Shown here: one piece after another, positions 1 through 64,000 of the stretch
Layout of the letters: each line of letters opens with the position of its first letter
Position numbering within the stretch: position 1 is the first letter of the stretch
Assembly: GCA_041394985.1 (NCBI GenBank)
Contig: JAWLBI010000001.1
Span: 4,292,855-4,356,854, forward strand
Origin: Candidatus Zixiibacteriota bacterium
GTDB taxonomy: Bacteria; Zixibacteria; MSB-5A5; GN15; JAAZOE01
Reading direction: 5' to 3'
DNA length: 64,000 nucleotides
Notes under the pieces: generated by a model
Databases searched by the model: none
Seen by the model: only the letters and a program-made list of their open reading frames with translations
Told to the model about the DNA's origin: nothing
Translations under genes and position numbers: made by a program

Positions 1-372
1 GACCAGATGGTCGAATTAAACAGTTTCGACGTTCCTGACACAATGGTCGATTCGTATCTTAATGGCGTCGTCAAGGAACATCAGCAGCACAACCCGAAGG
101 CCAATGAAAAGGACATTCGCGAGAAGTATCGGCAGACCGGTATCAATACCGTCCGCTGGTATTTAATTTATCATCGCCTCGCAGTACAGGAAAAGATTGA
201 AGTTTCGTCCGAGGATACCGAAAAATGGATAAAGAACTTCGCCGATACGTATCATATGGATACGGGCAAGGCGAAGGAGATTTTGGCCAAAACCGGGCGG
301 GCCGATGACATTAAGGACGGTCTCCTGGAAGAAAAAGTGCTCGATTTCCTGGCCGACAAAGCAGGAAAATAA
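1..372 (+). CDS. tig: trigger factor, C-terminal fragment (5' end outside window)
   Basis: The ORF is open in frame from position 1. The translation resembles the trigger-factor C-terminal chaperone domain. It lies immediately upstream of clpP-clpX, the classical tig-clpP-clpX order. Confidence 0.6.
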   Translation, partial: DQMVELNSFDVPDTMVDSYLNGVVKEHQQHNPKANEKDIREKYRQTGINTVRWYLIYHRLAVQEKIEVSSEDTEKWIKNFADTYHMDTGKAKEILAKTGRADDIKDGLLEEKVLDFLADKAGK

Positions 373-404
373 GCGAGCCGGGTAAAAACTAAGGAAGGTA
401 TACC

Positions 405-1016
405 ATGACACTGATTCCGATGGTAGTCGAAACAACCGGGCGAGGCGAGCGCGCCTATGATATTTATTCACGGCTTCTCAAGGACCGCATTATCTTCATC
501 GGCACGCCTATCGACGACAACGTCGCCAACCTTGTCATCGCCCAAATGCTGTTTTTGGACGCGGAAGATCCGGGTAAAGATATATTTCTCTATATCAATT
601 CGCCGGGTGGTTCGGTCACGGCCGGTATGGCAATCTATGACACGATGCAGTTCATCAAACCGGATATCGTTACGACCTGTATGGGTATGGCCGCCTCCAT
701 GGGAGCGTTTCTGCTTACCGCCGGTACGGCCGGAAAACGAACCGCGCTGCCGAACTCGCGTATAATGATACACCAGCCGTTAGCCGGTACCCAGGGTCAG
801 GTTTCCGATATCGAAATCATGACCAGAGAGTTTCTGGGAACAAAAAAGCGGTTAAATGACTTGTTAGCTATGCACACCGGTCAACCGCTGTCGCGTATTG
901 AAGAGGACACGGACCGGAATTATTTTATGTCGGCTCATGAGGCGAAAGAGTACGGTATCATAGACAAGGTCTATGAGTTTAAGATAAAGACGAAGGATAA
1001 CAAAGAAGAGAAATAA
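405..1016 (+). CDS. clpP: ATP-dependent Clp protease proteolytic subunit ClpP
   Basis: 203 aa with the ClpP signature (GMAASMG Ser nucleophile, IMIHQP His) and typical length. GGA-rich RBS region upstream. Followed by clpX with a TAATG overlap. Confidence 0.93.
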
Positions 1017-2263
1017 TGCCAGACGATCCGAAAATCCCCGGTCCCTCTGAGCGATGTTCGTTCTGCGGGAAAAAGGCCGAGCAGGTCAAGCGGCTGTATT
1101 CGGGATATAATGCATTTATCTGCAATGACTGCGTCACCCTGTGTCATGACTTGATGAAATCGGAGCCGCAGTTGCCGGACAATCGGGAGGAGTTCGATCT
1201 TCCCGCCCCGTCCGAAATCAAGGCCTTCCTGGATCAATATGTCATCGACCAGGAGGAATCCAAGCGCACCGTTTCGGTGGCGGTGTATAATCATTACAAG
1301 CGGATTCAGGCCAAGCCGACTTCTGATGATGTCGAGCTGGAGAAATCAAACATTCTCCTGCTCGGCCCGACCGGAACCGGCAAGACGCTTTTGGCGCGGA
1401 CGCTGGCCAAATTTCTCAAGGTGCCGTTCACGATTGCCGATGCCACGGTGTTGACCGAGGCGGGCTATGTCGGCGAGGATGTTGAGAATATTCTCGTGCG
1501 GCTCTTTCATGCCGCCAATTATGATGCGCGCAAAACCGAGCGCGGTATTATCTACATTGATGAAATCGACAAGATTTCCCGCACCGATGGTAACCCGTCT
1601 ATCACCCGGGATGTGTCCGGTGAAGGCGTGCAGCAGGCATTGTTGAAGATTTTGGAAGGGACGATTGCGAACATTCCCCCCAAGGGTGGACGCAAGCATC
1701 CGGAACAGGCGTTTGTGGCGATCGATACGTCGAATATCCTGTTTATCTGCGGCGGCGCATTTGAAGGGCTTGAAAAAATCATTGCCCGCCGTGTCGGTAA
1801 AAAGACCGTCGGATTCGAATCCAAGCGGGTCAATGTCGAGGAAGACAAATCGATGTTACTCTCTCAGGTCGAACCGCCGGATCTTCTGGAATACGGCCTG
1901 ATTCCTGAGCTCATCGGCCGACTGCCGGTAGCGACTGCTCTTAAGCCGCTCACCGAGAGTGCCCTGCTGGCGATATTGACCGAACCAAAGAATGCCCTCG
2001 TTAAGCAATATCAGCGACTGTTCGAAATCGACGGCATTAAACTGAGTTTCGAGCCATCGGCATTGCATGCGGCAGTTGCCAAGGCGGTTCGTCGGAAAAC
2101 CGGCGCGCGCTCATTGCGTTCCATCTTCGAATCGACTATGCTTGATGTCATGTATGAGGCGCCGACTATCGCCAACCTCGAGGAAGTCGTCATTAATGAG
2201 CAGGTTATAAATAAAACGGGTAAACCGGAGTATAAGTATAAAAAAGGTAAGAAATCGGCCTGA
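1016..2263 (+). CDS. clpX: ATP-dependent Clp protease ATP-binding subunit ClpX
   Basis: N-terminal C4 zinc-binding module (CSFCGK...CNDCV). Walker A GPTGTGKT and AAA+ sensor regions. 415 aa. Start overlaps the clpP stop (TAATG). Confidence 0.93.
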
Positions 2264-2291
2264 TCGACGATAAAATTTCTCCGAATTTCAA

Positions 2292-2324
2292 GGCGGGATT
2301 TGGTTTAATCCCGCCTTTTTATTT
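2292..2324 (+). terminator. rho-independent terminator after clpX
   Basis: Stem GGCGGGATT...AATCCCGCC followed by a TTTTTATTT tract. Confidence 0.7.
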
Positions 2325-2457
2325 CATATCAGTTCAAAAATCAAACAGGAATCATCAATAATAATAAAATATTGTTTACATTCTCCAGTTTAAGAGAATT
2401 AGACCGATACATGTACCAACAACCGAGATAAACAACTATAGAAACTGGGGGAAATTC

Positions 2458-3537
2458 ATGAACCGAGTAGTTTTGACAATCTCTTTATTTGTATTATCCG
2501 CTTTTGTTTTATTTTTTGTCGGCTGTAGCGATGACGACAGCAATCCGACGACACCGGGAACCGGTGGGACGACTGCCGATACTCTGGAGGCCAGTCTGGT
2601 AGATGTTACTGATGTCATTCGTGCGGCTGCTCCGCCTATTTTCACCGCACCGACGGCGGCGCCTGCCATCGACTCATTCCAGGTCTGGACGGAAGGCGAA
2701 TATCCGCTTCTGGAAAAGGTTTTCGGTGAGGATGATCCGCAGACACTGCACCGTAATGTCAGTGATTTTGAAATGTTCATGGACATCCTTGCAAGTTGTC
2801 TTTATGTCGATGAGAACGGCGATATTATCGAAGGCACGTTCGTTGACTCCTCCACCGAGGATATCGGCGGCCAGATGATGACTATGCATGTCACCGGATC
2901 CGTCTCCGCGCTGGAAAGCGCCACGGCCATCCCGACAGCATATCAGTCCATTTTCGGCGCTTCCATTGATTTGGACTATCTTGTACAGATTACCGTCGAG
3001 GAAATCGAAGGCGGCCTTCTTCAGTTCGGCGTGAAACTGTCCGATACCGAACAGAATCTCCTCGTCTTCCAGCAGAATATGAGCGGCGATCCGGAATCCA
3101 CCGAAGCATCGCTCGTTTATTCGACGCTGACGCTTGCCGATTCATCCTTCGAATTTTCCGGCATTATGCACAGTGAGGATTCACAGGGCGAATTCGATGT
3201 CACGTACATCATGACGGCTGATGCATCGAATGATTTCAGCTACCGCATGAGCTGGTTCTCCGATGATATCCCGGCGCCTGATTATACTCTCCTGGGCTGC
3301 ATCATCGGCGGCGGTAACAAAGATACCGAGTTCGCGCTGAAGTATCGCCAGTACACTCCGGCCGACGCAGCGAGTATCGATTCCGAATGGAGCTTCGATG
3401 AAGTCTTCGGGCCGAATTATACCAACGGCACAGGTCTGATTACCGACTATTCCGATTTCGTAAACGAAGAACTCATCATCGGTTATGCCTCGGTGCCGAC
3501 GACGGCGATCACCAGTCCGTGGGCGGTTGTTCGTTAA
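2458..3537 (+). CDS. hypothetical lipoprotein (signal peptide plus lipobox FVGC)
   Basis: The N-terminus MNRVVLTISLFVLSAFVLFFVGCSDDDS has a lipoprotein signal and lipobox. Acidic, Thr/Ser-rich mature part with no recognisable catalytic motif. A terminator follows. Confidence 0.55.
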   Translation: MNRVVLTISLFVLSAFVLFFVGCSDDDSNPTTPGTGGTTADTLEASLVDVTDVIRAAAPPIFTAPTAAPAIDSFQVWTEGEYPLLEKVFGEDDPQTLHRNVSDFEMFMDILASCLYVDENGDIIEGTFVDSSTEDIGGQMMTMHVTGSVSALESATAIPTAYQSIFGASIDLDYLVQITVEEIEGGLLQFGVKLSDTEQNLLVFQQNMSGDPESTEASLVYSTLTLADSSFEFSGIMHSEDSQGEFDVTYIMTADASNDFSYRMSWFSDDIPAPDYTLLGCIIGGGNKDTEFALKYRQYTPADAASIDSEWSFDEVFGPNYTNGTGLITDYSDFVNEELIIGYASVPTTAITSPWAVVR

Positions 3538-3576
3538 AAGACAATAGCTTTAGCAGGACTGTATAGATTTACACGA

Positions 3577-3606
3577 GAAGGCCTCCGGATACGGAGGCCT
3601 TTTTTA
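3577..3606 (+). terminator. rho-independent terminator
   Basis: Stem GAAGGCCTCCG...CGGAGGCCT followed by TTTTTT. Confidence 0.7.
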
Positions 3607-3666
3607 ATTCTCCCATTCCCTTTTTGCCCCCGCCTGCTCTTGACATCACGGCGATAAAACATAACA

Positions 3667-4455
3667 TTGTCGGCAATGAAGCTGACGACCGACAAAGCGG
3701 GCCTGTATCGGCATTTCCAAAAGAATCCTGTGCTCTATTCGTATCTCATCGGCGATCTGGATGATTTTTACTTTCCACTCTGCACCTGGCCGGTAATTGA
3801 GAATGAAGAGGGCGATATTGAAGACGCCGTTTTATTGTATAACAATCCGCGCTTCGTATGTGTGCAGGCGTTCGGCCAAACGGATCGATTCGAACAGCTT
3901 CTAACTGAAACTCTCCCCCATCTTCCGGATAGATTCTATTGTCATTATCTAAAACCATATCGAGACCTGTTCCGGCAATCATTCGAAGAGAAGCCACTCA
4001 GCACGCATATAAAAATGAAGCTGAAAAACTTTACGCCGCATCATAGCGAAGATGAAAACCTTCGACGATTGTCGATGGATGATTTCGATGCCATAATCGA
4101 TTTATACGAGGCAGCCTATCCTGACAGGTATTTCGACGAGCGCCTGCTTGCCACGGGAAAGTTTTTCGGTATTTCTGCGGGCCCGGCCATCATCGCTGTC
4201 GCCGGTGTACATGTCTATTCGAAGGAATACGATATTGCGGTCCTTGGAAGTATTGCGACGCATCCCGATTATCGCGGTCGCGGTCTGGCGACACGAGTGA
4301 CTTCGCGGTTGATTCAGGAATTGCAGCAATCGGTCGGGCTGATAGCGCTCAATGTCCAGCACCATAATGTCCCGGCAATCCGCTGTTATGAGAAATTGGG
4401 ATTTATTAAGCACTGTGAATATGAGGAGGCGCTGTTCGAGCGTCGGATACCATAA
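3667..4455 (+). CDS. GNAT family N-acetyltransferase
   Basis: C-terminal acetyl-CoA binding motif (R-G-R-G-L-A...CYEKLGF). 262 aa; the exact start is uncertain. Confidence 0.6.
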   Translation: MSAMKLTTDKAGLYRHFQKNPVLYSYLIGDLDDFYFPLCTWPVIENEEGDIEDAVLLYNNPRFVCVQAFGQTDRFEQLLTETLPHLPDRFYCHYLKPYRDLFRQSFEEKPLSTHIKMKLKNFTPHHSEDENLRRLSMDDFDAIIDLYEAAYPDRYFDERLLATGKFFGISAGPAIIAVAGVHVYSKEYDIAVLGSIATHPDYRGRGLATRVTSRLIQELQQSVGLIALNVQHHNVPAIRCYEKLGFIKHCEYEEALFERRIP

Positions 4456-4478
4456 ATTAGTCCGTAAGGAGTCATCAG

Positions 4479-4868
4479 ATGGCTGAAGGTACATTCGCCA
4501 CCGCGATTAATTGCATGGACGGCCGTGTCCAATTACCAATTATTGAGTGGATGAAAAATCGATTTCATGTCGACTACATCGACACCATTACTGAGCCGGG
4601 ACCGGATAAGATACTGGCGGAATGCCAGACCCCGCTCGTCGAATCCATTAAGAATCGTGTGAAAATTTCTGTAGAAAAGCACGGTTCGAAAGTTGTTGTC
4701 ATTACGGGCCACGCCGATTGCGCAGGAAATCCGGTTTCCAAAGAAAAACATATTGAACATGTGAAAAAGGCGATGAAGGAAATCGCCGGCTGGAAGCTGC
4801 CGGTTTCTATCTGCGGCGTCTGGATGGATACCGACTGGAAGCCGGAAATTATCGATATCATCGAATAG
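4479..4868 (+). CDS. small hypothetical protein with beta-carbonic-anhydrase-like Cys/His motifs (C-x-D-x-R ... H-x-D-C-x-G)
   Basis: 129 aa ORF with a good RBS (AAGGAG). Contains NCMDGR and ITGHADCAGN, which mimic the beta-CA zinc-ligand motifs. It is far shorter than canonical beta-CA (about 200 aa). Confidence 0.35.
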   Translation: MAEGTFATAINCMDGRVQLPIIEWMKNRFHVDYIDTITEPGPDKILAECQTPLVESIKNRVKISVEKHGSKVVVITGHADCAGNPVSKEKHIEHVKKAMKEIAGWKLPVSICGVWMDTDWKPEIIDIIE

Positions 4869-4870
4869 CG

Positions 4871-5734
4871 TCAGCGGACTTTGCAGACGACAACCCGATC
4901 GATATCGGCCAGGTCCTTTAACAGCGAACAGCGCACATAGCGGTCATCCGACTCGACGCGCTCGAATATCAAATCGGCCTGATCGTACCCGATCTCGAAT
5001 GCAAGGGTGCCGGATGGGTTCAGATAATCGGGCGCCTGTTTCAACAGCCGATCAATAATTTCCATCCCTTGTTTGCCGCCAAGCAGCGACAGTGTCGGGT
5101 CGGCCTTGACCTCGGGCGGCAGCGTATCGTAGTCATCGGAATTGATGTACGGCGGATTCGAGGCGATAATATCGAATGTCATACCAGCATCAATGTTTTC
5201 GAATAAATCAGACTCCACCCAGCGAATCTTTTCAAGAACACCAAACCGCCCGGCATTTTTCTGCGCCACGGCCAGGGCATCGGGCGAAATATCCGATGCC
5301 GTCACATCGAGGTCGGGGTTCTCCAATTTACTGGAAACCGAAACAACTCCCGAGCCGGTACCGATATCCAGCAGGCGCACCGGATTGGAGTTGCTAAGCC
5401 GAGCCGAGCGCAGAACGGATTCTAAAAGTAATTCCGTCTCCGGACACGGCACCATGACACTTTCATTGACAACGAATTTACGACCGTAGAAATAAGCCGA
5501 ACCGAGAATATATTGCAGCGGATATCGAGTGAGGCGTTTTTCGACAATCTGATTGAAGCGGTCGATAATCTCGGGCGTTATCATTGTGTGACCGTCGAGA
5601 TAGAGTTTCAGCCGCTCACAATCGAGCAGTTCGCACAGGATGATTTCGGCCTCTGCCTTACCGGCATCGATTCCTGCGGCGAGGAGCTTTTTCTCGGCCT
5701 CGGTGATGAGCTCATTGATGTTCGTATCCGGCAA
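4871..5734 (-). CDS. prmC: release factor glutamine N5-methyltransferase PrmC (HemK)
   Basis: NPPY motif (IIASNPPYI) and SAM-binding DIGTGSG. 287 aa. Lies at the downstream end of the prfA operon. Confidence 0.88.
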   Translation of the reverse strand: MPDTNINELITEAEKKLLAAGIDAGKAEAEIILCELLDCERLKLYLDGHTMITPEIIDRFNQIVEKRLTRYPLQYILGSAYFYGRKFVVNESVMVPCPETELLLESVLRSARLSNSNPVRLLDIGTGSGVVSVSSKLENPDLDVTASDISPDALAVAQKNAGRFGVLEKIRWVESDLFENIDAGMTFDIIASNPPYINSDDYDTLPPEVKADPTLSLLGGKQGMEIIDRLLKQAPDYLNPSGTLAFEIGYDQADLIFERVESDDRYVRCSLLKDLADIDRVVVCKVR

Positions 5735-5977
5735 TTAAAACTCCTCGGGAAGAACGGCGCCGCCTCCGGCCCAGATATCGGTTATTTCGGGTCGGAAGGC
5801 GCACCCGGATTTGGCATGGCCATGAAAGCGATACAGGGGCACTTCCTTGGGCATTCGATTATCAATCGGTTCGATTGCCAGAACACTGTCGACGCCAGTC
5901 AGGGTAATAGTCGCCCCAGCCGCCAGTATCGCGGATAATATCATAAATTCGCGGCGGTCTAACATGAGCCCTCCCAT
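5735..5977 (-). CDS. small ORF (80 aa) with a twin-arginine-type signal peptide; function unknown
   Basis: The translation carries DRREFMILSAILAAGATITL...VLA, a Tat-like S/T-R-R-x-F-L motif with an h-region and an AxA-like cleavage site. The ORF exactly fills the pmbA-prmC gap. Its stop abuts the prmC ATG and its start overlaps the pmbA 3' end. Confidence 0.4.
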   Translation of the reverse strand: MGGLMLDRREFMILSAILAAGATITLTGVDSVLAIEPIDNRMPKEVPLYRFHGHAKSGCAFRPEITDIWAGGGAVLPEEF

Positions 5978-7320
5978 TCTTCCTTCGTTTCCTGCACCAG
6001 GTTGAAATTGTTGATCTTCATCGCCGGAACATACATGAGCGACGCATACTGCGGATACACGATGCGATCTTTCGACATCATCTCGACATTGGAGAACGCC
6101 TCAAGGATTGACTGATTCGTGCGCATGTTTTTGATTGCCGGGCCGATTTGACCGTTTTCAATCAGGAAGGTGCCATCGAACGTCGTGCCGGTGATCATCG
6201 TGCGCATCGGATTGAGATAGTTGATGTACCAGAAATGCGAAATCAAAACGCCTTTTTCCGTCGATGCGATCATTTCATCGAATGTCTTGTCGCCGGGCTG
6301 CATGACGAGGTTTTTCGGATATGGTCCAAAACCGTTATTCGGCTGGACCGAATGGCCCGTCGGAGCCGTACCCATCATTGCGGCATAATAGCTGTCGAAG
6401 GCCCCCTCGCCTGCCTTACCATTCTGAATCGGAACGATACGTTTTTTGGAAACGCCTTCGTAGTCGAATAACAATGATCCGAAGATCGGGTTTTCCGCTT
6501 CGTCCGATATTGTGATGTTTTCGCCCGTGATAATTTCGCCGGTTTTGTTCGACAAGAATGACCGTTGCTGAGCCAGCGTGCGGCCGCCGAATCCGAGGAA
6601 ACTGAGAAACAGCAATAACTGTCCGACTGCCGCCGGTTCCAGAATCACGGTATACTGCCCGTCGGGCAGTACAATGGGATTGATATTTTTTTCTGCCTTC
6701 GAAATGGCGGCCTCGGCGGCTCGTTTGTAGTCGATGCTCGCAGGATCGGGACTGAATGCGATACCGAATCCGGATTGTTCACCCTCGCCGACTATTGTCA
6801 GTGATAATTCTGCCTTCCCATTTCGCCCGAACTGTTCGACACCGAGCGAGTTCGCTATCGCGACCGTATTGATATCATGCCGAAAGGCTCCGGATGCGGC
6901 CAGATTCTTCGCCTTGGTCATCTTCACCACAGCCTCAACCGTGCCCGCCATATCATTCGGGGTGAAATTGAGATTCGTCTCGACAGTCGCGGTTTTATCC
7001 AGCTTCGGAGCCATAGTCGTATCGGGAAATGACTGAAAGCGCGCATCGGGTTTTTGCAGTTTGCTGATTTGATTGGCCTTCGCCACCGCTTCCGCTATTC
7101 CGTCATCGGATAAATCGTTAGTTGTCGCAATACCGACCTTTTGTTCATTGACTGCCGTGATAACCAGTGTCGTTTCCTCTTGTGAGATATTCTGTGTAAT
7201 TGTCGATTCGGCGAAACGCGTCAGGTCGGTTTTCTCACCCATCAGTACGACTTCGGTCTGATCGGCGGATGATTGCTTTAGGGCCTTATGCAAAACTTCC
7301 ATTGCTTTCGATTCGGTCAT
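5959..7320 (-). CDS. pmbA: TldE/PmbA family metallopeptidase
   Basis: 453 aa. TldD/PmbA fold signatures (C-terminal GxC region). Start overlaps the tldD stop (TAATG). The TldD/TldE pairing is characteristic. Confidence 0.75.
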   Translation of the reverse strand: MTESKAMEVLHKALKQSSADQTEVVLMGEKTDLTRFAESTITQNISQEETTLVITAVNEQKVGIATTNDLSDDGIAEAVAKANQISKLQKPDARFQSFPDTTMAPKLDKTATVETNLNFTPNDMAGTVEAVVKMTKAKNLAASGAFRHDINTVAIANSLGVEQFGRNGKAELSLTIVGEGEQSGFGIAFSPDPASIDYKRAAEAAISKAEKNINPIVLPDGQYTVILEPAAVGQLLLFLSFLGFGGRTLAQQRSFLSNKTGEIITGENITISDEAENPIFGSLLFDYEGVSKKRIVPIQNGKAGEGAFDSYYAAMMGTAPTGHSVQPNNGFGPYPKNLVMQPGDKTFDEMIASTEKGVLISHFWYINYLNPMRTMITGTTFDGTFLIENGQIGPAIKNMRTNQSILEAFSNVEMMSKDRIVYPQYASLMYVPAMKINNFNLVQETKEEWEGSC

Positions 7321-8765
7321 TATGCCTGCCCTCCTACCTGAATATCGACGAAGCGGGTCGGCGATGCGCCTTCACCCGTCCGCGCATTCTGTCCCGGTTG
7401 CCCCTTGCCGCAGTTTGGTGTTCCCTGAATCACGAACTGCGAGGCATCACCGATGGCATTGCAATTGTTCCAGAACTGTGTCGTGCAGCCGGAAAAGGTC
7501 GGATTCTTGATGGCGCTGCCGATTTTGCCACCCTTGATTTCCCAGCCGATTTCGCATCCGAATTGGAAGTTTTTGCGCAGGTCATCGATCGACCAGGAAG
7601 TCGGACCGCTCATGAAGATGCCGTCGTCGACTTCGCCGATCAAATCGGCGAATGATTTATCTCCCGGTTGAAGTAGCGTATTCGACATGCGGATAATCGG
7701 GATGTTCTTCCACCCCTCGGCTCTCAGATTGGCCGTCGAGGTGCGGTTGACTCTCCCCGCCAGTTCGCGCGAGGACAAATAGTTTTTCAATCTGCCGTTT
7801 TCAATCAACAGTGTACAGCCTGCGGCGACGCCCTCGTCGTCCCAGCCATAGGAACCGAGCGCGTGCTTGGCGGTTGCATCCACCGCGAAATTGACGATGT
7901 CGGAGCCGTACTGCAGACTATCCAGATTCTCCGGTGTCGCGAAAGACATGCCGGAAAAGTTTCGCTCCATCCCGAAGACGCGGTCGAGTTCCAGCGCATG
8001 CCCGACGGATTCATGAATGACCAGCGAGGTAATATTGCCGTCGAGCACGAGTGTCGTCGTTTTGGCGGGACAGTCGATGGCTGTCTCCAGTTGCTTGATG
8101 TCCTCGACCAATCTGGGTATCTGCGCCTTGAAATCCAATTCTTTCAGTAGTTCATATCCCTTTAGTTCATATTGCCCGGCCGGTTTCGGATAGCTGCGCT
8201 CGTATCGCTCGCGTCGGGAAACCGATTTGCCCATGCTGATTCCTGCGCCGGATTGAATCAGGATTTGATGCAGTTCGCTGCCCTCGGATGAAAAGAAATA
8301 CTTGTCGTATTTACGAAACGATGCGAAACAGCTCCGGGAATTGATTCCCTCGTGTGCACCCATGGCCGCATCGAGGTCGGCGAGGAAGGCGATTTTGTCT
8401 TCCAGCGGTACGGTGAATGGATCTGTTTGATACGGCGAGATAAATTCGCCAACCTGTATCTGGGCCGGAGTCAGTTTTACGCGTTCTGCCATCACTTTTC
8501 CGGAGGCTTTGGCGACAGCCGCGGCCATATCGGTGAGAGCCTTGATCGACAGGGTGGGATCATCGGATGATGCGAATCCCCAGGCGCCGTCAATAAGCAA
8601 ACGGACGGCCCAGCCGGCCGAAACCGAAGTTTCAATAGGTTCCGGTTCGCCGTCGGAATAGGCCAGGTTTTCGTCGCGGATGACTTCATAGCGGATATCG
8701 CAATAGGACGCCTTGTGCGCCGATGCGGCCACGAGTCCATCCATGGCGATAGATTTAATATCCAT
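7320..8765 (-). CDS. tldD: TldD family metallopeptidase
   Basis: 481 aa with the HExxxH zinc motif (HESVGHALE) typical of TldD. Immediately upstream of pmbA. Confidence 0.8.
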   Translation of the reverse strand: MDIKSIAMDGLVAASAHKASYCDIRYEVIRDENLAYSDGEPEPIETSVSAGWAVRLLIDGAWGFASSDDPTLSIKALTDMAAAVAKASGKVMAERVKLTPAQIQVGEFISPYQTDPFTVPLEDKIAFLADLDAAMGAHEGINSRSCFASFRKYDKYFFSSEGSELHQILIQSGAGISMGKSVSRRERYERSYPKPAGQYELKGYELLKELDFKAQIPRLVEDIKQLETAIDCPAKTTTLVLDGNITSLVIHESVGHALELDRVFGMERNFSGMSFATPENLDSLQYGSDIVNFAVDATAKHALGSYGWDDEGVAAGCTLLIENGRLKNYLSSRELAGRVNRTSTANLRAEGWKNIPIIRMSNTLLQPGDKSFADLIGEVDDGIFMSGPTSWSIDDLRKNFQFGCEIGWEIKGGKIGSAIKNPTFSGCTTQFWNNCNAIGDASQFVIQGTPNCGKGQPGQNARTGEGASPTRFVDIQVGGQA

Positions 8766-8851
8766 ATTACCTCGCAGGCGATTGTTATGAACAATAATAC
8801 GATAATGTAGGTAATTTCATGGGAGGAGTCAAAAGCAAATACGCCGAGACT

Positions 8852-9316
8852 TCACTGTTCGATGCGACGGTCGAGCCAGATGACCTCGGTTTGCACGAAA
8901 TCATTGGCGTCGAAAAACTCCTGCGCGCCGATGTTTTTGCGATGCGTGATGCCGTAGATGGCGATATAGCCGTTTTCCTTCGCCCATTCGATCATATACG
9001 CCAGCATCGACCGGCCGATTCCTCGGTTGCGGCAATCGCTCTTGATGTGGATTTCATTGAGCCACAGATACCGTCCGCCGCTTTCCAGTCCAATAGCAGT
9101 ATTGAAAAAGCAAAAGCCGGTAACATCGCTGCACTCCTCATCGACCGAGGCTATGAAATGCGCGCGGGAGTCTTCTTCGAGGACGATATCAATCGTGTGT
9201 TCGACTCTGGATTTGGACGTTTCCGTCCCGAGGACATGCATGTGAGCGAGGACCAGCCGCACCAGCGCCGGTCGGTATGATTCAATATTGTCGCGAGTTA
9301 TTTCGACTATAGCCAT
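8852..9316 (-). CDS. GNAT family N-acetyltransferase
   Basis: 154 aa. Acetyl-CoA binding motif NRGIGRSML. Sits 8 bp downstream of prfA in the same orientation. Confidence 0.65.
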   Translation of the reverse strand: MAIVEITRDNIESYRPALVRLVLAHMHVLGTETSKSRVEHTIDIVLEEDSRAHFIASVDEECSDVTGFCFFNTAIGLESGGRYLWLNEIHIKSDCRNRGIGRSMLAYMIEWAKENGYIAIYGITHRKNIGAQEFFDANDFVQTEVIWLDRRIEQ

Positions 9317-9324
9317 GCCGCAAT

Positions 9325-10401
9325 TTACACATCTAATTCGGCCGCCGCAAGTAAATCTTCCTGTTCGCGATTGGTCAGGGCCTCGATCAATTCATCCAGA
9401 TCGCCGTTTAATATCGCCTGGAGCCTGTACAGAGTCAGGTTAATGCGATGATCCGTGACGCGCCCCTGTGGGAAATTATAGGTGCGAATTTTGGCCGACC
9501 TGTCCCCAGACCCGACCATGGATTTACGCTCGGCGGCGATTTTACTTTGTTGCTCCTGCATGGCTTTATCGAGCAGCCGTGCACGGAGCACTTTGAGCGC
9601 TTTGGTCTTGTTCTTTAACTGTGATTTTTCATCCTGACAGGTCACAACCAGCCCGGTCGGGAGGTGTGTGATACGCACGGCCGAATCGGTCGTGTTGACC
9701 GACTGACCGCCCGGGCCCGATGAACGGTAAACGTCGATTTTCAATTCGTTCTCATTGATGGCGATATCGACTTCCTCCGCTTCGGGCAGCACTGCCACCG
9801 ATGAGGCCGATGTATGAATGCGGCCGGAACTCTCCGTTTCCGGTACTCTCTGAACGCGGTGAACACCTGACTCGAATTTCAGGCGTGAATATGCCCCTGC
9901 CCCGACAATACTGAAGATAATTTCCTTGAGGCCGCCGATACCGGTTGGGTTGGTAGACAGTGTTTCGACTTTCCATCCCTGCTCCTCGGCAAAATGGCAG
10001 TACATACGATAGAGGTCGGCCGCGAAAAGCGCTGCCTCTTCGCCTCCCGTACCGGCGCGGATTTCCACGACAACGTCTTTATCGTCGTTCGGGTCGCGCG
10101 GGAGGAGCATGACGCGGAGACTGTTTTCTACATCGTCGATTGTTTCGTTCGCTTCATCCAGTTCGGCATGAGCCATTTCAACCAGATCGGGATCCTCGTT
10201 CAGACGAATGATTTCCTTCGCCTCATCGATATTCTTGAGAAGTTTGCGGTATTCGTCGGCGACCCGTTTCACTTCTTCCAAGTGCCTGTGCTCGCGCGAG
10301 AGCTGCTTGAGCTTATTGGGATTACTCAAATTCTCGGGAAGCGTCAGTTTCTCGGAGATGTCATTATAGCGGTCGTCTATTTTCGCCAGTAAATCAAGCA
10401 T
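9325..10401 (-). CDS. prfA: peptide chain release factor 1
   Basis: GGQ motif ([22 protein letters not shown]) and the RF1-type P-x-T tripeptide region ([10 protein letters not shown]). 358 aa. Confidence 0.9.
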
Positions 10402-10492
10402 AGGTTCCTCTCAGAATGAATCGGAATATAGCTGTCGCCGGTTCGGCAGGCAAGCATTTAAGAGCGACTTGAAATGTCGGAAGTGGAATTCG

Positions 10493-11479
10493 CTAAGTTG
10501 CGGGGACTCGTTTGACGGACAGTTTGGAATTCTCCGTAATATCCATCGCCGATTCCAGAGCCACAATGGCTACCTCGATCTGATCGAGGCTCGGCTCTTT
10601 GGTCGTAATGGTTTGCAGCCACAGTCCGGGGGCGATGAGCAACTGGGTAATTTTTGAATCACGGGTCCGCCCCGAGAGTTTCAAGAGCTCATATGAGCCG
10701 CCGGCGACGAGCGGGAGAAGCGAGAAATGAATACCGAAGCGAACCAGAAGTGTCGGGGCCTCGCCGGTCACGATTGCAAAAATCGTATCTGAAATGGAAT
10801 AGATGAGAATCGCGAACAAGGCGACGATTAATATAAAACTGGTTCCGCAGCGAGGATGGCGGCGCGGATAATTCGACACTTCTTCGGGGACCATTCTGGC
10901 CCCGGATTCGAAGGCAAAAATCGATTTATGCTCGGCGCCGTGATAGGCGAAGACGCGCTTGAAATCGCCGATAAAGGAAATGCCCCAGACATAGGCGAGG
11001 AATAACACGACGCGAATAACCCCGGCAACGAGGTTGAAAGCGAGGGCATCCTTGTTGATATTCAGAAACGTGGAAATGGCAAGGGGCAGGAAAAAGAATA
11101 CGGTGATACCGAGGGCCAGGGCAAAAACGACCGTCCCGGCCAGCATGACCGAATTAGTTTTCTTCTTCTCTTTTTCCTTGTATACTTCGCCGTTCTTTGC
11201 GGCTTCTTCCTTCTCGATTTCAACGACCGCGATATCGGCGGAGAAATTGAGAGATTTGATGCCGATGACCAGCATCTCCAGGAAAGAAACGGCCCCCCGG
11301 ATTACCGGCAGGCCGAGAACTTTATATTTCTTGGTTAACGAGATAAACTCGTCGGTTTTCACTTTTATTTCGCCGGATGGGACTCTGACGGCTGTTGCGA
11401 TACGATCGTCCGACCGCATCATCACGCCCTCAATCACTGCTTGTCCGCCCACTGCCAGATCGGGCATGGTGTCTCCCAC
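10493..11479 (-). CDS. DUF1385 (YqhQ-like) membrane protein
   Basis: 328 aa. HGAEHK motif plus C-terminal TM helices. It occupies the position this family usually holds, between rpmE and prfA. Confidence 0.55.
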   Translation of the reverse strand: MGDTMPDLAVGGQAVIEGVMMRSDDRIATAVRVPSGEIKVKTDEFISLTKKYKVLGLPVIRGAVSFLEMLVIGIKSLNFSADIAVVEIEKEEAAKNGEVYKEKEKKKTNSVMLAGTVVFALALGITVFFFLPLAISTFLNINKDALAFNLVAGVIRVVLFLAYVWGISFIGDFKRVFAYHGAEHKSIFAFESGARMVPEEVSNYPRRHPRCGTSFILIVALFAILIYSISDTIFAIVTGEAPTLLVRFGIHFSLLPLVAGGSYELLKLSGRTRDSKITQLLIAPGLWLQTITTKEPSLDQIEVAIVALESAMDITENSKLSVKRVPAT

Positions 11480-11560
11480 GCATCTTGTTAATGAACGTTT
11501 ACCTTAACATACTACATTTACTAATAGTACGAAAGGACGGCGGCGAATGGTGAGAAGAAA

Positions 11561-11773
11561 CTATTTCTTTTTCTTATCGAGATTGTATTTCTGGCGGAAC
11601 CGTTCGACGCGACCAGCGGTGTCGACCAGTTTCTGCTTACCGGTGAAGAACGGATGGCAGTTCGCGCAGATTTCAACCTTGATGTCTTTCGATGTCGAGC
11701 GAGTTTCGATGACACTTCCACAGGCGCAGGTTATCGTCGTCGGCTCGTATTTCGGATGAATCTTTTCTTTCAT
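11561..11773 (-). CDS. rpmE: 50S ribosomal protein L31
   Basis: MKEKIHPKY...C-x-C...C-x-x-C-H zinc-ribbon L31 signature. The true start is the internal Met of the 106-aa ORF (ATG at 11771-11773 on the minus strand), giving 70 aa. Confidence 0.88.
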
Positions 11774-12023
11774 GCTCCAAAACCTTCTTTCTAACTTCCA
11801 TTGTGCAAAGCTTTTACGCAAATGCAGACGGACAATATAATACTTTTCGACAAAAAGACAAGCAAATTGACGATCCCCCATTGTTAAAAATTCAGGAACA
11901 TCAGGGGGCTGCTTGCGGTGAAGTGATTAGCGTATCGCCTTATAAATCAATCGGTTATGAGGACCGACGGCTATTTGTGATGTCTGGGATCGAATTATTT
12001 CTTATATTTCATGAAATGGAGAC

Positions 12024-12392
12024 ATGTCTATGCTGACGAATTCATCCCGGTATTTTCGACGAATCAGAAACTGGTGCCTGAAACAGGAAATGGTAACGGA
12101 GGAGTATCCCTGGGAGTGTATCGTCTATAAAGTCAATGGCAAGGTGTTCGCCATTTGCAGTTCCGAGACACCGCTTGGAATCACCCTCAAACCGGAAAAG
12201 GAGCATCTGGACGGATATCTCTATCATCCCGACGTCGACATCGCCAGTCATGTCGGACGGTTCGGGTGGATTACCGTCACGGTGCATGATAAGGCGTCGG
12301 CCGATTTGGCATTTGCATTGATACAGGAGAGTTATGCCGTCGTCGTAAAAAAACACTTCAGAAAACTGTATCGAAAGCTCTTTGCCGAGTAG
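12024..12392 (+). CDS. MmcQ/YjbR family DNA-binding protein
   Basis: 122 aa. The pattern of conserved hydrophobic and aromatic residues (KVFA...LK...W..V) matches the YjbR family. Confidence 0.45.
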   Translation: MSMLTNSSRYFRRIRNWCLKQEMVTEEYPWECIVYKVNGKVFAICSSETPLGITLKPEKEHLDGYLYHPDVDIASHVGRFGWITVTVHDKASADLAFALIQESYAVVVKKHFRKLYRKLFAE

Positions 12393-12589
12393 AATAATGC
12401 TATCGGTACATCGCGAATGTAATAATCGCTTGCAAGATTTTCTATCCTCGTCTATATTATGATAATTACAGGAAGAGGTTCCCCTGTAATCCCTCACCTC
12501 GCACAGGTGTATTGATTTTCGCATCGCCGCAATCATGCAGTTCGTTATTTCACATTATCCTTGCAAGCGCATGTTTTAGGAGGGGAGCT

Positions 12590-13369
12590 ATGTCTCACAA
12601 GCTTATCGTATTTCTCGTGGTAACGTTGTTATTAGTCGCTTTCGCCGGAGATATTTCGGCCAAGGCTCTCGCCCGCTGGGTCGGTCCGATCGCCTATACG
12701 GGGGCTCACACTCGTGTCATCGGTGTAAAGTTCTGCGACGATGAGGAAATTTACCCGTTCACGACATCGAATCTCCCGATTCAGGCCTACTGTGAAAGTA
12801 TACGACCGGATTGGAAACAAGGCGGAGCCGTGGCGTATGCGTATTGTGATACGACCGCGACCGGGCGCAAAATTCAATGGGCATTCGCGCATTCCTGGGG
12901 CGTACTGGCCTGGGCAGGCAAATCGGCCGGCGATACGACGCGCTGTAGTACTCAGGTGATCTCATCAATCGACGCGGGACATCTTAGTATGGATGTTTAC
13001 GGTTCATTGTCATCGGTTGATCAGAAGCAAGGGGCTATTTTGCGACTCGATGTCACAGCCGGCGCGGATACTATTTTCAGCGGCCGAGCGGAATTGCGCG
13101 GCGCACCTGACGAATTGACCGCAAGTGGCGATTTCACCGTAGGCGATTTTTCCGTTGTCGGAAACGCGGTTGAAATGGAGCGAACATTTGCGGGCATTGA
13201 CGTATCCGCTTACAACCCGGATGATATTCAAATAGAGATAACCTCGGATGCGCAATCGTATATGCGGGTTCCTTCGACGACACCGTATGGGTTACTCATT
13301 CTCATCGGCCTGCTTGCCCTCACGGCGGCCTTCCTGGTGTTGAGGAGGTATCGCATCGCACGAATATAA
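12590..13369 (+). CDS. secreted 4-Cys protein with C-terminal TM anchor and RRYRIA tail (paralog A)
   Basis: The likely true start is the internal ATG at 12590, preceded by AGGAGG. Signal peptide, four conserved Cys, and C-terminal VPSTTPYG, then a hydrophobic helix, then RRYRIARI. It is a paralog of 13731..14504. Confidence 0.6.
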   Translation: MSHKLIVFLVVTLLLVAFAGDISAKALARWVGPIAYTGAHTRVIGVKFCDDEEIYPFTTSNLPIQAYCESIRPDWKQGGAVAYAYCDTTATGRKIQWAFAHSWGVLAWAGKSAGDTTRCSTQVISSIDAGHLSMDVYGSLSSVDQKQGAILRLDVTAGADTIFSGRAELRGAPDELTASGDFTVGDFSVVGNAVEMERTFAGIDVSAYNPDDIQIEITSDAQSYMRVPSTTPYGLLILIGLLALTAAFLVLRRYRIARI

Positions 13370-13426
13370 ACCGACGCGCCCTGACTGAATGGGGTGTCGC
13401 CGGAGCTTAATCAATCCCACGACATC

Positions 13427-13465
13427 GCCGCCGCCCGAGTAAATCGGGCGGCGGTTTTATATTTG
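13427..13465 (+). terminator. rho-independent terminator after paralog A
   Basis: Stem GCCGCCGCCCGA...TCGGGCGGCGG followed by TTTTATATTT. A second hairpin (GGCAGATGT/ACATCTGCC) lies immediately downstream. Confidence 0.65.
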
Positions 13466-13730
13466 TGGGCGGCAGATGTCCACATCTGCCAACTCTTGAC
13501 CTAAGCATAGCCTGCACCGTGAACGTTTTATATCATTATAAGTAGCACAATATAATATTAATAAATGCTTGCATATTTCTTTATATATATGTATGATACG
13601 AATGTCGAACACAAACATCTTTGCCATTCCCAGCCTCACACAATACAACACTACGTTCAAACCGCCGCTTAATATAGTGCAGTAATTTTTACGCACTTGA
13701 CACAGGCATGAAACATCGAGGAGGAGCCGT

Positions 13731-14504
13731 ATGTTTAAGAAGTTCTCAGCAATTTTATTCTGTTGCTTTTTACTATTCGTCATTGCAGGCAATATACAGG
13801 CCGGTGCCAAAGCCACATGGATCGGCCCAAACGCGGATGTTGAAGTTGACGCATCGGCATTAGGACAGAAGTTATGTGTCGATGCGGATTCCTATCCCGA
13901 TCCCAATCCGGGTTTACCGATTACCGCCGAATGTGAAGTGAATCGCCCGGCGCCTCAATTCGGTGGGGCGCTATCATTTGCCCGTTGTAATGAAACGTCT
14001 CCCCGAAAACAATTATTTGCCGTTGCGAAGGCATGGGGATTTCGCACTTCAGCCGACAAGTCTTTAACCGACACAACCAGTTGTAGCACATATGTGTCAT
14101 ATGAGATAATCGGTGGAATACTTAACATGGATGTAGTCGGTTATTTGTATTCAATAGACCCGCAACAAACTGCCATCATTCGACTAACAGTTTCATCCCA
14201 GGGAAATTCCATATTTAATGGATTGGCAACGCTAAGGGGTTCTACTGATAATTTGACTACGAATGGGGATTTTACAAATGCACACTTTATTCTGATAGCC
14301 GACTCGGCCCTGATCGGTGTTCCCTTTAATGGAATAGACGTATCCGCATATAACGTGGAGACGATTAAGGTGGAATTGACCGTAAATGCCCACTCCTACA
14401 TCAAAACTCCATCATCATCCTATTACGGGAAAATCGCGCTAATACTTTTAATGGCGCTCACGGCAGTTTTTTTAGTTTTCCGAAAATACAGGATAGCTGC
14501 TTGA
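13731..14504 (+). CDS. secreted 4-Cys protein with C-terminal TM anchor and RKYRIAA tail (paralog B)
   Basis: RBS GAGGAGG. Signal peptide ending IQAGAKA. Cys positions aligned with paralog A. C-terminal TPSSSYYG, then TM helix, then RKYRIAA. Confidence 0.6.
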   Translation: MFKKFSAILFCCFLLFVIAGNIQAGAKATWIGPNADVEVDASALGQKLCVDADSYPDPNPGLPITAECEVNRPAPQFGGALSFARCNETSPRKQLFAVAKAWGFRTSADKSLTDTTSCSTYVSYEIIGGILNMDVVGYLYSIDPQQTAIIRLTVSSQGNSIFNGLATLRGSTDNLTTNGDFTNAHFILIADSALIGVPFNGIDVSAYNVETIKVELTVNAHSYIKTPSSSYYGKIALILLMALTAVFLVFRKYRIAA

Positions 14505-14542
14505 TTACAAAAGGGCGACTGGCCTGACTAACCGGCGGTGAG

Positions 14543-15469
14543 TCAGGAATCGAGCAGTTTCCAGAGGGAGCCGTTGACCGACGCCAGTCGGTCGGCGGCT
14601 TCTTGTTTTGAGAGGCTCAGGCGATGCATCGCGATCGCCGTTTTGACCGATCCACCGGATGATTCGATCAGGGCGTCCGCGGCCTCGAAATCGATATCCA
14701 ACAATTCCATCAAAATCTTGCGCGACCGGGCGACTAATTTATCCGAGGTCGCCTTGAGGTCGACCATCAGATTGCCATAGCATTTCCCGAGCAGAATCAT
14801 CGCGGTCGTCGAAATCATATTGAGCGTCATCTTCTGGGCGGTACCGGATTTCATGCGCGTCGAGCCGGTAATAACCTCGGATCCGACCAGCAATTCGATT
14901 AGATAATCCGGTCGAACCGCAAGGTCATCTGCCTTGTTGCAGACGATCATTGCCGTTTTCGCGCCGATTCGTTTGGCATACTCGATACCGGCCAGCGTAT
15001 ACGGCGTGCGAATGGAAGCCGCCAGACCGATGAGAAAATCCTCGCTGCTGAATGCAAATTTTTTCAAATCATGCGGCGCCTCGTCGGCCCGGTCTTCTAT
15101 CCCCTCTTTGGATAACACCAGTGTATCCCGTCCGCCGGCGATAACACCGGTGACGAGAGCTGGATCGGCGCCGAAGGTCGGCGGTATTTCCGATGCATCC
15201 AGGACACCCAGACGCCCGGATGTGCCTGCTCCGATATAAAATAACCGCCCGCCGTTTCGCATAACGGCAGCAACCGCCTCGGCCGTTGCGGCAATGTTAT
15301 CGATTTGTCGCTCGACAGCGGCGGCAACGGTTTTGTCCTCATCGTTGATGATGCGGCAAATATCGACCGCCGCCAGGCGGTCGATATGCAGACTTTTTGG
15401 ATTGGGGCTTTCCGTGGAAAGCCGATTGAGGTGCCCGAGGAGTTCTTTTGCCTTCGCTTTGTCGCTCAT
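14543..15469 (-). CDS. murQ: N-acetylmuramic acid 6-phosphate etherase
   Basis: SIS domain with the MurQ signature (FYIGAGTSGRLGVLDASE). 308 aa. Confidence 0.85.
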   Translation of the reverse strand: MSDKAKAKELLGHLNRLSTESPNPKSLHIDRLAAVDICRIINDEDKTVAAAVERQIDNIAATAEAVAAVMRNGGRLFYIGAGTSGRLGVLDASEIPPTFGADPALVTGVIAGGRDTLVLSKEGIEDRADEAPHDLKKFAFSSEDFLIGLAASIRTPYTLAGIEYAKRIGAKTAMIVCNKADDLAVRPDYLIELLVGSEVITGSTRMKSGTAQKMTLNMISTTAMILLGKCYGNLMVDLKATSDKLVARSRKILMELLDIDFEAADALIESSGGSVKTAIAMHRLSLSKQEAADRLASVNGSLWKLLDS

Positions 15470-16215
15470 GGATTTGATACGGATATGGAATCCGGTAGTC
15501 CGATAACGATGCCGGCCGCTCGACCGGAAATATTCGACCCGGAAATATTATCACCCGGAATCAGGAGTTTCGGCAGGTCGAACGGAATGAATGTATTGGC
15601 AATCGGTGCGCCGTTATATGCGGCGACATAAATCATGTGCATGCCGATAATGCGATCGTTGACACCCAACTCGAACGCCTCACTCGGAATCGTGCCGTTA
15701 TTAACCGCCACGTATGCACTGTACCCGGTATCGACCGATGCGCTCGCGGGCGGCATCGTGGCCAGGATAAATCCATCGGCATTGGCGCCGCCGGTCCAGC
15801 TGACTGCCTCGGCGCTGCCGGTGTAAAACCGGAATCCGGTATTGGTAATAATCGGCGCTCCGGCCAATCGAATACTTATGGCTCTATCCAATAATGTCGA
15901 ATCGACCAGCGACAGCGTATAGACGGCATTAACCGGAATCGTTCCGGCGCCATACGTCTGGTAATATCCGATGGTATTCGTTTCGAGGGTATCGTTATTG
16001 AGCGCCACGGTAGCGGTCGTAATTGTGTCGCCGTTTCGAGTCAGCAAAACATCGATTCTGGCGGTGTCCGTCTGGACATTCTTCACCAGCGTGGCATAGA
16101 CGACGTACGTATCTTTTGTTCCGCCGCCGGTCAAATCGCCGCCACAACCGACCAGCCCGAGAATGAGGGCCAGAATCGGTATCACGAAGAGAACTGTTTT
16201 CTTTTCCATACTCAT
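15466..16215 (-). CDS. hypothetical lipoprotein
   Basis: The N-terminus MSMEKKTVLFVIPILALILGLVGCGG has a lipobox. Its stop overlaps the murQ start (ATGA). Confidence 0.5.
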   Translation of the reverse strand: MSMEKKTVLFVIPILALILGLVGCGGDLTGGGTKDTYVVYATLVKNVQTDTARIDVLLTRNGDTITTATVALNNDTLETNTIGYYQTYGAGTIPVNAVYTLSLVDSTLLDRAISIRLAGAPIITNTGFRFYTGSAEAVSWTGGANADGFILATMPPASASVDTGYSAYVAVNNGTIPSEAFELGVNDRIIGMHMIYVAAYNGAPIANTFIPFDLPKLLIPGDNISGSNISGRAAGIVIGLPDSISVSNP

Positions 16216-16345
16216 AGTATCGGAAGCCGTCCCTGCTCAGTTTACCTTTTTATACTACAGAGTTAACGCCTTAATTGCAAACAAATTACTCTCCGCTATT
16301 CTTTTTTATTGCTCGGATTGCGCCGGGCCGTTACTTTATCGAATT

Positions 16346-17275
16346 ATGACTAAACAAACCAAAGAAACCATCAAGACTTCCGCGGTTATTGTCATTGTAC
16401 TGCTGGGGGTCTTTTTCCTCTGGATTTATCCGCTCAATCAGGCCGGAAAAATAATTGAGCGCCCCGAGGAATCTTCTTCTCTTATTGATCTCTCCGAACA
16501 CGGACTCATCGGTGAGGATTTTAAGATTCTGACCGAGGATAACCTCAGCATGTCGGGGTTTTATATTCAGGCGAATCTCGATTCGGCAGCGGCCCAACCG
16601 GCGGGAACCGTTGTTTTACTCCATGGGTTGTTCTCAGACATGTCATCGCAAATCGATAAGGCCAAAGTACTGGCCGACCTCGGATATAACTGCGCCATCT
16701 ACGACCAGCGAGGATTCGGACAGAGCGACGGTGAATTCCGCTCCGGAGGCTATTACGAGGCCAATGATTTGCACACGCTGCTGACTCGTATGGAACTGGA
16801 GGACCGCCTTGTTCACCCAATCGTCTTATGGGGCGAGGATCACGGCGGGACGGCCGCAATTCGTACCGCAAATGAATTATCGAATGTCGATTTCTGTATC
16901 GCCGAGAATCCGGTTGTCGACGGTATTGACTGGGAGAAACGCGTAATAAAGGCCCGCGATATGTCCGCGCCCGATTTCTATCTTTCATTCATCTGGTGGT
17001 GGATGAAGCAGACTTCCAGCTATGAAATCAGTCTCGACGAATCGGATGTGTCGGATGCCTTCGGCATGGTGACTGAGAAAAAACCGAACGGATTGCTAAT
17101 CATCGCCGCCGGCGCCGGCAATACGCCGATCAATGAGAAACTGGCGGAACTGCAGGGCCTCGGTGGAAACTGGCTGGTCGTGCCTGCAGGCGATAATCTG
17201 TTTACTGAAAACCAGGAAGTTGTCATGGATCGTTTTGTGACCATGATGAAACCGAGTGAAACGCCGGTAGAGTAA
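16346..17275 (+). CDS. alpha/beta-hydrolase fold protein with N-terminal TM helix; putative Asp-nucleophile (GEDHGG) type
   Basis: The likely start is ATG 16346 (MTKQTKE...), followed by a TM helix. Contains HGLFSD...YDQRGFGQSDG and a nucleophile-elbow-like WGEDHGG, reminiscent of the GHDWGG elbow of epoxide hydrolases and dehalogenases. Confidence 0.5.
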   Translation: MTKQTKETIKTSAVIVIVLLGVFFLWIYPLNQAGKIIERPEESSSLIDLSEHGLIGEDFKILTEDNLSMSGFYIQANLDSAAAQPAGTVVLLHGLFSDMSSQIDKAKVLADLGYNCAIYDQRGFGQSDGEFRSGGYYEANDLHTLLTRMELEDRLVHPIVLWGEDHGGTAAIRTANELSNVDFCIAENPVVDGIDWEKRVIKARDMSAPDFYLSFIWWWMKQTSSYEISLDESDVSDAFGMVTEKKPNGLLIIAAGAGNTPINEKLAELQGLGGNWLVVPAGDNLFTENQEVVMDRFVTMMKPSETPVE

Positions 17276-17302
17276 GCAACCTGCCGGCGACAGGCCATTT
17301 AT

Positions 17303-18199
17303 CTATTCGATAAACAGGAGCGCTACGCCTGCGATGGCGACAATGGCTCCGACAACCGACCGCATGGTCGGTTTTTCTTTGTGGACAATCATAGTTAGCG
17401 GTATCACGATAATCGGAAAAGTCGACATGATCGTTGCAGCTATTCCGGCATGAGTATGCTTGACGGCGACAAGCGACATCCAGACACCGATAGTCGGCCC
17501 GACAAACGCCGCGCCCATCAGAGTAAACAGCGCCTTTTTATCCGTCAGGTGTGTCATTGTCGTCACGATTTCCCGCCGAAAGGCGGCGATAATCCAGATC
17601 CCGAGTGATGAGGCTACCATGCGAATAAATGTCGCCGACAGTGGATCGAACGAATCGCCCATCGCCTCCTTGGCAATAATCAATCCGAATGATTGCCCGG
17701 CTGCTCCGAATACTCCCATGAGGACACCGAAGGCCTTGGAGCCCTCCCGGTTATCCATCCTGTCGTCTTTTTTATCCGTAGTCACCCAAGCGACACCGGC
17801 GAGCGTGATGATGAGTCCGAGAATGGCGAGCAGTCCGAGTCGCTCATCGAGAAAAAAGAATGCGGCTATCGCTGTAATCGGCGGCGACAGCGATTCCAAT
17901 AGGGCGCCTCGGCGGGGCCCAAGAATCACCAGGCAGCGGAAATAACAGGTATCGCCGATGATGAGGCCGATAATGCCGGAGAGGGTCAACAGGATCGTGG
18001 TGCGGCTGTCTATCCCGGTCGGAAAAAAACTGCCGTGCATGACAAGCAGGAGCGTCCCCAGAAAAACGGCCGACATCGGAATGCGCAGCTTATTGACATT
18101 GTACGACCCGATTCGCCTGCCGGCTGCGGCAAAGAGGAGTGTGCCGCCTCCCCAGCAAAAGGCCGTGGTCAATGCAGCCATTTCACCAAGCAGTTCCAC
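17303..18199 (-). CDS. EamA/DMT family transporter
   Basis: 298 aa with about 10 TM helices. N-terminal TAFCWGG motif typical of EamA. Confidence 0.7.
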   Translation of the reverse strand: MELLGEMAALTTAFCWGGGTLLFAAAGRRIGSYNVNKLRIPMSAVFLGTLLLVMHGSFFPTGIDSRTTILLTLSGIIGLIIGDTCYFRCLVILGPRRGALLESLSPPITAIAAFFFLDERLGLLAILGLIITLAGVAWVTTDKKDDRMDNREGSKAFGVLMGVFGAAGQSFGLIIAKEAMGDSFDPLSATFIRMVASSLGIWIIAAFRREIVTTMTHLTDKKALFTLMGAAFVGPTIGVWMSLVAVKHTHAGIAATIMSTFPIIVIPLTMIVHKEKPTMRSVVGAIVAIAGVALLFIE

Positions 18200-18217
18200 C
18201 GTATCTTGCTCCCTGCC

Positions 18218-19369
18218 TTATGAAAGGGCCGCCGATTCGAGCCCCTCGATGAGGCGAGCGATATCGTCGAAATTGTTGAAAACGTGGACCGATACGCGAA
18301 TCGAACCCTCGCGCAAAGCGATCATGATTTTCATCTTCTGTAGATGGGTGAATACCGAGCGGATATCGCCGGATGTTGTCGTAAAGGTCAGAATACCGCT
18401 GCGCGCGGCCGGTGTTAAATCGCTCGTTATTGTATAGGCGGGATTTGATTCCAAATAAGTAATCAGTCTGTCCAGCAGGGCATGATTGTGCGCCTGTATG
18501 TTCTCGGTTCCTATCTCAGTCAGGAATTTGATCGATTCATCCATGCCGAGCATAATCGGTACCGGATATGTCCCAAGCTCGAACTGCCGAGCTGTTTTCG
18601 GGTATGCCCTTCCATAATCATTCAGGTTAGTCCAGTCGCACTTCCAATCGATGCTGAGCCAGCTCCGCCACGGCGGTCGAATAACTGATTGCATCTCTTT
18701 TGAAATAAAATATAATCCTGTCCCCTGCGAGGACAGTAGCCACTTCTGCGCTCCGGCCGATGCGATATCGACACCCCACTCGTTCAATCTCAACGGTTCT
18801 ACACCGGCGCCCTGTATGGCATCGACGACGAAATACATGCCGTTGGCCTTGCAGATTTCGCCGATGGCCTTGAGATCACTTTTGTAGCCATTGAAGAATT
18901 GCACGAATGACACCGAAAGGCATTTCGTATTTTTCGTGATGGCCTTCCGTAGTTCATCGATAGAAAAACAGCGATTAATGCTTTTGATAAACTTTACATT
19001 GATGCCCCGATTGCGCAGTTCCAGCCAGGGATAGACATTTGTCGGAAAATCGACATCGGAGAGCAGCACTTCGTCCCCGGCTTCCAATGGCAATCCGAAT
19101 GCCGCGAGGTTAATTCCGAATGTCGTGTTGAATCCGAATCCGACTTCATCGGGAGAACAGCCGAAAATCCTTGCTCCGTTGGCGCTGATCGATGTGAGTG
19201 ATTCGAAAACGTTTTCCTGCGCACCGATCATGGCATGCCGCGATGTCGACAGGCTGCCATTTAATACCTCATATGCGCGATTCGGCATCGGACCGTTCGA
19301 GGCGACATTGAAATACGTGCGCTCTGTCGTATGCGGAAATTGTGCGCGGAGTTCGGTGGTACCGAGCAT
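18218..19369 (-). CDS. aminotransferase class V-fold PLP-dependent enzyme
   Basis: 383 aa. Candidate PLP-lysine region SAGAQKW...GTG. Resembles the cysteine desulfurase / isopenicillin-N-epimerase fold type. Confidence 0.6.
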   Translation of the reverse strand: MLGTTELRAQFPHTTERTYFNVASNGPMPNRAYEVLNGSLSTSRHAMIGAQENVFESLTSISANGARIFGCSPDEVGFGFNTTFGINLAAFGLPLEAGDEVLLSDVDFPTNVYPWLELRNRGINVKFIKSINRCFSIDELRKAITKNTKCLSVSFVQFFNGYKSDLKAIGEICKANGMYFVVDAIQGAGVEPLRLNEWGVDIASAGAQKWLLSSQGTGLYFISKEMQSVIRPPWRSWLSIDWKCDWTNLNDYGRAYPKTARQFELGTYPVPIMLGMDESIKFLTEIGTENIQAHNHALLDRLITYLESNPAYTITSDLTPAARSGILTFTTTSGDIRSVFTHLQKMKIMIALREGSIRVSVHVFNNFDDIARLIEGLESAALS

Positions 19370-19378
19370 GGCGACTCC

Positions 19379-19798
19379 TTATAAAATATATAAATACCCG
19401 ATGATGCCGTATATCAGAAGCAATTTGAGCAGATACCCGGCCAGTTGAAACAGAATATATGAGACGGGAAGTTTGACCCGCATGAGTATCGCCACCGTGA
19501 ATGGCATGATACCAAGGATAAACAGAACCAGGGCCACCGCCATACCGGCGCGAATGCCATAGAATGGAATCATGACATAAAACCAGCTGTATGCGGCGGT
19601 CGGCACGATGACGATAAAGGCGAACTGCATGATGAATTTGGATATAAAATAGCCGAGACCGGTTTCCTCAAGAAGCTCTTCCGGGAGCTTGTTGAGCAGG
19701 TTGAGTCGCTTCTCCAGTTGATACCAGATGACCTCGAAGATAAACAGCGCACCTCCGGCCCAGATGAGCGAGGTTATCAGCAGTTGCAAACTTATCAT
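19379..19798 (-). CDS. hypothetical integral membrane protein
   Basis: Four predicted TM helices. The start was chosen at the internal Met so the overlap with the upstream gene is ATGA. Confidence 0.4.
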   Translation of the reverse strand: MISLQLLITSLIWAGGALFIFEVIWYQLEKRLNLLNKLPEELLEETGLGYFISKFIMQFAFIVIVPTAAYSWFYVMIPFYGIRAGMAVALVLFILGIMPFTVAILMRVKLPVSYILFQLAGYLLKLLLIYGIIGYLYIL

Positions 19799-20790
19799 TT
19801 CAACCAGCCTTCCCGGCGATACCAATCAATAGTTTGAGCGGCTCCGGTCTTAAAATCGACCGCGGCCTCGAATCCGAGCTCATCCTTTGCCCGGCTAACA
19901 TCCAATTCCCAATTCGTCGTCAACTCGCGCACCTTTTCCCGCGAAAAATGCGGCGTGTGTCCAATGAGCCTGAAAAACAATTCCGACAGCAGCGCGATAC
20001 AATTCAACAGCCATCCCGGTATGGTGATGCCGATACCTTTTTTCCCCAGCAATTCGCCGATACCATTTAGCATATCCCGCGATGAATGCGCTTCGGCATG
20101 GGCAATCTGATATGCCCGCCCGCGGCTCTTCGGTGTTTCCATGGCCAGTTTTATCGCCATGGCGAGATCATCGACATAGACTAACTGAATCTTGTTATGG
20201 CCGCCCTTCATATACGGCCGGAATCCCTTATTGACGATATCGAACAGCGTGAAAATTTCGGTATCACCCGGGCCATACACGCCGGGAGGCCTCAGTACCG
20301 TAATCGGGATGATATCGGAATATGACTGTATTGATTCTTCACCCGCCAGTTTACTTCGACCATAGGTCGTCAGAGGATTCGGTGCATCATCCTCTTTTCG
20401 CGGCCGGTCGTCCGATGGCCCGAATGCCGCCAGCGATGATATTAACACGAATTTCTTGAGCGATAGATTGCAGTTTTTGACTGCATTGAGCAAGTTGACC
20501 GTTCCACCTTGATTGACGCGGAAGTAATCATCGGCAGTTTTGGCCTTGACCAGTCCTGCGAGGTGTACGATGTAATCCGTATTTTCTACCGCGGCGTGAA
20601 GCGAATCGGGATCGGTGATATCGGCAAAGATTTTCGTGTACGGGATGTCGGCCAGCTGCGTCAGATCGGATGTTTTACGGCACACAATGCGAATTGCGTA
20701 GCCGTTGGCCGCCAGCAAACGGCAGACGCGACTGCCGATGAAGCCGTTCGCGCCGGTAATCGTAACTGTTTGTACATCCGCCCGCTGCAT
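19795..20790 (-). CDS. NAD-dependent epimerase/dehydratase family protein (extended SDR)
   Basis: Rossmann motif TGANGFIGS near the N-terminus. 331 aa. Confidence 0.75.
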   Translation of the reverse strand: MQRADVQTVTITGANGFIGSRVCRLLAANGYAIRIVCRKTSDLTQLADIPYTKIFADITDPDSLHAAVENTDYIVHLAGLVKAKTADDYFRVNQGGTVNLLNAVKNCNLSLKKFVLISSLAAFGPSDDRPRKEDDAPNPLTTYGRSKLAGEESIQSYSDIIPITVLRPPGVYGPGDTEIFTLFDIVNKGFRPYMKGGHNKIQLVYVDDLAMAIKLAMETPKSRGRAYQIAHAEAHSSRDMLNGIGELLGKKGIGITIPGWLLNCIALLSELFFRLIGHTPHFSREKVRELTTNWELDVSRAKDELGFEAAVDFKTGAAQTIDWYRREGWLK

Positions 20791-20840
20791 TGGCGCAATG
20801 TACCGGATTGCCGGGTGTTTTTCAAGATAAAGTTGGGGGA

Positions 20841-21512
20841 CTATTCGCGCGGCAAAAGATGCACCAGTGCCAATACCGAAACATACTTAGCCCCTGCCGC
20901 CCGCATTAATTCCGCGGCCTCATTCATGCTCTGCCCGGTGGCATAAATATCATCGAAAATGAGGACATGCTTGCCGGAAACGGATTCGGGAGATGTCAGA
21001 CGATACCTGAGTGTCCGGTCCCCTTTTCTCTCAGTCCACGATCGGTTCTTCTGCGGCTTGCCGATCTTCGCCGGGATAATCAGGTCGTCCAAGAATGGCC
21101 AACCGAGTCGCTCGCAGAAACAGGAGGTTATGGCCGCTACGGTCGGATACGAACGTGGTCGCGAATCGGGGATAATGGTCACGATATCGGGCGGATTATC
21201 CAGAGGATTTTCTAAAAAGAAATCGGATACGGCAGTAACAAATATTGATCTGGCCTGTTCGGAGTTCTCGTTTTTCAACTCCCGAATCAATCCTCCAACT
21301 ACCGATGATCGGTGAAAATCGTCAAATTCCTGCCGCCAGAGACATAACGAACCGTCGAAGGGCCCGGGGAGTTCTTCCAAGTCTTTACCAGGCAATTGAT
21401 TCAAAGCCTCCTGGCGTTGTTCAGACCTAAAAAATGAGAAGATATATCTATCAAAAAAATCTCGAACCGCCATGGGGAAAATATGCGCAAAAACTCCTGT
21501 AATGGCAATCAC
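20841..21512 (-). CDS. ComF-family phosphoribosyltransferase-domain protein
   Basis: C-terminal PRT motif VLIFDDIYATGQSMNEA. No N-terminal zinc-ribbon cysteines. Confidence 0.5.
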   Translation of the reverse strand: MIAITGVFAHIFPMAVRDFFDRYIFSFFRSEQRQEALNQLPGKDLEELPGPFDGSLCLWRQEFDDFHRSSVVGGLIRELKNENSEQARSIFVTAVSDFFLENPLDNPPDIVTIIPDSRPRSYPTVAAITSCFCERLGWPFLDDLIIPAKIGKPQKNRSWTERKGDRTLRYRLTSPESVSGKHVLIFDDIYATGQSMNEAAELMRAAGAKYVSVLALVHLLPRE

Positions 21513-21687
21513 TTACTTAATTCCCTTTTCATGGATTGACAGGGAAATAAATAATAGAAAACCTTTGGAACAAAGCGGAAACCTGCCGTGTTTAATTGGG
21601 TAATTAAACAGGACAAAAACTCTACCTTTTCTTGACTGTTTGTGAACGGAAAAATTTTTAATTAACGCTACATCTTAGGAGGATTAA

Positions 21688-22209
21688 GTGAAGAAGCAGT
21701 TACTGACAGCAATGACCGTTGTATTGACCGTATTATTCGTCTTCAGCGGTTCCGTATTTGCCGGTTCCTGCAGCGGCGGCGCCACGAAGAGCGCGTCGGC
21801 CTGTACCGGCACCAAGGCTTCTGTTGACGCGATGAAAACCGCAGCCACGACAACCGATGGCAGCACGGTTGTTCTGACCGTCTCTAAGATGACCTGTGGA
21901 AGTTGCGTCAAGCATGTCACCCAGACCCTGACCGCTATCGACGGCGTCCAGAAGGTCGACGTGAGCCTCGAAAAAGGCACCGCGACGGTGGCATACGACA
22001 AGACCAAGAAAGTCGACGAATCAATGCTCGTGGCCGCTTTGGTAAAAGCCGGTTATCCGACCAAGCTTGCCAATGCCACGACTGCCGATGCGAAGACGGA
22101 CAAAGCAGGATGCGATCCGGCCGCCTGTGCCGACAAGAAAGGCTGTGACCCGGCCGCTTGCGCTGCCAAGCCCGGCTGCGATCCGGCTGCATGCACCGGT
22201 AAAAAATAA
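21688..22209 (+). CDS. secreted heavy-metal-associated (HMA) domain protein with three C-terminal GCDPAAC repeats
   Basis: RBS AGGAGG. Signal peptide. M-x-C-x-x-C metal-binding motif (MTCGSC) in a ferredoxin-like HMA domain. Tail KAGCDPAACADKKGCDPAACAAKPGCDPAACTGKK. Confidence 0.7.
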   Translation: MKKQLLTAMTVVLTVLFVFSGSVFAGSCSGGATKSASACTGTKASVDAMKTAATTTDGSTVVLTVSKMTCGSCVKHVTQTLTAIDGVQKVDVSLEKGTATVAYDKTKKVDESMLVAALVKAGYPTKLANATTADAKTDKAGCDPAACADKKGCDPAACAAKPGCDPAACTGKK

Positions 22210-22242
22210 CCAAGCGCTGAAAAGCGATTGAAGTCTGATCAA

Positions 22243-22272
22243 GGCGGGAGACTTTTTCCCGCCTTTTTTATT
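22243..22272 (+). terminator. rho-independent terminator
   Basis: Stem GGCGGGAG...CCCGCC followed by TTTTTTATT. Confidence 0.7.
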
Positions 22273-22308
22273 GCCGGGACGTAGAAGATATACCTATATT
22301 GAGCCGTC

Positions 22309-23256
22309 ATGAGAAAACTATTCGAATATATTGTCTTAATTATCTGCCTGTTCGGAGCATCTGCGCAGGCTACGAAATATGCCGGCGAACCATTCTCACT
22401 CGGTGTCGGCGCGAACGCGCTCGGTATGGGCGGCGCTGTCGTCGCAGGGCCGTACAATGCAACGGCGGGCTACTGGAATCCGGCCGGACTGGCCTTTACC
22501 GCTCCCGGCAAGCAGCTCTATACCATGCACTCCGAAACATTCGGATCGCTTTTAAATCAGGATTATATCGGATTCTCTTCTCATAATGGTCGCACGACCG
22601 GCCTCACCAGTTTCGGTCTCTATCTCTATTACCTCGGCGGCGGCGGTATTAAAATCACCGGCTTCGACACGGACTCCCAGTATCCGTATGTCATCCGCGA
22701 GGAAAACCATTTCGATATCCAATTCGGAGCCTCTTTGGCAGGGCGAGCACGAGATAATATCAGTTATGGTATTACCGCCAAAGTAATTTATCGGGATATT
22801 GCGGTCGAGACCGCCTATGGGTTGGGGCTCGATGCAGGAGTCGTCTACAAAGTCGATACCATGATCACTGCGGCTCTTGCCGTAACCGATATCACCTCGA
22901 CATTCCTCGCCTATTCCAACGATAATACCGAAACGATTTATCCCGCGGTCAAACCGGGTCTGTCGATTCGCTTCGCCCGCCCGCATGTTTCCATTCTGCT
23001 GTCCGGACAGTCGATCATCCGCTTTGAAGGTCGGAAGCAGAATGCCGAATTATGGCAGGGAGAAATCTCGGCCGATTTCCAGGCCGGGATGGAGGTCGCC
23101 TATCGCGGTGTTGCCTTCGGACGCGTCGGTTATGATCAGGATCGTCTGACGGCCGGTCTCGGCGCAATCATAAACAGGTATGTTATAGATTTGGCGTATC
23201 TGCATCACAATGACCTGGATGAAACATTCCGCATCTCGGCCGGCGTAAATTTCTAA
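22309..23256 (+). CDS. FadL/TodX-like outer-membrane beta-barrel protein (small, 315 aa)
   Basis: Signal peptide, then SLGVGANALGMGGAVVAGPYNATAGYWNPAGLA, which matches the FadL-family N-terminal hatch signature. Alternating beta-strand pattern. C-terminal aromatic residue (F). Confidence 0.45.
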   Translation: MRKLFEYIVLIICLFGASAQATKYAGEPFSLGVGANALGMGGAVVAGPYNATAGYWNPAGLAFTAPGKQLYTMHSETFGSLLNQDYIGFSSHNGRTTGLTSFGLYLYYLGGGGIKITGFDTDSQYPYVIREENHFDIQFGASLAGRARDNISYGITAKVIYRDIAVETAYGLGLDAGVVYKVDTMITAALAVTDITSTFLAYSNDNTETIYPAVKPGLSIRFARPHVSILLSGQSIIRFEGRKQNAELWQGEISADFQAGMEVAYRGVAFGRVGYDQDRLTAGLGAIINRYVIDLAYLHHNDLDETFRISAGVNF

Positions 23257-23589
23257 TTGAAACACCCGCCCAATTCAAATTTCATACCCATCGGCAACGA
23301 ATAGTATTACTATCGTACTAATTTTCCTCATACGGGGATAAAATCGTTATTTTCCCCCAATATTCGACATGCCGATTTCCTCTCCGGAAAATAGAATGTT
23401 CAAAGAAGAAACTTTCCTCACAAGGAGGGGTAACGGCTGAAGATTTTTATAAATTTCGCCGCGATTTCTCTCGACAATGATAATATGTAACAGAGGATTG
23501 GGTTTCTGTCGCAACACCCTTCAGCGAGGTCACCCCTCGCGCTAATCCAGTAAATAATTAACCCAGATAAACCAGAGAGAGGAACGTTT

Positions 23590-24306
23590 ATGATCTATCG
23601 ACTTTATTCCGGCGCGGTATTGCTGGCCATCATCGGACTGCTCGGCCTGTTTGGCTGCTCCGATAATACCTTCAGCTCTTCGACAACGCAAGTCAGCGAA
23701 GATGCTCCGGCCAGCGCCTATGTTCCGCTGAATCAGGGGTGGCGCATCAGCTATGTTCAGATGGAGCCGGAAGTCGCATATTATAATATCGAAGTTACCG
23801 ACCCCGTTAACATCTCCGGACATGCCGGATATGTTATCCGGAGGACGAATACATCGACCAATCAGGTAACATATAATTACCGATATGCCGCCGATAATGC
23901 CGTTTTTGAAAGTTATTCCACGGCCGATCCGGGCGTTCGAATCCTTGACGGCCCATTTGCAGTCGGCCACTCCTGGAATCGATATAACACGACCGTTGGC
24001 GGCGGAACCAATGATGGCGATACCGATACAACCACTTCCGGAGACGATCCGCAGCTCGGGTCGATCCCCGGTGACGATTATCAGACGATGTCGATCGTGG
24101 CGATAGAATCGGTGGCCGCAATGGACGGTCATACATACGGCAATTGCATAAAGGTCGCATGGCAGATTGGCGAATATGCATATAACTATTACTGGTATGC
24201 CGCCGGTATCGGCCTCGTGAAATTCGAGAGCGTTACTAATGCGCTTGCCGCCGACGATAGTGATGTTCTCACTATTATGAGCGATTACGCGGATATTCAA
24301 TATTAA
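23590..24306 (+). CDS. hypothetical lipoprotein
   Basis: Lipobox LLGLFGC. Asn/Asp/Thr-rich. A terminator follows. Confidence 0.5.
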   Translation: MIYRLYSGAVLLAIIGLLGLFGCSDNTFSSSTTQVSEDAPASAYVPLNQGWRISYVQMEPEVAYYNIEVTDPVNISGHAGYVIRRTNTSTNQVTYNYRYAADNAVFESYSTADPGVRILDGPFAVGHSWNRYNTTVGGGTNDGDTDTTTSGDDPQLGSIPGDDYQTMSIVAIESVAAMDGHTYGNCIKVAWQIGEYAYNYYWYAAGIGLVKFESVTNALAADDSDVLTIMSDYADIQY

Positions 24307-24326
24307 CCTCCTGAAAACCCAAACCG

Positions 24327-24360
24327 AGCCGACCGATGCATATCGGTCGGCTTTTTTGTT
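24327..24360 (+). terminator. rho-independent terminator
   Basis: Stem AGCCGACCGAT...ATCGGTCGGCT followed by TTTTTTGTTTTTT. Confidence 0.75.
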
Positions 24361-24499
24361 TTTTATCATGATGTAATACATCCTACTTTTCACTTGCGAC
24401 CCGCGATTGCGTTGCGTACTTTTTCCTAACATCAATTAAAGCTTCACTCCAACCGCCCGCCTGAGCGGTGAAACATAATTTGCGCCGATTGGAGGCCCC

Positions 24500-25897
24500 G
24501 TGGAATTTATCAACAGTATTTTCAGCACTCTCGGCTCCTACATCTGGGAATTTCCCGAAGAATTCCCCCTGATGCTTATTATCCTGCTGGGAACCGGATT
24601 GTTTGTGTCGTTCCGCCTCGGATGGATACAGTTGCGTCGCGTCAAGCACGCCATAGACATCACACGAGGGAAATACGACAATCCGGAACACGAAGGGGAT
24701 ATTTCACATTTTCAGGCGCTCTCCACGGCCCTCTCGGCAACTATCGGTATCGGCAACATTGCCGGAGTCGCAACAGCCATCCACTATGGCGGTCCGGGCG
24801 CCTTGTTCTGGATGTGGGTGACCGGAATCCTCGGAACGTCTCTTAAATATGCCGAGTGCACGCTGTCGATGAAATACCGCAAAATCAACCCCGACGGTTC
24901 GGCATCCGGCGGACCGATGTATTATATCGAACATGCCCTTGGATGGAAGTGGCTGGCTATCATATTTGCGGCGGCCGCCTCGATGTGCGCGCTGGCCACC
25001 GGCAATGCGGTTCAAGCCAATACCGTCGCAGATCAGCTCAAGTCCGATTTCGGCATCAGCGTCTATGTTACCGGCGCCGTCATCGCAGTTCTCGTCGCCA
25101 TGGTCATTCTGGGCGGCATTAAGCGCATTGGCAGAGTTACCTCGATACTCTCACCATTGATGACCGTCATCTATGTCATCGGGGCGCTGTCCATCCTCAT
25201 CATACACATCGATCAGGTTCCCGGAGCATTCGCCACGATTTTTTCCTCTGCCTTCTCCGCCGAAGGGGCAACGGCAGGATTTGCCGGAGCGACATTTATG
25301 CACTGTCTCATCTGGGGCGTCAAACGAGGATTATTCTCCAACGAGGCCGGGCAGGGATCGGCGCCTATCGCGCATGCCGCCGCTAAAACCGATGAACCGG
25401 TTCGCGAGGGCACTGTCGCCATGATGGGACCATACATTGACACCATTACGATCTGCTCGCTGACCGGACTCGTCATCGTTATTACCGGAGCATGGAATGC
25501 CGTCGATGCCGCAGGTAATGGTCTTTTTCTGAATGGATCTCCCCTGACCTCGTATGCATTTTCCCAGGGATTGGCTGTAATTGGCGGATGGGGTGGATAC
25601 ATCGTCACCGCGGCGGTTTTATTATTCGCGACATCCACTATTATTTCCTGGTCGTACTATGGCGACCGGTCGATTCAATATCTCTTCGGAGATAAGGTCA
25701 TTTTCCCGTATCGCATACTGTTTTGCATTATGATTTTCTGGGGAGCGGTAAGCCGCCTGGAAGTTGCCTGGGCCTTCGGCGATTTCGGCCTTGGATTGAT
25801 GGCGCTGCCGAACCTCATCGCACTCGTTGCCCTCTCGGGCGTTGTCGTCAAACTGACGAACGATTACTATTCGCGCGAACACATCCCGTACAAATAA
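24500..25897 (+). CDS. alanine/glycine:cation symporter (AGCS family)
   Basis: 465 aa. N-terminal region and TM topology match sodium:alanine symporters (GNIAGVATAI...GGPGALFWMW). Confidence 0.8.
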   Translation: MEFINSIFSTLGSYIWEFPEEFPLMLIILLGTGLFVSFRLGWIQLRRVKHAIDITRGKYDNPEHEGDISHFQALSTALSATIGIGNIAGVATAIHYGGPGALFWMWVTGILGTSLKYAECTLSMKYRKINPDGSASGGPMYYIEHALGWKWLAIIFAAAASMCALATGNAVQANTVADQLKSDFGISVYVTGAVIAVLVAMVILGGIKRIGRVTSILSPLMTVIYVIGALSILIIHIDQVPGAFATIFSSAFSAEGATAGFAGATFMHCLIWGVKRGLFSNEAGQGSAPIAHAAAKTDEPVREGTVAMMGPYIDTITICSLTGLVIVITGAWNAVDAAGNGLFLNGSPLTSYAFSQGLAVIGGWGGYIVTAAVLLFATSTIISWSYYGDRSIQYLFGDKVIFPYRILFCIMIFWGAVSRLEVAWAFGDFGLGLMALPNLIALVALSGVVVKLTNDYYSREHIPYK

Positions 25898-25910
25898 TTC
25901 CGAATGACAT

Positions 25911-25951
25911 AAAAAAAACCGGATGATCGACGGTCCTTGTCGGTCATCCGG
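25911..25951 (-). terminator. terminator for the minus-strand H1/SWIB gene (hairpin shared between convergent genes)
   Basis: Hairpin CCGGATGATCG...CGGTCATCCGG. The A8 tract on the plus strand becomes a T8 tract on the minus strand after the hairpin. Confidence 0.6.
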
Positions 25952-25984
25952 TAACGTGAAGTCCAGTTGTCAAAGCGAGAGTGT

Positions 25985-26542
25985 CTAGCTTAAGTGACCG
26001 CTGATAAGCTTGGTCATCTCGAACATATTGACTTTTTTCTTCTTGCCGAAGACTGCGAGCAGTTTATCGTCAGCAATGATTTCCCGTTTGTTTTCCGGGT
26101 TCTGCAATTTGTTCTTCTTGATGTAGTCCCAAACTTTCTTGGTGACTTCAGTCCGAGGAAGCGGCTTTGAACCGACGATGGCGGCAAGCTCGGCAGACGG
26201 CGTCATCGGTTTCATGAAGGCCGCATTCGGTTTGCGCTTTGTCGCTGTTTTTTTTGTCGTCTTCTTCATAGTTTTTTTTGGTGCTTTCTTAGCTACTTTC
26301 TTAGTGGTTTTCTTGGCGGCCGGTTTCTTGGCCACTTTCTTCTTCGGAGCGGCTTTCTTCTTGGCGGCCGGTTTCTTCTTCGGAGCTGCCTTCTTCGCCG
26401 TTGTCTTCTTCGTCACTTTCTTCTTCGTTGTTACTTTCTTCGTCACTTTCTTTTTAGTGGTTGCTTTCTTGGCGGCGGGTTTCTTGGCTGCCGGTTTCTT
26501 AGCCGTTTTCTTGGCGGCGGGTTTCTTCTTTGCAGTTGCCAT
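25985..26542 (-). CDS. histone H1-like Lys/Ala/Pro-rich protein fused to a SWIB/MDM2 domain
   Basis: The first ~105 aa are AKK/PAAKK repeats. The C-terminal ~80 aa match the SWIB consensus (ELAAIVG...TEVTKKVWDYIKKNKLQNP.NKREI..DDKL..VFG...MFEM.KLIS.HL). Strong RBS AAGGAG. Confidence 0.75.
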   Translation of the reverse strand: MATAKKKPAAKKTAKKPAAKKPAAKKATTKKKVTKKVTTKKKVTKKTTAKKAAPKKKPAAKKKAAPKKKVAKKPAAKKTTKKVAKKAPKKTMKKTTKKTATKRKPNAAFMKPMTPSAELAAIVGSKPLPRTEVTKKVWDYIKKNKLQNPENKREIIADDKLLAVFGKKKKVNMFEMTKLISGHLS

Positions 26543-26790
26543 TGATCAACTCCTTATTCATGTGTTACTCTATTCAACTCTATTCTTATCGTCCGGCTTT
26601 TTGAAGTCTTCACCTCTGAAGCAATACAACCAGTACATGCAAATGTGCATTATTTTTTATTTCATAGGCAACTAAAAAAACCTCGAAAGATTCATTTTTT
26701 TCAGGGGGATAATCCGCACCAGTTTTGAGTCATGAAATGCCCATTCGCAGCCGGCACCCCGGGGTACCGGCTGTGACCGGTGGCAATGCC

Positions 26791-28053
26791 CTACCCCTCT
26801 AATTCCTCAAGGAGGTCTTTGGTCCCCTGATGTTCGGGATTAATCTCCAGTGCCTTCTTCAGACATCGGATGGCCTCCTTCTTGTTCCCTGCTTCCTTAT
26901 ATGCAATCCCCATGGACCGATAGCAGAATCCGGCATAATCCCCCTCGGGATACTCCTCGACCGAGATACTGAAGAATTTGACGGCATCCATCTTCTTATC
27001 ATTTGAATACAACTTGTACCCAATGATGAGAGAGGTCACCTCATCGAAGCCATACTCCTCGGATTCGGTCGCCTTCAGTTTATGATACAGTGCCACGGCA
27101 GCGTCGATGCCTTCGTCCCGATAGGCATAATATATCGGTCTGTAGATATCCTTCGTCTCCGCCTTGGGGTGTTGGGCATCCTCTATTCCATCGGCAATGC
27201 ACGTCAACCAATGATCTCTGGACGTATAACTACCGTCATAGGACTCGAATTGCTTCAGGGCATCTTCCTCCTGTAGAGTAGCCTTATCCTTTCCCGAGGC
27301 CAATCCTTCGCGCACGATGTCCTCCGACGTACTGAGCATATGGAGAAACTTGCGGGCGTCGTCCATCGTGCAATCGGCTCCGTGTCCGGGGATTATTTTT
27401 ACGTCCTCGGGAAGTATCGCCAACAGCCGGGCTACCGTCTCCGGATACTCCAGGACATTCCCGGTTTTACCGTCGACCGAGGGAAAATGAAACCCATTGA
27501 GGATGGCTCCGACAAAAACGATTTTCGACTGGACAAACCAGATGATAATATCGCTGTTGTCGTGGGCTCCGCCGAAATACATCATGCGAATATCTTCATC
27601 GTTAAACCGCAGATTCAAGGAGTCGTCGAATTCGAGTTCAGGCAGGGCCTCTGAAGGAAACTCGTCGAACAGATAGCTGCCGCTCATGAGCCTCGACCGG
27701 ACATTGCGATGCCCGATAATAAGGGGCTCTCGCCCGAAAGCCATATTGCCGCCCGTGTGCTCAATATGAGAATGACTGCTGATAATGATTTTCGGATTGC
27801 CATAGCCGAGTTGCGCCAGCTGTTTTTTGAGCGCCTCGCCGGCCTCCTTTTCGCCGGCATCAACAATGAGCAACCCATCGGGACCGACCAAGGCCAATAC
27901 CTTGACAGTATAGCCGCCGCCATCCGTTTCGAACTTATAGATATTTTCCGATAGTTTACTCACGGAATAGACCGAATCATCCTGTGCCCCCACAAGACCG
28001 GAACAGGTGTAGCATGCCAAAATCAGCACGATGTACCATTTCATGGATTTCAT
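26791..28053 (-). CDS. MBL-fold metallo-hydrolase with C-terminal TPR repeats, secreted
   Basis: Signal peptide after the internal Met (MKSMKWYIVLILACYTCSG). H-x-H-x-E-H (SSHSHIEHTGG) metallo-beta-lactamase motif. TPR-like C-terminus. Confidence 0.55.
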   Translation of the reverse strand: MKSMKWYIVLILACYTCSGLVGAQDDSVYSVSKLSENIYKFETDGGGYTVKVLALVGPDGLLIVDAGEKEAGEALKKQLAQLGYGNPKIIISSHSHIEHTGGNMAFGREPLIIGHRNVRSRLMSGSYLFDEFPSEALPELEFDDSLNLRFNDEDIRMMYFGGAHDNSDIIIWFVQSKIVFVGAILNGFHFPSVDGKTGNVLEYPETVARLLAILPEDVKIIPGHGADCTMDDARKFLHMLSTSEDIVREGLASGKDKATLQEEDALKQFESYDGSYTSRDHWLTCIADGIEDAQHPKAETKDIYRPIYYAYRDEGIDAAVALYHKLKATESEEYGFDEVTSLIIGYKLYSNDKKMDAVKFFSISVEEYPEGDYAGFCYRSMGIAYKEAGNKKEAIRCLKKALEINPEHQGTKDLLEELEG

Positions 28054-28308
28054 ACTTTTCCCTTCCTTCCTACCGCATGCATCAAAGAACAAAGCCAAAT
28101 TAGTCTATTTTGAGTATTGTCCGGTCGGGATAATTCTTGCAGGGAAAAGCGTGATAAAAAAAATATGGCCGTGGACTTATTGCCTCTCGGTCTAAATTAG
28201 TTCGGGTATTTCCCGAAAATATGTATATCGCTCGCTAAAGCGTTTTATTGACAGAATGGCGCAGGTCGCCTATATTGCGAATAGAGAATCTACTATCTCG
28301 GAGAGCAC

Positions 28309-30675
28309 GTGAAAACTACCGCCGGCATTATCAGTATTATCCTGTGTCTTGTCGCAGTACTTTCTGCCAATCCATCCGTGCATATCGAACGTTTCGTTAC
28401 GACAAACCCCTCGGAACCGATAACTCTGGCCATAACGCTCGAAAACCAATCCGGATTCCAAACCGGCGGCTTCGACCTTGTCATAGACGTAGACAATACC
28501 TTCTCTATCGAATCGGTAACGGCCGGAGACATCCTCGGCCTCTGCGAGTGGGAAGCGTTTACTTACGAATTGTTGCCGGATAGCAGCATTCATATCACCG
28601 CAATGGCGGAGACCGCTAATGGCCCCTATCACCCGGACTGTTTTCTCGATACATCCGGAGTATTGGCATATATCACTCTCGAAACCAATGCCAACTTTAC
28701 ATTTTGCGAGTTTTTCCCGATTCGCTGGAAATGGTATGACTGTGGAGATAACGCCTTCAGCTCTCGTCTCGGCGATACGTTATATGTATCAGACGAGGTT
28801 TATGATTACAACGGACATGCCGATATCCCCATCGCCAGGGATACGACATTTCCGACAATATATGGTGCTCCTGAATCCTGCATGCCTCTTCCTCGCGAAA
28901 TTGATTTTTATAACGGCGGCATCTGGGTTGTCATAAATGATTATACGCCGCCTGTCATCGACTGTCAGGATGATACGACTGTTTACAGTGACCCTGGCGT
29001 TTGCGGAGCGGTTGTTGAATTCACTCTTAATGGGTGGGATGACTGCGGCGGCATTGAATTATCCAGTAGTCCGCCGAGCGGCGCGACATTCCAGATTGGC
29101 GAATCACCGGTCTTTTGTCTGGCCCGAGATGCCCTGGGAAATGTCGATACCTGTTGGTTTACGATAACCGTTATCGACACACAGTCCCCGCAAGTCGTCT
29201 GTCCCGCCGACACGATCGTAGCGAGCCGTCCGGGCGCCTGCAGCGCGATTGTTCAATATGTTGCTGATGTTATCGATAACTGCCCGGAAACCTATGCCTG
29301 GTGTAATCCTGCGCCGGGTTACAATTTCCCCATCGGAGAAACGACCGTTCATTGCACGGCGACCGATGCCGCAGGGAATACCGATACCGGCTCATTTACC
29401 GTCACTGTGGTCGACGCTGAGCCACCGACAATTGACTGCCCGGGGGATATCCTGATTAACAACGAAACCGGTTTGTGCGGTGGGTATCTATCATATGAAC
29501 CGACCATTTCGGATAATTGCTCCGGAGTATCATATACGATGACTCCGGCCTCGGGAAGTTACCTAACGATAGGAGAACACCCGGTACAAATCATCGCTGC
29601 GGATGCGGCCGGGCTTGCAGATACCTGCTCGTTCCTGGCCATCGTAGTAGATGCCGAACGCCCAGTCATCACTTGCCCGGATACGATACGAGCGACAGCC
29701 GCAGCCGGTGAATGCGGATCTCTTGTCTCGTTTTCAGCAGACGCCGAAGATAATTGTCAGGGAATCAATTTTATCTATTCTCCTCCGGCGGGTTCATATT
29801 TCCCCGTTGGGACATCTCCTGTTCGGGCTATCGCCGTCGACACCTACGGTAATGCCGACACCTGCATGTTTACGGTCATTGTTGCCGATACCGTCGCTCC
29901 GGTGATAACTGTCCCGGATCTGGCCTATGGCCCGGCCGACAGCGGCCAGTGCGGAGCGGTGATTACATTTGACATCACGGCTGAAGATAATTGTACAGCG
30001 ACGCAAATTACCGCAGAACCGCCATCGGGTTCATATTTCGAAATCGGAGAAACAACCGTTGTGGCCACGGCGTCAGATGCCTTCGGTAACAGCGTGAGCG
30101 ACTCGTTTACCGTATTCGTCTATGATATTCAAAAACCGATTGTGACCTGCCCCGGTGAGACATCACTCCTTAGCGACTCCGGTTATTACGGCGCCTTCCT
30201 GTCATTCGATTTCGATGTGACCGATAACTGCGACAGCGTCTATGCCATCGCCGAGCCTCCTTCCGGGAGCCTCTTCCTTGCCGGAGTGACCGAGGTTCAT
30301 GTTATCGGTATCGATAAAACGAACAATCGCGATACCTGTTCGTTCCTCGTCACCGTGACCCTTGTGGATGCAGACAACGATAGTATTCCTGATTGGGATG
30401 ATAATTGCCCGTTCGATTCGAATCATGATCAGAACGACGCCGACGGTGACGGCATCGGAGATGTCTGTGACTGGCGCCACGGTGATGCCAATGGAGACGA
30501 CTCCTTCAATATCGGCGACGCCGTATTTCTTATCTCGTATATCTTCAAAGGCGGCCCGGCTCCCTTCCCGCTCCTGGCAGGCGATGCCAACTGCGACGGC
30601 AGCGTGAATATCGGTGACGCCGTCTACCTCGTCGATTATATCTTCAACGCAGGCCCCCCTCCTCCCTGCCCATAA
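28309..30675 (+). CDS. secreted protein with six tandem HYR (hyalin-repeat) domains and a C-terminal dockerin-type double EF-hand repeat
   Basis: GTG start with a GGAGAG RBS. Signal peptide. Six ~80-aa repeats, each with C-P...G.CGA.V.F....DNC....SPPSGS.F..G.T.V...A.D..GN.DTC.F.V.V.D. C-terminal DANGDDSFNIGDAVFLISYIF and DANCDGSVNIGDAVYLVDYIF dockerin-like calcium-binding repeats. Confidence 0.7.
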   Translation: MKTTAGIISIILCLVAVLSANPSVHIERFVTTNPSEPITLAITLENQSGFQTGGFDLVIDVDNTFSIESVTAGDILGLCEWEAFTYELLPDSSIHITAMAETANGPYHPDCFLDTSGVLAYITLETNANFTFCEFFPIRWKWYDCGDNAFSSRLGDTLYVSDEVYDYNGHADIPIARDTTFPTIYGAPESCMPLPREIDFYNGGIWVVINDYTPPVIDCQDDTTVYSDPGVCGAVVEFTLNGWDDCGGIELSSSPPSGATFQIGESPVFCLARDALGNVDTCWFTITVIDTQSPQVVCPADTIVASRPGACSAIVQYVADVIDNCPETYAWCNPAPGYNFPIGETTVHCTATDAAGNTDTGSFTVTVVDAEPPTIDCPGDILINNETGLCGGYLSYEPTISDNCSGVSYTMTPASGSYLTIGEHPVQIIAADAAGLADTCSFLAIVVDAERPVITCPDTIRATAAAGECGSLVSFSADAEDNCQGINFIYSPPAGSYFPVGTSPVRAIAVDTYGNADTCMFTVIVADTVAPVITVPDLAYGPADSGQCGAVITFDITAEDNCTATQITAEPPSGSYFEIGETTVVATASDAFGNSVSDSFTVFVYDIQKPIVTCPGETSLLSDSGYYGAFLSFDFDVTDNCDSVYAIAEPPSGSLFLAGVTEVHVIGIDKTNNRDTCSFLVTVTLVDADNDSIPDWDDNCPFDSNHDQNDADGDGIGDVCDWRHGDANGDDSFNIGDAVFLISYIFKGGPAPFPLLAGDANCDGSVNIGDAVYLVDYIFNAGPPPPCP

Positions 30676-30750
30676 TCCGATTCGCCGGCGAAAACATATT
30701 GCGACCGGCTGTCTCCTGTTCGTATTATTAATATAAAGGAGAACAACTCA

Positions 30751-31131
30751 ATGTCGCTTGCGCCGCCCAATTCCAATGTTGCCGTGTTAGGAGCATCCCC
30801 GAAAGAGGAGCGCTATTCATTTAAGGCCGTTCACATGCTCAAGGAGCACGGTCATTCCCCGATACCGGTCCACCCGGCCGGACATGCCGTCGATGGCATT
30901 CCGGGTGTCAAATCCCTCCAGGAAATCGAGGTCGATATCGATACGCTGACCGTGTATGTCAACGAGAAAATATCGAGTGAGCAATTCGATTCCATCATCG
31001 GACTCAAACCGCGGCGGGTTATTTTTAATCCGGGTGCGGAAAACGAGGATCTGGCCGACAAACTCGGGGCTGCCGGTATAGAAGTCGTTCGTGCCTGCAC
31101 ACTGGTTATGCTTCGCACAGGGCAGTTTTAA
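30751..31131 (+). CDS. CoA-binding domain protein (YccU/YneT-like)
   Basis: 126 aa. VAVLGAS...P glycine-rich Rossmann-like start typical of the CoA-binding domain. Confidence 0.6.
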   Translation: MSLAPPNSNVAVLGASPKEERYSFKAVHMLKEHGHSPIPVHPAGHAVDGIPGVKSLQEIEVDIDTLTVYVNEKISSEQFDSIIGLKPRRVIFNPGAENEDLADKLGAAGIEVVRACTLVMLRTGQF

Positions 31132-31163
31132 AAATAAAAAGGCGCACCGTTGTCGGATGCGCC
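31131..31163 (-). terminator. terminator hairpin between convergent genes (serves the flotillin gene)
   Basis: Stem GGCGCA...TGCGCC with an A-tract on the plus-strand side, which gives a T-tract for the minus strand. Confidence 0.5.
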
Positions 31164-31184
31164 TTCAATCAGTGAATATCCGTC

Positions 31185-32816
31185 TTATGATTTGGAGGGC
31201 AAGTTACCTTTATCGGTAGCTTTCTTTGCTGCCATTTCATCTTCATTCAGAGATAAACCTATTTTACCAAGCAGTCCCTTCACATCAATACCGGCCGCCT
31301 CAGCCTGTTCGATGAGCTGGAACAGCATCAGCGGTCCTGTCTTAGCGAAGCGATTCAACGCGCCGGAACCATCCTTACCGGTTCCGCCATTGCCGCCGCT
31401 GTCGACGACGACCAGTTTATCGATATTGCCCATCGGCGCGGAGATGGCGCCGAATACCGTACCGACCGATTCGATCGCCGGCGGCAACGCCTTGACCAAT
31501 TCGAGAATCAACGCCTTATCGTTGAAGTTGCCATAGGCATCGGAAACTTTGAGCAATGCCTCGGCTCGAGCCAAACCCTGTTGTTTGATAACTTCGGCCT
31601 CGGCCAGACCCTGTTCGCGAATCACCTTCGCCTGTGCAAGACCTTTGGCCTCGATCGCCATAGCCTCACCGGTACCTTCCACTTCACGTTTGTGGTTTTC
31701 GGCGTCGGCTCGCGCGATGATATCGTATTTATCACCGTCGGCGCGGGCCAGTTTGGCCTGTTTATACCCTTCGGCCTCCCTGATCTGTGCATCGGCTTTG
31801 GCCTTTGCGGGAACGACGATAACCGCCTCCTGGGCCTTTTGCTCTCTGAGGATGTTTTGCTCTTCCACAGCAATCTGCGCACGAGACTGTTCTTCCTCAA
31901 TCTTGACTTCGGCGACGATAACTTTCTGCCGTTCCTGGGCGGTCGACAGCGGTCCCGCCTGCTCGGTCTTCGCAGCCTCGCGTGCGACTTCGGCGTAGTA
32001 GGTCTGCTTGGCGACATCGGCGTTTTTGCGCGCCTCGGCCATCAACTTTTCGTTGCTCTGCGCAACAACTTCCGCCGCTCGCTCAGCATCGGTCGATTTC
32101 TTCTTCGCTTCCGCCAGCGCCTCGGCCTCACCAATGGATGCGTCTCGTTTGACTTCGGCCGTCTTTGTCTTACCCAGCGCATGGATATACCCCTGCTCGT
32201 CGGTAATCGACTGCGGGTTAAAGACGTCGATCTGCATACCGAGCCGGGTCAGGTCATCGCCGGCCTCGCCGAGAACCTGCTGTCTGAATTTATCGCGGTC
32301 TTTAATAAGCTCGTCAACCGTCAGCGTACCGACGACGCCTCGGAGGTTCGCCTCCAGCGTCTCGCGAGCAGTCGATACGATATTGTCTCGCTGCATACCG
32401 AGGAACCGGGCGCCGGCGGCAAGGAGTGATTCGCCATCATCCTTAAATCGAATATTGGCAACTGCCTCGACCGTGACAAGAACGCCGTCGATGTTCGGCA
32501 TGTTTTCCACGCGAATCTGAGGGAGGGTGATTTCCGACAAATCAAGAAACTGTACTTCCTCGATGATCGGCTTTCGGATGCGACCGCCGCCGGTAACGAC
32601 AACCGTTCCGGGAGGCAGTACTTTCACCTGGTCACCAGTTTCTTGTCTGAGCGTTTGTATTTTGCGATGGCCGCTTCGGGCGCCATAAAAGAAGGCTGCC
32701 TTGTTCGGGGGAACCCGAACATAGAATGCGGACAGGGTTTTGACAAGGACAAAAAAGGCCACGACTATGGCTAAGCCGATAACTGGCCAGGTCAGGTTTT
32801 CTACGAGGAAATCCAT
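31185..32816 (-). CDS. floT: flotillin-like SPFH/band-7 protein
   Basis: N-terminal TM helix, then an SPFH domain. Long Ala/Glu/Lys-rich coiled-coil repeats (EA repeats). 543 aa. Upstream NfeD partner. Confidence 0.85.
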   Translation of the reverse strand: MDFLVENLTWPVIGLAIVVAFFVLVKTLSAFYVRVPPNKAAFFYGARSGHRKIQTLRQETGDQVKVLPPGTVVVTGGGRIRKPIIEEVQFLDLSEITLPQIRVENMPNIDGVLVTVEAVANIRFKDDGESLLAAGARFLGMQRDNIVSTARETLEANLRGVVGTLTVDELIKDRDKFRQQVLGEAGDDLTRLGMQIDVFNPQSITDEQGYIHALGKTKTAEVKRDASIGEAEALAEAKKKSTDAERAAEVVAQSNEKLMAEARKNADVAKQTYYAEVAREAAKTEQAGPLSTAQERQKVIVAEVKIEEEQSRAQIAVEEQNILREQKAQEAVIVVPAKAKADAQIREAEGYKQAKLARADGDKYDIIARADAENHKREVEGTGEAMAIEAKGLAQAKVIREQGLAEAEVIKQQGLARAEALLKVSDAYGNFNDKALILELVKALPPAIESVGTVFGAISAPMGNIDKLVVVDSGGNGGTGKDGSGALNRFAKTGPLMLFQLIEQAEAAGIDVKGLLGKIGLSLNEDEMAAKKATDKGNLPSKS

Positions 32817-32855
32817 CAGTTATACCTCCCTATGGATGTTGCACAACACACTATT

Positions 32856-33377
32856 CTACAGTTTCTGCACTTTCACGGAATTGCCGATTCTGGACACGAT
32901 TTTCACGGGCGTACTTTTCGGGATTGCCTCGCCGTCCTCGACATTCATCGCGACAAATGTCACTTCGCGCCCCTGAATAATACAGGCAACCTGGCCACGG
33001 CCACCGGCCGGAACGGCATCTATGAGTGTGCCGCTGGCGCCGATGATATCCTGATTGCCGATTGTCGAATTGGCCTGGCTCATATACATGGCCCGGATAA
33101 TCAAATATCCGATGATTCCGACGACAATGGCGCCGCCGATGCCGGACATTGAGGCAATGAACATAGTGGCATCCGTGGTCGCTCGAATACCGAACGCCAT
33201 GGCGCCGAAACCGACCATCAACAACGATATCATCTTCAGGCTGAATATGCTCGGTCCATGATCGAAACCATGATCGAAGTCGCCGTCGACATCGGCATCG
33301 ACATCATCGCCTCCGAAAATGAGACTCGATATGAGCAGTAAAAAACCAACGCCGAAAATAGTTGCGAACAGTATCAT
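32856..33377 (-). CDS. NfeD family protein (short form, OB-fold)
   Basis: TM helices plus a C-terminal OB-fold beta-rich segment. Sits immediately upstream of flotillin, like the yuaF-floT arrangement. Confidence 0.65.
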   Translation of the reverse strand: MILFATIFGVGFLLLISSLIFGGDDVDADVDGDFDHGFDHGPSIFSLKMISLLMVGFGAMAFGIRATTDATMFIASMSGIGGAIVVGIIGYLIIRAMYMSQANSTIGNQDIIGASGTLIDAVPAGGRGQVACIIQGREVTFVAMNVEDGEAIPKSTPVKIVSRIGNSVKVQKL

Positions 33378-33603
33378 GGCCTCTACCTCCCGCTAAAAGT
33401 CACTCTCAGGTCATATACCGATGACAGAAACATATATTCAAAAAAACCAGAGACCCCATGGCCGAATTCATATTGAATCTTTGCGCTGTCGAGACACGAG
33501 ATGATCGGCTCACGGGACCGGATTTAGTGTCGCCTGAAAAACATTCATGCTCAGGATAAGAATGTTTAAATATAAAAGGCAATGGCGAAAACCGAGAGAC
33601 CAA

Positions 33604-33617
33604 TTGACCTAAGTCAA
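33604..33617. promoter_or_regulatory. candidate Crp/Fnr-family (HcpR/FNR-like) binding site TTGAC-N4-GTCAA upstream of the octahaem cytochrome operon
   Basis: Perfect 14-bp palindrome TTGACCTAAGTCAA. A -10-like GATATT/ATATTA lies about 30 bp downstream, which is class II spacing. The same palindrome type occurs upstream of hcp. Confidence 0.5.
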
Positions 33618-33814
33618 GGAAATCATCGGGCCCGAAGTCGATATTAGTACCGGTAACCGAGTTCACCTAATTATTGACTTTTTTATTGCGGGAGCCGCCA
33701 ATGCGCAATATCATGAAATACGGGCTGGAATCTTCGACCACATCATCCATGACATGCGCTCATTCACATCAGACTTATATCAATGTTCATGATAGAGATA
33801 AGGGGAGTATAATC

Positions 33815-35140
33815 ATGAAGCGGATGGGTATCCTGGCGAGCCTGTTGCTCGCACTGTTTTTAGTATCGGCGCTTCAGGCCGACAATGCCGAGATTGCCGG
33901 AAAATGTATGACCTGTCACAAGGAGAAATCGCCGGGACTGTACAAACAATGGTATATGTCCGAGCATGCCAATCACAAGGTCACCTGTTATGACTGCCAT
34001 CAGGCTCAGAGCGGCGACGCCGATGCGTTCATGCACGAAGGCGCCCTCATTGCCACACTCGTGACGCCGAAGGACTGCGGTAAGTGTCACCAGAAGGAGA
34101 TGACCGAGGTCAGCAATTCCTACCATGCGACCGCCGGAGAAATCCTGGAATCGGCCGATGCCTATCTGGCCCATGTTGCGGCCGGTGAGCCGGTTGCCAT
34201 TACGGGATGCGAAAACTGCCACGGAGGTAAAATTAAAATCGACCCCGCATCACCGAACAAGTTATCATCGAAATCCTGGCCGAACTCGGGAATCGGTCGC
34301 CTGAATCCGGACGGCTCCAAGGGTTCCTGCAATGCCTGTCACACTCGGCATTCGTTCTCAAAAGCTCAGGCGCGTCAGCCGGAGGCCTGTTCCAAATGTC
34401 ACCTCGGTCCGGACCATCCGCAAAAAGAGGTCTATGAGGAGTCCAAACACGGTAATGCCTACTATACACATATTGACCAGATGAATCTTAAATCCGACTC
34501 TTGGGTCGTCGGCGTCGACTATTTCGAGGCCCCGACCTGCGCCACCTGTCATATGTCGGCAACGACTCAATCCGGTGTGACGCATGATGTCGGCAATCGC
34601 ATCTCCTGGACGCTCCGTCCGCCGATTTCCAAGCATAAGGAAAACTGGCAGGAAAAACGCAATAATATGAAGATGGTGTGCACATCCTGTCACGGCCAGA
34701 CATTCGCTGATGGCCATTACTATCAATTCGACGCTGTCGTCGAACTGTATAATGAGAAATTCGCCAAACCGGCTACCGAGATGATGAAGATTATCCGCGA
34801 TAATAAGCTCATGGAAAACCCGGCCAGTTTCAGCAACAAGGTCGAATGGACCTACTGGGAGCTGTGGCACCATGAAGGTCGCCGCGCCCGCCACGGCGCT
34901 GCAATGATGGGACCGGACTATACCTGGTGGCACGGTCTGTATGAAGTCGCCCAGCATTTCTATTTCAAGATGATTCCCGAGGCGCGCGAGTTCAACAATC
35001 CCGAACTGAACGCCTACATCGATAAAGTACTCGCCGATCCTATGCACGAATGGATGAGCACCGACACCAATTCACTCAAGGAAGCCATCCGTTCCGGAAA
35101 GATGCAAAAAGTGTACGAAGAGATGTTCGACAAAAAATAG
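33815..35140 (+). CDS. octahaem c-type cytochrome (HAO/OTR/ONR superfamily-like), secreted
   Basis: Likely start ATG 33815 (RBS AGGGGAG), then signal peptide MKRMGILASLLLALFLVSALQA. Eight CxxCH motifs (CMTCH, CYDCH, CGKCH, CENCH, CNACH, CSKCH, CATCH, CTSCH) in about 440 aa. Confidence 0.75.
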   Translation: MKRMGILASLLLALFLVSALQADNAEIAGKCMTCHKEKSPGLYKQWYMSEHANHKVTCYDCHQAQSGDADAFMHEGALIATLVTPKDCGKCHQKEMTEVSNSYHATAGEILESADAYLAHVAAGEPVAITGCENCHGGKIKIDPASPNKLSSKSWPNSGIGRLNPDGSKGSCNACHTRHSFSKAQARQPEACSKCHLGPDHPQKEVYEESKHGNAYYTHIDQMNLKSDSWVVGVDYFEAPTCATCHMSATTQSGVTHDVGNRISWTLRPPISKHKENWQEKRNNMKMVCTSCHGQTFADGHYYQFDAVVELYNEKFAKPATEMMKIIRDNKLMENPASFSNKVEWTYWELWHHEGRRARHGAAMMGPDYTWWHGLYEVAQHFYFKMIPEAREFNNPELNAYIDKVLADPMHEWMSTDTNSLKEAIRSGKMQKVYEEMFDKK

Positions 35141-35149
35141 GGGTCGACC

Positions 35150-36643
35150 GTGCTTGATAAATATATCAATTTCGTTCGCGGCGTTTCGGTGAACATTGTG
35201 GGAAAGATTGGGGTCGTCCTGACGACCTCGTCTTTTTTCACGTTCGTCCTGCTGGAAGTCGCCCGCATAGCGGGGCTTCTGACCAACGCCTATATCGGGC
35301 TGATAACCTATCTCCTCCTGCCGGCCCTGTTTATCATCGGACTATTGCTTATCCCAATTGGCTGGCGGATGTGGAAAAAACAGACCGGGAAAACGACTCA
35401 ACAATTGCTTTCTGAGCGGTTCGATGATACCGACATCAAGGGTGGGCTGTTCGGTTCCCGATTATTTCTGTCGGTTGGCATATTCACGGTTATCAATATT
35501 ATCTTTCTCGTCGGCGCCAGTTCACGAATGCTCACCTTTATGGACGGCCCGGAATTCTGCGGTACGGCCTGTCACACCGTTATGAATCCTGAATGGGTGA
35601 CCTATCAGCAATCTCCCCATGCGCGCGTCGATTGCGTCGATTGCCATGTCGGCGAGGGAGTCGATGCCCTGATTAACAGTAAACTCAACGGCACCTGGCA
35701 GATGATTTCGGTGACGTTCGATTTGCTGGACCGCCCCATTCCGACGCCGGTGCACCAACTTCGGCCCGCTCGAGAGACATGTGAAAAATGCCACTGGCCG
35801 GACAAATTCTATGGGAGCCGCCTGAAAACGATTACGCACTATGACTCTGACGAACAGTCCACCCGTAAGTTTACGACCCTGAACCTCAAAATCGATGCCG
35901 GGACCGGCGCCAAAAAATCCGGCATTCACTGGCACGTCGCGGCAGAAAACCTTGTTCGCTACGCCTCGGTCGATGATGAGCGCAAGGAAATGATCTGGGT
36001 CGAGGTTTTAGAGCCTGACTGGTCATTCAAGAGATATACCAACAGGCGCCTTAAGGATGTCGATCCTTCGCACGAGAGTATCCGGGTTCTCGATTGCGTC
36101 GACTGCCACAACAGAGCAACCCATATTTATGAGTACCCATCCGATGCTATTGACAGCCGTATTGCGGCAGAGATGATCGACCATTCTCTACCCTATATCA
36201 AGCGCGAGGCGCTCAAGGCGGTATCGGCCCACTATGTCGATACGGCGGCCGCTCGTGAGGGCATCGCCAATAGTATCGCCTCTTTTTATCGTACAACATA
36301 TCCCGAGGTCGCACGCTCTAAGTTCGATGCCATCGATAAATCCATTGCGGCTGCGCAGGCGGTGTATGCCCGAAACATTCATCCGTATATGAATATCACC
36401 TGGGGAAGTTATCCGAACTTTCTGGGACATCGTGGCAATTCCGGTTGTTTCCGCTGTCATAATGATAACATGGTCGATGATGCGGGAACTCCGATTTCGT
36501 CGGACTGCGCACTCTGCCATTCGATTCTGGCCTACGGCAGCGAGCAGGCATTCGAATATCTCAATCCAGCCGACACGGCCTCGAAGGACTACCTGATGCA
36601 CGAATACTTGCGGCAGGAATTTCTGGATTATATTAAGAAGTAA
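35150..36643 (+). CDS. membrane-anchored hexahaem c-type cytochrome (putative quinol-oxidising partner)
   Basis: Two N-terminal TM helices, then six CxxCH motifs (CGTACH, CVDCH, CEKCH, CVDCH, CFRCH, CALCH). Starts 10 bp after the octahaem gene. Confidence 0.7.
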   Translation: MLDKYINFVRGVSVNIVGKIGVVLTTSSFFTFVLLEVARIAGLLTNAYIGLITYLLLPALFIIGLLLIPIGWRMWKKQTGKTTQQLLSERFDDTDIKGGLFGSRLFLSVGIFTVINIIFLVGASSRMLTFMDGPEFCGTACHTVMNPEWVTYQQSPHARVDCVDCHVGEGVDALINSKLNGTWQMISVTFDLLDRPIPTPVHQLRPARETCEKCHWPDKFYGSRLKTITHYDSDEQSTRKFTTLNLKIDAGTGAKKSGIHWHVAAENLVRYASVDDERKEMIWVEVLEPDWSFKRYTNRRLKDVDPSHESIRVLDCVDCHNRATHIYEYPSDAIDSRIAAEMIDHSLPYIKREALKAVSAHYVDTAAAREGIANSIASFYRTTYPEVARSKFDAIDKSIAAAQAVYARNIHPYMNITWGSYPNFLGHRGNSGCFRCHNDNMVDDAGTPISSDCALCHSILAYGSEQAFEYLNPADTASKDYLMHEYLRQEFLDYIKK

Positions 36644-36658
36644 ATTCCGGAAGACCAT

Positions 36659-36692
36659 AAGGCAGATTTTTCCAAAAATCTGCCTTTTCTAT
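36659..36692. terminator. bidirectional terminator hairpin between convergent cytochrome and L,D-transpeptidase genes
   Basis: GGCAGATTTTT...AAAAATCTGCC stem followed by TTTTCT. Confidence 0.6.
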
Positions 36693-37447
36693 TCACTTAT
36701 TTCGTAAGAACCATCTGCATTGATACGAACATCCGGCAGCCGGTGTGTCGTCTCGAAATGATTATAAATCGGCAACAATTCATCCCAGAATGATTTCAGT
36801 CCCACATTGTCTTTGGAGAATCCTGCCATCATGTCGATTTTGGTACTGTCGGTCATACGGCAGGGGAACATATGAACCGGAATCGTTTTCTGCCCATTGC
36901 TTTTGGCATCGACAACAATAAGGTACAATTCCTTGATCGCATTATTGCCGATCGGGATACAGCCTATTGTCACCCTGTTTCCATGAATAAAGATATCTCC
37001 CCCGGGATCGGCGCCGGACTTTCGTATTCTGTCCGACTTGTTCGGATAATCGACGCTGAACGACAAGTGATAACTGCTCGCCGGATTGAACCGGTCAATC
37101 GAATAAACCCCTTCCGGGATTTGCAGATCTCCCTGCCTGCGTTTCGGACCGAGTGTTCCGGAAAATGCCGTGAAGGGATATGCCTTTATCAATCGGAACG
37201 TATCGGCCGAATCGCTTTTTGCCCATAATTCCAGAGATTTCTCGAACTTCAGCGCTCGAATAAAAATCTCGGCCGGCGGATAGGCAACACCGGCCGAGTC
37301 AAATATCTGTTTGATGGATGATTCTTTTTCGGCTCTGGCTTGTCGCACTCGGGGAAATTTCTGTTGCGATTCGGCGAAGTTTTCGGCAAGTGACAATCCC
37401 GCCAATCCAAGAAGGCACAAACCGAAAACAGCAATTATCCGAAACAC
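36689..37447 (-). CDS. L,D-transpeptidase (YkuD) family protein, secreted
   Basis: Signal peptide. C-terminal IHGN...GCIPIGNNAIKELY resembles the YkuD HG...GC(I)..N..I.EL catalytic motif. Confidence 0.5.
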   Translation of the reverse strand: MFRIIAVFGLCLLGLAGLSLAENFAESQQKFPRVRQARAEKESSIKQIFDSAGVAYPPAEIFIRALKFEKSLELWAKSDSADTFRLIKAYPFTAFSGTLGPKRRQGDLQIPEGVYSIDRFNPASSYHLSFSVDYPNKSDRIRKSGADPGGDIFIHGNRVTIGCIPIGNNAIKELYLIVVDAKSNGQKTIPVHMFPCRMTDSTKIDMMAGFSKDNVGLKSFWDELLPIYNHFETTHRLPDVRINADGSYEISE

Positions 37448-37461
37448 GATACCCCTTAGTG

Positions 37462-38625
37462 TTATGCCGACCTGAGGGAATCGACAATATTCAGATACGC
37501 CGCCCGGATGGCCGGCAGTACCCCGCCGACGAATCCCATCACCAGTGCAAAAACCACCGCCGCGATGACGATATTCGTATTCAGGCTGAATCGAAATGCC
37601 ACATCGGTGAAGGTACTCCAGTTCGTCGTAGACACCTCGACCAATTGCAAAAAGTACGATCCAACAATTCCGAATACGCCGCCCAGTAGCGATAGGACAA
37701 CTGCTTCGAGTAGGAACGATGTTAATATTGCGAATCGGCCGAACCCGAGTGTCCGCAGTGTTCCGATTTCTCTTGTCCGGTTGGCCACTGCAGCATACAT
37801 GGTAATCATCGCACCGACGATTGCGCCCAGACTGAAGATGACGCTGATGATCATTCCCGTGATGCCCATAAAGGTGGAAAACATCTCGGATTGCTCCGCA
37901 TAATACACTTTCTCTTTTTTGACATCCAGCGGAAGCCTCCGGTCGTCCTCGATGCGCTGTTTCAGAGCCGCAAACTGCGTCGTATCGGCCATGCGAAAGG
38001 TCAGCGAGGAATAGATTGGTCGTCTGAAGGCATCGGCCATTTGCTGATACTCACCCCAGACTTCTGATTCGAACCCGGAGTCTTCTCCCTCAAAAACTCC
38101 GACTATCGTCCAGTTGCGAGCGCCGAAGCGGACTGTCTCGCCGAGACCGCATCCCTTGAATTTCTCCGCGATCTTGCGACCGGCGATAATTTCGGATCCG
38201 GGATCCTGCCACATCCGCCCCTCGACGATTTTAACATCCGGGCGCAACTCAAATGATTTTTCGGTGATACCCCGGACCGTAACATTGCCGTCCTCATTCG
38301 TCGCGCGAGTCGGAACCGTAATCAGAACAAAAACCTCGTGCGTGATCAGAGGCGTTCCATCCTTGGCCTTGGCGATTTCCGGGAAGGTCTGAACTATTTG
38401 TCCCTGTTCCAGATTTATAATCGACATGACTTCCGATTGTGATGCCTTGCGGATACAAATGACATTATCGTCATTGCCGGTACTGACCAGCGTCTCGGTC
38501 ATGCCGTTCGTGAGCATCTGTGACCCGCAGAATACGAAAACGACCAGGGCGATACCGAAAATCGTCAAACCTGATGTCACCTTGCGGTTCAGGATATTTC
38601 TGAATGTATAGCTTGGAGGAATCAT
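37462..38625 (-). CDS. ABC transporter permease (FtsX/MacB-type)
   Basis: N-terminal TM helix, large periplasmic domain, C-terminal FtsX-like 3-TM bundle. 387 aa. Confidence 0.75.
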   Translation of the reverse strand: MIPPSYTFRNILNRKVTSGLTIFGIALVVFVFCGSQMLTNGMTETLVSTGNDDNVICIRKASQSEVMSIINLEQGQIVQTFPEIAKAKDGTPLITHEVFVLITVPTRATNEDGNVTVRGITEKSFELRPDVKIVEGRMWQDPGSEIIAGRKIAEKFKGCGLGETVRFGARNWTIVGVFEGEDSGFESEVWGEYQQMADAFRRPIYSSLTFRMADTTQFAALKQRIEDDRRLPLDVKKEKVYYAEQSEMFSTFMGITGMIISVIFSLGAIVGAMITMYAAVANRTREIGTLRTLGFGRFAILTSFLLEAVVLSLLGGVFGIVGSYFLQLVEVSTTNWSTFTDVAFRFSLNTNIVIAAVVFALVMGFVGGVLPAIRAAYLNIVDSLRSA

Positions 38626-38637
38626 GATTCGTCCCTT

Positions 38638-39795
38638 TTAATCCACTACTCGCAAACCGTCAACGATTCTTATGCGCAGCGCCCGCTGTATCGGGAAAAT
38701 CGCCGCAATGAGACCGACAATGACAGCCGTTATCAAACAGACTATAAACGTTGTCGGTTCGACCGTAAATCCCGGGAAGAACTGCTTGAGTCCCTCCTTC
38801 GCGACATTCGCGGCCATTTCCAACAGTCCCATTCCGATAACACCGCCGATGATGGCAATCAACAGTGATTCACCCAGAATCAGACCTGCCAGATGATAGC
38901 CTCGGAAACCGAGTGTCTTCATAAACGCATTTTCAGAAATTCGCTCGCGAGCCGTCATCGTCATAGTGTTAACGAGCACCATCAGAATAACACCAATGAT
39001 GAGGTACGATACGATTCGCAGGCCGAGAATAATCGCACTCGACAATTCGATAAAGCTCATCTGAAATTCCTTTTCCGTCTCGGTTCTGGTCTCGGCCCAA
39101 GAGTTATCGAATTGTTTATCGACTGCGGCACTTATTTGCGCGGAACGACTCGGATCATCGATTTGTAATGCGTACCAACCAACCTCACCGGCTCGTCCCG
39201 GTGACTGCTGTCGCATCGTCTCGTCAAGATAATCGTGGCGCATATAAAAAATCGTCTCATCCGTATCCGTCCGGGCGCCGGTGTAAATTCCTCGGATGAT
39301 AAAATCCCAGTCCCCCGGATACACCGTTCCGATAAGCGTCACTTTATCGCCGATCGACCATCCGAACCGGTCGGCCAGCCCCTGTCCGACAATTACCGCT
39401 TTCCGCTCATTCTTAAATGCCTCGAACTGCTCCGGGGAAATTAAAAATTCCGGGAAGATATCGAAATAATTCGTGTGATCGATACAGAACTGCGGAAAGA
39501 AATTCGACGGATCCACATAGAAACCGCCGAACCAGTTGGCGTATGTCACCGCCTTGACGCCTTCGACCTTCAACAGTCGCTCTTTATACGACATGGGAAG
39601 TGTAAAAACGATGGAAACAGCGTGGCGGGTAATTAGTCTGTCGGGCGCCGCTGCCCTCGCCCCGGCATACCAGGCGGAAATGAATGTCTTGATGAGCCCG
39701 AAGGCCATCACCGCGAGGGCAATGCCGAGAATCGTCAAGAACGTCCGCAGCTTATGCCGAAAGGCGTTTTTATAAACCAATTTAAAGACTTTCAT
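38638..39795 (-). CDS. ABC transporter permease (FtsX/MacB-type)
   Basis: Same architecture as 37462..38625. 385 aa. Confidence 0.75.
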
Positions 39796-40475
39796 CGGTC
39801 CAGCACTCCCTTGTTCAAATGGCGAATCAGTTCGGCCTTTTCGGCCGCACTCGGATCGTGCGTAACCATGATAATCGTCTTATTAAATTCCTTATTGAGC
39901 CGTCCCAGCAGCGTCATAATTTCCTCGGCCGACTGCTTATCCAGATCACCGGTCGGCTCATCGGCGAGAATAATTGACGGATCGGATACGATGGCCCGCG
40001 CAATCGCAACGCGCTGTTCCTGACCGCCGGACAATTGCCGGGGATAATGTTTCATCCTGTCACCCAATCCGACTATTGATAGGGCCGTCTCGACATGCTG
40101 GCGGCGCTCCTTTCCAGACAGATTGGTCAATAATAGCGGCAATTCGACGTTCTCGTATGCCGTGAGAACCGGGAGCAGATTATAAAATTGAAAGACAAAT
40201 CCGATATGCCGGGATCGCCACTTGGCCATATCGCCATCGGATAAGCGGGAAATATCCTCTCCGGCCACGGATAAATGGCCCGCCGTCGGTTGATCAATAC
40301 CGGCAAGCAGATTCAATAGTGTTGTTTTACCCGACCCGGATGGTCCCATCAGGGCCAAGAATTGCCCGGTCGGTACATCCAGATCGATTCCGTGCAAAAC
40401 GGGTATTTCCATCGCCCCGCGAAAATATGATTTCGTCACACCGGAGAGCTTAACCATTGTCTCAGACATACACAT
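39792..40475 (-). CDS. ABC transporter ATP-binding protein (MacB/LolD-like)
   Basis: Walker [10 protein letters not shown], signature LSGGQEQR, Walker [12 protein letters not shown]. 227 aa. Confidence 0.88.
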
Positions 40476-40482
40476 CTATCCC

Positions 40483-41676
40483 TTATTGAGAAATTTCTAT
40501 TTTGTCGCCAGATTTCAGGCCACCCGGGGGAGACAGCACAACAGTCTGTCCCGCCGACAGTCCCGATACGATTTCGGTTTCATCTCCCATCCGACGACCG
40601 ATAGTGATCGCCTGCTGCGAGACATATTCGCCGTCGACGACAAATGCCACCGTCTGGCCGTCTCGGGATGTAATCGCACCATGATCCACGACTAATACGG
40701 GCTCGACATATTGATCCTCGCCGGATTTCTCCGGAAGGAAATTCACGCGCGCCGACATTTCCGGCAATACCTTGTCATCCAGATTGGAAAACGCAACTTT
40801 GACCATCACGGTCGCCCGCGAGCGATCCGCAGTAGGAACAATTTTCTTGACGAATCCGGCATAAGTCACATCCGGATAGGCGTCTAAAATGATTTCACAC
40901 GGCGCGCCGATCTTAACCTTTTGAATATTCGACTCGGACACATCGGCCTCGACCTCCAGTGACCGCATATCCGCAATCGTTACGACTGCGCCCCGGGAAG
41001 ATGCCGACGATGCAAATGGCGCGACCATTTCACCGACATCGGCATTTTTTGTCAGGACTGTTCCATCAAACGGCGCCTTGATAATTGTGTACTCAAGGTC
41101 CACTTCGGCGGCTCGCACAGCCGCCCGCGACGCCTTTACGGATGCCGCCGCCTTGGCAAACGCGGCAGTGGCTGCTTCCACGACTTCAGCAGTCGTATAA
41201 TCGGATTCCCTGAGTTTTATCTGCCGCCGCAGGTTGAGCTCCGTCTCGATCGAATCGGCCAGGGACAAGCTCAGATTCGCCTCGGCAATTGCAAGCTGCG
41301 CCTTGATATCTTCGTTGTACAACTCGGCCAGTACTTCATCTTTCGTGACGACATCGCCCTCTTCGACGTTGAGGACCCGCAGTCGCCCGGTCGCTTTCGA
41401 TGCGACCGCCGCCTTTACCTGGGCGACGACATAGCCGGTCGCCACCAACTCCGCTGTAGCATTACTGCCGGTAATCGTATAGGCCGTGGCCGTCCGAACC
41501 TTCAGTGACGGGCGGATTTCTCGAATCGATGCCTGATAGGCAAAATATCCGATAATGATCACCGGAACCCAGAGAAGGTGGAGCCATCGCTTCCATCGGC
41601 CGGGGGGTTTTGTTTTTTTTGAGCGGTCTATTTTCAATGCGGATAAATCCGCACCATGAGCATTCGAATCCGTCAT
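40483..41676 (-). CDS. efflux transporter periplasmic adaptor subunit (MacA/HlyD family)
   Basis: N-terminal TM anchor, coiled-coil hairpin, beta-barrel and MP domain pattern. First gene of the minus-strand efflux operon. Confidence 0.75.
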   Translation of the reverse strand: MTDSNAHGADLSALKIDRSKKTKPPGRWKRWLHLLWVPVIIIGYFAYQASIREIRPSLKVRTATAYTITGSNATAELVATGYVVAQVKAAVASKATGRLRVLNVEEGDVVTKDEVLAELYNEDIKAQLAIAEANLSLSLADSIETELNLRRQIKLRESDYTTAEVVEAATAAFAKAAASVKASRAAVRAAEVDLEYTIIKAPFDGTVLTKNADVGEMVAPFASSASSRGAVVTIADMRSLEVEADVSESNIQKVKIGAPCEIILDAYPDVTYAGFVKKIVPTADRSRATVMVKVAFSNLDDKVLPEMSARVNFLPEKSGEDQYVEPVLVVDHGAITSRDGQTVAFVVDGEYVSQQAITIGRRMGDETEIVSGLSAGQTVVLSPPGGLKSGDKIEISQ

Positions 41677-41906
41677 ACATTCACCTGAAGTCTAAAGCTG
41701 CGCGTGTGCTGCCCTATTATACATAAAATGGCGACCATCGCCATCACATATTCTCTCAACCTACGAATCAGGGCAGAAAAGGTTGCCGCCGAAACGACGG
41801 CCACATTATTCGCTCGTAAGTATACTATTTTCTTATTGTTAATGCAATACTCCGCCGGCGTATCTTATCCGGCGGAGTTTTGTTCTGATATTTTGACTTG
41901 TGCCGA

Positions 41907-43601
41907 TTAATCTGAATTGACGAACCAGTGCGATGCCAGCCGCTCGGTCACCTCGACGATTTCCTTATTCCGCTCGCTTAAGGCATCGCGCTCGATCAAG
42001 CCATGGATCGCATTATGCAATAATACCATTTTATCGCGAACCGGTATCAACGCCGGATAATACTCATTGTTGAAGAAAATCCGGAACCGCTCGGATAAAA
42101 ATTCATCATCCAGCATGCCGCCGATGACTTTCTCCAAATCGCCGCCTTCGAGGTCGTACAGTTGCTCCTTGGGCGGAACCATGAGACCAATCGAATACTG
42201 GAGACTCTGCTTGGCCTTGAATTCCATCGACCAGCACTGCATGATGCCAAGAGATGTGATGACGACGACTGTTACTTTCACCGTACGGCCTTCGTGATTT
42301 GCCTGCACCCCCTTGGCCATCGGAACATAATAATTATCGGTGATGGATCCGAAGGCGCTGATGCCGCCGGCAAACGGGTCTTCCATGATATCGAAGATCG
42401 TGAAGTACGGTTTGCGCTCGAACCTGGCATCCTGAATCGTCATGAACTCTTCTTCGGTAAAATGGAATCGCTCTTTCCATCTCTCATCCGGTGTCAAATT
42501 CGGATTGGTCAACACCGTCTGGCTGGTTAACATGCCCAGCGCCTGGCCGCCTCGCCAGACCAATGGCAGTGCGCCCAGCGCCCACTCAGCGCTGCCGCCG
42601 ATTTCACCGATCATCGAGTTCAATTCACGTCCGTCCGGGAAGTGTAAACCATCCAGCCCTAACACTAATCCCGGCATCAGGTCACCGTCCTGATCGAACG
42701 GCGTCGCGATTCCGGCCTTATGCAGTTTTTCGAACGCCGGTGTGTGACGAGGGCGATCCAGGAAAAAGGCGCTCAAGTCCTCTATTTGCTTGGCCGGATG
42801 ATAGGATTCCGCTATAATCTTGGCGGCACCCAACAGTCCCTCTTCGCGCGGATTAAATTCCTTGAAATACCCACCGCTGGCCCAGCGTTGGACATAAATA
42901 TCCGGAAGATGTCGTTTGACACCCGATTCGGTCACGAACAGTGCGGTCATACTGGAGTGAATTCCCTTGACCGATTTCGTCGTTCCCTCGACAACGTCAC
43001 TGCCCATGGACAACAACGTAACATTCTGCGGCATGGCCAAGCCATACTGTGACCGGTGGCGTTCCTTGCCGAAGACGGCGCCGACCGCAATCGTCGGATT
43101 GCCGCCCGGCTCCTTACCCGGCTTGGCTCGCGCGCCTTCCGTGATCGTCGATTCGATGAGCACTTCCTCGCCGACGGGCAGCGTCTCCGTCGTCGTCTGT
43201 AAAACTTCGGATATCACCTGAGCCGCTGTTCTGTCATTGGCGCGCTTGAGTTTATTGGTCAATTCTTTTGTGACATGCTCTTTCGGGACTTTGTTCAGGC
43301 TTCCGCACCCGTGCAGGCCGACGGCGATTGCGGATAAGGCGGCAGAGAGAATAACCGACTGCCGCAACTGCCGATTGCGAAGCGCCCCCAGGTTGGACTT
43401 TTCATTTACCTTATCGCTGAGCGTGTAAATCGTGCAGGTTTTCAGCTCCATATCATAATTACCGAGAGCCGCTTTGTGCCGATGATTGAATTCGACGATT
43501 TGATCCGCCGTAAATTTGTCTTCTGCACTGGGCCCCTCGTATACCAGCCGCTTGTCGGCAATATTGAACAATAAATCACTCATGGGTAACTTCCGCCTCA
43601 C
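41907..43601 (-). CDS. GlpX-like (class II fructose-1,6-bisphosphatase superfamily) domain protein with internal lipobox and a ~200-aa C-terminal extension
   Basis: The central region aligns by eye to the GlpX motifs: D-x-x-EGT (GSDVVEGTT), LDRPRH (compare LAKPRH), GEIGGSAEW (compare GIGGAPEG). ~75 aa into the ORF there is a lipoprotein-like signal, LSAALSAIAVGLHGCGS. 564 aa. Confidence 0.4.
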   Translation of the reverse strand: MRRKLPMSDLLFNIADKRLVYEGPSAEDKFTADQIVEFNHRHKAALGNYDMELKTCTIYTLSDKVNEKSNLGALRNRQLRQSVILSAALSAIAVGLHGCGSLNKVPKEHVTKELTNKLKRANDRTAAQVISEVLQTTTETLPVGEEVLIESTITEGARAKPGKEPGGNPTIAVGAVFGKERHRSQYGLAMPQNVTLLSMGSDVVEGTTKSVKGIHSSMTALFVTESGVKRHLPDIYVQRWASGGYFKEFNPREEGLLGAAKIIAESYHPAKQIEDLSAFFLDRPRHTPAFEKLHKAGIATPFDQDGDLMPGLVLGLDGLHFPDGRELNSMIGEIGGSAEWALGALPLVWRGGQALGMLTSQTVLTNPNLTPDERWKERFHFTEEEFMTIQDARFERKPYFTIFDIMEDPFAGGISAFGSITDNYYVPMAKGVQANHEGRTVKVTVVVITSLGIMQCWSMEFKAKQSLQYSIGLMVPPKEQLYDLEGGDLEKVIGGMLDDEFLSERFRIFFNNEYYPALIPVRDKMVLLHNAIHGLIERDALSERNKEIVEVTERLASHWFVNSD

Positions 43602-43710
43602 TGTCCTATGCTATCAGTTTAATATCAAAGATATTTTCATCTTTATTGCCAAGAGTACGAAATGATATTCAGCTATCGCAACAGAAAAAAGTATCGTCCG
43701 GTTCCTCAAA

Positions 43711-44886
43711 CTATAAAAGATACGAAAGCCCGAGAACCAGCGCAAATACTATCAACGTGGCCCATATCAGTCCCAGAATGAGTCTCCGAATTGACGTACG
43801 GAAAAACTCACATGTCACCACCACACAGGGGTGTGCAGGCGACATGATATACCCGAAATACACGCCGACATACAACAGGGCAAAAATCCCTGGCGAAATC
43901 GAATTCCCCGACCCTAAATAGATCGGAATGATAATCGAGGCCGGTAATTGCACACGCCCGGTAAATAATCCTAACAGGAATCCTGCCGTCACCGAGAGCG
44001 GTAGAAGCGGCAGCGGCAATTGCGCAATCGCCTCGCCCGCATTCGTTTGCTCGAATATGTGCTGATACAGAAACATCCCGATGATAATCAGCGAAAAATT
44101 CCACGGCTTCGCCTTTTTTATAAGCGGCACGATATCACATCGCTTCTTGCTGAATGCTAATGAAAGAACTATAGCCGTCACAACGCCTATAAGGGTTGCA
44201 ACCGCGCCCATGTCGATCCCTTTTTTCAGCGAAAAATCCAAAATCGGCGCAATCGTGATAATGATAAGCGGCACGAACAACTTCCGGGCGGAAAACTCGC
44301 CGACAAACCGAGGCGTCCCGGTCACACGGCGCAGGAAAAACCAATATCCTAATATAGCTGCCAGCACCGCAAACGGGACGATATAGAGAATAGCAACATA
44401 AATATCGAGGTTGGACATCCTTGTGGCGACTATCAACGCCGGTTCCAGCGGATAAATCAGAATAAACAGGTGCCGGTACCAGACATTGATGAGCGCCTTC
44501 AACTCACCGGAGACGCCCTCGCCGGCCCGGTCGACAATCGGCGCCGATAGCAGCGCTCCGCCGGGCATTGGCAACAATCCCATGAGGGCTGCCGAGAATG
44601 GTAAAACGAATCGCCGAGAAAAGCGCACATTGTTTATCAGGTCATCGATCTGGCCGCTCTGCTTCATAGTCCCGCCCAGGAGCGGAATCAATCCCATCGC
44701 TACGGCCAGTATTAATATCGTCGGATTCAATACCGTCAGCCGAATCTGCTCGATCACGGCTGATATCGGAATCGCAAACAATCCCAGGACGACCGCCCCG
44801 AAAATCAGTCCCAGCGGCAGGTTTTTCCGCGATATCAGCAGAATCACCGCCAGGGATAATACAAACCCGGCCCATAGCATAGTCAT
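43711..44886 (-). CDS. DUF401-like integral membrane protein (putative transporter)
   Basis: About 12 TM helices. Conserved LPMPGGALLSAP motif. The start is set at the internal Met (ATG at 44886 on the minus strand). Confidence 0.4.
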   Translation of the reverse strand: MTMLWAGFVLSLAVILLISRKNLPLGLIFGAVVLGLFAIPISAVIEQIRLTVLNPTILILAVAMGLIPLLGGTMKQSGQIDDLINNVRFSRRFVLPFSAALMGLLPMPGGALLSAPIVDRAGEGVSGELKALINVWYRHLFILIYPLEPALIVATRMSNLDIYVAILYIVPFAVLAAILGYWFFLRRVTGTPRFVGEFSARKLFVPLIIITIAPILDFSLKKGIDMGAVATLIGVVTAIVLSLAFSKKRCDIVPLIKKAKPWNFSLIIIGMFLYQHIFEQTNAGEAIAQLPLPLLPLSVTAGFLLGLFTGRVQLPASIIIPIYLGSGNSISPGIFALLYVGVYFGYIMSPAHPCVVVTCEFFRTSIRRLILGLIWATLIVFALVLGLSYLL

Positions 44887-45027
44887 GGCCGTAGTATTGT
44901 GCAAACAAGGCCGGAAATCAATGCCTGACACAAAGATAATTACTTATTTGCCTTTGGGAGAAAATGCCGTATGTTTATGTATAAAGACCAATAAGAGCAT
45001 TGACTGAAATCCAGGAGTTTTTCCAAT

Positions 45028-46218
45028 ATGACGCGCTTCATCCTGCCGGTGCTGACCTGTATTATCTTCCTCTTTTCGACTATTCAATCCATCGAACTAA
45101 TCGAGACACTCGACGAGGCGAAATCCCTGTCGGCCGCCTCCGGCAAGCCGATATTGATTGAATTCTATCGCGAGGACTGTGAATACTGCGCCAAGGCGGC
45201 CGAGGAGGAACAGCGCAATACCGATATACAGGACGCGCTCAAGGATTTTCTCTATGTCAAACTCTGTGTCCAATACGGCGAAGGCGAGGCGCTCGTCGAT
45301 ACCTACAAGGTCGGCAGCACATTCCCCCTGTACATAGTCGCCAATGCCCGCGGCGAGGTCATCTCGCGATGGGCCGGATTCGGCGGGGCCCAGCGGCAAA
45401 TCAGTTCGCTGAAAACGGCATTGCGCGATCAGACTTCGGTTGAGGAACGCACGGCGCGCTTCCAGTCCGCCCCGAACTTCCGCGACGCCCTCGTGCTCGC
45501 GAAATATTATTCCGACTCCCAGCAAAATGAGGACGCCGTCAAATATTACCGGTTGGCCGAGAAATACAGCAAGGGCGGCCGCGCCGATTACTCCTATCAG
45601 ATATTCTCAAACACCGCGAATCTCGTCTGGTACGATACCTGGTCGTTCGATTCGGTGCTTAAAGCCGCCGATGCCGTCATGGAGAACAAACTTAATACGA
45701 AGGATATTATAAACTGCGTCACCGTCCTCTGCCGTGTGGCTCGGCGCGCCGATAAAACCGACGAATTAAAGCCGTATATGTACGCGGCCCTTGAAGCAAC
45801 CAACGGTACAACCGATGAAAGCCTCCGCGCCAAACATTATGAGCTGGCCATCGACACTATCCTATACATCACCAAAGATATCGGAGCGGCCCTTCGCGTC
45901 AAAGAAGCGACCCTCGGTGACAATTGGCAAAACGATCCGAAGAAATTTTATCCTTACACGCGCTGGTGCCTGGAGCGCGAGATTAATCTTGTTAAGGCGG
46001 AACAGTTCGCCCGCACGGCCGTCGACCGGGTTAACCCGGGAGCTTTCAAGGCGCAGGTACTTCACACACTGGCCTGTATATTGGATATTCGAGGCAAATA
46101 CGATGAAGCCGTCCGATTTATCGAGCTGGCGACTCAGGAGGACCCGGCCAACTCATTCTACGCCTCGGAATACGACCGCATTCTGGCCGACTGGTCAACC
46201 GCCGAGAGCAAAAAATAA
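45028..46218 (+). CDS. secreted thioredoxin-fold protein (CEYC active-site motif) with TPR-like C-terminal domain
   Basis: Signal peptide. ILIEFYREDCEYCAK thioredoxin-like CxxC. Helical repeat C-terminus. Confidence 0.5.
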   Translation: MTRFILPVLTCIIFLFSTIQSIELIETLDEAKSLSAASGKPILIEFYREDCEYCAKAAEEEQRNTDIQDALKDFLYVKLCVQYGEGEALVDTYKVGSTFPLYIVANARGEVISRWAGFGGAQRQISSLKTALRDQTSVEERTARFQSAPNFRDALVLAKYYSDSQQNEDAVKYYRLAEKYSKGGRADYSYQIFSNTANLVWYDTWSFDSVLKAADAVMENKLNTKDIINCVTVLCRVARRADKTDELKPYMYAALEATNGTTDESLRAKHYELAIDTILYITKDIGAALRVKEATLGDNWQNDPKKFYPYTRWCLEREINLVKAEQFARTAVDRVNPGAFKAQVLHTLACILDIRGKYDEAVRFIELATQEDPANSFYASEYDRILADWSTAESKK

Positions 46219-46361
46219 TCATCGACCTTTTATTCCTTGATTGAACCCGAATCGTTTCTTACCATGTAAGAAATCTGTTGCGTTGTGAACACTTTTTTCT
46301 TCGATTACGGCTGTGATGCGTAATACAGGAAGGAACGCTTAACTATTTTGGAGATACAATA

Positions 46362-46913
46362 ATGCCTGAAATGGATGAACTCTACCGCATGCTGTTGCTT
46401 TCAGTAGGTGAGGATCCCAACCGGGACGGCCTCAGAAAAACGCCCCAAAGAGCCGCCCGCGCCTTTCAGTTTCTGACCAAGGGTTATAAAGAAGACATCG
46501 GTCAACTGATCAATGACGCGCTGTTCGAATCGGAAAACAAGGAAATGGTCGTCGTGAAAAACATCGAGCTGTATTCGATGTGCGAACACCACCTTCTGCC
46601 GTTTATCGGCAAGGCGCATGTCGGCTATATTCCGAACGGCAAAGTCCTTGGGCTATCGAAAATCGCCCGTCTGGTCGATGCCTTCGGCCGCCGCCTGCAA
46701 ATTCAGGAAAATCTGACCAAGCAGATCGCCGAGACGATTCAGGAGTATACCGGAGCCCTCGGCGTGGCCGTCGTTGTCGAGGCCCAGCATCTCTGTATGA
46801 TGATGCGCGGGGTAGAAAAACAGAATTCGGTCATGACGACCTCCTGCCTGCTCGGCGAACTTCATGACGACCCGGCGACCAGATCCGAATTCCTGCATCT
46901 TATCGATAAATAG
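46362..46913 (+). CDS. folE: GTP cyclohydrolase I
   Basis: 183 aa. MCEHHLLPF and the GKAHVGYIP...KIAR signature of FolE type I. Confidence 0.9.
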
Positions 46914-46924
46914 GCGGATGCACG

Positions 46925-48139
46925 ATGCGGCTGACGATCAGCAAAAAATTTGAAATCTCGCTCTCCTATCGCCTGTACAACCCGGCCTGGACCGAGGGAA
47001 AAAATCGGGAAGTCTATGGTCAAAAAGTCGGGACCACTCACGGCTTCGGCGGGAATTTCAATCTATATACGGTCTTCGACGGCCCCGTCGATCCGAAGAC
47101 AGGGATGCTGATTAATGTCGTCATCGTGAAAGAGAGGATCAAACGCCTGCTTGCCGAACGCTACGACCATAAATTTCTCAATCGAGATACGCAGCCGTTC
47201 GATACGATTGTCCCTACTCCAGAGAATATCATTAGGCAGATATTCAAGGAATCTGCGCCATTGTTTGCCGGTGAATCGGCCAATCTCACGGCCTGTCATC
47301 TGACGCTGTCACCATGGGATGAGGCCACGGCCTATGCCAATGGAACGATCGAGAGGCATTATCTGGCCGATTTCTCCGCCGCCCGCAGAACCTATTCCCC
47401 GCATTTAGGCGACGAGGAAAACTCACGCCTTTTCGGTATCGCCGCCTCGCCATCCGGTCATGGACATCATTACACGCTGCGCGTGACTCTGGCTGATTCG
47501 GTAAATGCTGAAACCGGCATGCTCACCGACGATGTAATTGCGCGACGGACAATCAACGACATCGTAGCCGAATTCGATCATCGCAACATTACGACCGATA
47601 TTCCGGAATTCAAGTCAATCCCCAACACGACCGAATGTCTGGCGAGATATTTCTATGATCGGCTAAGCGAAACTCTCCCTGTTACTCGTGTGAAGTTACA
47701 TGAGAATCCCTGGTTTTACTGTGAATACACCGGCAACAATCATGCCGTCATGGGAATAGAAACCAACTTCAATGCCGCTCATCGTTTGCATAGCCCTAAA
47801 TTATCGGACTCAGAAAACTGTGACATTTACGGCAAATGTAACAATCCGGCCGGACACGGTCATCGCTATCGAGTCGAGGCGGCCTTCGACGGGCAAATTG
47901 ACAGGAAGACTGGCATGCTCTATCCGTTGGATATTATCGTTAAAAGCATGTCCGACATCCTAAAAGACTGGAATTACAAACATCTCGATGCCGATACCGG
48001 GGATTTTACCGACATCCCCAGCACCGGCGAAAACATTATCACAATTTTGCAGAATAAGATAAACGAGCGAATAGATTATCCCATGTATCGCCTGCGCCTC
48101 TGGGAGACACCCAACAATCGTTTTACTCTGCGACGCTAA
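46925..48139 (+). CDS. triplicated 6-pyruvoyl-tetrahydropterin synthase (PTPS/QueD-fold) protein
   Basis: Three ~135-aa repeats, each ending in a ...ETGML/KTGML segment. Repeat 3 has the full C-x5-HGH motif (CNNPAGHGH). Repeat 2 has HGH but an Ala at the Cys position. Repeat 1 has only THGFGG. Confidence 0.75.
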   Translation: MRLTISKKFEISLSYRLYNPAWTEGKNREVYGQKVGTTHGFGGNFNLYTVFDGPVDPKTGMLINVVIVKERIKRLLAERYDHKFLNRDTQPFDTIVPTPENIIRQIFKESAPLFAGESANLTACHLTLSPWDEATAYANGTIERHYLADFSAARRTYSPHLGDEENSRLFGIAASPSGHGHHYTLRVTLADSVNAETGMLTDDVIARRTINDIVAEFDHRNITTDIPEFKSIPNTTECLARYFYDRLSETLPVTRVKLHENPWFYCEYTGNNHAVMGIETNFNAAHRLHSPKLSDSENCDIYGKCNNPAGHGHRYRVEAAFDGQIDRKTGMLYPLDIIVKSMSDILKDWNYKHLDADTGDFTDIPSTGENIITILQNKINERIDYPMYRLRLWETPNNRFTLRR

Positions 48140-48163
48140 TGATAACCGGAAAGGACATTAATC

Positions 48164-48856
48164 ATGAGAACTATTCTTATCACAGGAGCCAGCGGCGATA
48201 TCGGTCGCGCCATCGCGGAACGCCTGGCCGACCGTGACACGACTCTTATTCTCCACGGTCGCAATATCACCAAACTGGAAAAAACATGTTCCGCGGCCCG
48301 CGAAAAGGACGCCAAAATCATCGCCTTCCCCGGCGATTTCCATCGCGAGAAAGACCTGAATAAATTTATCGCTCGCGCCGCCAAGGAGCAGATCGATGTA
48401 ATCATTCACAGCACCGGACTGGCCATTGTTGAGCCGTTCGAGAAGATTGCTCTCGATGCATGGAACAAGGCCCTGCACCTCAATGTGACCGTCCCGTTTT
48501 ATATCACCCAGCAGCTCATCGAACATCTCACGGACAATGGCATGATCGTCAACATCATGTCCGTTGCCGCCAAAACGGGATTTCCCGGCTGGACCAGTTA
48601 CTGCACCGGTAAATTCGCCCTCGACGGATTTTCGAAAAGCCTCCGCGAAGAACTCCGGGCGAAAAAAATCCGCGTCAGCAATATCTATCCGGCCGCGACC
48701 GATACCGGGCTCTGGGATAGCATTGACGGCGATTGGAATCGCGATAAGATGATGAAACCGACCGATGTCGCAGAGGCTGTCGCCTTCGCCATTGCCCAAC
48801 CTCCGCACGTGTCAGTCGATGCCATTGAGGTCAATAATACCGGCGGTAATCTCTAA
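48164..48856 (+). CDS. SDR family oxidoreductase (sepiapterin-reductase-like candidate)
   Basis: TGASGDIGRAIA Rossmann motif. Y-x-x-x-K (YCTGK) catalytic motif. 230 aa. Directly follows folE and PTPS. Confidence 0.7.
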   Translation: MRTILITGASGDIGRAIAERLADRDTTLILHGRNITKLEKTCSAAREKDAKIIAFPGDFHREKDLNKFIARAAKEQIDVIIHSTGLAIVEPFEKIALDAWNKALHLNVTVPFYITQQLIEHLTDNGMIVNIMSVAAKTGFPGWTSYCTGKFALDGFSKSLREELRAKKIRVSNIYPAATDTGLWDSIDGDWNRDKMMKPTDVAEAVAFAIAQPPHVSVDAIEVNNTGGNL

Positions 48857-49008
48857 AGCATATAAAGAGATACGACCATATTTCGATGAACCTTTTCATG
48901 GAATTTGCCGTCTTATAACTATTCTTTGCCGGAAATGTCGGGATGGGGCAATACTGAAGTAGAGACAAAACCGACAATCCGACAGGTTTTCTATGTGGGA
49001 GGCAAACC

Positions 49009-51357
49009 ATGTTACAGCGGGCTAATGTCGCAATATTCATCTCGATCTGCCTTGTCATTCTTCTCAGTTCGTATTCTCTTTCTCTTGCCACGATGCCGAA
49101 TAATGCCTATGAACCGAGATTCAAACCGGAAGTCACAATTTCCCAAAAGACCGGCGACATAAAAATCGACGGACACCTTCATGATCCCGGATGGGCCGGG
49201 GCTGCCATGATCGATCACTTCGTGGAAAACGAACCGGGCGACCAAATTAAACCGCCGGTGGATACGAAGGCATATCTGACGTATGATAAAGACTATCTGT
49301 ACGTCTCAATTGTCTGCTATGACAACCCGGAAGATATCCGCGCAACGCTATGCGAACGAGATCAGATGTATTCCGATGACAACGTCGGTTTCTTTTTCGA
49401 CACCTACGGCGACGCTTCCTGGGCATATACCATGAATGTCAACCCATACGGGGTGCAGGCCGACGCCATCTGGACGAATGGATTCGGCGAGGACAGTAAA
49501 TACGATTTGGTGTGGGAATCGGCCGGGCAGATTACGGATTCAGGTTATCAGGTGGAAATAGCCATACCCTTCTCGACGCTTCGCTTTCCCAACAAACCGG
49601 AACAAAACTGGCGCATCGAATTCTGGCGCCACCACTACCGCGATGTCCACTACAACCTCTCATGGTGCGCTTATGACAGAAATGAACCATGCTGGGCGTG
49701 TCAATGGGGTTATCTGAAAGGCATCAAAGACGTCCAGCCGGGCAAAGGTATCGAAATCATTCCCGCATTCGTGGGATATCAATCCGGCTTCGCAACCGAG
49801 TTGGATGCCGGCACCCCCAATATCGTCGATTCCATCGGATTCGAGAATGAAGATGCCGACGGTGAAATCGCACTGAATATCAAGTACTCACCCGTTTCCA
49901 ATATCACGATCGAGGGCTCGTACAATCCGGACTTCTCGCAGGTCGAGGCCGATGCCGACCAGATTGACGTCAACACGACCACGGCACTGTGGTTTCCTGA
50001 AAAACGACCGTTCTTCCAGGAAGGCAGCGACTTATTCAAGACTATTTTCGATGCCGTCTATACGCGCACGATCAATGATCCTGATTTCGCCTCGAAATTC
50101 ACGGCCAGAATCAATCGCACCAGTATTGCCGTTTTGAGCGCTCACGATGAGCATACACCTATCCTCATGCCGTTCGAGGAGCGCAGCAAAACTTTCACTA
50201 TCGGCAAATCATACAACAACTTCGTTCGAATCAGGCAGGCATTCGGAGAAAACTCGCAATTCGGAGCATTGATTACCGATCGACGCTATGAAGGCGGCGG
50301 TTCGGGTTCGGCATTCAGTCTAGACGGATCATTCCGGCTCAGCCAGAAATTCCGCCTGATGGTACAGTCAATTGCCAGTTATACCGAGGAACCGGATGAC
50401 AGCCTTTTAACATCTGGACTTTCAATTTATGATAAGACCGTAGACTCTTCGGTCGCATTCAATCAGTTTTACTACGATGCCGACCGGAACCATACGGCCG
50501 GATTCGATGGCGAATCATTCTGGGGACACTCCTTTATCGCCCTGCTCGATTACAGTATCAGAGACCTTTATATCAGCAGCCGGTTGTCGGAAATAAGTGA
50601 AAACTTCCGTGCGGAAAACGGGTATCTGCCTCGCAATGATCGCCGTCAGGCAAGTATTGTCATATCTAAGGACTTTCGCGCCGACCATGGATTGATAAAG
50701 ACAATCAGTCCGCAGTTCTTCGCAGCCCGCATCTGGAACATGGATGGACAGATTAAGGACGAATGGATAAACATTGAATTGCCGACATACTTCAGAAAAT
50801 GGCAGTCCTATATGCACCTCAACTTGCTCCTCAGCCGCGAGAACTATGGCGGCAGACAATTCGATAACATCTGGGGAATACACAACTGTTTCCAGGTACA
50901 GGGGTTGAGCAAAAACATCCAATTCGGCGGTTCGGTCGACTATGGCAATCGCATTGCCCGAAATGACTTTGTCATGGGCAGGGAACTGCAACTGTCCGGC
51001 TGGGTCGACGTGCGGCTGTTCAGTCGCCTGTTATCGGAGTTTAATTATTCATATATCCAAAGCCGCAACAGTGATACCGACGACTTGCTCTATCTGGGCT
51101 ACATTCTCAGAAATAAAATTAGTCTGCAGCTCAATCGCGAGTTATCAATTCGCCTTGTTACGCAGTTCAATCAATTCAACAATGCATGGGATATTGACCC
51201 GCTGATCACGTATCGCCTGAGCCCCTTCTCTCTGTTCTATATCGGCACAACATACGATTATATACGCTATGACAATTATCAGACGATCGATAACAGCACC
51301 TATAAACTGGCGGCGCGCCAGTTCTTCATGAAACTCCAGTACATGTTCCAGATATAA
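49009..51357 (+). CDS. CBM9-like/DUF5916-type large secreted or outer-membrane protein
   Basis: Signal peptide. The N-terminal ~230 aa are a carbohydrate-binding family-9-like domain (DG.LDD..W......F...P.....P...T.....D...LY.....D...). A long beta-rich C-terminal region follows. 782 aa. Confidence 0.4.
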   Translation: MLQRANVAIFISICLVILLSSYSLSLATMPNNAYEPRFKPEVTISQKTGDIKIDGHLHDPGWAGAAMIDHFVENEPGDQIKPPVDTKAYLTYDKDYLYVSIVCYDNPEDIRATLCERDQMYSDDNVGFFFDTYGDASWAYTMNVNPYGVQADAIWTNGFGEDSKYDLVWESAGQITDSGYQVEIAIPFSTLRFPNKPEQNWRIEFWRHHYRDVHYNLSWCAYDRNEPCWACQWGYLKGIKDVQPGKGIEIIPAFVGYQSGFATELDAGTPNIVDSIGFENEDADGEIALNIKYSPVSNITIEGSYNPDFSQVEADADQIDVNTTTALWFPEKRPFFQEGSDLFKTIFDAVYTRTINDPDFASKFTARINRTSIAVLSAHDEHTPILMPFEERSKTFTIGKSYNNFVRIRQAFGENSQFGALITDRRYEGGGSGSAFSLDGSFRLSQKFRLMVQSIASYTEEPDDSLLTSGLSIYDKTVDSSVAFNQFYYDADRNHTAGFDGESFWGHSFIALLDYSIRDLYISSRLSEISENFRAENGYLPRNDRRQASIVISKDFRADHGLIKTISPQFFAARIWNMDGQIKDEWINIELPTYFRKWQSYMHLNLLLSRENYGGRQFDNIWGIHNCFQVQGLSKNIQFGGSVDYGNRIARNDFVMGRELQLSGWVDVRLFSRLLSEFNYSYIQSRNSDTDDLLYLGYILRNKISLQLNRELSIRLVTQFNQFNNAWDIDPLITYRLSPFSLFYIGTTYDYIRYDNYQTIDNSTYKLAARQFFMKLQYMFQI

Positions 51358-51377
51358 ATTTCAAAATTTCAGCGACA

Positions 51378-51413
51378 TAAAAAAAGGGCCGCGTTGTGAA
51401 ACGGCCCTTTTTT
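51378..51413. terminator. bidirectional rho-independent terminator
   Basis: A7 tract, then GGGCCG...CGGCCC stem, then TTTTTT. Sits between convergent genes. Confidence 0.75.
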
Positions 51414-51487
51414 CAAGTGCAAACAGGTATGTATGTGCACAAGAGAGGATTCGTGGGTGGCGTATGTCCCCGTGCGCCATCAATAAC

Positions 51488-52741
51488 TTATTCGTACCGC
51501 AATGCTTCGATCGGGTCGACTCGCGTCGCACGCCAGGCCGGATACAATCCCGCGATGACTCCCGTTCCGATCGAGACAGCCATCCCGATCACCGTCCACA
51601 GTGGCGACAGATAATAATGCCACTCCAACGATGTTGTGACAATCAACCCGACGATAGCTCCGAACACGATACCGACGACACCCCCCATCCCGGTCAGCGT
51701 CCCGGCCTCGACTAAAAACTGGAAGAGAATATTTTTCTTGCGCGCTCCGAGCGCCTTGCGCACCCCGATCTCTCTCGTCCGCTGCGTTACCGCCACCAGC
51801 ATGATGTTCATGACACCGATAACGCCCACCAAGAGCCCAACGCAGGCAACGGACACGGCGACCAGCCGAGCTATCCCGGTAATCTCGCCGACTTCATCCC
51901 GCAGGGAGTCCTGTGTTTCAATACCGAAATTGTTTTCCTCACTCGGGCGCAATTGCCGCACTCGCCGAAGGGCATTGACGACCTGATCCATCGCCTCGCC
52001 GAACTGTGTTCGCGAAACCGCGCTGACCAGCAGATACACGCGCTCAACATCAGGATACAACCGCTCGAATGTCGTCATCGGGATGTAGATAAAATCATTT
52101 TCGCTTATCCCGAACAGATCATCAATCTCCTCCTGCACGCCGATAACGGTGAACTCCCAGCCGTTTACTCGGATCACCTTGTTGATGGCATCGGCTCGGT
52201 CCCCGAACAGTTCATCCGCTACCGCCGGTCCGATGACAGTCACCCGAGCGCCTCGGCGCAAATCGTTGTCATCGATAAAGCGCCCGTGCGAGACATCGCG
52301 ATTCGTGACGATCGCCTGTTCCGGCCAGCAGCCTCGAAAATCATCGGGATTGCGAATTTCCTTATCACCATATTTCGCGACATTGCGCCAGGATTTTTTC
52401 TCGGGTGATACCGCTTTAACCAGCGGACACATATCCCGGATCGCATAGGCTTCGTCCATCGTGATATTCTTGCGCTTGCGCTGTTCTTCGGTCAGATTAT
52501 CGAAATCGGTATTCTCATCCCACTTGGATATGTACATGACATTCTTGCCGATTTTTTCGATGGAATATTCGACATACTGATTGAATCCGTCCATGATGGT
52601 ATTGACGATAATCACCGCGCCGACACCGATCATAACGCCCAGGATCGTCATAAACGACCGGAATTTATTCGAGCGCACGGCATCCATGGCCAGCAGGATG
52701 CCCTCTTTCATCTCGTCCGTCGAATGAAACAGTTTATTCAT
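51488..52741 (-). CDS. ABC transporter permease (FtsX/MacB-type)
   Basis: 417 aa with the same TM / periplasmic domain / FtsX architecture. Start overlaps the upstream permease stop. Confidence 0.75.
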   Translation of the reverse strand: MNKLFHSTDEMKEGILLAMDAVRSNKFRSFMTILGVMIGVGAVIIVNTIMDGFNQYVEYSIEKIGKNVMYISKWDENTDFDNLTEEQRKRKNITMDEAYAIRDMCPLVKAVSPEKKSWRNVAKYGDKEIRNPDDFRGCWPEQAIVTNRDVSHGRFIDDNDLRRGARVTVIGPAVADELFGDRADAINKVIRVNGWEFTVIGVQEEIDDLFGISENDFIYIPMTTFERLYPDVERVYLLVSAVSRTQFGEAMDQVVNALRRVRQLRPSEENNFGIETQDSLRDEVGEITGIARLVAVSVACVGLLVGVIGVMNIMLVAVTQRTREIGVRKALGARKKNILFQFLVEAGTLTGMGGVVGIVFGAIVGLIVTTSLEWHYYLSPLWTVIGMAVSIGTGVIAGLYPAWRATRVDPIEALRYE

Positions 52742-53966
52742 AGGTCAATGCCTTTATCGGATCGAGTTTCGCCGCTTTACGCGCCGGATAAATACCGAAA
52801 AATATCCCTACGCCCGACGATATCCCCAATCCCAGGATAATCGCCAATGTCGTCGGAGCGATATAAATATCCATAACACTGTTGAGTATGTACGCACCAA
52901 GTTTGACGCCCAACGCCAGGCCGATAACGCCTCCGCAAAACGACAGGATCACCGATTCGTACAAAAACTGCATCATGATCTTTCCGCGGCTGGCTCCGAG
53001 AGATTTACGAATCCCGATTTCCCGCGTCCGCTCGGTCACCGATATCATCATGATGTTCATGATGACGATACCGCCGATAATGATTGACAACAGCGGCAGA
53101 GAAATCATGATAACCCGGAATGCCGCCGTGATATCATTGATGAAGCTGAGAACATTGTCAGGAGTGAAAATGATAAAATCATCCTTCGCCTCGTATGGGA
53201 CATGCCGCATCGAGCGCAGGACGACACGGACCTGGTCCATCGCGGCTTCGCGGCGTTCCAGCGTCTTGGCGCTGATGACCAAAACGACAGGATCTCCCGG
53301 CTGCTTAAACACTTTTTGATGAGTCGATATCGGAATAATAATGCACTCATCGATGCCGTTCACGATTTCGTTATCGAGTTTCTCAATGACGCCGATAACG
53401 GTAAACTCATGGGGACCGACGCGGATTTGCTTACCCAATGGATCCTCATCCCGAGACTGAAAAAACTTATCGTATACCTTGTACCCGATAATCGCCACAT
53501 GCTTTCGCATGGCATCATCGGTTTCGGTGATGCCGCGCCCCATAATGAGGTCCAGTTTGCGGGTACTTAACAAATTCGGTGTTTCGCCCCGAATTTCCAC
53601 CCACCGCATCCGCTGATCACCGTATTTCAGATGGTCATTTTCAAATGCCTCGGCGCCGACCTGGTCGCAGTCGGGACAACCTCGCTTGATCGGTTCGATT
53701 AAGTCGACGGTCAGCTTCTTACGCTTCAGCAGGCGAAGATAATCATCCCAGGAAACATTGAATCCGAAACGGCTGACGATAAACGATCGCGGGCCCATGG
53801 TCTCGAAGATATTTTCTATCGATGACTGCATCCCCTCGACCGAGGACACGATCGCGATCACCGATGTCACTCCCATGACCATACCAAGGACCGTCAAAAA
53901 CGACCGCAGACGGTTGGCCCACAGAGCGCCGAAAGCCTCAGGAATGATGGACAACAATACTCTCAT
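52734..53966 (-). CDS. ABC transporter permease (FtsX/MacB-type)
   Basis: 410 aa. Paralogous to 51488..52741. Confidence 0.75.
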   Translation of the reverse strand: MRVLLSIIPEAFGALWANRLRSFLTVLGMVMGVTSVIAIVSSVEGMQSSIENIFETMGPRSFIVSRFGFNVSWDDYLRLLKRKKLTVDLIEPIKRGCPDCDQVGAEAFENDHLKYGDQRMRWVEIRGETPNLLSTRKLDLIMGRGITETDDAMRKHVAIIGYKVYDKFFQSRDEDPLGKQIRVGPHEFTVIGVIEKLDNEIVNGIDECIIIPISTHQKVFKQPGDPVVLVISAKTLERREAAMDQVRVVLRSMRHVPYEAKDDFIIFTPDNVLSFINDITAAFRVIMISLPLLSIIIGGIVIMNIMMISVTERTREIGIRKSLGASRGKIMMQFLYESVILSFCGGVIGLALGVKLGAYILNSVMDIYIAPTTLAIILGLGISSGVGIFFGIYPARKAAKLDPIKALTYE

Positions 53967-53981
53967 ACCTGCTCCGCCGCC

Positions 53982-55343
53982 CTACAAGGATATCGATTCG
54001 ATTTGTTCGGCGATTCGCTTACCGGAGTTTTCGTCAATCGAAACGGCTTCTCCTTCGGCAAGACGCCGGAGCGTCTGATACGAACCGGAGATAACCGTAT
54101 CGGTCGGCTGAATTCCATCCAATACTGCAATGTTGCGCTCATCGGCAATACCGGTCATAACCTGTTTAAAGACGGCTTTGCCCTCTTTAATGACAAAAAC
54201 GCCATCCAATTCGACCATCGTACGTTTTTTGCCGATTGTCTTTTCAGCCGAGGTATTCGAGCCGACACTCGACGCTACAGCAAAAGATGCATTGATGCCG
54301 CCTGCTTGAGCCGTCTCGACCGGCGCCTCTACACCCTCGGGCAGAGAATCGACATCGAATTCCCGCATCACTACCGCCGCATATGGAATCAAAAGCGCAT
54401 CCGGTGAATACGCGGTCGTAATATCGGTCGTCGCCGACATACCCGGTCGTATGCCATCGATTGATTTGTCGAAGCGCACCTTCACGAGGAAATTCGTCGA
54501 ATAGTCCTCGCTCCCTTCGCCGATCACGCGAGCCGAGTTTCCGATTTCGACGACCGTGCCGGCAAACGAAGTGTCGCGGAAAGCATCGACACGGATTTTT
54601 GCCATCTGGCCGAGAAATACCTTGGCGATTTCGGTCTCGTCGATATCGACTTCAACCTCGAACACCGATAAATCGGCGATCGTCATCAGTCGTTTTCCCT
54701 GCGTATACGAGGTCTGCGCCTGAGCGATTTCACCGGCTTCCGCATTCAAAAACGTGACGAATCCGTCCATCGGTGAGCGAATCGTTGTCTTGGTCAGATT
54801 ATCCGCGGCCTTATCAAGAATGGCGCTGTTGATGTTAACCTGCGCCAGCCAGGCATCGTAATTGGCCTTGGATGATTCATAGATATAAGTTGCATCGGCA
54901 TACTCGGTTTCGGAAATCAACTTGCCGTTGAACAATCGCGTCTGCCGTTCGAATTCCCGCTCGTCCTTGTCGAACTGGGCTCGGGCCGCCGCGAGACGCG
55001 CCTTTGTCTCATCGAGCGAAAACTGCGCCTGATGCAAATCGGATTGCAACTGGACGGTATCCAGCGTCATCAGAAGCTGTCCTTTGTCGACGAAATCCCC
55101 CTCATTGACATGCAATCCGACAATTTCCGCCGACACCTCGGCGGAGATATCGACTTTCGTCTGCGGCTGGATGCGCCCGGAAGCCGTCACCGTTTCGGCG
55201 ATATCATCGATATATGCCAAATCGGCCTGTACCAATGTTTTTGTATCGCCATTCTGCTGTAGGCTTACGACAGCAATCACCGCAACGACAACGACAATCG
55301 CGCCGCCGATCCACAACCATTTTTTCTTTCTTTTTTTTGCCAT
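53982..55343 (-). CDS. efflux transporter periplasmic adaptor subunit (HlyD/MacA family)
   Basis: N-terminal KKRKKK plus a TM anchor, then a coiled-coil and beta-barrel layout. 453 aa. Confidence 0.75.
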   Translation of the reverse strand: MAKKRKKKWLWIGGAIVVVVAVIAVVSLQQNGDTKTLVQADLAYIDDIAETVTASGRIQPQTKVDISAEVSAEIVGLHVNEGDFVDKGQLLMTLDTVQLQSDLHQAQFSLDETKARLAAARAQFDKDEREFERQTRLFNGKLISETEYADATYIYESSKANYDAWLAQVNINSAILDKAADNLTKTTIRSPMDGFVTFLNAEAGEIAQAQTSYTQGKRLMTIADLSVFEVEVDIDETEIAKVFLGQMAKIRVDAFRDTSFAGTVVEIGNSARVIGEGSEDYSTNFLVKVRFDKSIDGIRPGMSATTDITTAYSPDALLIPYAAVVMREFDVDSLPEGVEAPVETAQAGGINASFAVASSVGSNTSAEKTIGKKRTMVELDGVFVIKEGKAVFKQVMTGIADERNIAVLDGIQPTDTVISGSYQTLRRLAEGEAVSIDENSGKRIAEQIESISL

Positions 55344-55581
55344 GACACACCCTATCTGTTTGCACTAAAGGTACATATAACGTTTGAGAAGGAATCGGCA
55401 GTTTGAAGGCCGCGATCGGGTACCCAATTGTATTGGACTGGCTTTGCAAATAAAAGTTGCAAAAAACTCGAAAAAGACCCAGTTTTATACTGGATTCCGG
55501 AATCGAAAATATACACCTTGCACTACCCGTACTGCTGACGTATCATATGAAGACACAGGATTGGACTTTAGGGAGGATTTC

Positions 55582-55989
55582 ATGAAAAGGCTTTCACTGC
55601 TGCTGGTTCTGACGATAATTTCGGCCGTGTTTTTAACAATTGCCTGTGACGACGAAGCCGACAAGAGCTATCTCAATCCCTTTACGCCCGATCCGAATGA
55701 CATAGATCCGCCCACCGTCTCAATCGTATCCCCCGCCGACAGCTCGGTTGTCCCCAGAGACGACAGCGTCCTCATTACCATCAACGCCAGTGATGATACC
55801 GGGATTCGCCGCATCTATCTGTCGATAAATGATGTACTTGTCTATGACCAGGTGGATGCTCCATATGAATATTATTGGGATACCAGAACCCTAAGCCCCG
55901 GGGTAGGATATAAGCTTTGCGCCTATGCGCACGATAACGGCGGCAAAGTGACTGAAACCTGTAATACTGCGATCATTGAACTGAAATAG
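55582..55989 (+). CDS. small lipoprotein with Ig-like (Big-type) fold
   Basis: True start ATG 55582 (RBS GGGAGG). Lipobox LTIAC. PPTVSIVSPADSSVV...ASDDTGI pattern typical of bacterial Ig-like domains. Confidence 0.5.
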   Translation: MKRLSLLLVLTIISAVFLTIACDDEADKSYLNPFTPDPNDIDPPTVSIVSPADSSVVPRDDSVLITINASDDTGIRRIYLSINDVLVYDQVDAPYEYYWDTRTLSPGVGYKLCAYAHDNGGKVTETCNTAIIELK

Positions 55990-56122
55990 AGCGCCGAGAT
56001 CACGGACCGATACTACGTAAAGACATCACAATAAAAAAAATTCCCCACGGCGCGTTTATTATTGCCTTTTAGACCCATTTTTTAGTATCTATGCCGTGCA
56101 CTATATGTGAAAGGATGAAGTC

Positions 56123-56686
56123 ATGAAACGATTTTTAATAACAACCTGCCTGCTCTGCCTCCTCGTACCGGCCCTGATGGCCCAATCCGACGAGGAAAAA
56201 GTCCAGGCTGTCATGCATGCGGATGCGATCGACTGGAACAGTCTGGCCGATTGTCTTCCGGATGAAGCCGACGATATGGATGTAAGCGATGTCGACGGCG
56301 GCACCATGTCGATGGCCGACCCCACTAATCCGGGCAGCAAATTCAGCTATTCATTTGCCGAGCGTACCTACACGAAGGGAGATAACGGTATTATTCTCCG
56401 TATCACCGATACCGGCTACAGCCAGTTTCTCACGATGCCGTATATGATGGCATTCGAAATGGATACACCCGACGCGACAATCAAAAGCGTAAAAGTCGGC
56501 GACCGCGACGCCAAATTCATCCAGAATAAGGAAAAAGGTAAGGTAATCTCCACGCAATACCTGATTCTTATCTCCGAGCGTGTTCTGGTCATGGCGGAAA
56601 ATGACGGCGGGGCATCTAAGGACGAAATCGAATCGATGTTGAAGAAAATCGATTTCGAAAAACTCACGAAACTCGCCGCAAAGTAA
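56123..56686 (+). CDS. hypothetical secreted protein
   Basis: Signal peptide ending in a cleavage site of the form ALMAQS. A terminator follows. No recognisable motif. Confidence 0.45.
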   Translation: MKRFLITTCLLCLLVPALMAQSDEEKVQAVMHADAIDWNSLADCLPDEADDMDVSDVDGGTMSMADPTNPGSKFSYSFAERTYTKGDNGIILRITDTGYSQFLTMPYMMAFEMDTPDATIKSVKVGDRDAKFIQNKEKGKVISTQYLILISERVLVMAENDGGASKDEIESMLKKIDFEKLTKLAAK

Positions 56687-56706
56687 GAAAAAACAAATCG
56701 TAAAAG

Positions 56707-56741
56707 GGCGCGATCGAATCTCGGATCGCGCCCTTTTTTGT
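56707..56741 (+). terminator. rho-independent terminator
   Basis: GGGCGCGATCGA...TCGGATCGCGCCC stem followed by TTTTTTGTTT. Confidence 0.8.
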
Positions 56742-56788
56742 TTAATAACTCTCTTTTTTAACAAGAATATCGCACTTCCTCATCTGCT

Positions 56789-56802
56789 TTGACCTGAGTC
56801 AA
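56789..56802. promoter_or_regulatory. candidate Crp/Fnr-family (HcpR-like) binding site TTGAC-N4-GTCAA upstream of hcp
   Basis: Perfect palindrome TTGACCTGAGTCAA centred about 80 bp upstream of the hcp ATG. A TACACT -10-like hexamer lies about 30 bp downstream, which is class II geometry. Confidence 0.55.
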
Positions 56803-56874
56803 TTCTTTTTCCCCCGATTCTTCATACACTCCTGCCACAATGAACAAACAGACAATGACAACGAACGAAGGGAA

Positions 56875-58551
56875 ATGACTATGTTTTGCTATCAGTGCGA
56901 ACAATCCGCCAAAGGCACCGGCTGTACCGCTATCGGTCAGTGCGGAAAAGACCCCGAAACTGCTGCGCTCCAGGATATCCTGGTTTGGTCGGCCCAGAGA
57001 ATTTCTCTGTACGCCAACCACTTACATAAACTCAATAAACGCGACAAAGAATTGGATATTTTTGTCGTCGAAGCCCTCTTTACGACCGTGACCAACGTCA
57101 ACTTTGACCCCGCGCGTCTGAAATCCCTCATCGAAAAAGCCGACACCTTACGCAAAAAAGCACGAGACCTGTATGAGACTGCCTGTAAGGAAACGGGCAC
57201 GACTCCTGTAAACATTAAGGACACCGGCACCTTCGATCCGCTCGCGGCACTTCTTAACCCGACCAAATCATCACTGCCCGTCGGCATTGAAACCCGCCGC
57301 GCGGCCTTCGGCGATGATATCGCCGGCCTTCGCGAACTCGTTATGTACGGTCTGAAAGGCATGGCCGCCTATGCCGATCATGCATTGGTTCTCGGCCGGG
57401 AGGATGATGCCGTTTATGCCTTTATCCATGAAGCTCTGGATACCCTGACCAATGTCGACCTGACCGCCGACGAACTCACCGCCCTCGCCTTGAAAACAGG
57501 CGAAGTCAACATCCGTGTCATGGAATTACTCGATGATGCCAATACCGGTACGTATGGCCATCCGGAACCGACTCGGGCTCTGGTTACAGTCAAAAAAGGC
57601 AGGGCGATTCTAGTGTCGGGGCATGACCTGAAAGACCTCGAGACATTGTTGAAGCAGACTGAAGGAAAAGATATCAACATATACACGCATGGCGAGATGC
57701 TCCCTGCCCTGGCCTACCCGGAACTGAAAAAGTATCCGCACCTTGTCGGCAATTATGGCGGCGCATGGCAGGATCAGCAGAAGGAATTCGAGAATTTCCC
57801 CGGTGCCGTATTGATGACGACCAACTGTATTCAAAAGCCGCGCTCATCATATGCTGGTCGAATTTTCACAACCGGCCTGGTCGCCTGGCCGGGTGTGATG
57901 CATGTGCCGAATGACGATTTTACACCAGTCATCGACGCTGCACTCGCAGCCGATGGATTCACCGAGGACGAACCGGAACGGTACATCACAATCGGATTCG
58001 CCCGCAATGCCGTCCTGCAGGTGGCCGACAAAGTCATCGATGCAGTGAAGGCAGGGGCGATCAAACATTTCTTCCTGGTCGGTGGATGCGACGGCGCCAA
58101 ACCGGGACGGAATTACTATACCGATTTCGCCAAAATGGTACCCGAAGATTGCGTTATCCTGACGCTGGCCTGCGGTAAATTCAGATTCAATAAGCTGCCG
58201 TTCGGAGATATCGGCGGCATTCCGCGCCTGCTGGATGTCGGCCAGTGCAATGATGCCTACTCTGCAGTCAAAATCGCCCTGGCGCTCGCCGATGCCTTCG
58301 GCACCGATATCAATGGACTCCCGTTATCGCTCATTCTCTCATGGTACGAGCAAAAGGCCGTCGTTATCCTGCTCAGTCTCCTTCATCTTGGTGTGAAAGA
58401 TATCCGCCTCGGCCCGTCATTACCGGCATTTATCTCGCCGAATGTATTGAAAGTATTGGTGTCCGCATTCAACATCAAGCCCGTTGGCACGGCTGAAGGA
58501 GATCTAAAAGATATTCTCCCGAATGCCCGAATCCAGTCGGTATCGGTATAG
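56875..58551 (+). CDS. hcp: hydroxylamine reductase (hybrid-cluster protein)
   Basis: N-terminal CYQCEQSAKGTGC...GQCGK cysteine cluster of Hcp. 558 aa. Conserved hybrid-cluster ligand regions. Confidence 0.9.
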   Translation: MTMFCYQCEQSAKGTGCTAIGQCGKDPETAALQDILVWSAQRISLYANHLHKLNKRDKELDIFVVEALFTTVTNVNFDPARLKSLIEKADTLRKKARDLYETACKETGTTPVNIKDTGTFDPLAALLNPTKSSLPVGIETRRAAFGDDIAGLRELVMYGLKGMAAYADHALVLGREDDAVYAFIHEALDTLTNVDLTADELTALALKTGEVNIRVMELLDDANTGTYGHPEPTRALVTVKKGRAILVSGHDLKDLETLLKQTEGKDINIYTHGEMLPALAYPELKKYPHLVGNYGGAWQDQQKEFENFPGAVLMTTNCIQKPRSSYAGRIFTTGLVAWPGVMHVPNDDFTPVIDAALAADGFTEDEPERYITIGFARNAVLQVADKVIDAVKAGAIKHFFLVGGCDGAKPGRNYYTDFAKMVPEDCVILTLACGKFRFNKLPFGDIGGIPRLLDVGQCNDAYSAVKIALALADAFGTDINGLPLSLILSWYEQKAVVILLSLLHLGVKDIRLGPSLPAFISPNVLKVLVSAFNIKPVGTAEGDLKDILPNARIQSVSV

Positions 58552-58612
58552 ACTTGGATCGAAGTGACATAACTACTATGCGGTAAAAAACACCCAAGGA
58601 TAAAAACAATAA

Positions 58613-58639
58613 AGGCTCAAAAGGCATTCTTTTGAGCCT
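58613..58639. terminator. terminator hairpin between convergent hcp and response-regulator genes
   Basis: AGGCTCAAAAG-GCATT-CTTTTGAGCCT (11-bp stem), with an A-rich tract on one side and a T-rich tract on the other. Confidence 0.65.
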
Positions 58640-58703
58640 TCATAGTATCGTTCATCGATCATTTCGTTTTCTAAGCCGAGTCCCACATCGGCAGTCAAAC
58701 GAA

Positions 58704-59057
58704 TTATCCGATCGCCTTTTTCACTGCCGCCATGAGTTCTTCTCGGTCTATCGGCTTGTCGAACACCGCCACCGGCTGTCTCACCGCCAGATGTCGACCC
58801 GGTACACCACTGATGATGATGACAGGTATTTTCCCCAGCGTTTCGTTGCGATGCATCTTGCGATAAAAATCGGTTCCGGTGTTGTTCGGCATTTGTAAGT
58901 CGAGCGTGATTAAATCGGGAGATTCTGCCTCCAGTTTCTTCAGCCCTTCCACTCCGTCAACGGCGGTAACCGTTTCATAGCCTTCACTTTTGAACAATGT
59001 CTCGAGATAATTTCTGATATCAAGTTCATCATCGATGATGAGGATTTTTTTCGGCAT
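58704..59057 (-). CDS. single-domain response regulator (CheY-like receiver)
   Basis: The start was chosen at the internal Met (MPKKILIIDDE...). Receiver-domain acidic pocket DDE, phospho-acceptor D in LITLDLQMP, and a conserved K near the C-terminus. 117 aa. Confidence 0.7.
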   Translation of the reverse strand: MPKKILIIDDELDIRNYLETLFKSEGYETVTAVDGVEGLKKLEAESPDLITLDLQMPNNTGTDFYRKMHRNETLGKIPVIIISGVPGRHLAVRQPVAVFDKPIDREELMAAVKKAIG

Positions 59058-59969
59058 ATTTCTCTCCCAGATCCAGATAGTTGAGCCGCGCGGCGCGGAT
59101 ATCGCCGTTCCGCAACCGGCATAAACAAAAATACATCTCCACTTATGCAATGGCAAGTGCTTTCCACGGATTATTCATGATCCGGAAGCGAAAATTCAAT
59201 TTGGGTGGCGGGGATTAGGCGCCGTGCGACCACCCGATAACCCGCTGTCATCAAACCGATAAGACAAATTTTATTTCCCAAAGAAGATAAGTTTTTTGCG
59301 CCTCTCGCCGATAATATACAACAACAGAGGAACTGATCTCAGGGAATTGACGGATGTGTTTTCCGACACATCGAAATGAGATTTCGTCACGGAATGACAA
59401 CCTTTGCCGAAGGAAATAGGAAAGCATGAAAAAACGGCATTATGACAATCCCTCACAACCTGTTCGTCAGAATATGCATTATTCGGCGACATAAAAACAA
59501 ACGCTTTAATTTCGGGGTTTGGCGACGTATTATGTTTGCGGCGATTAAATGGATTGTACCTCTGCCTCGACAGTCGCACTGGGAGAAAAAAGGACTTCAT
59601 GCCGGATGCCTCAGCGGAACGGACCGATGGACGGGACGAATACTGATCAGGCGCCACATCCCCAAATTAAATCGGCGATGCCGTTAATTCATTGAATGAA
59701 GAAAATTTAGAGTCAGGAAAAACATCCATATTTTTTGTTGACTTTAATAGTGATTATTCCTGATTTTCTTATTGGACGACTACGGTCAGGAGAGGACTGG
59801 TATGTCTGTAATCATGGATGATGATTAAATGGAATACATAGAATAAATATACCTGTTAAAAAATGTCATGGATAGGTGAGAAAGGAGTTACGCCTATGGA
59901 CAAATTTGTTAAAGTGATAACTCAAAGGGAAACTTGTCAATACCACTGACAAAGGAGGAGTATTCTAGC

Positions 59970-62918
59970 ATGAAGCCAAAAGTTCTAATCGTGGCGTGTT
60001 TCGTAGCATGCTTAATGGCAGGCCCGATTCTTGCAGCCGTCACCGGTTCTATTACGGGAACCGTGATCGACTCGCAGACCAAAGAGCCGCTGGTCGGTGT
60101 CTCGGTCAGCATCGAAGGTACAAGAATGGGCGCCAAAACCGATGATGAAGGACGTTACAATATTCTTAATGTCCCCGTCGGCACGTACAAACTCATGTTC
60201 AGTTCCATCGGTTATGCCAAGGTGGAAGTCTCCAACGTTCGCGTCTCTGCGGACCTTGCGACATTCCAAAACCGGGAACTGCAGCAGGAAACGACTGAAA
60301 CGGGAAAGGTTATTACCGTAACCGCTGAACGCCCGATGGTCATCAAAGATAAGACCACGTCCGTCAACATTGTTGATCGTGAACAGTTGTTGGCGATGCC
60401 GACCCGCGGATTCGAGCAGGTCGTCGGTATTCAGAACTCGGTCGTTCGTATGAATTCGAACGTTGACGTGCGCCAGCGCGGCGGTCGTGAATCACTCGCC
60501 ACCGCTCCGGAAATCAACCTCCGCGGCGGTCGTCCCTCGGAAGTCGCCTACTATGTCGACGGCTTCTCACAGCAGGACCCGCTCTCAGGTCTTTCGACGG
60601 CGAATATCAACAACAACGCCATTAAAGAAGTCTCGGTATTATCCGGCGCCTTCTCTGCCGAATATGGTCACGTCGCTTCCGGTATCGTGAATGTAACGAC
60701 CAATTCCGGATCAAAGGATTATCATGGAAACTTCGAAGTCGTCAGCGATAATATCGCTTCGCCATTCGGCTATGACAGCTTCGACCAGAACTGGTACTCC
60801 GGTGATGTTTCCGGTCCCGTTCCGGGCCTGGAGAATGCCTATTTCTTCTTCTCCGGCGAACGCCGCTTCCTTCGCGATCGTTCTCCGTCTATCAAAACCA
60901 AGGAAATCTACGAAAAGTTCAATATTGCCGATCGCTATGACGAACCGCAGCGACTGCCCTATAACTCAGTCAGCGGTTGGTCCTATCAGGGTAAATTGAA
61001 CTTCGATTTGACCTCGAATATCAAATTAATGGTCAATGGTAATGGCTCCGTCGATAAATGGCAGGAGTATCGCCATTATATGCAGAACCCGGTCTATGCA
61101 TCTCAAATTGCCCACTCGCCGAAATACGACGACCGCAACCTGGGCATCAACGCCAAGATAACGCATACGATCAGCCCCGAGACGTTCTATAACCTGTCCG
61201 TCTCGTATTTCAGCACCGAGCGCTATCGTGGCGACGGCGTTCTGTTCGATAGTTACAATTCCTACTATCGCACCATCTCCGGCTATGGCGAGCTGGCCAA
61301 CCCGGAATACGATTACTACAACCTGTTCCGCGAACCGGATAGTGTCTATGCCGGTGACCTTGATGAAACGCTGCGCGGTACCGACGACGATACGCTCATC
61401 GGAATCTATGATTCCTACTGGGCCAACTATCTGAAGCGGAAATCGACCTATATCGGGTTCAAGGGAGACCTGACGCATCAGTTCAACTCCCATAACACGA
61501 TTAAGGTTGGTTTTGACTTCCAGCGCCATTCGCTTCGCTATTTCGAAAACCTGGATGCCACAAAGGTCCAGGATTCCACACTGACCGCCCTCGTCAACCG
61601 CTTGAATCGGTACGGGTACGGTTTCGACACACAGGAAGCGGATAATCTCACCTTCTTGAACGATACGAAACACCCGATCAACATCGGTATCTTCGTTCAG
61701 GATCGTTTTGACTGGCGCGGATTCATCGTCAATGCCGGTCTCCGGTATGACTATTTCGACTATAAAGCCTTGAGATTTAAAGACCTCAGCAATCCGTTCG
61801 ACCCCGATCTGACCGGCGACCCGAATCTGGATCGCAGCGATCTCACGGAATCGGAGAAATTCAGCCGCGTCTCGCCGCGACTGGGTATTTCATTCCCGGT
61901 GTCTGAGGAAACGCAGATTTACATCAACTTTGGTAAGTTCTATCAGCGGCCCGACCTGCGCCGTCTCTACGTCGGCTATGACTTCTTCGAGCAGCGCGTC
62001 GATGGCGGTTCGTACTATCCGACCGGTTCACCGAACCTCGAACCGGAAAAGACGACTCAGTACGAATTCGGTATGACGCATCAGTTGTCCGACAATATCG
62101 CATTCGATATTGCCGCCTATTACAAAGACGTGACGGATCTGACGCAGATCTTCCATCTGGCCGCGAATCCGAACTCATATGACATCTATTCCAATACGGA
62201 CTATGGCACAATCAAGGGCTTCGACTTCAGCCTGAACATGCGCCGCACCAGGAACATGAGCATGAGTCTGAAATACTCGCTCAGCTATGCCACCGGTACC
62301 GGTTCGTATGCCAATACGGCCTATAACATTGCCTGGAAGAACACCAGCGGTTATCCGAAACAAACCTTCCCGCTTGATTACGATCAGCGGCACAGTCTTA
62401 TCGGTATGTTCGATTTCCGCACCGGCAAGGGCGAAGGTCCGAAGTTCGGCGACACATACATTTTCGAAAACACCGGTATCAATGCCATTGTGCAGATTGC
62501 CAGCGGTACCCCGTACACGCCGACGCTGCCGTATGATGGTGTAACCGTCAACTCATCAGTCCAGCAGATACCGACCGGCCCGATTAACTCGGCCAATCTC
62601 CCCTGGACATTTGTCGTCGATTTGAAGATCGAACGAGTCGTTACGATCAACAAGATCAATCTGACGCCGTATGTCTGGGTGCGCAATCTCCTGGATACGG
62701 AAAACATTCTGGGCGTATACGAAGGCACCGGTAAGGCCGATGTCTCCGGTTACCTCACAACTGACGAAGGTCAGGTGCGGGCTTCCGAAACGACTCTGGC
62801 CTCGACCGGGCGGACGCGCGGCGAAGAGTTCGTGTACCGCTATGATTTCGGCCAGTCGAATCCTAAAAACTATTCTAATCCCAGGATGATTCTTGTCGGA
62901 CTTAGGATGTCATTCTAA
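59970..62918 (+). CDS. TonB-dependent receptor with N-terminal carboxypeptidase-regulatory-like domain
   Basis: RBS AAGGAGGA. Signal peptide. CarbopepD_reg-like stretch (GSITGTVIDSQTKEPLVGVSVSIEG...DDEGRYNI). Plug and 22-strand barrel pattern. C-terminal ...RMSF aromatic terminus. 982 aa. Confidence 0.8.
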   Translation: MKPKVLIVACFVACLMAGPILAAVTGSITGTVIDSQTKEPLVGVSVSIEGTRMGAKTDDEGRYNILNVPVGTYKLMFSSIGYAKVEVSNVRVSADLATFQNRELQQETTETGKVITVTAERPMVIKDKTTSVNIVDREQLLAMPTRGFEQVVGIQNSVVRMNSNVDVRQRGGRESLATAPEINLRGGRPSEVAYYVDGFSQQDPLSGLSTANINNNAIKEVSVLSGAFSAEYGHVASGIVNVTTNSGSKDYHGNFEVVSDNIASPFGYDSFDQNWYSGDVSGPVPGLENAYFFFSGERRFLRDRSPSIKTKEIYEKFNIADRYDEPQRLPYNSVSGWSYQGKLNFDLTSNIKLMVNGNGSVDKWQEYRHYMQNPVYASQIAHSPKYDDRNLGINAKITHTISPETFYNLSVSYFSTERYRGDGVLFDSYNSYYRTISGYGELANPEYDYYNLFREPDSVYAGDLDETLRGTDDDTLIGIYDSYWANYLKRKSTYIGFKGDLTHQFNSHNTIKVGFDFQRHSLRYFENLDATKVQDSTLTALVNRLNRYGYGFDTQEADNLTFLNDTKHPINIGIFVQDRFDWRGFIVNAGLRYDYFDYKALRFKDLSNPFDPDLTGDPNLDRSDLTESEKFSRVSPRLGISFPVSEETQIYINFGKFYQRPDLRRLYVGYDFFEQRVDGGSYYPTGSPNLEPEKTTQYEFGMTHQLSDNIAFDIAAYYKDVTDLTQIFHLAANPNSYDIYSNTDYGTIKGFDFSLNMRRTRNMSMSLKYSLSYATGTGSYANTAYNIAWKNTSGYPKQTFPLDYDQRHSLIGMFDFRTGKGEGPKFGDTYIFENTGINAIVQIASGTPYTPTLPYDGVTVNSSVQQIPTGPINSANLPWTFVVDLKIERVVTINKINLTPYVWVRNLLDTENILGVYEGTGKADVSGYLTTDEGQVRASETTLASTGRTRGEEFVYRYDFGQSNPKNYSNPRMILVGLRMSF

Positions 62919-62937
62919 AAGATGAGGACACGTAAGA

Positions 62938-64000
62938 TGAAAATAAAACTGCTAGTCTGTTGTTTGCTGGTCCTCCTTTTTACGCTGCCATTGACGGCGG
63001 CGCCGCCGAAAGGAAAAACCAGCAATTATGCTCAGACCATTGAAAATACGACATGGATTGATGCTAACAAAATCCTCATGTTCGTAACCAACCACGGTAA
63101 TTTCGGACGCGACCTTTCGGACTACTTCGGCTATGACTACGGTACATTCTATCCGTATGCCGGAGATCCTGACCCGATCGCCGATGGTGTAGCCGACGCT
63201 GTTCGCTCACCGCTTTATGCCGCGGGTCTCTGGGCCGGCGGTCGTGATTCGGCGACCAACGAAGTCCGCGTTATTATCTCTGAGTATAATGACGAATATG
63301 TCCCCGGTAATATGGAAGGCGGCACATTCGTCCCCGATAATCCTGATTTCAAGATATTCAAAATGACGCCGAACATGGATCCGACGTCACAGATGTATCT
63401 TGACTATATGAGCATCGCCGTCCCGCTGGGCGCCCCGACGAAGGAAGTCAACGGCGAAACGGTTCCGGATATTACCGGCAGCCAGATGCTCTGGGCTGTC
63501 TATAACGACGCCAACCCGGCCCAGCACACCAATAACTCAGGTGAAACCAACCCGATGGGTATCGAAGTTCGCCAGAGCACGTTCGGTTTCGACCGCGAAG
63601 ACGCGCTCGGCGAAATCGTGTTCCTGAAATGGCAGATATTCAATAAAGGCGGCAATACGCTGCAGGATTGCTATTTCTCGGTCTGGTCGGATCCTGATCT
63701 TGGTGGCTCGGGCGATGACCTCGTCGGTATCGACACCCTGCTGTCACTGGGCTTTTGCTATAACGCTAATAACAATGACCAGTATTATGCATCAACGCCT
63801 CCGGCCATCGGATTCGACTTCTTCCAGGGTCCGAAGGTCTTCACCGGAGACGATGCCGATACAGCCAAGGAATTCGGTACGTATTGGCCGCAGTACAAAA
63901 CGCTTCCGGCGGCCTCGTTCAATAAATACATCAACGGTACAGACCCGGACAACTTCGGTGAGACCTACAACTATATGCGCGGCTTACAGGCAGACGGTAA
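62938..64000 (+). CDS. hypothetical secreted protein (3' end outside window), co-oriented with the TonB-dependent receptor
   Basis: ATG at 62938 lies 20 bp after the receptor stop. Signal peptide MKIKLLVCCLLVLLFTLPLTAAP. Open to the end of the window. Confidence 0.5.

What the first reader, a model, noticed from the sequence alone, without database searches (positions are those of the whole stretch)
4871..11773. Conserved rpmE-DUF1385-prfA-prmC translation-termination operon is split by a GNAT-TldD-PmbA-small-ORF insertion
rpmE, the DUF1385 protein, prfA and prmC normally sit adjacent as a compact operon. Here about 3.6 kb sits between prfA and prmC, all co-oriented with short gaps or overlaps. 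It encodes a GNAT acetyltransferase, TldD, PmbA/TldE and an 80-aa ORF. TldD/TldE is a peptide-processing protease pair (microcin B17 and CcdA processing). Co-transcribing it with a release factor and its methyltransferase, together with an acetyltransferase, suggests a peptide-modification or quality-control module coupled to translation termination. This is not a described arrangement.
Basis: partly seen in the sequence, partly recalled or inferred. Interest (0 to 1): 0.6.

Follow-up and report, generated by a model that had tools for sequence, protein, structure and literature searches.

The report
Zixibacterial TldD-PmbA-miniprotein-PrmC operon after prfA
The split of the release-factor operon is real, but it is an old gene order shared across Zixibacteria: a protease pair, a new 76-residue export-signal protein and the release-factor methyltransferase form a fixed four-gene unit with its own promoter, and nothing yet shows that it acts on translation termination.

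Summary
Observation confirmed. On the minus strand lie rpmE, DUF1385, prfA, a GNAT, a TldD-like protease (HESVGH motif intact), a PmbA/TldE-like partner without that motif, a small ORF and prmC.

The window is from a Candidatus Zixiibacteriota genome. This is not a one-off insertion. In all 20 distinct related loci that hold the small ORF, prmC follows it directly. PmbA directly precedes it in 18 of the 19 loci where the upstream side can be read. TldD identity across these loci runs from 50 to 100%.

prfA lies upstream in only 10 of 14 loci with enough flank. The GNAT occurs only in the window's nearest relatives, plus a 32%-identical copy in L001. The prfA-TldD gap carries changing cargo.

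A TTGAC-N18-TAnATT promoter-like element is conserved upstream of TldD in 9 loci.

The small ORF is a real gene (dN/dS 0.16-0.48) and a new family restricted to this lineage. It has a canonical twin-arginine (Tat) signal, RRxF[LI]K, and an invariant HGHxRSGCAxRPE core.

My best reading is an ancient insertion of a TldD/PmbA/Tat-miniprotein module into prfA-prmC. prmC stays attached because its start abuts or overlaps the miniprotein's stop codon. A functional link to termination is unsupported. I found no publication describing the arrangement.

The parts
11561..11773 (-). rpmE (ribosomal protein L31, 70 aa)
   Evidence: PF01197 at 112.8 bits and NF000612 at 112.3 bits.
10493..11479 (-). DUF1385 membrane protein (328 aa)
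   Evidence: PF07136 at 258 bits. It is 79-91% identical in the Zixibacteria loci L001-L003, L081 and L103.
9325..10401 (-). prfA (peptide chain release factor 1, 358 aa)
   Evidence: TIGR00019 at 527.9 bits (cut-off 423.25). PCRF and RF-1 domains are present, and the GGQ motif is in the sequence.
8852..9316 (-). Small GNAT acetyltransferase (154 aa). This is lineage-specific cargo, not part of the conserved core.
   Evidence: PF00583 at 43 bits. It falls below every NCBIfam cut-off, including rimI (21.1 against 86.4). The best PDB hit has E=5e-4. It is present at this position only in the window and L103-105 (84% identical), with a 32%-identical copy in L001.
8804..8832 (-). Conserved sigma-70-like promoter element (TTGACT, 17 nt, TACATT) about 40 nt upstream of the TldD start
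   Evidence: Flagged by the promoter scan. The TTTGAC and T..TA..TT columns are invariant in 9 loci whose intergenic sequence is otherwise unconserved, whatever gene lies upstream. The pattern has 2 matches in the 64-kb window against 0.23 expected. Its function is predicted, not shown.
7320..8765 (-). TldD-like catalytic subunit of an M103 metalloprotease (481 aa)
   Evidence: The three PmbA_TldD Pfam domains are present. HESVGH and NCGKGQ align to HEAVGH and VCGKEGQ of E. coli TldD (5NJ5_A, E=1.2e-22). It scores below the NCBIfam TldD equivalog cut-offs.
5959..7320 (-). PmbA/TldE-like non-catalytic partner (453 aa)
   Evidence: The three PmbA_TldD Pfam domains are present. LEPAAVGQ stands in place of HExxxH. 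The best PDB hit is 6J6A at E=2e-26. Its start shares one base with the TldD stop (TAATG).
5735..5965 (-). Tat-signal miniprotein (76 aa): MLxRRxF[LI]K signal, variable linker, invariant HGHx(R/K)SGCAxRPE core
   Evidence: Homologues: 113 clusters at 90% identity and 41 clusters at 50% identity among 1.84 billion representatives, all 57-78 aa (the one longer hit, P0255, 1087 aa, is a spurious repeat-protein match). Every named source is Zixibacteria. dN/dS is 0.16-0.48. The RR motif is present in 34 of 35 sequences. The profile hits Tat signal peptides of the hydrogenase small subunit, NapA and PhsA in the PDB. AF2 finds only the N-terminal helix, residues 4-28.
4871..5734 (-). prmC (release-factor N5-glutamine methyltransferase, 287 aa)
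   Evidence: TIGR03534 at 249.3 bits (cut-off 199.1). The PrmC_N domain and the NPPY motif are present. Its TTG start directly follows the miniprotein's TAA, with a GAGGAG Shine-Dalgarno sequence inside the miniprotein's last codons. It sits immediately downstream of the miniprotein in 20 of 20 loci.

Best explanation
The region is a lineage-wide Zixibacteria gene order made of two adjoining units.

Unit 1 is the widespread rpmE-DUF1385-prfA group.

Unit 2 is a four-gene cassette: TldD, PmbA, Tat-miniprotein, PrmC. It has its own conserved sigma-70-like promoter, and the start of each gene abuts or overlaps the stop of the gene before it.

The cassette most likely arose when a TldD/PmbA/miniprotein module was inserted between prfA and prmC in an early Zixibacteria ancestor. 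The canonical prfA-prmC adjacency survives in other phyla and in one deep Zixibacteria bin.

Since then prmC has had no intergenic space or promoter of its own. It can only travel with the cassette, which explains why prmC linkage is absolute while prfA linkage is often lost. The space between prfA and the TldD promoter behaves as an operon boundary that collects changing cargo; in this genome that cargo is the GNAT.

Within the cassette, TldD (active HExxxH plus Cys) and PmbA (inactive) form a TldD/E-type heterodimeric peptidase. The 76-residue protein is its dedicated third component, made in step with PmbA. My preferred role for it (inference) is a Tat-signal escort. It would bind the folded heterodimer through its unstructured HGHxRSGCAxRPE segment and carry it across the membrane by the hitchhiker route, possibly keeping the zinc site blocked through its invariant cysteine.

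Shown: gene identities, conservation of order, purifying selection, the Tat motif and the promoter motif. Inferred: transcription units, the insertion history, binding of the miniprotein to TldD/PmbA, and export.
For: Order and conservation:
- TldD-PmbA-miniprotein-prmC is found in the window, L001, L081, L083, L085, L086, L088, L090-L095, L097, L098 and L100-L103, at 50-100% TldD identity.
- L099 keeps miniprotein-prmC even though an outer-membrane beta-barrel gene has entered between PmbA and the miniprotein.
- prfA is upstream in 10 of 14 loci with enough flank. It is absent upstream in L086/87, L093, L100 and L101, and L003 has prfA with no block within 8.5 kb.

Polarity:
- 19 of 77 other DUF1385 genomes, including the Zixibacteria bin L068, have prfA-prmC adjacent. 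None of the 77 has TldD nearby.

Promoter:
- The TTGAC-N18-TAnATT columns are invariant in 9 loci.

Cargo in the prfA-TldD gap:
- GNAT; Mrr-like protein with GNAT, PEBP lipoprotein and PspC; GIY-YIG protein; an unknown multi-pass membrane protein. Much of this is envelope-related.

Coupling:
- TAATG, ATGTTAG and TAA-TTG junctions in the window, and 0-4 nt overlaps in relatives.

Miniprotein:
- dN/dS is 0.16-0.48.
- RRxF[LI]K is present in 34 of 35 sequences.
- PF10518 and 'twin-arginine translocation signal' labels appear in source records.
- PDB profile hits are Tat signal peptides of known Tat substrates.
- The mature part has no independent fold in AF2.
- The family is always stand-alone and lineage-restricted.

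TldD catalytic residues are retained and the PmbA ones lost. There is precedent for one signal-bearing subunit carrying two others through Tat: PaoABC (PMC4273604).
Against: - No transcript data exist. No terminator-like structure lies between GNAT and TldD, so read-through from prfA is possible and the 'two units' view is a prediction.
- Nothing directly shows that the miniprotein binds TldD/PmbA.
- In L099 the miniprotein stays with prmC rather than with PmbA. That fits less well with a strict PmbA partnership.
- TldD/E proteases studied so far are cytoplasmic, and none is known to be exported.
- The cleavage site after the signal is not uniformly AxA in the more distant subgroup.
- Absolute retention of prmC over such divergence could also reflect selection for a functional tie that these data cannot see.
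Confidence: 0.55

Rival explanations
1. RiPP-like pathway. The miniprotein is a precursor peptide. It is modified in the cytoplasm, for example at its invariant Cys by the radical SAM/SPASM enzyme encoded after prmC in some relatives. TldD/PmbA then trims it by the 'pencil-sharpener' mechanism, and the product leaves the cell through Tat.
For: - TldD/E-type proteases process RiPP precursors, and some are encoded inside RiPP clusters (PMC10885120, PMC12707348).
- A radical SAM/SPASM gene directly follows prmC in L001, L081, L085 and L093.
- The mature part of the miniprotein is unstructured, as a peptide substrate would be.
- Its core has invariant Cys, Pro, Glu and Gly.
Against: - The radical SAM gene is absent from the whole 64-kb window and from L083, L086 and L097-L102. 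In the latter group an ATC_hydrolase gene follows prmC instead.
- The gene is the third in a translationally coupled chain, not a separately and highly expressed precursor.
- TldD/E threads peptides from the N-terminus, which would destroy the Tat signal.
- To my knowledge no RiPP uses a Tat leader (not searched for here).
- The radical SAM protein matches no peptide-maturase equivalog above cut-off.
Confidence: 0.2
2. The protease pair, with the GNAT, is functionally coupled to translation termination. Possible forms: a quality-control or modification module acting on RF1 or RF2, on PrmC, or on products of failed termination; or PrmC methylating a glutamine in the invariant TldD loop CGKGQPGQN.
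For: - prmC linkage to the cassette is absolute in 20 of 20 loci, across 50% TldD divergence, and outlasts the prfA linkage.
- The miniprotein's stop and the prmC start abut or overlap everywhere.
- TldD carries an invariant Gly/Gln-rich loop (A3 invariant columns).
- No published explanation exists.
Against: - The GNAT is not conserved and is not RimI-like.
- The miniprotein has no invariant Gln. Its GGGA(Q/V/H/G) tail varies and is lost in the distant subgroup.
- The miniprotein's stop codons are a TAA/TGA mixture, so there is no RF1-specific feedback.
- The CGKxGQ loop is a general TldD-family metal-site motif, also present in E. coli.
- PrmC here is an ordinary PrmC with the release-factor-binding N-domain.
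- In the distant subgroup the operon runs on into unrelated housekeeping genes (ATC_hydrolase, HhH-GPD glycosylase), which shows that operons in these genomes mix functions.
- Overlapping genes make neutral retention sufficient.
Confidence: 0.12
3. The miniprotein has nothing to do with TldD/PmbA. It is an independent small periplasmic His/Cys metal-binding peptide, or mainly a translated upstream ORF whose translation delivers ribosomes to prmC.
For: - In L099 it stays directly upstream of prmC and overlaps it, while separated from PmbA by another gene.
- The prmC Shine-Dalgarno sequence lies in its last codons.
- His and Cys are enriched in the conserved core.
Against: - It directly follows PmbA, overlapping its 3' end, in 18 of 19 loci.
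- The family exists only where this TldD/PmbA subfamily exists.
- Purifying selection covers the whole core, not just the 3' Shine-Dalgarno region. A mere delivery ORF would not need a Tat signal.
Confidence: 0.1
4. A recent horizontal insertion or an assembly artefact peculiar to this genome.
For: The cargo in the prfA-TldD gap does change between genomes and includes mobile-type genes (Mrr-like, GIY-YIG).
Against: - GC content is flat across the region, 0.50-0.56.
- The same order occurs in more than 20 independent assemblies from NCBI, ENA, JGI and Logan, at 50-100% identity.
Confidence: 0.02

Closest known systems
E. coli TldD/TldE (PmbA) heterodimeric metalloprotease, MEROPS M103 (PDB 5NJ5)
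   Same: - Two adjacent paralogous genes.
- TldD keeps HExxxH and the CGK cysteine, and the partner has lost them.
- Same three Pfam domains.
   Different: - The phmmer alignment to 5NJ5_A covers only the C-terminal ~290 residues (188-480, E=1.2e-22).
- Far below the NCBIfam equivalog cut-offs: 87.6 against 513 for TldD and 44.2 against 438 for PmbA.
- Accompanied by a dedicated Tat-signal miniprotein and fused into one operon with prmC.
- In E. coli tldD and pmbA are not adjacent to each other, nor to prfA or prmC (background knowledge).
Canonical rpmE-DUF1385-prfA-prmC (or prfA-prmC) operon
   Same: Same four genes in the same order and orientation. 19 of 77 sampled genomes show DUF1385-prfA-prmC adjacent.
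   Different: Here 3.6 kb (four genes) separates prfA from prmC. prmC is coupled to the miniprotein rather than to prfA, and a conserved promoter precedes TldD.
Tat hitchhiker complexes ([NiFe] hydrogenase small/large subunits, DmsAB, ternary PaoABC)
   Same: Only one component carries an RRxFLK signal, while its operon partners have none. The miniprotein profile matches hydrogenase small-subunit, NapA and PhsA signal peptides. PaoABC shows that one signal can carry two partners (PMC4273604).
   Different: - The signal-bearing component is only about 45 residues once mature, and has no fold of its own.
- The passengers would be a protease, not a redox enzyme.
- Export is untested.
- The mature part has no similarity to any solved structure.
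RiPP clusters that encode TldD/E-type proteases (pearlin/ammosamide clusters, biphenomycin BipI)
   Same: A small peptide gene lies next to TldD-family protease genes. A radical SAM/SPASM gene is nearby in some relatives.
   Different: - No modifying enzyme is conserved with the cassette, and there is none in this window.
- The peptide carries a Tat signal rather than a leader.
- The cassette sits among housekeeping translation genes and is phylum-wide rather than sporadic.

Membership tests
TldD (M103 catalytic subunit) | PmbA_TldD domains 1-3 | tested here: met
   PF01523 52.6 bits, PF19290 24 bits, PF19289 135.8 bits, all above cut-off.
TldD (M103 catalytic subunit) | HExxxH zinc motif plus the C-terminal CGK cysteine ligand | tested here: met
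   HESVGH aligns to HEAVGH and NCGKGQ to VCGKEGQ of 5NJ5_A. Both are invariant in 9 orthologues.
TldD (M103 catalytic subunit) | NCBIfam equivalog score (bacterial PRK10735 or archaeal NF040952) | tested here: not met
   87.6 bits against a cut-off of 513; 148.6 bits against 635. It is a divergent subfamily, not the E. coli or archaeal orthologue group.
PmbA/TldE (non-catalytic partner) | Same fold as TldD, HExxxH lost, encoded next to TldD | tested here: met
   All three Pfam domains are present. LEPAAVGQ replaces HExxxH. The gene shares TAATG with TldD. The NCBIfam PRK11040 score, 44.2 against 438, is not met.
TldD/E heterodimer | Physical heterodimer with proteolytic activity | not testable with these tools
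PrmC (RF N5-glutamine methyltransferase) | TIGR03534 equivalog score, PrmC_N domain and NPPY catalytic motif | tested here: met
   249.3 bits against a cut-off of 199.1; PF17827 at 71.7 bits; SNPPYI in the sequence.
PrmC (RF N5-glutamine methyltransferase) | Only prmC copy in the genome, and methylates RF1/RF2 | not tested
   There is no second copy in the 64-kb window.
RF1 (prfA) | TIGR00019 equivalog score and GGQ motif | tested here: met
   527.9 bits against a cut-off of 423.25; GPGGQS in the sequence.
Tat signal peptide | (S/T)RRxFLK motif near the N-terminus, followed by a moderately hydrophobic stretch | tested here: met
   RRxF[LI](K/Q/R) is present in 34 of 35 family members. There are PF10518 hits on several members. 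The profile matches the NapA, PhsA and hydrogenase signal peptides.
Tat signal peptide | Actual Tat-dependent export and signal cleavage | not testable with these tools
   An AxA-like site (VLA|I) is present in the window protein. It is less clear in the distant subgroup.
RimI/RimJ-type protein N-acetyltransferase (for the GNAT) | NCBIfam TIGR01575 (rimI) score | tested here: not met
   21.1 bits against a cut-off of 86.4. The best NCBIfam hit, AAC(6') group E, scores 26.9 against 140. The best PDB hit is a thialysine acetyltransferase at E=5e-4. It is a generic GNAT.
RiPP biosynthetic cluster | Precursor peptide gene together with a conserved modifying enzyme | tested here: not met
   The radical SAM/SPASM gene is present in 4 relatives only. 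It is absent from the window and from most loci.

The most novel reading that the evidence does not exclude
The 76-residue protein is the native, co-evolved partner of a TldD/E protease. It would be a Tat 'escort' that docks its unstructured HGHxRSGCAxRPE segment in the protease channel, with the invariant Cys capping the zinc like a cysteine switch. It would carry the latent heterodimer into the periplasm. That would be the first exported TldD/E and the first dedicated ligand known for this widespread protease of unknown physiological role. A bolder add-on: PrmC is retained because it also acts on the cassette, for example by methylating a glutamine in the invariant TldD GQPGQN loop.
Probability: 0.15. 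Interest if true: 0.7.

Novelty: new variant of a known kind. Interest (0 to 1): 0.42.

Why it matters
- TldD/E is reported in roughly 60% of bacterial genomes (PMC10885120), yet its normal cellular substrates and role are still unclear beyond microcin B17 and CcdA processing.
- A lineage in which the protease pair is always accompanied by one small, strongly conserved, Tat-tagged protein offers a concrete candidate partner or substrate. It can be tested with three recombinant proteins.
- The case also shows how an important gene (prmC) can be captured by an inserted module and then travel with it. This warns against reading function from operon membership alone.
- The miniprotein is a new, lineage-restricted family that most annotations leave as 'hypothetical' or do not name.

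Tried and rejected
1. Fused TldD-linker-PmbA-linker-miniprotein AF2 model with a paired 9-row alignment.
2. Descent of the miniprotein from a [NiFe]-hydrogenase small-subunit N-terminus. The full profile hit 2WPN_A at E=0.03, but the mature part alone hits nothing. The similarity is only the Tat signal.
3. P0255, a 1087-aa protein with 8 matches to the profile. It is a repetitive adhesin-like protein matching the Gly-rich tail, so it is spurious.
4. L095 as a 'distant' cassette. It is a frameshift-ridden contig of an ordinary relative.
5. GGQ mimicry by the miniprotein's GGGA(Q) tail. The Gln is not conserved, and the tail is lost in the distant subgroup.
6. RF1-specific autoregulation through the miniprotein's stop codon. 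The stops are a TAA/TGA mixture.
7. RNA elements in the gaps. Rfam finds nothing credible.
8. The GNAT as RimI/RimJ. The cut-off is not met.
9. Literature link. No paper holds TldD with PrmC, and no paper ties TldD to Tat export.
10. A radical SAM partner elsewhere in the window. tblastn finds none in 64 kb.

Full report
**1. What is in the window**

ORF listing and family scans confirm eight co-oriented minus-strand genes:

| Gene | Coordinates | Evidence |
|---|---|---|
| rpmE | 11773-11561 | PF01197 |
| DUF1385 | 11479-10493 | PF07136 |
| prfA | 10401-9325 | TIGR00019, 527.9 bits, above cut-off |
| GNAT (154 aa) | 9316-8852 | PF00583 |
| TldD-like (481 aa) | 8765-7320 | three PmbA_TldD domains |
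| PmbA-like (453 aa) | 7320-5959 | three PmbA_TldD domains |
| small ORF | 5965-5735 | see section 4 |
| prmC | 5734-4871 | TIGR03534, 249.3 bits, cut-off 199.1; PrmC_N domain; NPPY |

- The sequence shows an 8-nt prfA-GNAT gap and an 86-nt GNAT-TldD gap.
- TldD and PmbA share a TAATG overlap.
- The small ORF starts (ATGTTAG) over the PmbA stop, behind a GGGAGGG Shine-Dalgarno sequence.
- The prmC TTG start directly follows the small ORF's TAA, with GAGGAG six bases upstream.
- GC content is even across the region.
- No terminator-like hairpin lies in any minus-strand gap, and Rfam finds nothing.
The one amendment is that the small ORF most likely starts at 5965 (76 aa), because every homologue begins ML(x)RR.

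**2. Whose genome, and is the arrangement special?**

- The small ORF and TldD have exact matches on a 4.46-Mb contig labelled Candidatus Zixiibacteriota.
- I used the DUF1385 protein as an unbiased probe of species-representative genomes and fetched 80 loci.
- Of the 77 loci outside the window's clade, 19 have DUF1385-prfA-prmC adjacent and 27 have DUF1385-prmC adjacent. None has a TldD or PmbA gene in the flank.
- One deep Zixibacteria bin (L068, DUF1385 38% identical) still has prfA-prmC adjacent. This gives the likely ancestral state.

**3. The split is lineage-wide, and the fixed unit is TldD-PmbA-miniprotein-prmC**

I collected contexts in three ways:
- from the small ORF's homologues;
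- from a metagenome scan with its alignment;
- from TldD homologues of decreasing identity.

A uniform tblastn map shows:
- All 20 distinct loci that contain the small ORF have prmC immediately downstream, with a 0-4 nt overlap or gap in most.
- 18 of the 19 loci readable upstream have PmbA immediately upstream, preceded by TldD wherever the contig reaches that far.
- The exception, L099, has an outer-membrane beta-barrel gene between PmbA and a distant Tat-signal mini-ORF (MRRRQFLE...) that still overlaps prmC.
- TldD identity across these loci runs from 100% down to 50%.

prfA linkage is weaker:
- prfA lies upstream in the window, L001, L002, L081, L096, L097, L098 (six genes away), L099, L102 and L103-105.
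- It is not upstream in L086/87, L093, L100 or L101.
- In L003 prfA is followed by unrelated genes.

The prfA-TldD gap carries changing cargo:

| Loci | Cargo between prfA and TldD |
|---|---|
| window, L103-105 | GNAT (84% identical) |
| L001 | Mrr-like protein, a 32%-identical GNAT, a PEBP lipoprotein and PspC |
| L002, L086, L093 | PEBP and PspC |
| L096 | a GIY-YIG protein and PspC |
| L097, L099, L102 | an unknown multi-pass membrane protein |
| L081 | nothing |

The GNAT is therefore genus-level cargo. It also fails RimI membership (21.1 bits against a cut-off of 86.4) and has no close characterised relative.

**4. A conserved promoter in front of TldD**

- I aligned the ~90 nt upstream of TldD from nine loci.
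- Only TTTGAC and, 17-18 nt further on, T..TA..TT are invariant. The rest of the spacer is unconserved, and the upstream gene differs among GNAT, prfA and PspC.
- The window copy is TTGACT-17-TACATT at 8832-8804.
- The pattern occurs twice in 64 kb against 0.23 expected.
- This is strong comparative evidence for a sigma-70-type promoter serving TldD-PmbA-miniprotein-prmC.
- Read-through from prfA cannot be excluded, because no terminator is predicted.

**5. The small ORF is a real, new, lineage-restricted Tat-signal protein**

- Pairwise dN/dS is 0.16-0.48, with synonymous sites near saturation.
- The word-indexed search found 113 clusters.
- An exhaustive profile search of 1.84 billion representatives found only 41 clusters. 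All are 57-78 aa and stand-alone, apart from one spurious repeat protein.
- Every named source is Zixibacteria.
- The N-terminus is the textbook Tat motif RRxF[LI]K in 34 of 35 members.
- Some members carry PF10518 hits or NCBI 'twin-arginine translocation signal' labels.
- The family profile's only PDB matches are signal peptides of known Tat substrates: the [NiFeSe] hydrogenase small subunit, NapA (including the NapD-bound peptide 2PQ4_B) and PhsA.
- The mature part alone matches nothing.
- Its core, (H)G(H)x(R/K)(S/C)GCAx(R/P)PE, has invariant Gly, Cys, Ala and Pro, with Glu nearly invariant.
- AF2 with the family alignment gives a confident helix only for residues 4-28. The rest has no regular structure, with pLDDT 60-72. 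This is what one expects of a segment that folds only on a partner.

**6. The protease pair**

- TldD aligns to E. coli TldD (5NJ5_A, E=1.2e-22) with HESVGH on HEAVGH and NCGKGQ on VCGKEGQ.
- PmbA has LEPAAVGQ in place of the zinc motif, and its best structural relative is 6J6A.
- Both fall far below the NCBIfam equivalog cut-offs.
- This is a divergent TldD/E-type heterodimer in which only TldD is catalytic. Neither protein has a signal peptide of its own.

**7. How it most likely works**

Shown:
- A four-gene cassette with a conserved promoter motif and abutting or overlapping reading frames.
- A Tat-tagged miniprotein under purifying selection.
- An active/inactive protease pair.
- An ordinary PrmC.

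Inferred, part 1: history.
- A TldD/PmbA/miniprotein module entered the ancestral prfA-prmC operon.
- Since then prmC has had no intergenic space or promoter of its own, so any rearrangement that separated it would break a gene.
- This explains why prmC linkage is absolute, while the promoter-bearing boundary between prfA and TldD accepts cargo and breaks repeatedly.
- It needs no functional tie to termination.
- In support, in the more distant subgroup the same operon continues into unrelated genes (ATC_hydrolase, an HhH-GPD glycosylase).

Inferred, part 2: the miniprotein's role.
- It is the dedicated third component of the protease.
- I favour a Tat escort, or hitchhiker, role (precedent for a ternary case: PaoABC, PMC4273604).
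- The reasons are that it is made in step with PmbA, is unstructured alone, and is the only member with a signal. The variable neighbours are largely envelope proteins (PspC, a PEBP lipoprotein, a membrane protein, an outer-membrane barrel).
- The invariant Cys could cap the TldD zinc as a latency switch. That part is speculation.

Main rival.
- The chief alternative is a RiPP-like reading: precursor, TldD/E trimming, and the radical SAM/SPASM enzyme that follows prmC in L001, L081, L085 and L093.
- TldD/E proteases inside RiPP clusters are documented (PMC10885120, PMC12707348).
- Against it, the radical SAM gene is not conserved with the cassette and is absent from this window. N-terminal threading by TldD/E would also destroy the Tat signal.

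**8.

- A termination-coupled quality-control or modification module is not excluded, but nothing specific supports it.
- The GNAT is not conserved.
- The miniprotein has no conserved Gln or GGQ-like site.
- Its stop codons are mixed TAA/TGA.
- The Gly/Gln loop in TldD is a general family feature.

**9. Novelty and verdict**

- No paper in the searched library mentions TldD together with PrmC, or TldD with Tat export.
- The parts are known families, apart from the miniprotein. The combination is new: a TldD/E pair with a dedicated Tat miniprotein, permanently joined to prmC and usually sitting behind prfA across a candidate phylum.
- I rate it a new variant of a known kind, of moderate interest.
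- Its value lies in offering a concrete candidate partner for a protease whose physiological role is still open.
- It does not lie in a demonstrated link to translation termination.

Noticed in passing
L001:12913-13941; L081:11101-12078; L085:2760-3737; L093:10814-11809: A radical SAM/SPASM protein (325-342 aa; no NCBIfam equivalog reached) directly follows prmC in four relatives. It is missing from the window, where prmC ends 2 bp from the convergent Pro_CA_2 gene. It may modify the Cys-containing miniprotein, or it may be unrelated cargo.
   Followed up: partly
window 4479-4868 (+) and 3667-4455 (+): A Pro_CA_2 'putative carbonic anhydrase' (PF20393, 178 bits) converges on prmC with a 2-bp gap. 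It is preceded by a 262-aa GNAT_acetyltran/FR47-type acetyltransferase. This pair keeps its place next to prmC in L001 (Pro_CA_2 only), L081, L086 (Pro_CA_2 only) and L103-105.
   Followed up: no
window 12512-13369 (+) and 13731-14504 (+): Two paralogous secreted proteins (285 and 257 aa). Both have a signal-like N-terminus and a shared C-terminal tail: P(S/T)(T/S)xYG, then a hydrophobic stretch, then RRYRIA / RKYRIA. This resembles a PEP-CTERM-type sorting signal.
   Followed up: no
L097:7054-8019; L099:7199-7999; L102:5189-6145; L098:7065-7871 (minus): An uncharacterised multi-pass membrane protein family (266-321 aa; no Pfam hit above cut-off) sits between prfA and TldD, abutting or overlapping the TldD start, in the more distant Zixibacteria subgroup. 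In L098 it is divergently placed. It may be a further component of the cassette in those lineages.
   Followed up: partly
L001:6085-7350; L096:6479-7309 (minus): Mobile-type genes occupy the prfA-TldD gap in some relatives: an Mrr_cat-like restriction endonuclease (weak hit) and a GIY-YIG protein (weak hit). This marks the site as an insertion hot spot.
   Followed up: partly
L097:11886-12344; L100:10204-10656; L101:10081-10542; L102:10033-10491: In the distant subgroup prmC overlaps a downstream ATC_hydrolase (PF14196) gene, which is followed by an HhH-GPD glycosylase. The operon therefore runs on into unrelated housekeeping genes.
   Followed up: no
window 5959-5985 (PmbA C-terminus) and relatives: The PmbA C-terminal residues EEWEG(S/K)C are conserved across the window's clade. 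Their codons (TGG GAG GGC) form the miniprotein's Shine-Dalgarno sequence. Likewise the miniprotein's C-terminal PE(E/D) codons form the prmC Shine-Dalgarno sequence. Both are examples of dual coding constraint.
   Followed up: partly
L100:6783-7647; L101:6952-7655; L095 whole: TldD is called as a truncated 233-287 aa product in two 'complete' Zixibacteria genomes (CP070766.1, CP070796.1), and L095 is riddled with frameshifts. These are probably sequencing or assembly errors rather than pseudogenes.
   Followed up: no
window 12024-12392 (+): A 122-aa ORF lies divergent from rpmE. Relatives carry a YjbR-family (PF04237) gene at the same place (L081, L103). Synteny on this side of the operon is therefore also conserved.
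   Followed up: no

Follow-up and report, generated by a model that had tools for sequence, protein, structure and literature searches.

A conserved small gene between pmbA and prmC in Zixibacteria encodes a peptide with a predicted Tat signal and an invariant cysteine

The small gene and its neighbours

The window analysed here, a 64-kb stretch (64,000 nucleotides) of a Candidatus Zixiibacteriota contig, contains four tightly packed genes on the minus strand: a tldD-like gene for the catalytic subunit (7320..8765, 481 aa), a pmbA/tldE-like gene (5959..7320, 453 aa), a small protein gene (5735..5965, 76 aa plus a TAA stop) and prmC (4871..5734), the gene for the release-factor N5-glutamine methyltransferase. 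Both TldD and PmbA carry the first, second and third Pfam PmbA_TldD domains, and the tldD stop and the pmbA start share 1 nt. PrmC scores 249.3 bits against TIGR03534 (cutoff 199.1) and contains the PrmC_N domain (PF17827, E-value 7.6e-20). The Pfam domains and the TIGR03534 score confirm the neighbours that a sequence-only reading of this DNA had named, namely pmbA, prmC and a TldD/TldE pair. A promoter-like site, TTGACT-17-TACATT (8804..8832, minus strand), is located upstream of tldD and, as a consensus match only, is a possible promoter of the operon, and no terminator-like site is seen on the minus strand from 8765 to 4871. Scans of the window for Rfam families, tRNAs and relevant tandem repeats were negative, and a regex scan of all 64 kb found no TatA-like gene and no further Tat motifs.

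Judged by profile scores, the TldD/PmbA pair is a divergent subfamily that keeps the Pfam PmbA_TldD domains and falls far below the cutoffs of the E. coli-type equivalogs. Specifically, TldD scores 87.6 bits against a cutoff of 513 bits for the NCBIfam equivalog NF008006 and 148.6 against 635 for the archaeal one, while PmbA scores 44.2 bits against a cutoff of 438 for the NCBIfam PmbA equivalog. The TldD motifs HESVGH and NCGKGQ align with HEAVGH and VCGK of E. coli TldD (5nj5 chain A), in which HExxxH and a Cys, the third ligand, coordinate the metal (PMC5810440). TldD, a metalloprotease of the M103 type, is thus predicted to be catalytically intact, with HExxxH and the Cys metal ligand both kept. 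Neither subunit bears a signal peptide: TldD begins with MDIKS and PmbA with MTESK, both are devoid of an RR motif or an N-terminal extension, and each of the best 120 TldD homologues has a length of about 480 aa and no PF10518.

The small gene lies within an ATG-to-TAA open reading frame of 80 codons (5735..5977, minus strand), in which a second in-frame ATG at 5965 gives a 76-aa product beginning with MLDRREF. Homologues begin with M-L-x-R-R at the position of ATG 5965 and the NCBI call is likewise 76 aa, so we take ATG 5965 as the start. The 80-aa ORF of the sequence-only reading, which left the strand unstated, therefore exists as an ORF on the minus strand, but the start conserved in the family is ATG 5965 and the product has 76 aa; ATG 5977 lies in frame upstream. 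A Shine-Dalgarno-like GGAGGG (5969..5974, minus strand), read from the sequence, is positioned 3–4 nt upstream of ATG 5965, within the C-terminal codons of pmbA. The start overlaps the pmbA stop TAG (5961..5959) by 7 nt (ATGTTAG), while the small-gene stop TAA (5737..5735) abuts the TTG start of prmC at 5734. The small gene thus spans the gap between pmbA and prmC as had been described, and this tight packing against both neighbours is consistent with the translational coupling suggested for it.

The other five frames of the small ORF are interrupted by stops, and its GC content by codon position is coding-like. ORFs of at least 40 aa are plentiful in this region, with 58 of them within 7 kb.

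Conservation of the gene and of its position

The small ORF is a genuine, strongly conserved gene. This follows from the conservation of its frame and architecture and from purifying selection on its core, not from the presence of an ORF or from gap-filling as such. Exact filling of the gap had been offered as an argument against chance; given the density of ORFs of this size in the region, it is a weak argument alone, and conservation decides. A first search returned eight homologues at 50–75% identity, a profile search of 1.84 billion representatives about 17 more proteins of 69–77 aa, and a profile search of a 5.8-billion set 115 clusters, of which all source-named ones are from Zixibacteria. 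Altogether, there are about 190 distinct homologues of the small peptide, every named one from Zixibacteria, and the retrieved loci hold 85 distinct copies of the small gene.

Comparison of the small gene with two orthologues by the Nei-Gojobori method separates three regions of the product. In residues 44–76, pN is 0.06–0.08 and pS is 0.61–0.73, a pN/pS of about 0.1; in the signal region, pN is 0.17–0.32; and in a 13-residue linker, pN is 0.54–0.69, near pS and essentially neutral. Furthermore, the reading frame is open in 92 of 92 related loci that reach the position. That the gene is a spurious ORF filling the pmbA-prmC gap by chance is a reading that the frequency of similar-sized ORFs and the lack of any covering Pfam or NCBIfam family might invite. 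All related loci keep the frame and architecture, even where PmbA identity falls to 43%, and purifying selection acts on the core of a family of this size; the probability of a spurious ORF is accordingly close to nil, and we regard that reading as already refuted. The suggestion that the ORF is coding is upheld by the open frame in all related loci and by a core pN of 0.06 against a pS of 0.6–0.7, and the ORF is present at the tldD-pmbA-prmC junction in every relative whose locus reaches it, the comparison on which the sequence-only reading had staked its claim.

The order tldD-pmbA-small gene-prmC holds phylum-wide. Nine genomic contexts reached through the peptide all show it, mostly downstream of rpmE-DUF1385-prfA. 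A genome scan with a PmbA alignment yielded 80 loci, labelled Zixibacteria, 'uncultured Ignavibacteria' bins or FCB group, with PmbA identities of 43–85% and PrmC identities down to about 30%. The family HMM detects the peptide in 79 of 94 sources; 13 of the 15 that it misses carry a more divergent ORF of the same design (e.g. MKRRKFIRTLG...YGSPRKGCSTS), and the remaining two, L063 and L083, reach a contig edge. A small ORF with a Tat signal and a GC motif follows pmbA in every locus reaching the position. Three apparent departures proved to be artefacts of the records or of ORF definition: a PmbA-peptide fusion in L076 stems from defining ORFs from stop to stop, N-terminally truncated TldD proteins in L013/L049 and L026 are due to runs of N, and in L009, where pmbA seemed to be missing upstream, the PmbA C-terminus is present on a low-coverage contig.

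The two junctions of the small gene differ in constancy. From pmbA to the peptide gene, 36 of 84 loci share a spacing of −7 nt, 66 of the 84 stay within 10 nt and 10 exceed 300 nt, and these ten large gaps hold an inserted gene, encoding a GxxExxY-type protein or a beta-barrel-like ORF, always between pmbA and the peptide gene. The spacing from the peptide gene to prmC is more constant, at most 12 nt in 63 of 81 loci and at most 35 nt in 77. In one locus, L084, tldD-pmbA-peptide is kept and prmC is absent downstream. Four distinct group-1 loci have a gene for an rSAM/SPASM protein after prmC (the identical pair L001/L014, then L016, L021 and L024), and the window lacks it.

The constancy of the downstream junction raises the question of whether the primary link of the small gene is to prmC, either as an upstream ORF bringing ribosomes to prmC, for translational coupling or regulation, or as a partner or substrate of the methyltransferase. 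Such a link would account for the short spacing, for insertions that fall upstream of the small gene and never between it and prmC, and for the weak TTG start of the window prmC directly after the TAA. However, a coupling device needs no purifying selection at the protein level, no Tat signal and no invariant Cys, and L084 has the peptide with pmbA and no prmC. The linkage of prfA and prmC is ancestral, and reliance of prmC on upstream translation could account for the tight junction. The peptide was also considered as a PrmC substrate and rejected, as it has no conserved Gln or GGQ-like PrmC target. We consider a primary link to prmC very unlikely.

Anatomy of the peptide family

The family is composed of a predicted Tat signal, a linker of about 13 aa and a core of about 33 residues containing an invariant Cys. 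In the window copy, the predicted Tat signal peptide spans residues 1–30 (MLDRREFMILSAILAAGATITLTGVDSVLA, 5876..5965, minus strand), with the RR codons at 5951..5956 and VLA as the putative signal-peptidase site; this assignment draws on invariant R4, R5 and F7, on Pfam TAT_signal and on a helix predicted by AlphaFold. The variable linker, residues 31–43 (IEPIDNRMPKEVP, 5837..5875, minus strand), has no conserved columns and a pN close to pS. The conserved mature core, residues 44–76 (LYRFHGHAKSGCAFRPEITDIWAGGGAVLPEEF, 5738..5836, minus strand), contains the invariant Cys55, whose codon is at 5801..5803. Across 96 aligned homologues, R4, R5, F7, G49, G54, C55, A56 and P59 are invariant, and conservation exceeds 90% at G17, S53 and G68.

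Published features of Tat signals include the motif S-R-R-x-F-L-K, a Gly-rich and moderately hydrophobic h-region, an A-x-A site and a basic Sec-avoidance residue (PMC7317946). Among 186 unique sequences of the family, the N-terminal consensus is x-R-R-x-F-[I/L]-K, with I or L after the Phe in 93% and K or R in 85%, and the Gly-containing h-region has a median length of 16 aa and a mean Kyte-Doolittle hydropathy of 1.61. Deep branches have KR, RR or KK right after the h-region and ANA or A-x-A-like sites, and the window copy has VLA followed by IE. PF10518 (Pfam TAT_signal) matches 14 of 23 family members, with a best E-value of 1.2e-5, and is precomputed for 3 clusters among the 115. The N-terminus of the family is thus predicted to be a canonical Tat signal, matching the published features. 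The description of the window copy as a textbook Tat motif is borne out for the family consensus, and in part for the copy itself: its DRREFMI retains RR and F and lacks the L-K of S-R-R-x-F-L-K, its score against TIGR01409 is 12.3 bits with a cutoff of 16.7 bits, and a Pfam scan of it is empty.

In the mature core, the consensus among the 186 unique sequences is [L/F]-H-G-H-x-R-S-G-C-A-x-x-P-E-L. All of them (100%) have the Cys, with Gly at −1 in 97% and Gly at −6 in 96%, and it sits in an RSGCA context, with a median distance of 21 residues to the C-terminus. His48 (52%) and His50 (63%) are frequent and neither is invariant. The earlier idea of a cofactor-binding subunit is therefore not established, as its basis is one invariant Cys and a frequent HGH in which the His residues vary. 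Two further assignments were tried and rejected: a lipoprotein, since R-S-G ahead of the Cys does not form a lipobox, and a sulfatase-type CxPxR formylglycine site, since the Pro lies at +4 rather than at +2.

An AlphaFold2 model from the 96-sequence alignment predicts a confident helix for residues 4–28 (pLDDT above 90), while the mature part has pLDDT values of 57–68 and a single short helix at residues 59–66. The mature part is thus predicted to have no autonomous fold, and for this reason it would need a partner. With a 76-aa product and a 30-residue signal, the estimate of a mature peptide of about 46 aa holds, a size that would be exceptionally low among Tat substrates.

The mature core matched no family when the peptide was scanned against Pfam and NCBIfam. 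The Tat-signal label (TIGR01409/PF10518) that NCBI gives to some members applies to about the first 30 residues and leaves the mature core uncovered. The peptide family is undescribed, its members being labelled in the sources as 'hypothetical protein' or 'twin-arginine translocation signal domain-containing protein'.

A candidate Tat carrier of TldD/TldE and its known counterparts

As the best, though still tentative, of several readings drawn from the sequences and from analogy, we propose that TldD/E includes the peptide as a third subunit, whose Tat signal takes the folded heterodimer to the periplasm by hitchhiking while the Cys core docks on the protease. As a third, stoichiometric subunit of the metalloprotease, the peptide would dock with its conserved core on or in the folded TldD/E heterodimer in the cytoplasm, with the invariant Cys possibly at or near the TldD metal site in the manner of a cysteine-switch plug. 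The exposed N-terminal Tat signal would then move the folded, metal-loaded complex over the cytoplasmic membrane by the 'hitchhiker' route, and signal peptidase would cut after VLA (residue 30). An enzyme that is metal-loaded and an obligate heterodimer, and so has to be assembled in the cytoplasm, would be well served by Tat export. In this scheme, prmC would follow through its dependence on operon transcription and translational coupling, not through a shared function: ancestrally paired with prfA, it would have come to rely on upstream transcription and on termination-reinitiation. This is the simplest account of the tight prmC junction; the window prmC has a TTG start with zero spacer after the TAA.

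Several observations speak for the proposal of a carrier subunit. TldD and PmbA, both signal-less, are co-encoded with a Tat-signal peptide in an order conserved in all loci; the small gene follows pmbA in every locus that reaches the position, and L084 keeps it with pmbA without prmC. Hetero-oligomeric export by Tat, in which one partner bears the signal, is known, as are small subunits dedicated to hitchhiking (PMC10924467, PMC4273604, PMC6719666). Other observations count against it. TldD/E is cytoplasmic in the characterised cases (PMC5810440), and we found no literature linking TldD/E to Tat. Moreover, the junction with prmC is more constant than that with pmbA, inserted genes lie in every case on the pmbA side of the small gene, the Tat motif of the window copy is sub-threshold, and the 64-kb window has no TatA-like motif. 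A mirror-tree analysis gave partial correlations of 0.21–0.33 between the peptide and TldD, PmbA or PrmC in all directions, with no preference for TldD or PmbA over PrmC; the TldD-PmbA control reaches just 0.39, and the analysis has no discriminating power.

The cytoplasmic location of TldD/E where it has been studied (PMC5810440) also favours a reading in which the peptide is exported by Tat alone, as a small thiol- or metal-dependent periplasmic or membrane peptide or as a subunit of something else, and TldD/E stays in the cytoplasm, linked to it through co-expression or quality control of unexported precursor. The strong Tat signal features, the single invariant Cys with its frequent HGH, and a co-evolution signal that is not specific to TldD/E (in an analysis that does not discriminate) all fit export of the peptide on its own. 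However, this would leave unexplained the 100% adjacency to pmbA with codon overlap across the phylum and the persistence of the peptide with pmbA in the prmC-less L084. The mature part, furthermore, has no predicted autonomous fold, and the variation of His48 and His50 weakens the reading of a metal site. We regard export of the peptide alone as doubtful.

TldD/E also degrades just such peptides, unfolded and with a free N-terminus, starting from that end (PMC5810440), and the 76-residue peptide could for that reason be a substrate rather than a subunit. It would then be a dedicated TldD/E substrate whose N-terminal trimming, by the 'pencil sharpener' action of the protease, frees an active C-terminal peptide in a RiPP-like or pro-peptide-like manner. 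TldD/E processes small peptides that are unfolded, beginning at the N-terminus, and halts about 13 residues short of a steric block (PMC10885120, PMC5810440), the peptide is predicted to be unstructured with a variable linker of about 13 residues ahead of its core, and a radical-SAM/SPASM gene follows prmC in the four group-1 loci. However, recognition by TldD/E is sequence-independent (PMC5810440), so a leader that is chewed away would not conserve RR-x-F, the h-region and the c-region. The window and most loci lack the rSAM gene, and the conserved neighbourhood contains no RiPP modification enzymes, holding only prfA, tldD, pmbA and prmC besides the peptide. With an invariant core and a gene that is passed on vertically and found throughout the clade, the family differs from precursors of the bacteriocin type, which are sporadic and have variable cores. 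On these grounds, the precursor-peptide interpretation put forward in the sequence-only reading is weakened, and a dedicated substrate is unlikely.

A more specific version of the carrier proposal treats the mature peptide as a detachable 'signal peptide plus pro-peptide'. Here Cys55 would cap the TldD metal in trans, the linker would run through the substrate channel, Tat would export the silenced heterodimer, and the plug would be freed in the periplasm. The substrate channel needs about 15 extended residues (PMC5810440), and the linker has about 13. That Cys55 would coordinate the TldD metal is a conjecture from analogy, and we hold this version to be decidedly unlikely.

The peptide matters mainly for what it may reveal about its neighbours. 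The known roles of TldD/TldE, in microcin maturation and CcdA degradation, are opportunistic. The pair is found in roughly 60% of bacterial genomes (PMC10885120), and here a whole phylum has it hard-wired to a tiny, invariant, Tat-signal-bearing peptide, which may offer a handle on the physiology of a widespread and poorly understood protease in an uncultured phylum. The possible outcomes for TldD/E are extracytoplasmic work, a dedicated inhibitor or escort, or a dedicated substrate. The family adds an undescribed small protein and, if exported alone, the peptide would be among the smallest Tat passengers; if the plug version were true, it would be the smallest known Tat carrier, with the first extracytoplasmic TldD/E and the first dedicated TldD/E regulator. 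The evidence so far does not amount to a new mechanism.

Three known systems other than the Tat hitchhikers resemble parts of the arrangement. SoxY is a Tat-exported sulfur carrier of about 110 residues, folded, with a Cys on a swinging arm in an extreme C-terminal GGCGG, and it pairs with SoxZ. The peptide shares with it a Tat signal and one invariant, Gly-flanked Cys, but this Cys sits in an RSGCA context, about 21 residues ahead of the C-terminus, and there is no GGCGG; the peptide neighbourhood has no Sox genes, and Pfam and NCBIfam scans detected no similarity of the peptide to SoxY. The cysteine-switch pro-peptides of zinc metalloproteases use, in the MMPs, the motif PRCGxPD. By analogy, the peptide has a single invariant Cys beside Gly and a basic residue ([RK]-S-G-C-A) and is associated with an HExxxH protease; in contrast to the MMP switch, it is encoded in trans, has another motif and shows no homology.

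The systems in which TldD/E acts on McbA (microcin B17), klebsazolicin or McC-Yps likewise combine a TldD/TldE heterodimer with a small ribosomal peptide. The TldD described here keeps HExxxH and the Cys ligand, and the peptide has a long unstructured N-terminal part. In the McbA-type systems, however, tldD and tldE are unlinked housekeeping genes and the peptide requires heterocycle modification (PMC10885120), whereas here the peptide gene is in the tldD-tldE operon phylum-wide, the N-terminus is a predicted Tat signal and not a RiPP leader, and there is no conserved modifying enzyme. The TldD and PmbA proteins also fall far below the NCBIfam equivalog cutoffs.

Known Tat hitchhiker carriers are folded proteins of roughly 150–370 residues on redox enzymes. 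They are small subunits encoded in an operon with signal-less catalytic subunits and bear the sole twin-arginine signal, as the peptide does here, and their role is to escort a complex that is already folded and loaded with cofactor or metal through the membrane (PMC6719666, PMC4273604, PMC10924467). The mature peptide described here differs in having about 46 residues and no predicted fold, and its presumed cargo is a protease; no sequence similarity of the peptide to hitchhiker carriers was found. By analogy of arrangement, the peptide would in kind be most like a Tat hitchhiker carrier, about three times smaller, unfolded and attached to a protease.

Insertions between pmbA and the small gene

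The usual gene order in the related loci is tldD-pmbA-small-prmC, where small denotes the gene for the Cys-containing Tat-signal peptide. In several deep lineages, a gene for a GxxExxY-type protein interrupts this order, separating the small ORF from pmbA (L045:5674-6168, L067:5444-5860, L078:5539-5910, L079:5308-5814, L081:5066-5506 and L082:5330-5989). The inserted gene is flanked by a short repeated sequence, with translations ...NPLHPLT... and ...RIKRM..., and has the look of a small insertion of mobile or repeat-associated origin. Another deep lineage carries an ORF of ~200 aa at the same junction (L085:5305-5922, L086:4292-4885, L087:5308-5940 and L088:5314-5952), whose N-terminus is signal-like and whose alternating-hydrophobic sequence resembles that of an outer-membrane beta-barrel. 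In loci with either insertion, the small ORF still adjoins prmC.

Genes downstream of the small ORF and prmC

Some of the close (group-1) relatives carry a 325-aa radical-SAM/SPASM gene immediately 3′ of prmC and in the same orientation (L001:7101-8078, the identical L014:7028-8002, L016:6479-7453, L021:7068-8042 and L024:7058-8041). Its product could be an enzyme that modifies the Cys peptide in the lineages carrying it. The window lacks this gene; there, a convergent Pro_CA_2 gene comes next after prmC. L084 (5272-5541, downstream to 6660), on a GC-rich contig, is the sole locus without prmC after tldD-pmbA-small; a glutamine-amidotransferase-like ORF and an ACC-deaminase/D-cysteine-desulfhydrase-like ORF take its place.

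Record artefacts and other window features

TldD appears N-terminally truncated in the gene calls of L013 (= L049) and L026, which is a record artefact, because N runs (L013:4850-4955; L026:~3030-3130) cut tldD in these two Zixibacteria MAG 'complete chromosome' records, CP070796.1 and CP070766.1. Elsewhere in the window, a 359-aa ORF (2458..3537, + strand) has a lipoprotein-like N-terminus (MNRVVLTISLFVLSAFVLFFVGCSDDD), and a TTCTTC-rich region in which imperfect tandem repeats of 15, 18 and 30 nt are clustered (26331..26527) is probably a low-complexity coding stretch and has no relation to the small-ORF finding.

The prfA-prmC neighbourhood

Extra genes between prfA and tldD vary among loci, including a GNAT acetyltransferase gene in the window (8852..9316, − strand) and a gene for an unannotated protein of 278-282 aa in L005 and L094. 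The rpmE-DUF1385-prfA...prmC block is conserved (window 1016..9316; L001, L002, L005 and L094), and in the same loci the tldD-pmbA-small set lies between prfA and prmC, two classically adjacent genes.

Follow-up and report, generated by a model that had tools for sequence, protein, structure and literature searches.

The stretch of DNA analysed here (the window) is 64 kb long and belongs to a contig of 4.46 Mb. It contains two adjacent genes, A and B, whose features are collected in Table 1. As the original prediction stated, each gene encodes a protein of about 260 residues and has its own ribosome-binding site, and a terminator lies between the two. The stem of this terminator, at 13427-13455, is followed by TTTATATTT. 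The promoter-like site upstream of gene B does not rise above what is expected from shuffled sequence.

Table 1. Genes A and B and the features associated with them; positions refer to the window
Feature	Position	Strand	Remarks
Gene A	12590..13369	+	259 aa; NCBI MEZ5360628.1, R3F48_17580; predicted secreted all-beta protein with XrtH-type C-terminal tail
Gene B	13731..14504	+	257 aa; paralog of A
Ribosome-binding site of gene A, AGGAGG	12578..12583	+	6 nt before ATG; read from sequence
Ribosome-binding site of gene B, AGGAGG	13719..13724	+	6 nt before ATG; read from sequence
Intrinsic terminator after gene A	13427..13465	+	12-bp stem, 10 GC pairs, T-rich tail
Promoter-like site upstream of gene B	13527..13556	+	TTTATA-18-TATAAT, 10/12 matches; consensus match only, tentative
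Signal peptide of A	12590..12661	+	aa 1-24, ending in AGDISA before K; predicted by inspection; AF2 helix at residues 2-17
Candidate sorting motif of A, V227-PSTTPY-G234	13268..13291	+	corresponds in the alignment to I-P-T-L-T-x-W-G in the tail profile of XrtH-linked proteins
TM helix (aa 235-251) and basic cluster RRYRIARI (aa 252-259) of A	13292..13366	+	
Candidate sorting motif of B, T226-PSSSYY-G233	14406..14429	+	weaker match to the XrtH-type profile
TM helix (aa 234-250) and basic cluster RKYRIAA (aa 251-257) of B	14430..14501	+	

The genes had been described as tandem paralogs. Paralogy is borne out by a BLASTP alignment with 45% identity over 257 residues (E 7e-73). The pair is not, however, the product of a simple recent tandem duplication, because the base composition of B differs from that of A (GC 44% and GC3 42%, against 53% and 56% in A) and because three related MAGs lack B at the syntenic site. 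At 50% identity B forms a cluster of its own (P0006). Repeats flanking B were sought as the signature of an insertion, and none of note was found.

Signal peptides and the ectodomain

By inspection, the two proteins start with Sec-like N-termini, MSHKLIVFLVVTLLLVAFAGDISA followed by K and MFKKFSAILFCCFLLFVIAGNIQA followed by G. A, B and four orthologs share four cysteines without exception (C49, C68, C86 and C119 in the numbering of A), and on both counts the first description of the proteins was accurate. A conserved core, written at that stage as G-x-L-x-L-D-V/L-T-V, was only roughly correct: the stretch that is truly conserved is G130-x-L-x-M-D-V-x-G, and the GAILRLDVT of A corresponds to TAIIRLTVS in B.

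The AF2 model of A (pLDDT 87, pTM 0.77) consists of 14 strands and a C-terminal helix comprising residues 232-258. On this model the ectodomain is predicted to be an all-beta fold of roughly 200 residues, which the four conserved cysteines would hold together. A search among the solved structures of the PDB found no relative of it. Exhaustive HMMER searches gave relatives of A and B in only about 21 clusters, down to 21% identity, and the two proteins would define a small, uncharacterised family of all-beta surface proteins. A contig profile search with one family alignment returned a single locus, already known, and the genome studied here was not among the returns.

The C-terminal tail

Each protein ends, as had been reported, in a tripartite C-terminus consisting of a short motif, a transmembrane helix and a basic cluster. 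In B a lysine directly follows the glycine of the motif. Within the window the tail is carried only by these two paralogs, and a 41-column profile of the tail on its own gave no match at E <= 10 in a database of 5.8 billion proteins.

In an alignment of 24 family members the mean entropy over the eight columns of the motif is 1.28 bits, compared with 2.26 bits for the ectodomain and 2.83 bits for the eight residues just upstream of the motif. Pro228 and Gly234 are kept in 23 of the 24 sequences. Judged from this alignment, no other part of the family is as well conserved as the tail, to an extent greater than chance. Within the family the motif grades from the VPSTTPYG of the window to IPTLTGWG (P0013), VPSLTQWG (P0019) and VPTVTQWG (P0021). 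In the clade to which the window belongs, threonine replaces the usual leucine at position -4 and RRYR replaces RRRR, and one ortholog (P0005) has lost the proline at -6. Such drift, together with the lysine of B, could reflect a relaxed constraint.

Comparison with known sorting systems

The layout of A and B is that of the IPTLxxWG-CTERM/XrtH system (TIGR04174 and PF18203; TIGR04177; NF041730), in which a signal peptide is combined with a terminal motif, a transmembrane segment of about 17-20 hydrophobic residues and an arginine cluster. All of these elements, with Arg/Lys in the cluster, are found in both proteins. The spacing is also common to them: the helix directly follows a Gly at 0, position -1 is aromatic, and positions -3, -5 and -6 hold Thr/Ser, Ser/Thr and Pro, respectively. 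Unlike IPTLxxWG, the motifs of A and B have Thr/Ser for Leu at -4 and Tyr for Trp, and the basic cluster reads RRYR or RKYR.

Neither of the curated IPTL_CTERM models, TIGR04174 (cutoff 20.5 bits) and PF18203 (cutoff 20.8 bits), matches A or B at E <= 10. Five of the 24 family members match TIGR04174, all below the cutoff, the best being P0019 with 16.1 bits. The NF033207 model (midcut-by-XrtH) matches the tail in 15 of the 24, again always below its cutoff, and its match to A is weak (12.4-14.5 bits, cutoff 45). We also built a tail HMM of our own from 34 tails, none of which belongs to a homolog of the family and all of which come from loci found via a neighbouring gene. Among the 644 ORFs of the window this profile scores A with 26.6 bits (E 1.3e-7) and, marginally, B with 13.6 bits (E 1.5e-3), and the next ORF reaches 5.2 bits (E 0.6). 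A, and marginally B, therefore match the tails of XrtH-linked proteins.

Other systems were considered. The motif of A is literally the V-P-x-x-x-P of the VPXXXP-CTERM/archaeosortase B system (TIGR04143, TIGR04144), but the second proline is missing in B and in most relatives; TIGR04143 scores A at 10.6 bits (cutoff 30) and does not match B. Archaeosortase B (ArtB) was reportedly described by Haft and co-workers in 2012 as an archaeal system. The PEP-CTERM/exosortase A (EpsH) system has in common with the A/B type the tripartite layout, the enzyme superfamily (PF09721) and the presumed cleavage and transfer. It differs in that the exosortase of the related loci is of the short XrtH type (about 190 residues) and an EPS locus is not linked; neither tail contains a P-E-P motif and no PEP-CTERM model matches at E <= 10. 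The tripartite layout is likewise that of LPXTG/sortase substrates, and A scores 16.1 bits on TIGR01167 (cutoff 15.9), a match that spans only profile positions 11-32, i.e. the transmembrane and basic segments. We rejected the assignment on this ground. The LPXTG motif is missing, and the window contains no sortase. A lipoprotein assignment was discarded for want of a lipobox. The host organism, a member of the FCB group, has T9SS-type genes; a T9SS C-terminal domain was considered and dismissed, since the architecture of the A/B tail is wrong for one.

A protein of similar layout is mela_00855, an S-layer protein of Methylomirabilis lanthanidiphila (phylum NC10), with which we compared A and B by description only. 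This small secreted protein of 312 residues, which carries both a signal peptide and an IPTL-CTERM, occurs at the cell surface, and MS did not detect its C-terminal tail (PMC8671808).

According to the original prediction, the motif falls outside all of the named classes. This was wrong in substance: IPTLxxWG-CTERM/XrtH and VPXXXP-CTERM/ArtB had not been considered, and distant relatives of A and B carry IPTLTGWG and VPSLTQWG. It holds only in the narrow sense that, the TIGR01167 match apart, no curated HMM reaches its threshold on A or B.

Loci that encode XrtH

In related metagenome loci we found 40 tail-bearing ORFs, of which five are homologs of the family and 35 are proteins that fall into 19 unrelated ectodomain clusters. 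The occurrence of one tail on at least 19 unrelated types of ectodomain is the pattern that a sorting signal would produce. An exosortase of 175-196 residues is encoded within 5 kb in 10 of about 45 loci, and the Cys, Arg and His residues of these enzymes do not vary. Three representatives score 103.1, 117.2 and 80.9 bits on the XrtH model TIGR04177 (cutoff 86), so that two of the three pass. The XrtH-associated protein, NF041730, is present in five loci. The motif conservation, the range of ectodomains and the presence of XrtH in these loci support the earlier proposal that the tail is a sorting signal of the exosortase type and not a chance anchor.

A further component of these loci is a small membrane protein that consists of the membrane domain of Lnt (apolipoprotein N-acyltransferase) alone and that we refer to as Lnt_N-only. 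In an automated count the first ORF downstream of its gene carries the tail in 29 of 37 evaluable loci, a figure that becomes 32 of 37 after three ORF-calling artefacts are fixed. Homologs of the A/B family adjoin Lnt_N-only in four loci (L005, L006, L013 and L051). In a fifth (L014) Lnt_N-only is followed by the family homolog, then by XrtH and the partner. This homolog lies 1.2 kb upstream of XrtH and has only weak homology to A (E 2e-6 over 100 C-terminal residues); a carrier of the A/B family is thus part of an XrtH locus. A link to dockerin was also followed and abandoned, since the 1048-residue neighbour concerned (in L002) has no tail.

XrtH is also represented in Zixibacteria. Two proteins from Zixibacteria MAGs (P0032 and P0080) are named 'exosortase H' by NCBI, and in a Zixiibacteriota MAG (L065) a C39-like secreted protein is encoded directly upstream of XrtH and has a tail that scores 23.6 bits, above the IPTL_CTERM cutoff of 20.5. 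On the ArtB model the zixibacterial XrtH-like enzymes score 120.6 bits, which is above their XrtH score and below the cutoff of 150; JGI labels them ArtB.

Neither XrtH, nor the XrtH-associated protein, nor Lnt_N-only is encoded in the window, and in three other MAGs no gene for any of them lies closer than 10 kb to the orthologs. Among the 120 XrtH matches listed, none is on the contig of this genome.

Proposed processing and alternative explanations

We favour, with moderate confidence, the explanation that A and B are Sec-exported proteins of the envelope or surface, which carry a diverged IPTLxxWG-CTERM signal and are processed by an XrtH encoded elsewhere. The tail is a real feature and probably a functional one, but it is of a known kind and does not constitute a new class. 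Export by Sec would be followed by removal of the signal peptide, and the C-terminal helix would then keep A and B in the cytoplasmic membrane. Exosortase H, a membrane transpeptidase with Cys, Arg and His residues that would be encoded elsewhere in the genome, would recognise the motif at the membrane surface, cleave off the transmembrane segment and basic tail, and pass the mature protein to an acceptor, which may be a lipid or a surface polymer. We infer an XrtH in this genome, the cleavage and the acceptor. The mechanism is that set out for archaeosortases and exosortases in a 2018 review (PMC6098224); cleavage and acceptor follow the example of ArtA, because exosortases had not been analysed experimentally at the time of that review.

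It is possible, though on the whole somewhat unlikely, that the tail derives from an XrtH signal and now serves only as a membrane anchor. A and B would then be uncleaved bitopic (type I) proteins of the inner membrane with a periplasmic beta domain. The absence of a sorting enzyme from the window and from the vicinity of any ortholog is in keeping with this explanation, as is the loss of the Lnt_N-only neighbour in the murQ-adjacent clade, a neighbour that is present beside distant homologs. The motif itself falls below every curated threshold, with no proline in P0005 and a lysine after the glycine in B. Nevertheless, a plain anchor has no need of P-S-x-T-x-Y-G, and the motif is far more conserved than the juxtamembrane flanks, even where the ectodomains are only 28-41% identical. 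The tail of A, moreover, is still recognised with high significance by an independent profile. The distance from a sorting enzyme carries less force when it is considered that XrtH is usually not beside its substrates, being that close in only the minority of loci given above.

We consider it very unlikely that the signal is handled by a partner other than XrtH, either Lnt_N-only or an enzyme specific to the sub-motif, which would make this a distinct sub-system. The linkage of Lnt_N-only to the tail is tighter than that of XrtH, no NCBIfam model exists for it, and the motif of the window is systematically unlike IPTLxxWG. Against this, the catalytic triad of Lnt is in its nitrilase domain, and since that domain is missing here the membrane domain that remains has no known catalytic residues. 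A homolog of Lnt_N-only is also absent from the window, and those long loci that are available contain XrtH and its associated protein.

We attach almost no weight to the notion that the likeness of the two tails is mere inheritance through duplication, a paralog-specific anchor or chance: shared features are to be expected of paralogs, but the tails are 58% identical, more than the proteins as a whole, and the motif is kept in the distant clusters of the family and on unrelated proteins.

Implications

Exosortase systems are widespread and, to our knowledge, have been the subject of almost no experimental work. Their substrates are recognised only by means of curated HMMs of the tail. If A and B are indeed substrates of XrtH, they illustrate how drift of the signal, in which Leu at -4 became Thr, Trp became Tyr and RRRR became RRYR, escapes annotation while the proline, Ser/Thr, aromatic residue and glycine are kept. 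As a consequence, counts of XrtH substrates in Zixibacteria and in related MAGs of the FCB group are probably too low.

Lnt_N-only is a more novel lead than the tail. It has no counterpart in any curated library, its C-terminus contains a conserved YxFPDxRAPP, and the AF2 model has a pLDDT of 51. The tight linkage to XrtH substrates may be relevant to the acceptor of exosortases. We offer as a speculative and rather unlikely extension that VPSTTPYG/RRYR marks a sub-class of XrtH signal specific to Zixibacteria, with Lnt_N-only as a third component of the XrtH system that possibly presents a lipid or other acceptor. Were this so, the role of Lnt_N-only would give the first clue to the molecule to which exosortases transfer their substrates.

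The C-terminal tail and its class

The neighbouring genes A and B, from a Candidatus Zixiibacteriota MAG, encode secreted paralogs sharing 45% identity (E 7e-73), each with AGGAGG 6 nt 5' of the ATG and, by inspection, a Sec-type signal peptide at the N-terminus. Four cysteines are invariant across A, B and four orthologs, and each C-terminus runs from a motif through a hydrophobic helix into a basic cluster. The original prediction described the genes, ribosome-binding sites, terminator, signal peptides, cysteines and tripartite C-terminus accurately; its conserved core is only approximate and is better written G-x-L-x-M-D-V-x-G. Its exosortase-like reading of the tail is supported. Its claim of an unrecognised class is not supported. 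The tail is a diverged signal of the IPTLxxWG type read by exosortase H (XrtH), lying below the reach of the curated models and carried by a rare, uncharacterised beta-protein family.

In an alignment of 24 family members the tail is the best-conserved region, with a mean entropy of 1.28 bits over the eight motif columns, compared with 2.26 bits for the ectodomain and 2.83 bits for the eight residues immediately upstream of the motif. With the motif glycine numbered 0, 23 of the 24 members retain Pro(-6), and 23 retain Gly(0). The motif shifts by degrees through the family. The window clade has VPSTTPYG, other Zixibacteria with murQ synteny have VPATNQYG and VPSMTVYG, and distant members show VPSLTPYG, VPSLTQWG and IPTLTGWG, the last being the IPTLxxWG-CTERM signal assigned by NCBIfam to exosortase H. 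Tails match NF033207 (midcut-by-XrtH) in 15 and TIGR04174 (IPTL_CTERM) in five of the 24 members, all below cutoff (best IPTL_CTERM score 16.1 bits, cutoff 20.5); those of A and B gave zero matches to the IPTL models.

Two other classes were rejected. VPSTTP of A fits the VPxxxP pattern, but its TIGR04143 score (10.6 bits) falls short of the cutoff of 30, and a marginal LPXTG_anchor match spans the transmembrane (TM) and basic parts only.

A and B belong to no family recognised by Pfam or NCBIfam. Their own family is rare: four orthologs turned up when 5.8 billion proteins were searched by word index, just 21 matches when 1.84 billion cluster representatives were searched exhaustively with HMMER, and a single Zixibacteria locus in one scan of GTDB species genomes. 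The metagenomic protein P0020 (133 aa) joins a LysM domain to the last ~40 residues of the family ectodomain and a VPSLTPYG tail; from this chimera, the module of C-terminal strand and tail appears to be mobile between proteins.

Association with an LNT_N protein and exosortase H

Upstream of each of two distant family members, P0013 and P0016, lies a small polytopic membrane protein matching Pfam LNT_N alone (E 2.3e-10), the membrane domain of apolipoprotein N-acyltransferase (Lnt), without the nitrilase domain. Next after P0013 comes an unrelated secreted protein with the C-terminus IPTLTNWG-TM-RRR. With this Lnt_N-only protein, which has a conserved C-terminal YxFPDxRAPP, as bait, 53 loci were retrieved from JGI metagenomes. 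An automated count found that the first same-strand downstream ORF ends [IV]P[STA][LF][TS]x[WY]G-TM-RRR at 29 of 37 evaluable loci; once three ORF-calling artefacts are corrected, a tail ORF comes next at 32 of the 37. Exceptions have a large dockerin protein in the downstream position. Full-length Lnt matches had no tail-bearing neighbours. The 40 tail-bearing ORFs comprise five homologs of the window family and 35 others, which form 19 unrelated ectodomain clusters; such a spread of one tail over unrelated ectodomains marks out a sorting signal. NCBIfam has no model for the Lnt_N-only protein, which JGI labels hypothetical or Lnt. Its tight pairing with XrtH substrates, found outside the window, is apparently undescribed and is the newest by-product of this work.

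An exosortase of 175-196 aa, matching PF09721 and with invariant Cys, Arg and His, occurs in ten bait loci. On TIGR04177 (XrtH; cutoff 86) three representatives score 117.2, 103.1 and 80.9 bits; two of them pass and the third lies just under. The XrtH-associated membrane protein NF041730 is present in five loci. At L014 the order is Lnt_N-only, family homolog, small tail ORF, XrtH and a 157-aa partner. Another protein, with a T9SS C-terminal domain, adjoins XrtH-type substrates at L005.

A profile search returned 312 relatives of XrtH and the Lnt_N-only protein; among the matches listed, two in Zixibacteria MAGs bear the NCBI name 'exosortase H'. Directly upstream of XrtH in L065, from the Zixiibacteriota MAG GCA_049643865.1, lies the gene of a C39-like secreted protein whose tail, AIPSLSQWG..., passes the IPTL_CTERM cutoff (23.6 > 20.5). 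Synteny around Zixibacterial XrtH is conserved (XrtH, a 152-169-aa membrane protein, isochorismatase, DUF362, UbiA); the membrane protein overlaps XrtH and has no family match. The enzymes of L064-L066 score higher with the archaeosortase B model (120 bits, cutoff 150) than with the XrtH model, and JGI labels them ArtB.

Proposed sorting of A and B

The 34 distinct tails that non-family proteins carry in the Lnt_N-only bait loci were the sole source of a tail HMM, which was run on all 644 six-frame ORFs in the window. A scored 26.6 bits (E 1.3e-7), B 13.6 bits (E 1.5e-3) and the next-best ORF 5.2 bits (E 0.6); no window ORF besides A and B matched, though many window proteins have TM segments. 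By these scores the tail of A matches the XrtH-linked class significantly, that of B marginally.

Co-occurrence of the tail with a sorting enzyme, raised in the original prediction, is seen for the family and the phylum. For this genome it was sought in the 64-kb window, which encodes no exosortase, no sortase, no rhomboid and neither the XrtH-associated nor the Lnt_N-only protein; the contig of A and B is absent from the 120 XrtH matches listed. None of these genes lies in the 10-kb flanks of the A/B orthologs either. That the tail is now just a membrane anchor seems to us less likely than sorting, yet it retains some weight because of drift in the window clade (Thr at -4, Tyr for Trp, RRYR), the loss of the proline in P0005 and the lysine after the glycine in B. 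As a diverged XrtH-type signal, the tail would direct cleavage and transfer of A and B by an exosortase, by analogy with archaeosortase A. Exosortases were without experimental analysis as of a 2018 review (PMC6098224). The sole studied IPTL-CTERM protein, the Methylomirabilis S-layer protein, is found at the cell surface, and MS did not detect its C-terminal tail (PMC8671808).

Genomic site

GC content is 44% in B (GC3 42%) and 53% in A (GC3 56%); B with the preceding intergenic region (44-45%) is markedly AT-richer than A and the whole window (51%). At the yjbR-X-murQ site, three related MAGs (L002-L004) are otherwise syntenic but lack B. The pair is no fresh tandem duplication, and B looks acquired or inserted, not duplicated in place. 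The slot in L002 holds a dockerin protein, and large secreted proteins with C-terminal dockerin modules are common among these Zixibacteria loci (the window, L002, L031, L035, L038 and L044). The 249-aa protein near B is kept beside murQ in all syntenic Zixibacteria loci. The sub-threshold PorV match (22.7 bits, cutoff 27) fits an FCB-group organism also having type IX secretion.

Coordinates of features in the window and in comparison loci (L-prefixed)
Feature	Position	Strand	Description
Gene A	12590-13369	+	259 aa; MEZ5360628.1, R3F48_17580, 4.46 Mb contig
Terminator	13427-13455		strong; 12-bp stem
B with preceding intergenic region	13370-14504		
Gene B	13731-14504	+	257 aa
249-aa protein	15466-16215	-	lipoprotein-like N-terminus (...LVGCGG); no Pfam family
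PorV-like (T9SS)	22309-23256		315 aa
HYR protein	28309-30675		788 aa; 6 HYR repeats + dockerin
Multihaem c-type cytochromes	33674-35140; 35150-36643		adjacent; one seven-haem type, one NapC/NirT-like
yjbR-X-murQ slot	L002:10982-14128		1048-aa dockerin protein without XrtH-type tail
Lnt_N-only gene	L005:1355-1921; L006:7215-7829		also L011-L055
Zixibacterial XrtH and following membrane protein	L064:764-1814; L065:1555-2578; L066:5001-6000

Follow-up and report, generated by a model that had tools for sequence, protein, structure and literature searches.

The HcpR1 group of Crp/Fnr-type regulators provides the closest described counterpart of the system considered here. The consensus of its binding motif, wyTTGACnnnnGTCAArw ('profile 2'/HcpR1; Rodionov 2005, PMC1274295), was published for hcp and frdX, for nrfHA and napC, and for cytochrome genes (PMC1274295), and HcpR1-type hosts comprise Geobacter, Desulfuromonas, Desulfotalea and two cyanobacteria, Synechocystis and Anabaena (PMC545781, PMC1274295). 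Published sites that are near-identical to those reported below include tTTTGACtTAaGTCAAgg, from Synechocystis norB, and ccTTGACCcAcGTCAAgg, from G. sulfurreducens hcp (PMC1274295). Rodionov linked the TTGAC motif, with T at position 3 of the motif, to regulators that have a residue other than arginine at CRP position 180 and Glu at 181 (PMC1274295). The text and Table S1 of that paper do not contain hao (PMC1274295), and the single paper in the searchable literature that names both HcpR and hydroxylamine oxidoreductase draws no link between them. A report on Porphyromonas gingivalis HcpR describes control of hcp that responds to NO/nitrite, and binding of haem (PMC12750200). The hao-like and hcp genes are abundant together in anoxic sediments and mats, where they are among the most abundant nitrogen-cycle genes (PMC8940962). 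No settled role has been assigned to the HAO-like enzymes that are not oxidative, and a conserved operator for an activator of the NO-sensor type, shared by the two genes, supplies a concrete and testable link between these enzymes and hcp.

Both genes are present in the 64-kb stretch of DNA analysed here (the window). The first, at 33815..35140 on the + strand, encodes an octahaem HAO-family cytochrome c of 441 aa with a signal peptide (PF13447, E 1e-27). Both features of the family that were looked for, eight CxxCH motifs and an HAO-type fold, were found. The best solved relative is 4qo5 (E 8e-46), deposited as a hypothetical multihaem protein, followed in the PDB by HAO, HOX and HDH entries; the closest homologues are from Zixibacteria (76-86% identity). 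A haem-crosslinking tyrosine marks the oxidative HAOs. Local alignments of the HAO-like protein to the HAO of N. europaea span only residues 169-304. Nine bp downstream lies the gene for a NapC/NirT/NrfH-like membrane-anchored multihaem cytochrome (35150..36643, + strand; 497 aa, five CxxCH motifs and one CxxxCH), which matches PF03264 and the NrfH model TIGR03153, in both cases under the family cut-off. Of 80 related loci, about 73 have a gene of this type directly after HAO. The operon is closed by a terminator-like hairpin with a 12-bp stem (36659..36686, + strand). The hybrid cluster protein/hydroxylamine reductase gene, hcp, is situated at 56875..58551 (+ strand) and encodes 558 aa, with matches to PF03063 (E 3e-165) and, at 804.7 bits where the cut-off is 367, to NCBIfam NF003658. 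A strong hairpin terminator with a 14-bp stem and no assigned strand (56702..56737) insulates it from the upstream gene. The downstream hairpin, at 58609..58643 (15-bp stem; no strand assigned, - strand in the scan), is probably the end of a monocistronic hcp unit.

An exact-match scan of the window for TTGAC-N4-GTCAA returned two HcpR-type boxes, namely box 1 at 33604-33617 (TTGACCTAAGTCAA; with flanks, caaTTGACCTAAGTCAAgga) and box 2 at 56789-56802 (TTGACCTGAGTCAA), neither assigned to a strand, against 0.06 matches expected. Two or more exact sites occurred in none of 100 shuffles of the window, and both boxes are perfect at the 10 core positions of wyTTGACnnnnGTCAArw. When up to two mismatches were allowed, 32 matches were obtained against 26.5 by chance, which is no excess, so that only the perfect sites stand out in the window. 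With a weight matrix derived from 74 sites outside the window, the two boxes were again the sole outliers, far above the rest: box 1 scored 25.4 bits in the + orientation, and box 2 scored 19.2 bits (+) and 24.0 bits (-), while the third-best match, within the hcp coding sequence, reached 13.6 bits and fell inside the range of the shuffles. The GTCAArG flank, which is usually promoter-proximal, sits distal in box 2.

To define the promoter geometry, 76 sites from related loci were aligned and oriented toward the downstream gene. It is apparent that a -10-like element, tAnanT, occupies positions +29.5 to +34.5 relative to the centre of the box (66 of the 76 sites have the A at +30.5, and 61 have the T at +34.5), and that a C at +40.5 is followed by a purine at +41.5. 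This fixed spacing, together with the C/purine step, puts the box centre at -41.5, the geometry of a class II activator. The predicted -10 hexamers in the window, GATATT for the HAO operon (33640..33645, + strand) and TACACT for hcp (56825..56830, + strand), both start at +29.5 and carry the A at +30.5 and the T at +34.5; no equivalent -10 was present on the opposite side of box 2. The alignment thus supports the prediction of class II Crp/Fnr-dependent promoters in which the box, centred at -41.5, takes the place of the -35 element, with predicted transcription start sites, from the conserved geometry, at 33652 for the HAO operon (box centre +41.5, + strand) and at about 56837 for hcp (+ strand). 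Promoter coordinates are in this way supplied for both units. From the predicted start at 33652, the 5' leader of the HAO operon would be about 163 nt long; it matched nothing in Rfam, and its structure is unremarkable (z = +1.82).

The first-pass annotation had reported perfect dyads at precisely these two positions, each about 30 bp upstream of a -10 hexamer, and had read the arrangement as class II. The coordinates are exact, no further exact match occurs in the 64 kb, and the -10 offset recurs in the 76 related sites. Its account of box position requires refinement for box 1, whose centre lies 204.5 bp from the HAO ATG (33815), with the leader just described. This distance of about 204 bp is unusually long, the corresponding value being 85-95 bp in most Acidobacteriota loci. 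For box 2, the distance to the hcp ATG (56875) is 79.5 bp, within the 73-121 bp range of most hcp-upstream boxes in 80 metagenome loci.

The distribution of the box was determined in 80 GTDB genomes with HAO orthologues and in the 80 metagenome hcp loci. In the 80 GTDB genomes, no other 5-N4-5 palindrome was as enriched upstream of the (porin-)HAO operon as TTGAC-N4-GTCAA, which has 24 exact copies there in approximately 30 kb as compared with six in the other 1.27 Mb, three of which precede frdX. The enrichment is about 155-fold (binomial p = 3e-34, with loci treated as independent); however, the HAO cassette is approximately 70-77% identical across phyla, a degree of identity that suggests horizontal transfer; the loci therefore do not count as independent, and the p-values given here are inflated. 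Of 19 exact boxes in the hcp loci, 12 were within 300 bp upstream of hcp and seven elsewhere (about 37-fold; p = 1e-12). With up to one mismatch, the box was observed in 34 of 80 HAO loci, against about 2% of random 300-bp windows, and in 31 of 76 hcp loci. At this threshold no box was present in about 57% of the loci, HAO and hcp taken together, and the link is therefore common rather than universal. Over the approximately 2 Mb of related loci that were scanned, the motif is not frequent and has a strong positional bias, the opposite of the frequent, unbiased genome-wide occurrence that the annotation had named as refuting its proposal.

Conservation was also evident at closer range. The upstream region was aligned with those of the nearest two relatives with synteny, whose HAO is 86% and 83% identical. 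The box and its flanks, 18 nt in all (ATTGACCTAAGTCAAGGA), form the sole long invariant block of this alignment, and the rest has diverged; in one of these relatives, L163, even the upstream gene differs. An identical copy of the box 1 14-mer is found between a regulator gene and frdX in the Zixibacteria locus L165. Further boxed genes in the relatives are frdX and those for a polyferredoxin, a COG1917 cupin and hemerythrin, all classic members of HcpR regulons.

As the annotation had stated, the window encodes no Crp/Fnr regulator: a profile of 21 regulators, run with filters off against ORFs of at least 50 aa, gave a best E value of 0.11. In the relatives, a Crp/Fnr gene is located within 2-5 kb of HAO in 12 of 80 loci, and roughly a dozen of the 80 hcp loci have such a gene next to hcp/frdX or divergent from them. 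Boxes directly flank the regulator gene in L024, L030, L052, L051, L063, L165 and L168, of which the last two are Zixibacteria loci, and the gene is also present, again flanked by boxes, in L016 and L019. The encoded proteins are 225-235 aa in length, with cNMP_binding and HTH_Crp_2 domains, and no NCBIfam equivalog model reaches its cut-off on them. A recognition helix of the form x-E-T-L-S-R is present in 21 of 21 aligned regulators; the residue at CRP position 180 is S, P, I, G, L, A or Q (non-Arg), and that at 181 is Glu. The best solved homologue of the box-adjacent regulators is DNR of P. aeruginosa, which is matched over its full length (E 4.7e-29).

These regulators bear on the question of whether the boxes are instead bound by FNR proper, the O2-sensing [4Fe-4S] protein with four cysteines, in which case they would reflect general anaerobic control and not nitrosative stress. 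The FNR box, TTGAT-N4-ATCAA, is one position per half-site away from TTGAC-N4-GTCAA, the T/A variant was observed in 14 of 76 left and 11 of 76 right half-sites of the collected set, and class II geometry is likewise typical of FNR. The variant position is nevertheless dominated by C/G (62 of 76 and 64 of 76), no conserved pattern of the FNR four-Cys type was detected among the box-adjacent regulators, and these proteins match DNR (E 5e-29) better than FNR (E ~1e-11). The boxed genes hcp, frdX, hemerythrin and cupin, moreover, constitute a nitrosative-stress set and not a general anaerobic one. Control by FNR is accordingly considered unlikely.

It is also improbable that the same HcpR-like protein acts as a repressor or dual regulator, such that the two units are derepressed rather than activated. 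Precedents for repression in the HcpR family are those proposed for Desulfovibrio sat/apsAB and for HcpR2 of D. desulfuricans, but in the present case the box overlaps neither the -10 nor the start site. A scan for sigma-70 promoters detected no -35/-10 consensus pair at either promoter, as would be expected, at the HAO promoter, for an activator-dependent promoter, and the box stands at a fixed -41.5 in place of the -35 element, which is an activator-dependent arrangement. Rodionov predicted activation of hcp-frdX by the same logic. That the palindromes are coincidental or non-regulatory relics, for example of repeats or recombination, with no shared function, could appeal to there being just two sites in the window and to the chance-level frequency at two mismatches, but is effectively refuted by the 0.06 exact copies expected per window, the enrichment before HAO operons and hcp (160 loci), the conservation of the box at both, the constant distance to the -10, and the invariance of the box within intergenic DNA that has otherwise diverged.

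Taken together, these data argue, with a probability of roughly 85%, that boxes 1 and 2 are binding sites of one NO/nitrite-responsive activator of the HcpR type. The conserved HcpR-type regulon is real; its signal and the direction of its control are what we infer. Here the first-pass proposal of a Crp/Fnr (HcpR-like) box shared by the HAO module and hcp has held up well, in that the box equals the published HcpR1 consensus, is conserved before both units in many unrelated genomes, and adjoins DNR/HcpR1-like genes in relatives that include Zixibacteria. A single activator of the HcpR1/DNR clade, presumably present in the organism and encoded outside this contig, would bind as a dimer to TTGAC-N4-GTCAA at about -41.5 of two promoters without a -35 element, and would recruit RNA polymerase by a class II mechanism. 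The first promoter would drive the two-gene operon that encodes the octahaem HAO-like cytochrome, a periplasmic protein, together with its putative quinol-oxidising membrane partner of the NapC/NrfH-like type, and the second would drive monocistronic hcp. With one activator at two promoters, the HAO-like operon and hcp would be induced together. The inducer is most likely NO or nitrite-derived nitrosative stress, as judged from the homology to DNR and the content of the regulon, and the shared operator predicts co-induction of the HAO-like genes and hcp by nitrite or NO. The box, with a -10 at +30, offers a simple genomic marker of the regulon for uncultured phyla such as Zixibacteria, and the regulon, which in 2005 was predicted for cyanobacteria and delta-proteobacteria, is now extended to several other phyla.

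Among bacteria of anoxic sediments, at least six lineages of phylum rank carry the HAO-like and NapC/NrfH-like cassette. We tentatively raise the possibility, itself somewhat doubtful, that the HcpR-type box travels with this cassette as a mobile unit, to which a porin of the outer membrane, a polyferredoxin, frdX and hcpR itself may often be added, and that together with hcp it forms one NO/nitrite-inducible pathway. In such a pathway the octahaem enzyme would reduce nitrite, and Hcp would clear toxic NH2OH or NO. If true, this would represent a regulated and widespread reverse-HURM route of nitrite ammonification or detoxification, and the operator common to both units would provide the first evidence, at the level of regulation, that the two most abundant 'orphan' nitrogen-cycle genes of these habitats act in concert.

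The reverse-HURM/epsilon-Hao system of Nautilia profundicola and other Campylobacterota similarly combines an octahaem HAO of the reductive type with a partner of the NapC/NrfH family (Hanson 2013, PMC3701875), and assigns to Hcp the role of hydroxylamine reductase (PMC3701875; discussed in PMC8940962). That model is biochemical and physiological, whereas the HAO-like enzyme described here is known from its sequence, and its nearest relative of solved structure is 4qo5 and not an enzyme of Campylobacterota. DNR of P. aeruginosa (PDB 3dkw), a haem-based NO sensor, shares the E-T-x-S-R recognition helix with the relatives' regulators and, as is proposed for the regulator here, activates from FNR-like boxes, but its box is TTGAT-N4-ATCAA in place of TTGAC-N4-GTCAA, and its targets are the nir/nor/nos denitrification genes in place of hcp, frdX and HAO-like genes. 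The HcpR2 clade (P. gingivalis, Bacteroides, Clostridia and Thermotogales) has in common the control of hcp by a Crp/Fnr protein. It forms a separate branch, however, with GTAAC-N4-GTTAC or species-specific boxes and with Pro, Ser or Gln at 181, where the regulators of the relatives keep Glu181 and the TTGAC box.

The likeness to the HcpR1 regulon is closest. The consensus is identical, down to the frequent GTCAAgg flank, as are the core targets hcp and frdX and the accessory targets, which include polyferredoxin COG0348, cupin COG1917, hemerythrin, and NapC/NrfH-type and other c-type cytochromes. The relatives' regulators, like those of the HcpR1 regulon, have the Crp/Fnr fold, lack the Cys cluster of FNR, and carry Glu at 181 after a residue other than Arg at 180; their genes often adjoin hcp/frdX in both cases, although in this window regulator and frdX are unlinked to the targets. 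The hosts differ, being the non-proteobacterial Zixibacteria, Ignavibacteria, Acidobacteriota, Eisenbacteria, GN15 and Gemmatimonadota, and the pentahaem NrfA/NrfH of the HcpR1 regulon is here replaced by the octahaem HAO-like protein and a NapC/NrfH-like partner with six haem motifs. The box and the type of regulator were thus already known, and the HAO-like/NrfH-like operon is a new member of the HcpR regulon, in several phyla.

Exact matches to the 5-N4-5 palindrome TTGAC-N4-GTCAA (TTGACNNNNGTCAA) were found at two places only when both strands of the 64-kb window were searched, at 33604-33617 (TTGACCTAAGTCAA; box 1) and at 56789-56802 (TTGACCTGAGTCAA; box 2). These are precisely the places at which palindromes of identical type had been reported in the first-pass annotation. 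By chance, 0.06 such matches would be expected, and a set of 100 dinucleotide-preserving shuffles of the window contained no case with two. At up to two mismatches, 32 matches were observed versus 26.5 expected, so the signal is confined to the perfect copies. A 20-nt weight matrix derived from 74 sites, all of them outside the window, scored box 1 at 25.4 bits and box 2 at 24.0/19.2 bits; the next-best match (13.6 bits) is situated in the hcp reading frame and falls inside the range of the shuffled sequences. Further candidate operators in the window with one or two mismatches (e.g. at 6148, 41893, 45000 and 57088) were rejected as being at chance level, intragenic or badly placed. The sequence at 57088-57101, GTGACCAACGTCAA, is a one-mismatch look-alike inside hcp, where it encodes the peptide VTNVNF, and a one-mismatch look-alike occupies the same place in hcp in many related loci (numbered here with the prefix L; e.g. 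L084 4865, L091 966, L094 2057 and L134 5214). It is thus a predictable false positive in genome-wide scans for HcpR boxes.

Box 1 lies in a 437-bp gap between a divergent, minus-strand operon for NfeD-like (32856-33377) and flotillin (Band_7; 31185-32816) proteins and a plus-strand two-gene unit. The first gene of that unit (33815-35140) encodes an octahaem HAO-like cytochrome (HAO) of 441 aa with a signal peptide, eight CxxCH motifs and a PF13447 match. Among solved structures, its best relative is 4qo5 (E 8e-46), whose entry names a hypothetical multihaem protein, ahead of hydroxylamine oxidoreductases and hydrazine dehydrogenase; by haem motifs and structural matches, the protein has the haem count and fold of the HAO family. 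Its best homologues, at 76-86% identity, come from Zixibacteria MAGs. Nine bases after HAO begins the plus-strand gene (35150-36643) for a membrane-anchored NapC/NirT/NrfH-like cytochrome (NapC-like) of 497 aa, with five CxxCH motifs and one CxxxCH (CGTACH), for which no curated family model reached its cut-off. This protein is much larger than NrfH, an NrfH-like N-terminal region being followed by approximately 280 extra residues with more haem motifs. A hairpin with a 12-bp stem (36659-36686) follows the gene. On its 5′ side, box 2 is bordered by a strong terminator with a 14-bp stem (56702-56737). The hcp gene served by it (56875-58551) matches Prismane (E 3e-165) and the NCBIfam hydroxylamine reductase model (805 bits; cut-off 367), and is followed by a hairpin (58609-58643). 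Directly downstream, and converging on hcp, is a minus-strand gene (58704-59156) for a stand-alone response-regulator receiver domain of approximately 150 aa without an output domain; nothing ties this gene to the regulon.

A contig search of genomes with the HAO protein gave 80 loci (1.37 Mb), from Zixibacteria, Ignavibacteria, Calditrichia, Acidobacteriota (Holophagae and Thermoanaerobaculia), Eisenbacteria, GN15, Gemmatimonadota and others; the NapC-like gene directly follows HAO in about 73 of them. These loci contain 32 exact boxes, 18 of which fall within 400 bp 5′ of the HAO start, a region comprising 2.4% of the sequence. Most of the others precede either an Alginate_exp-type porin gene, which in many genomes itself precedes HAO, or a gene for an frdX-like ferredoxin. 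When all perfect 5-N4-5 palindromes were enumerated without prior assumption, TTGAC-N4-GTCAA was by far the most enriched one 5′ of the gene that opens the (porin-)HAO unit, with 24 copies there versus 6 elsewhere; the second-ranked palindrome had 4 copies. The enrichment, approximately 155-fold, is conservative, because the totals of upstream bp include a small excess (nearly the whole sequence of three loci was counted, their first genes being truncated). The binomial p value of 3e-34 takes the loci as independent and, like the p value for hcp below, overstates significance, since the 70-77% identity of the HAO cassette across phyla suggests horizontal transfer, and hence loci that are not independent. 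Boxes with at most one mismatch were present in the upstream regions of 34 of the 80 loci, as against approximately 2% of random 300-bp windows. In an upstream alignment with the two closest syntenic relatives, L163 and L164 (HAO 86% and 83% identical, respectively), only one long stretch is invariant, the 18-nt block ATTGACCTAAGTCAAGGA.

The flotillin/NfeD pair (window 31185-33377) is present in L164 and absent from L163 (9350-9730 compared), in which a CoA_binding_2 gene abuts the box region; synteny is broken just 5′ of the conserved box. In L024, an Alginate_exp-family outer-membrane porin gene (8588-9871) lies between box and HAO, forming a porin-HAO-NapC-like unit that also occurs in L003, L004, L008, L010, L012, L030, L046, L051, L052, L055, L063 and others. 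The window and its closest relatives have no porin gene at this place, and possess a long untranslated leader instead. The Melioribacteraceae locus L053 contains two divergent HAO paralogues (7474-8742, minus strand; 9998-11320, plus strand), with frdX and a polyferredoxin gene between and around them; no box with at most one mismatch was found within 500 bp 5′ of any annotated gene in that locus.

With Hcp as the query, the corresponding search of metagenomes recovered 80 loci, which total 602 kb and show 56-68% identity. Twelve of their 19 exact boxes were within 300 bp 5′ of hcp (p = 1e-12) and four more were 5′ of frdX; a box with at most one mismatch was observed in 31 of 76 hcp loci. The distance from the box centre to the hcp ATG is mostly 73-121 bp, a range into which the 79.5 bp of the window fits. 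Fewer than half of the HAO and hcp loci have a good box, which means that control is also exerted in other ways.

In the studies that defined HcpR (Rodionov et al. 2004, PMC545781; 2005, PMC1274295), this Crp/Fnr-family protein regulates hcp and frdX, with the consensus wyTTGACnnnnGTCAArw in Geobacter, Desulfuromonas, Desulfotalea, Synechocystis and Anabaena. Both boxes match the 10 core positions of this consensus, in agreement with the initial suggestion of a shared Crp/Fnr-type (HcpR-like) regulon. The published sites (Table S1 of PMC1274295) include tTTTGACtTAaGTCAAgg (Synechocystis norB), ccTTGACCcAcGTCAAgg (G. sulfurreducens hcp), tgTTGACtTgaGTCAAAc (nrfHA) and tTTTGACCTgcGTCAAgg (G. metallireducens napC), and caaTTGACCTAAGTCAAgga from the window could almost have come from this list. 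The boxed genes of the relatives also agree with the published regulon, in that they encode frdX-like ferredoxin, NapH-like polyferredoxin, a COG1917-type cupin (L025) and a hemerythrin protein (L016). In L016, a box precedes a gene for a DUF438-hemerythrin-PAS_10 protein, accompanied by a DUF1858 protein (5408-7318); elsewhere a box precedes a small cupin gene and then a polyferredoxin gene (L025 217-1970; L168 9580-9930 is likewise among the boxed genes). The hemerythrin/DUF1858 and cupin/polyferredoxin genes are likely to be further members of the regulon. There is no mention of hao in Rodionov et al. 2005 (PMC1274295) or its Table S1, and in the literature searched HcpR and hydroxylamine oxidoreductase were co-mentioned once, without a link between them.

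As the first-pass annotation had stated, the window itself encodes no Crp/Fnr regulator: none was detected by tblastn, and a profile HMM search with all filters off gave a best E value of 0.11. Candidate regulators were found in the relatives. L024, with a HAO of 77% identity, runs from a box through porin, HAO and NapC-like genes to the gene for a 235-aa protein with cNMP_binding and HTH_Crp_2 domains; a second box, frdX and polyferredoxin follow. Orthologues of this regulator (46-71% identical) lie within 2-5 kb of HAO in 12 of the 80 loci, including L016 and L019 from Zixibacteria. More distant homologues (26-45%) adjoin hcp, or are transcribed divergently from it, in around 12 of the 80 loci of the hcp search. 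In L051 and L063, both from Ignavibacteriales, a single cluster with three boxes brings together the genes for Hcp, polyferredoxin, the regulator, FrdX, porin, HAO and NapC-like. Zixibacteria also have stand-alone regulator-frdX modules: in L165, regulator gene and frdX are separated by a 14-mer identical to that of box 1, TTGACCTAAGTCAA, and L168 has TTGACCTGAATCAA. Such modules illustrate how the window organism can encode its regulator at another place. NsrR, whose boxes are unrelated inverted repeats of AT-rich sequence, was set aside because the box is of Crp/Fnr type and cognate regulators were found.

The best solved homologue of the relatives' regulators is DNR of P. aeruginosa, a haem-based NO sensor (3dkw; E 4.7e-29, full length), FNR, CRP, NtcA and CooA being much weaker. 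No NCBIfam equivalog reached its cut-off for these proteins, some of which carry the JGI label 'dissimilatory nitrate respiration regulator'. Their recognition helix reads x-E-T-L-S-R; where CRP has Arg180 they carry Ser, Pro, Ile, Gly, Leu, Ala or Gln, and position 181 is Glu. It is just these residues that have been tied to T, not G, at motif position 3 (Rodionov, PMC1274295). Binding of the boxes by an O2-sensing FNR is unlikely, given that C/G dominates at the discriminating position, that the neighbouring regulators of the related loci have no conserved four-Cys cluster, and that the regulon content points to nitrosative stress.

An alignment of 76 sites, centred on the box and with the downstream gene always on the same side, showed no conservation between box and gene apart from a hexamer at +29.5 to +34.5 bp from the box centre (A at +30.5 in 66 of 76; T at +34.5 in 61 of 76) and a weak C followed by a purine at +40.5/+41.5. 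The hexamer is a predicted −10 element (tAnanT) at a fixed distance from the box, which places the box centre at −41.5, the position by which class II Crp/Fnr-activated promoters are defined. At the same offset, the window has the predicted −10 elements GATATT (33640-33645) for the HAO operon and TACACT (56825-56830) for hcp, with no such hexamer on the opposite side of either box. The earlier proposal of class II geometry with a nearby −10 hexamer is thereby upheld, and the predicted transcription starts would be at approximately 33652 and 56837. Ordinary sigma-70 promoters were rejected, as no −35/−10 pair was found at either site; this fits activator dependence without being proof on its own, such a pair not being expected if the activator replaces the −35. 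Repression of both units by the regulator is unlikely in view of the position at −41.5 and the missing −35. The comparative data exclude a chance origin of the boxes. Spacers and flanks are not conserved, which speaks for selection on the box itself. An asymmetric promoter-proximal flank, GTCAA(G/A)G, was also observed (G at +8.5 in 60 of 76 sites, with no mirror-image C distally), and occurs in published HcpR sites as well. It faces HAO in box 1 (33618-33620) and sits distally in box 2 (56786-56788), and may represent a contact to sigma region 4 or an extended half-site.

The distance from box 1 to the HAO ATG exceeds that in most relatives. An RNA element in this long leader was rejected: Rfam gave no match at the gathering threshold in the window and none at E ≤ 1 in 33500-33900, and the predicted fold is weaker than that of shuffles (z = +1.82). 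A second conserved island, TAT(C/T)(A/C)TGAAATAC(A/G)GG, is common to the window (33709-33727) and its two closest relatives, L163 (~9892-9910) and L164 (~3857-3875), and TTGAAATACAGG is found 147 bp 5′ of HAO in the Calditrichota locus L072 (~7270-7285). A conserved ORF is excluded, L163 having CTG in place of ATG; the island could serve as a second site of regulation.

The motif, its conservation, position bias and spacing, and the linkage of regulator genes in relatives are direct observations, from which we infer that this genome encodes the regulator, in which direction it acts and what its effector is. A dimer of an HcpR1/DNR-clade regulator, encoded off the contig, would bind both boxes at −41.5 and activate the HAO-NapC-like operon and hcp together. 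The trigger would most plausibly be NO or nitrite-derived stress, sensed via a haem cofactor as in DNR; such a cofactor has been suggested for D. desulfuricans HcpR1 (PMC5701242). In the periplasm, nitrite or hydroxylamine would be reduced by the putative reductive HAO-family enzyme with its quinol-oxidising NapC/NrfH partner; in the cytoplasm, Hcp would dispose of NH2OH or NO. Already known, mostly via comparative prediction, are the type of operator, the clade of the regulator and the role of hcp as a target. What is new is the HAO-like/NapC-like operon as a conserved member of the regulon, the spread of that regulon across Zixibacteria, Ignavibacteria, Acidobacteriota, Eisenbacteria, GN15 and Gemmatimonadota, and the sharply conserved spacing of predicted class II type. 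These results make the functional link between HAO and Hcp testable, and are solid and useful, if no surprise to the specialist. Functionally, the pairing would make sense: the proposed reverse-HURM pathway (PMC3701875), which has also been discussed for hao/hcp-rich mats (PMC8940962), combines a reductive HAO and its NapC/NrfH partner with Hcp in this way.
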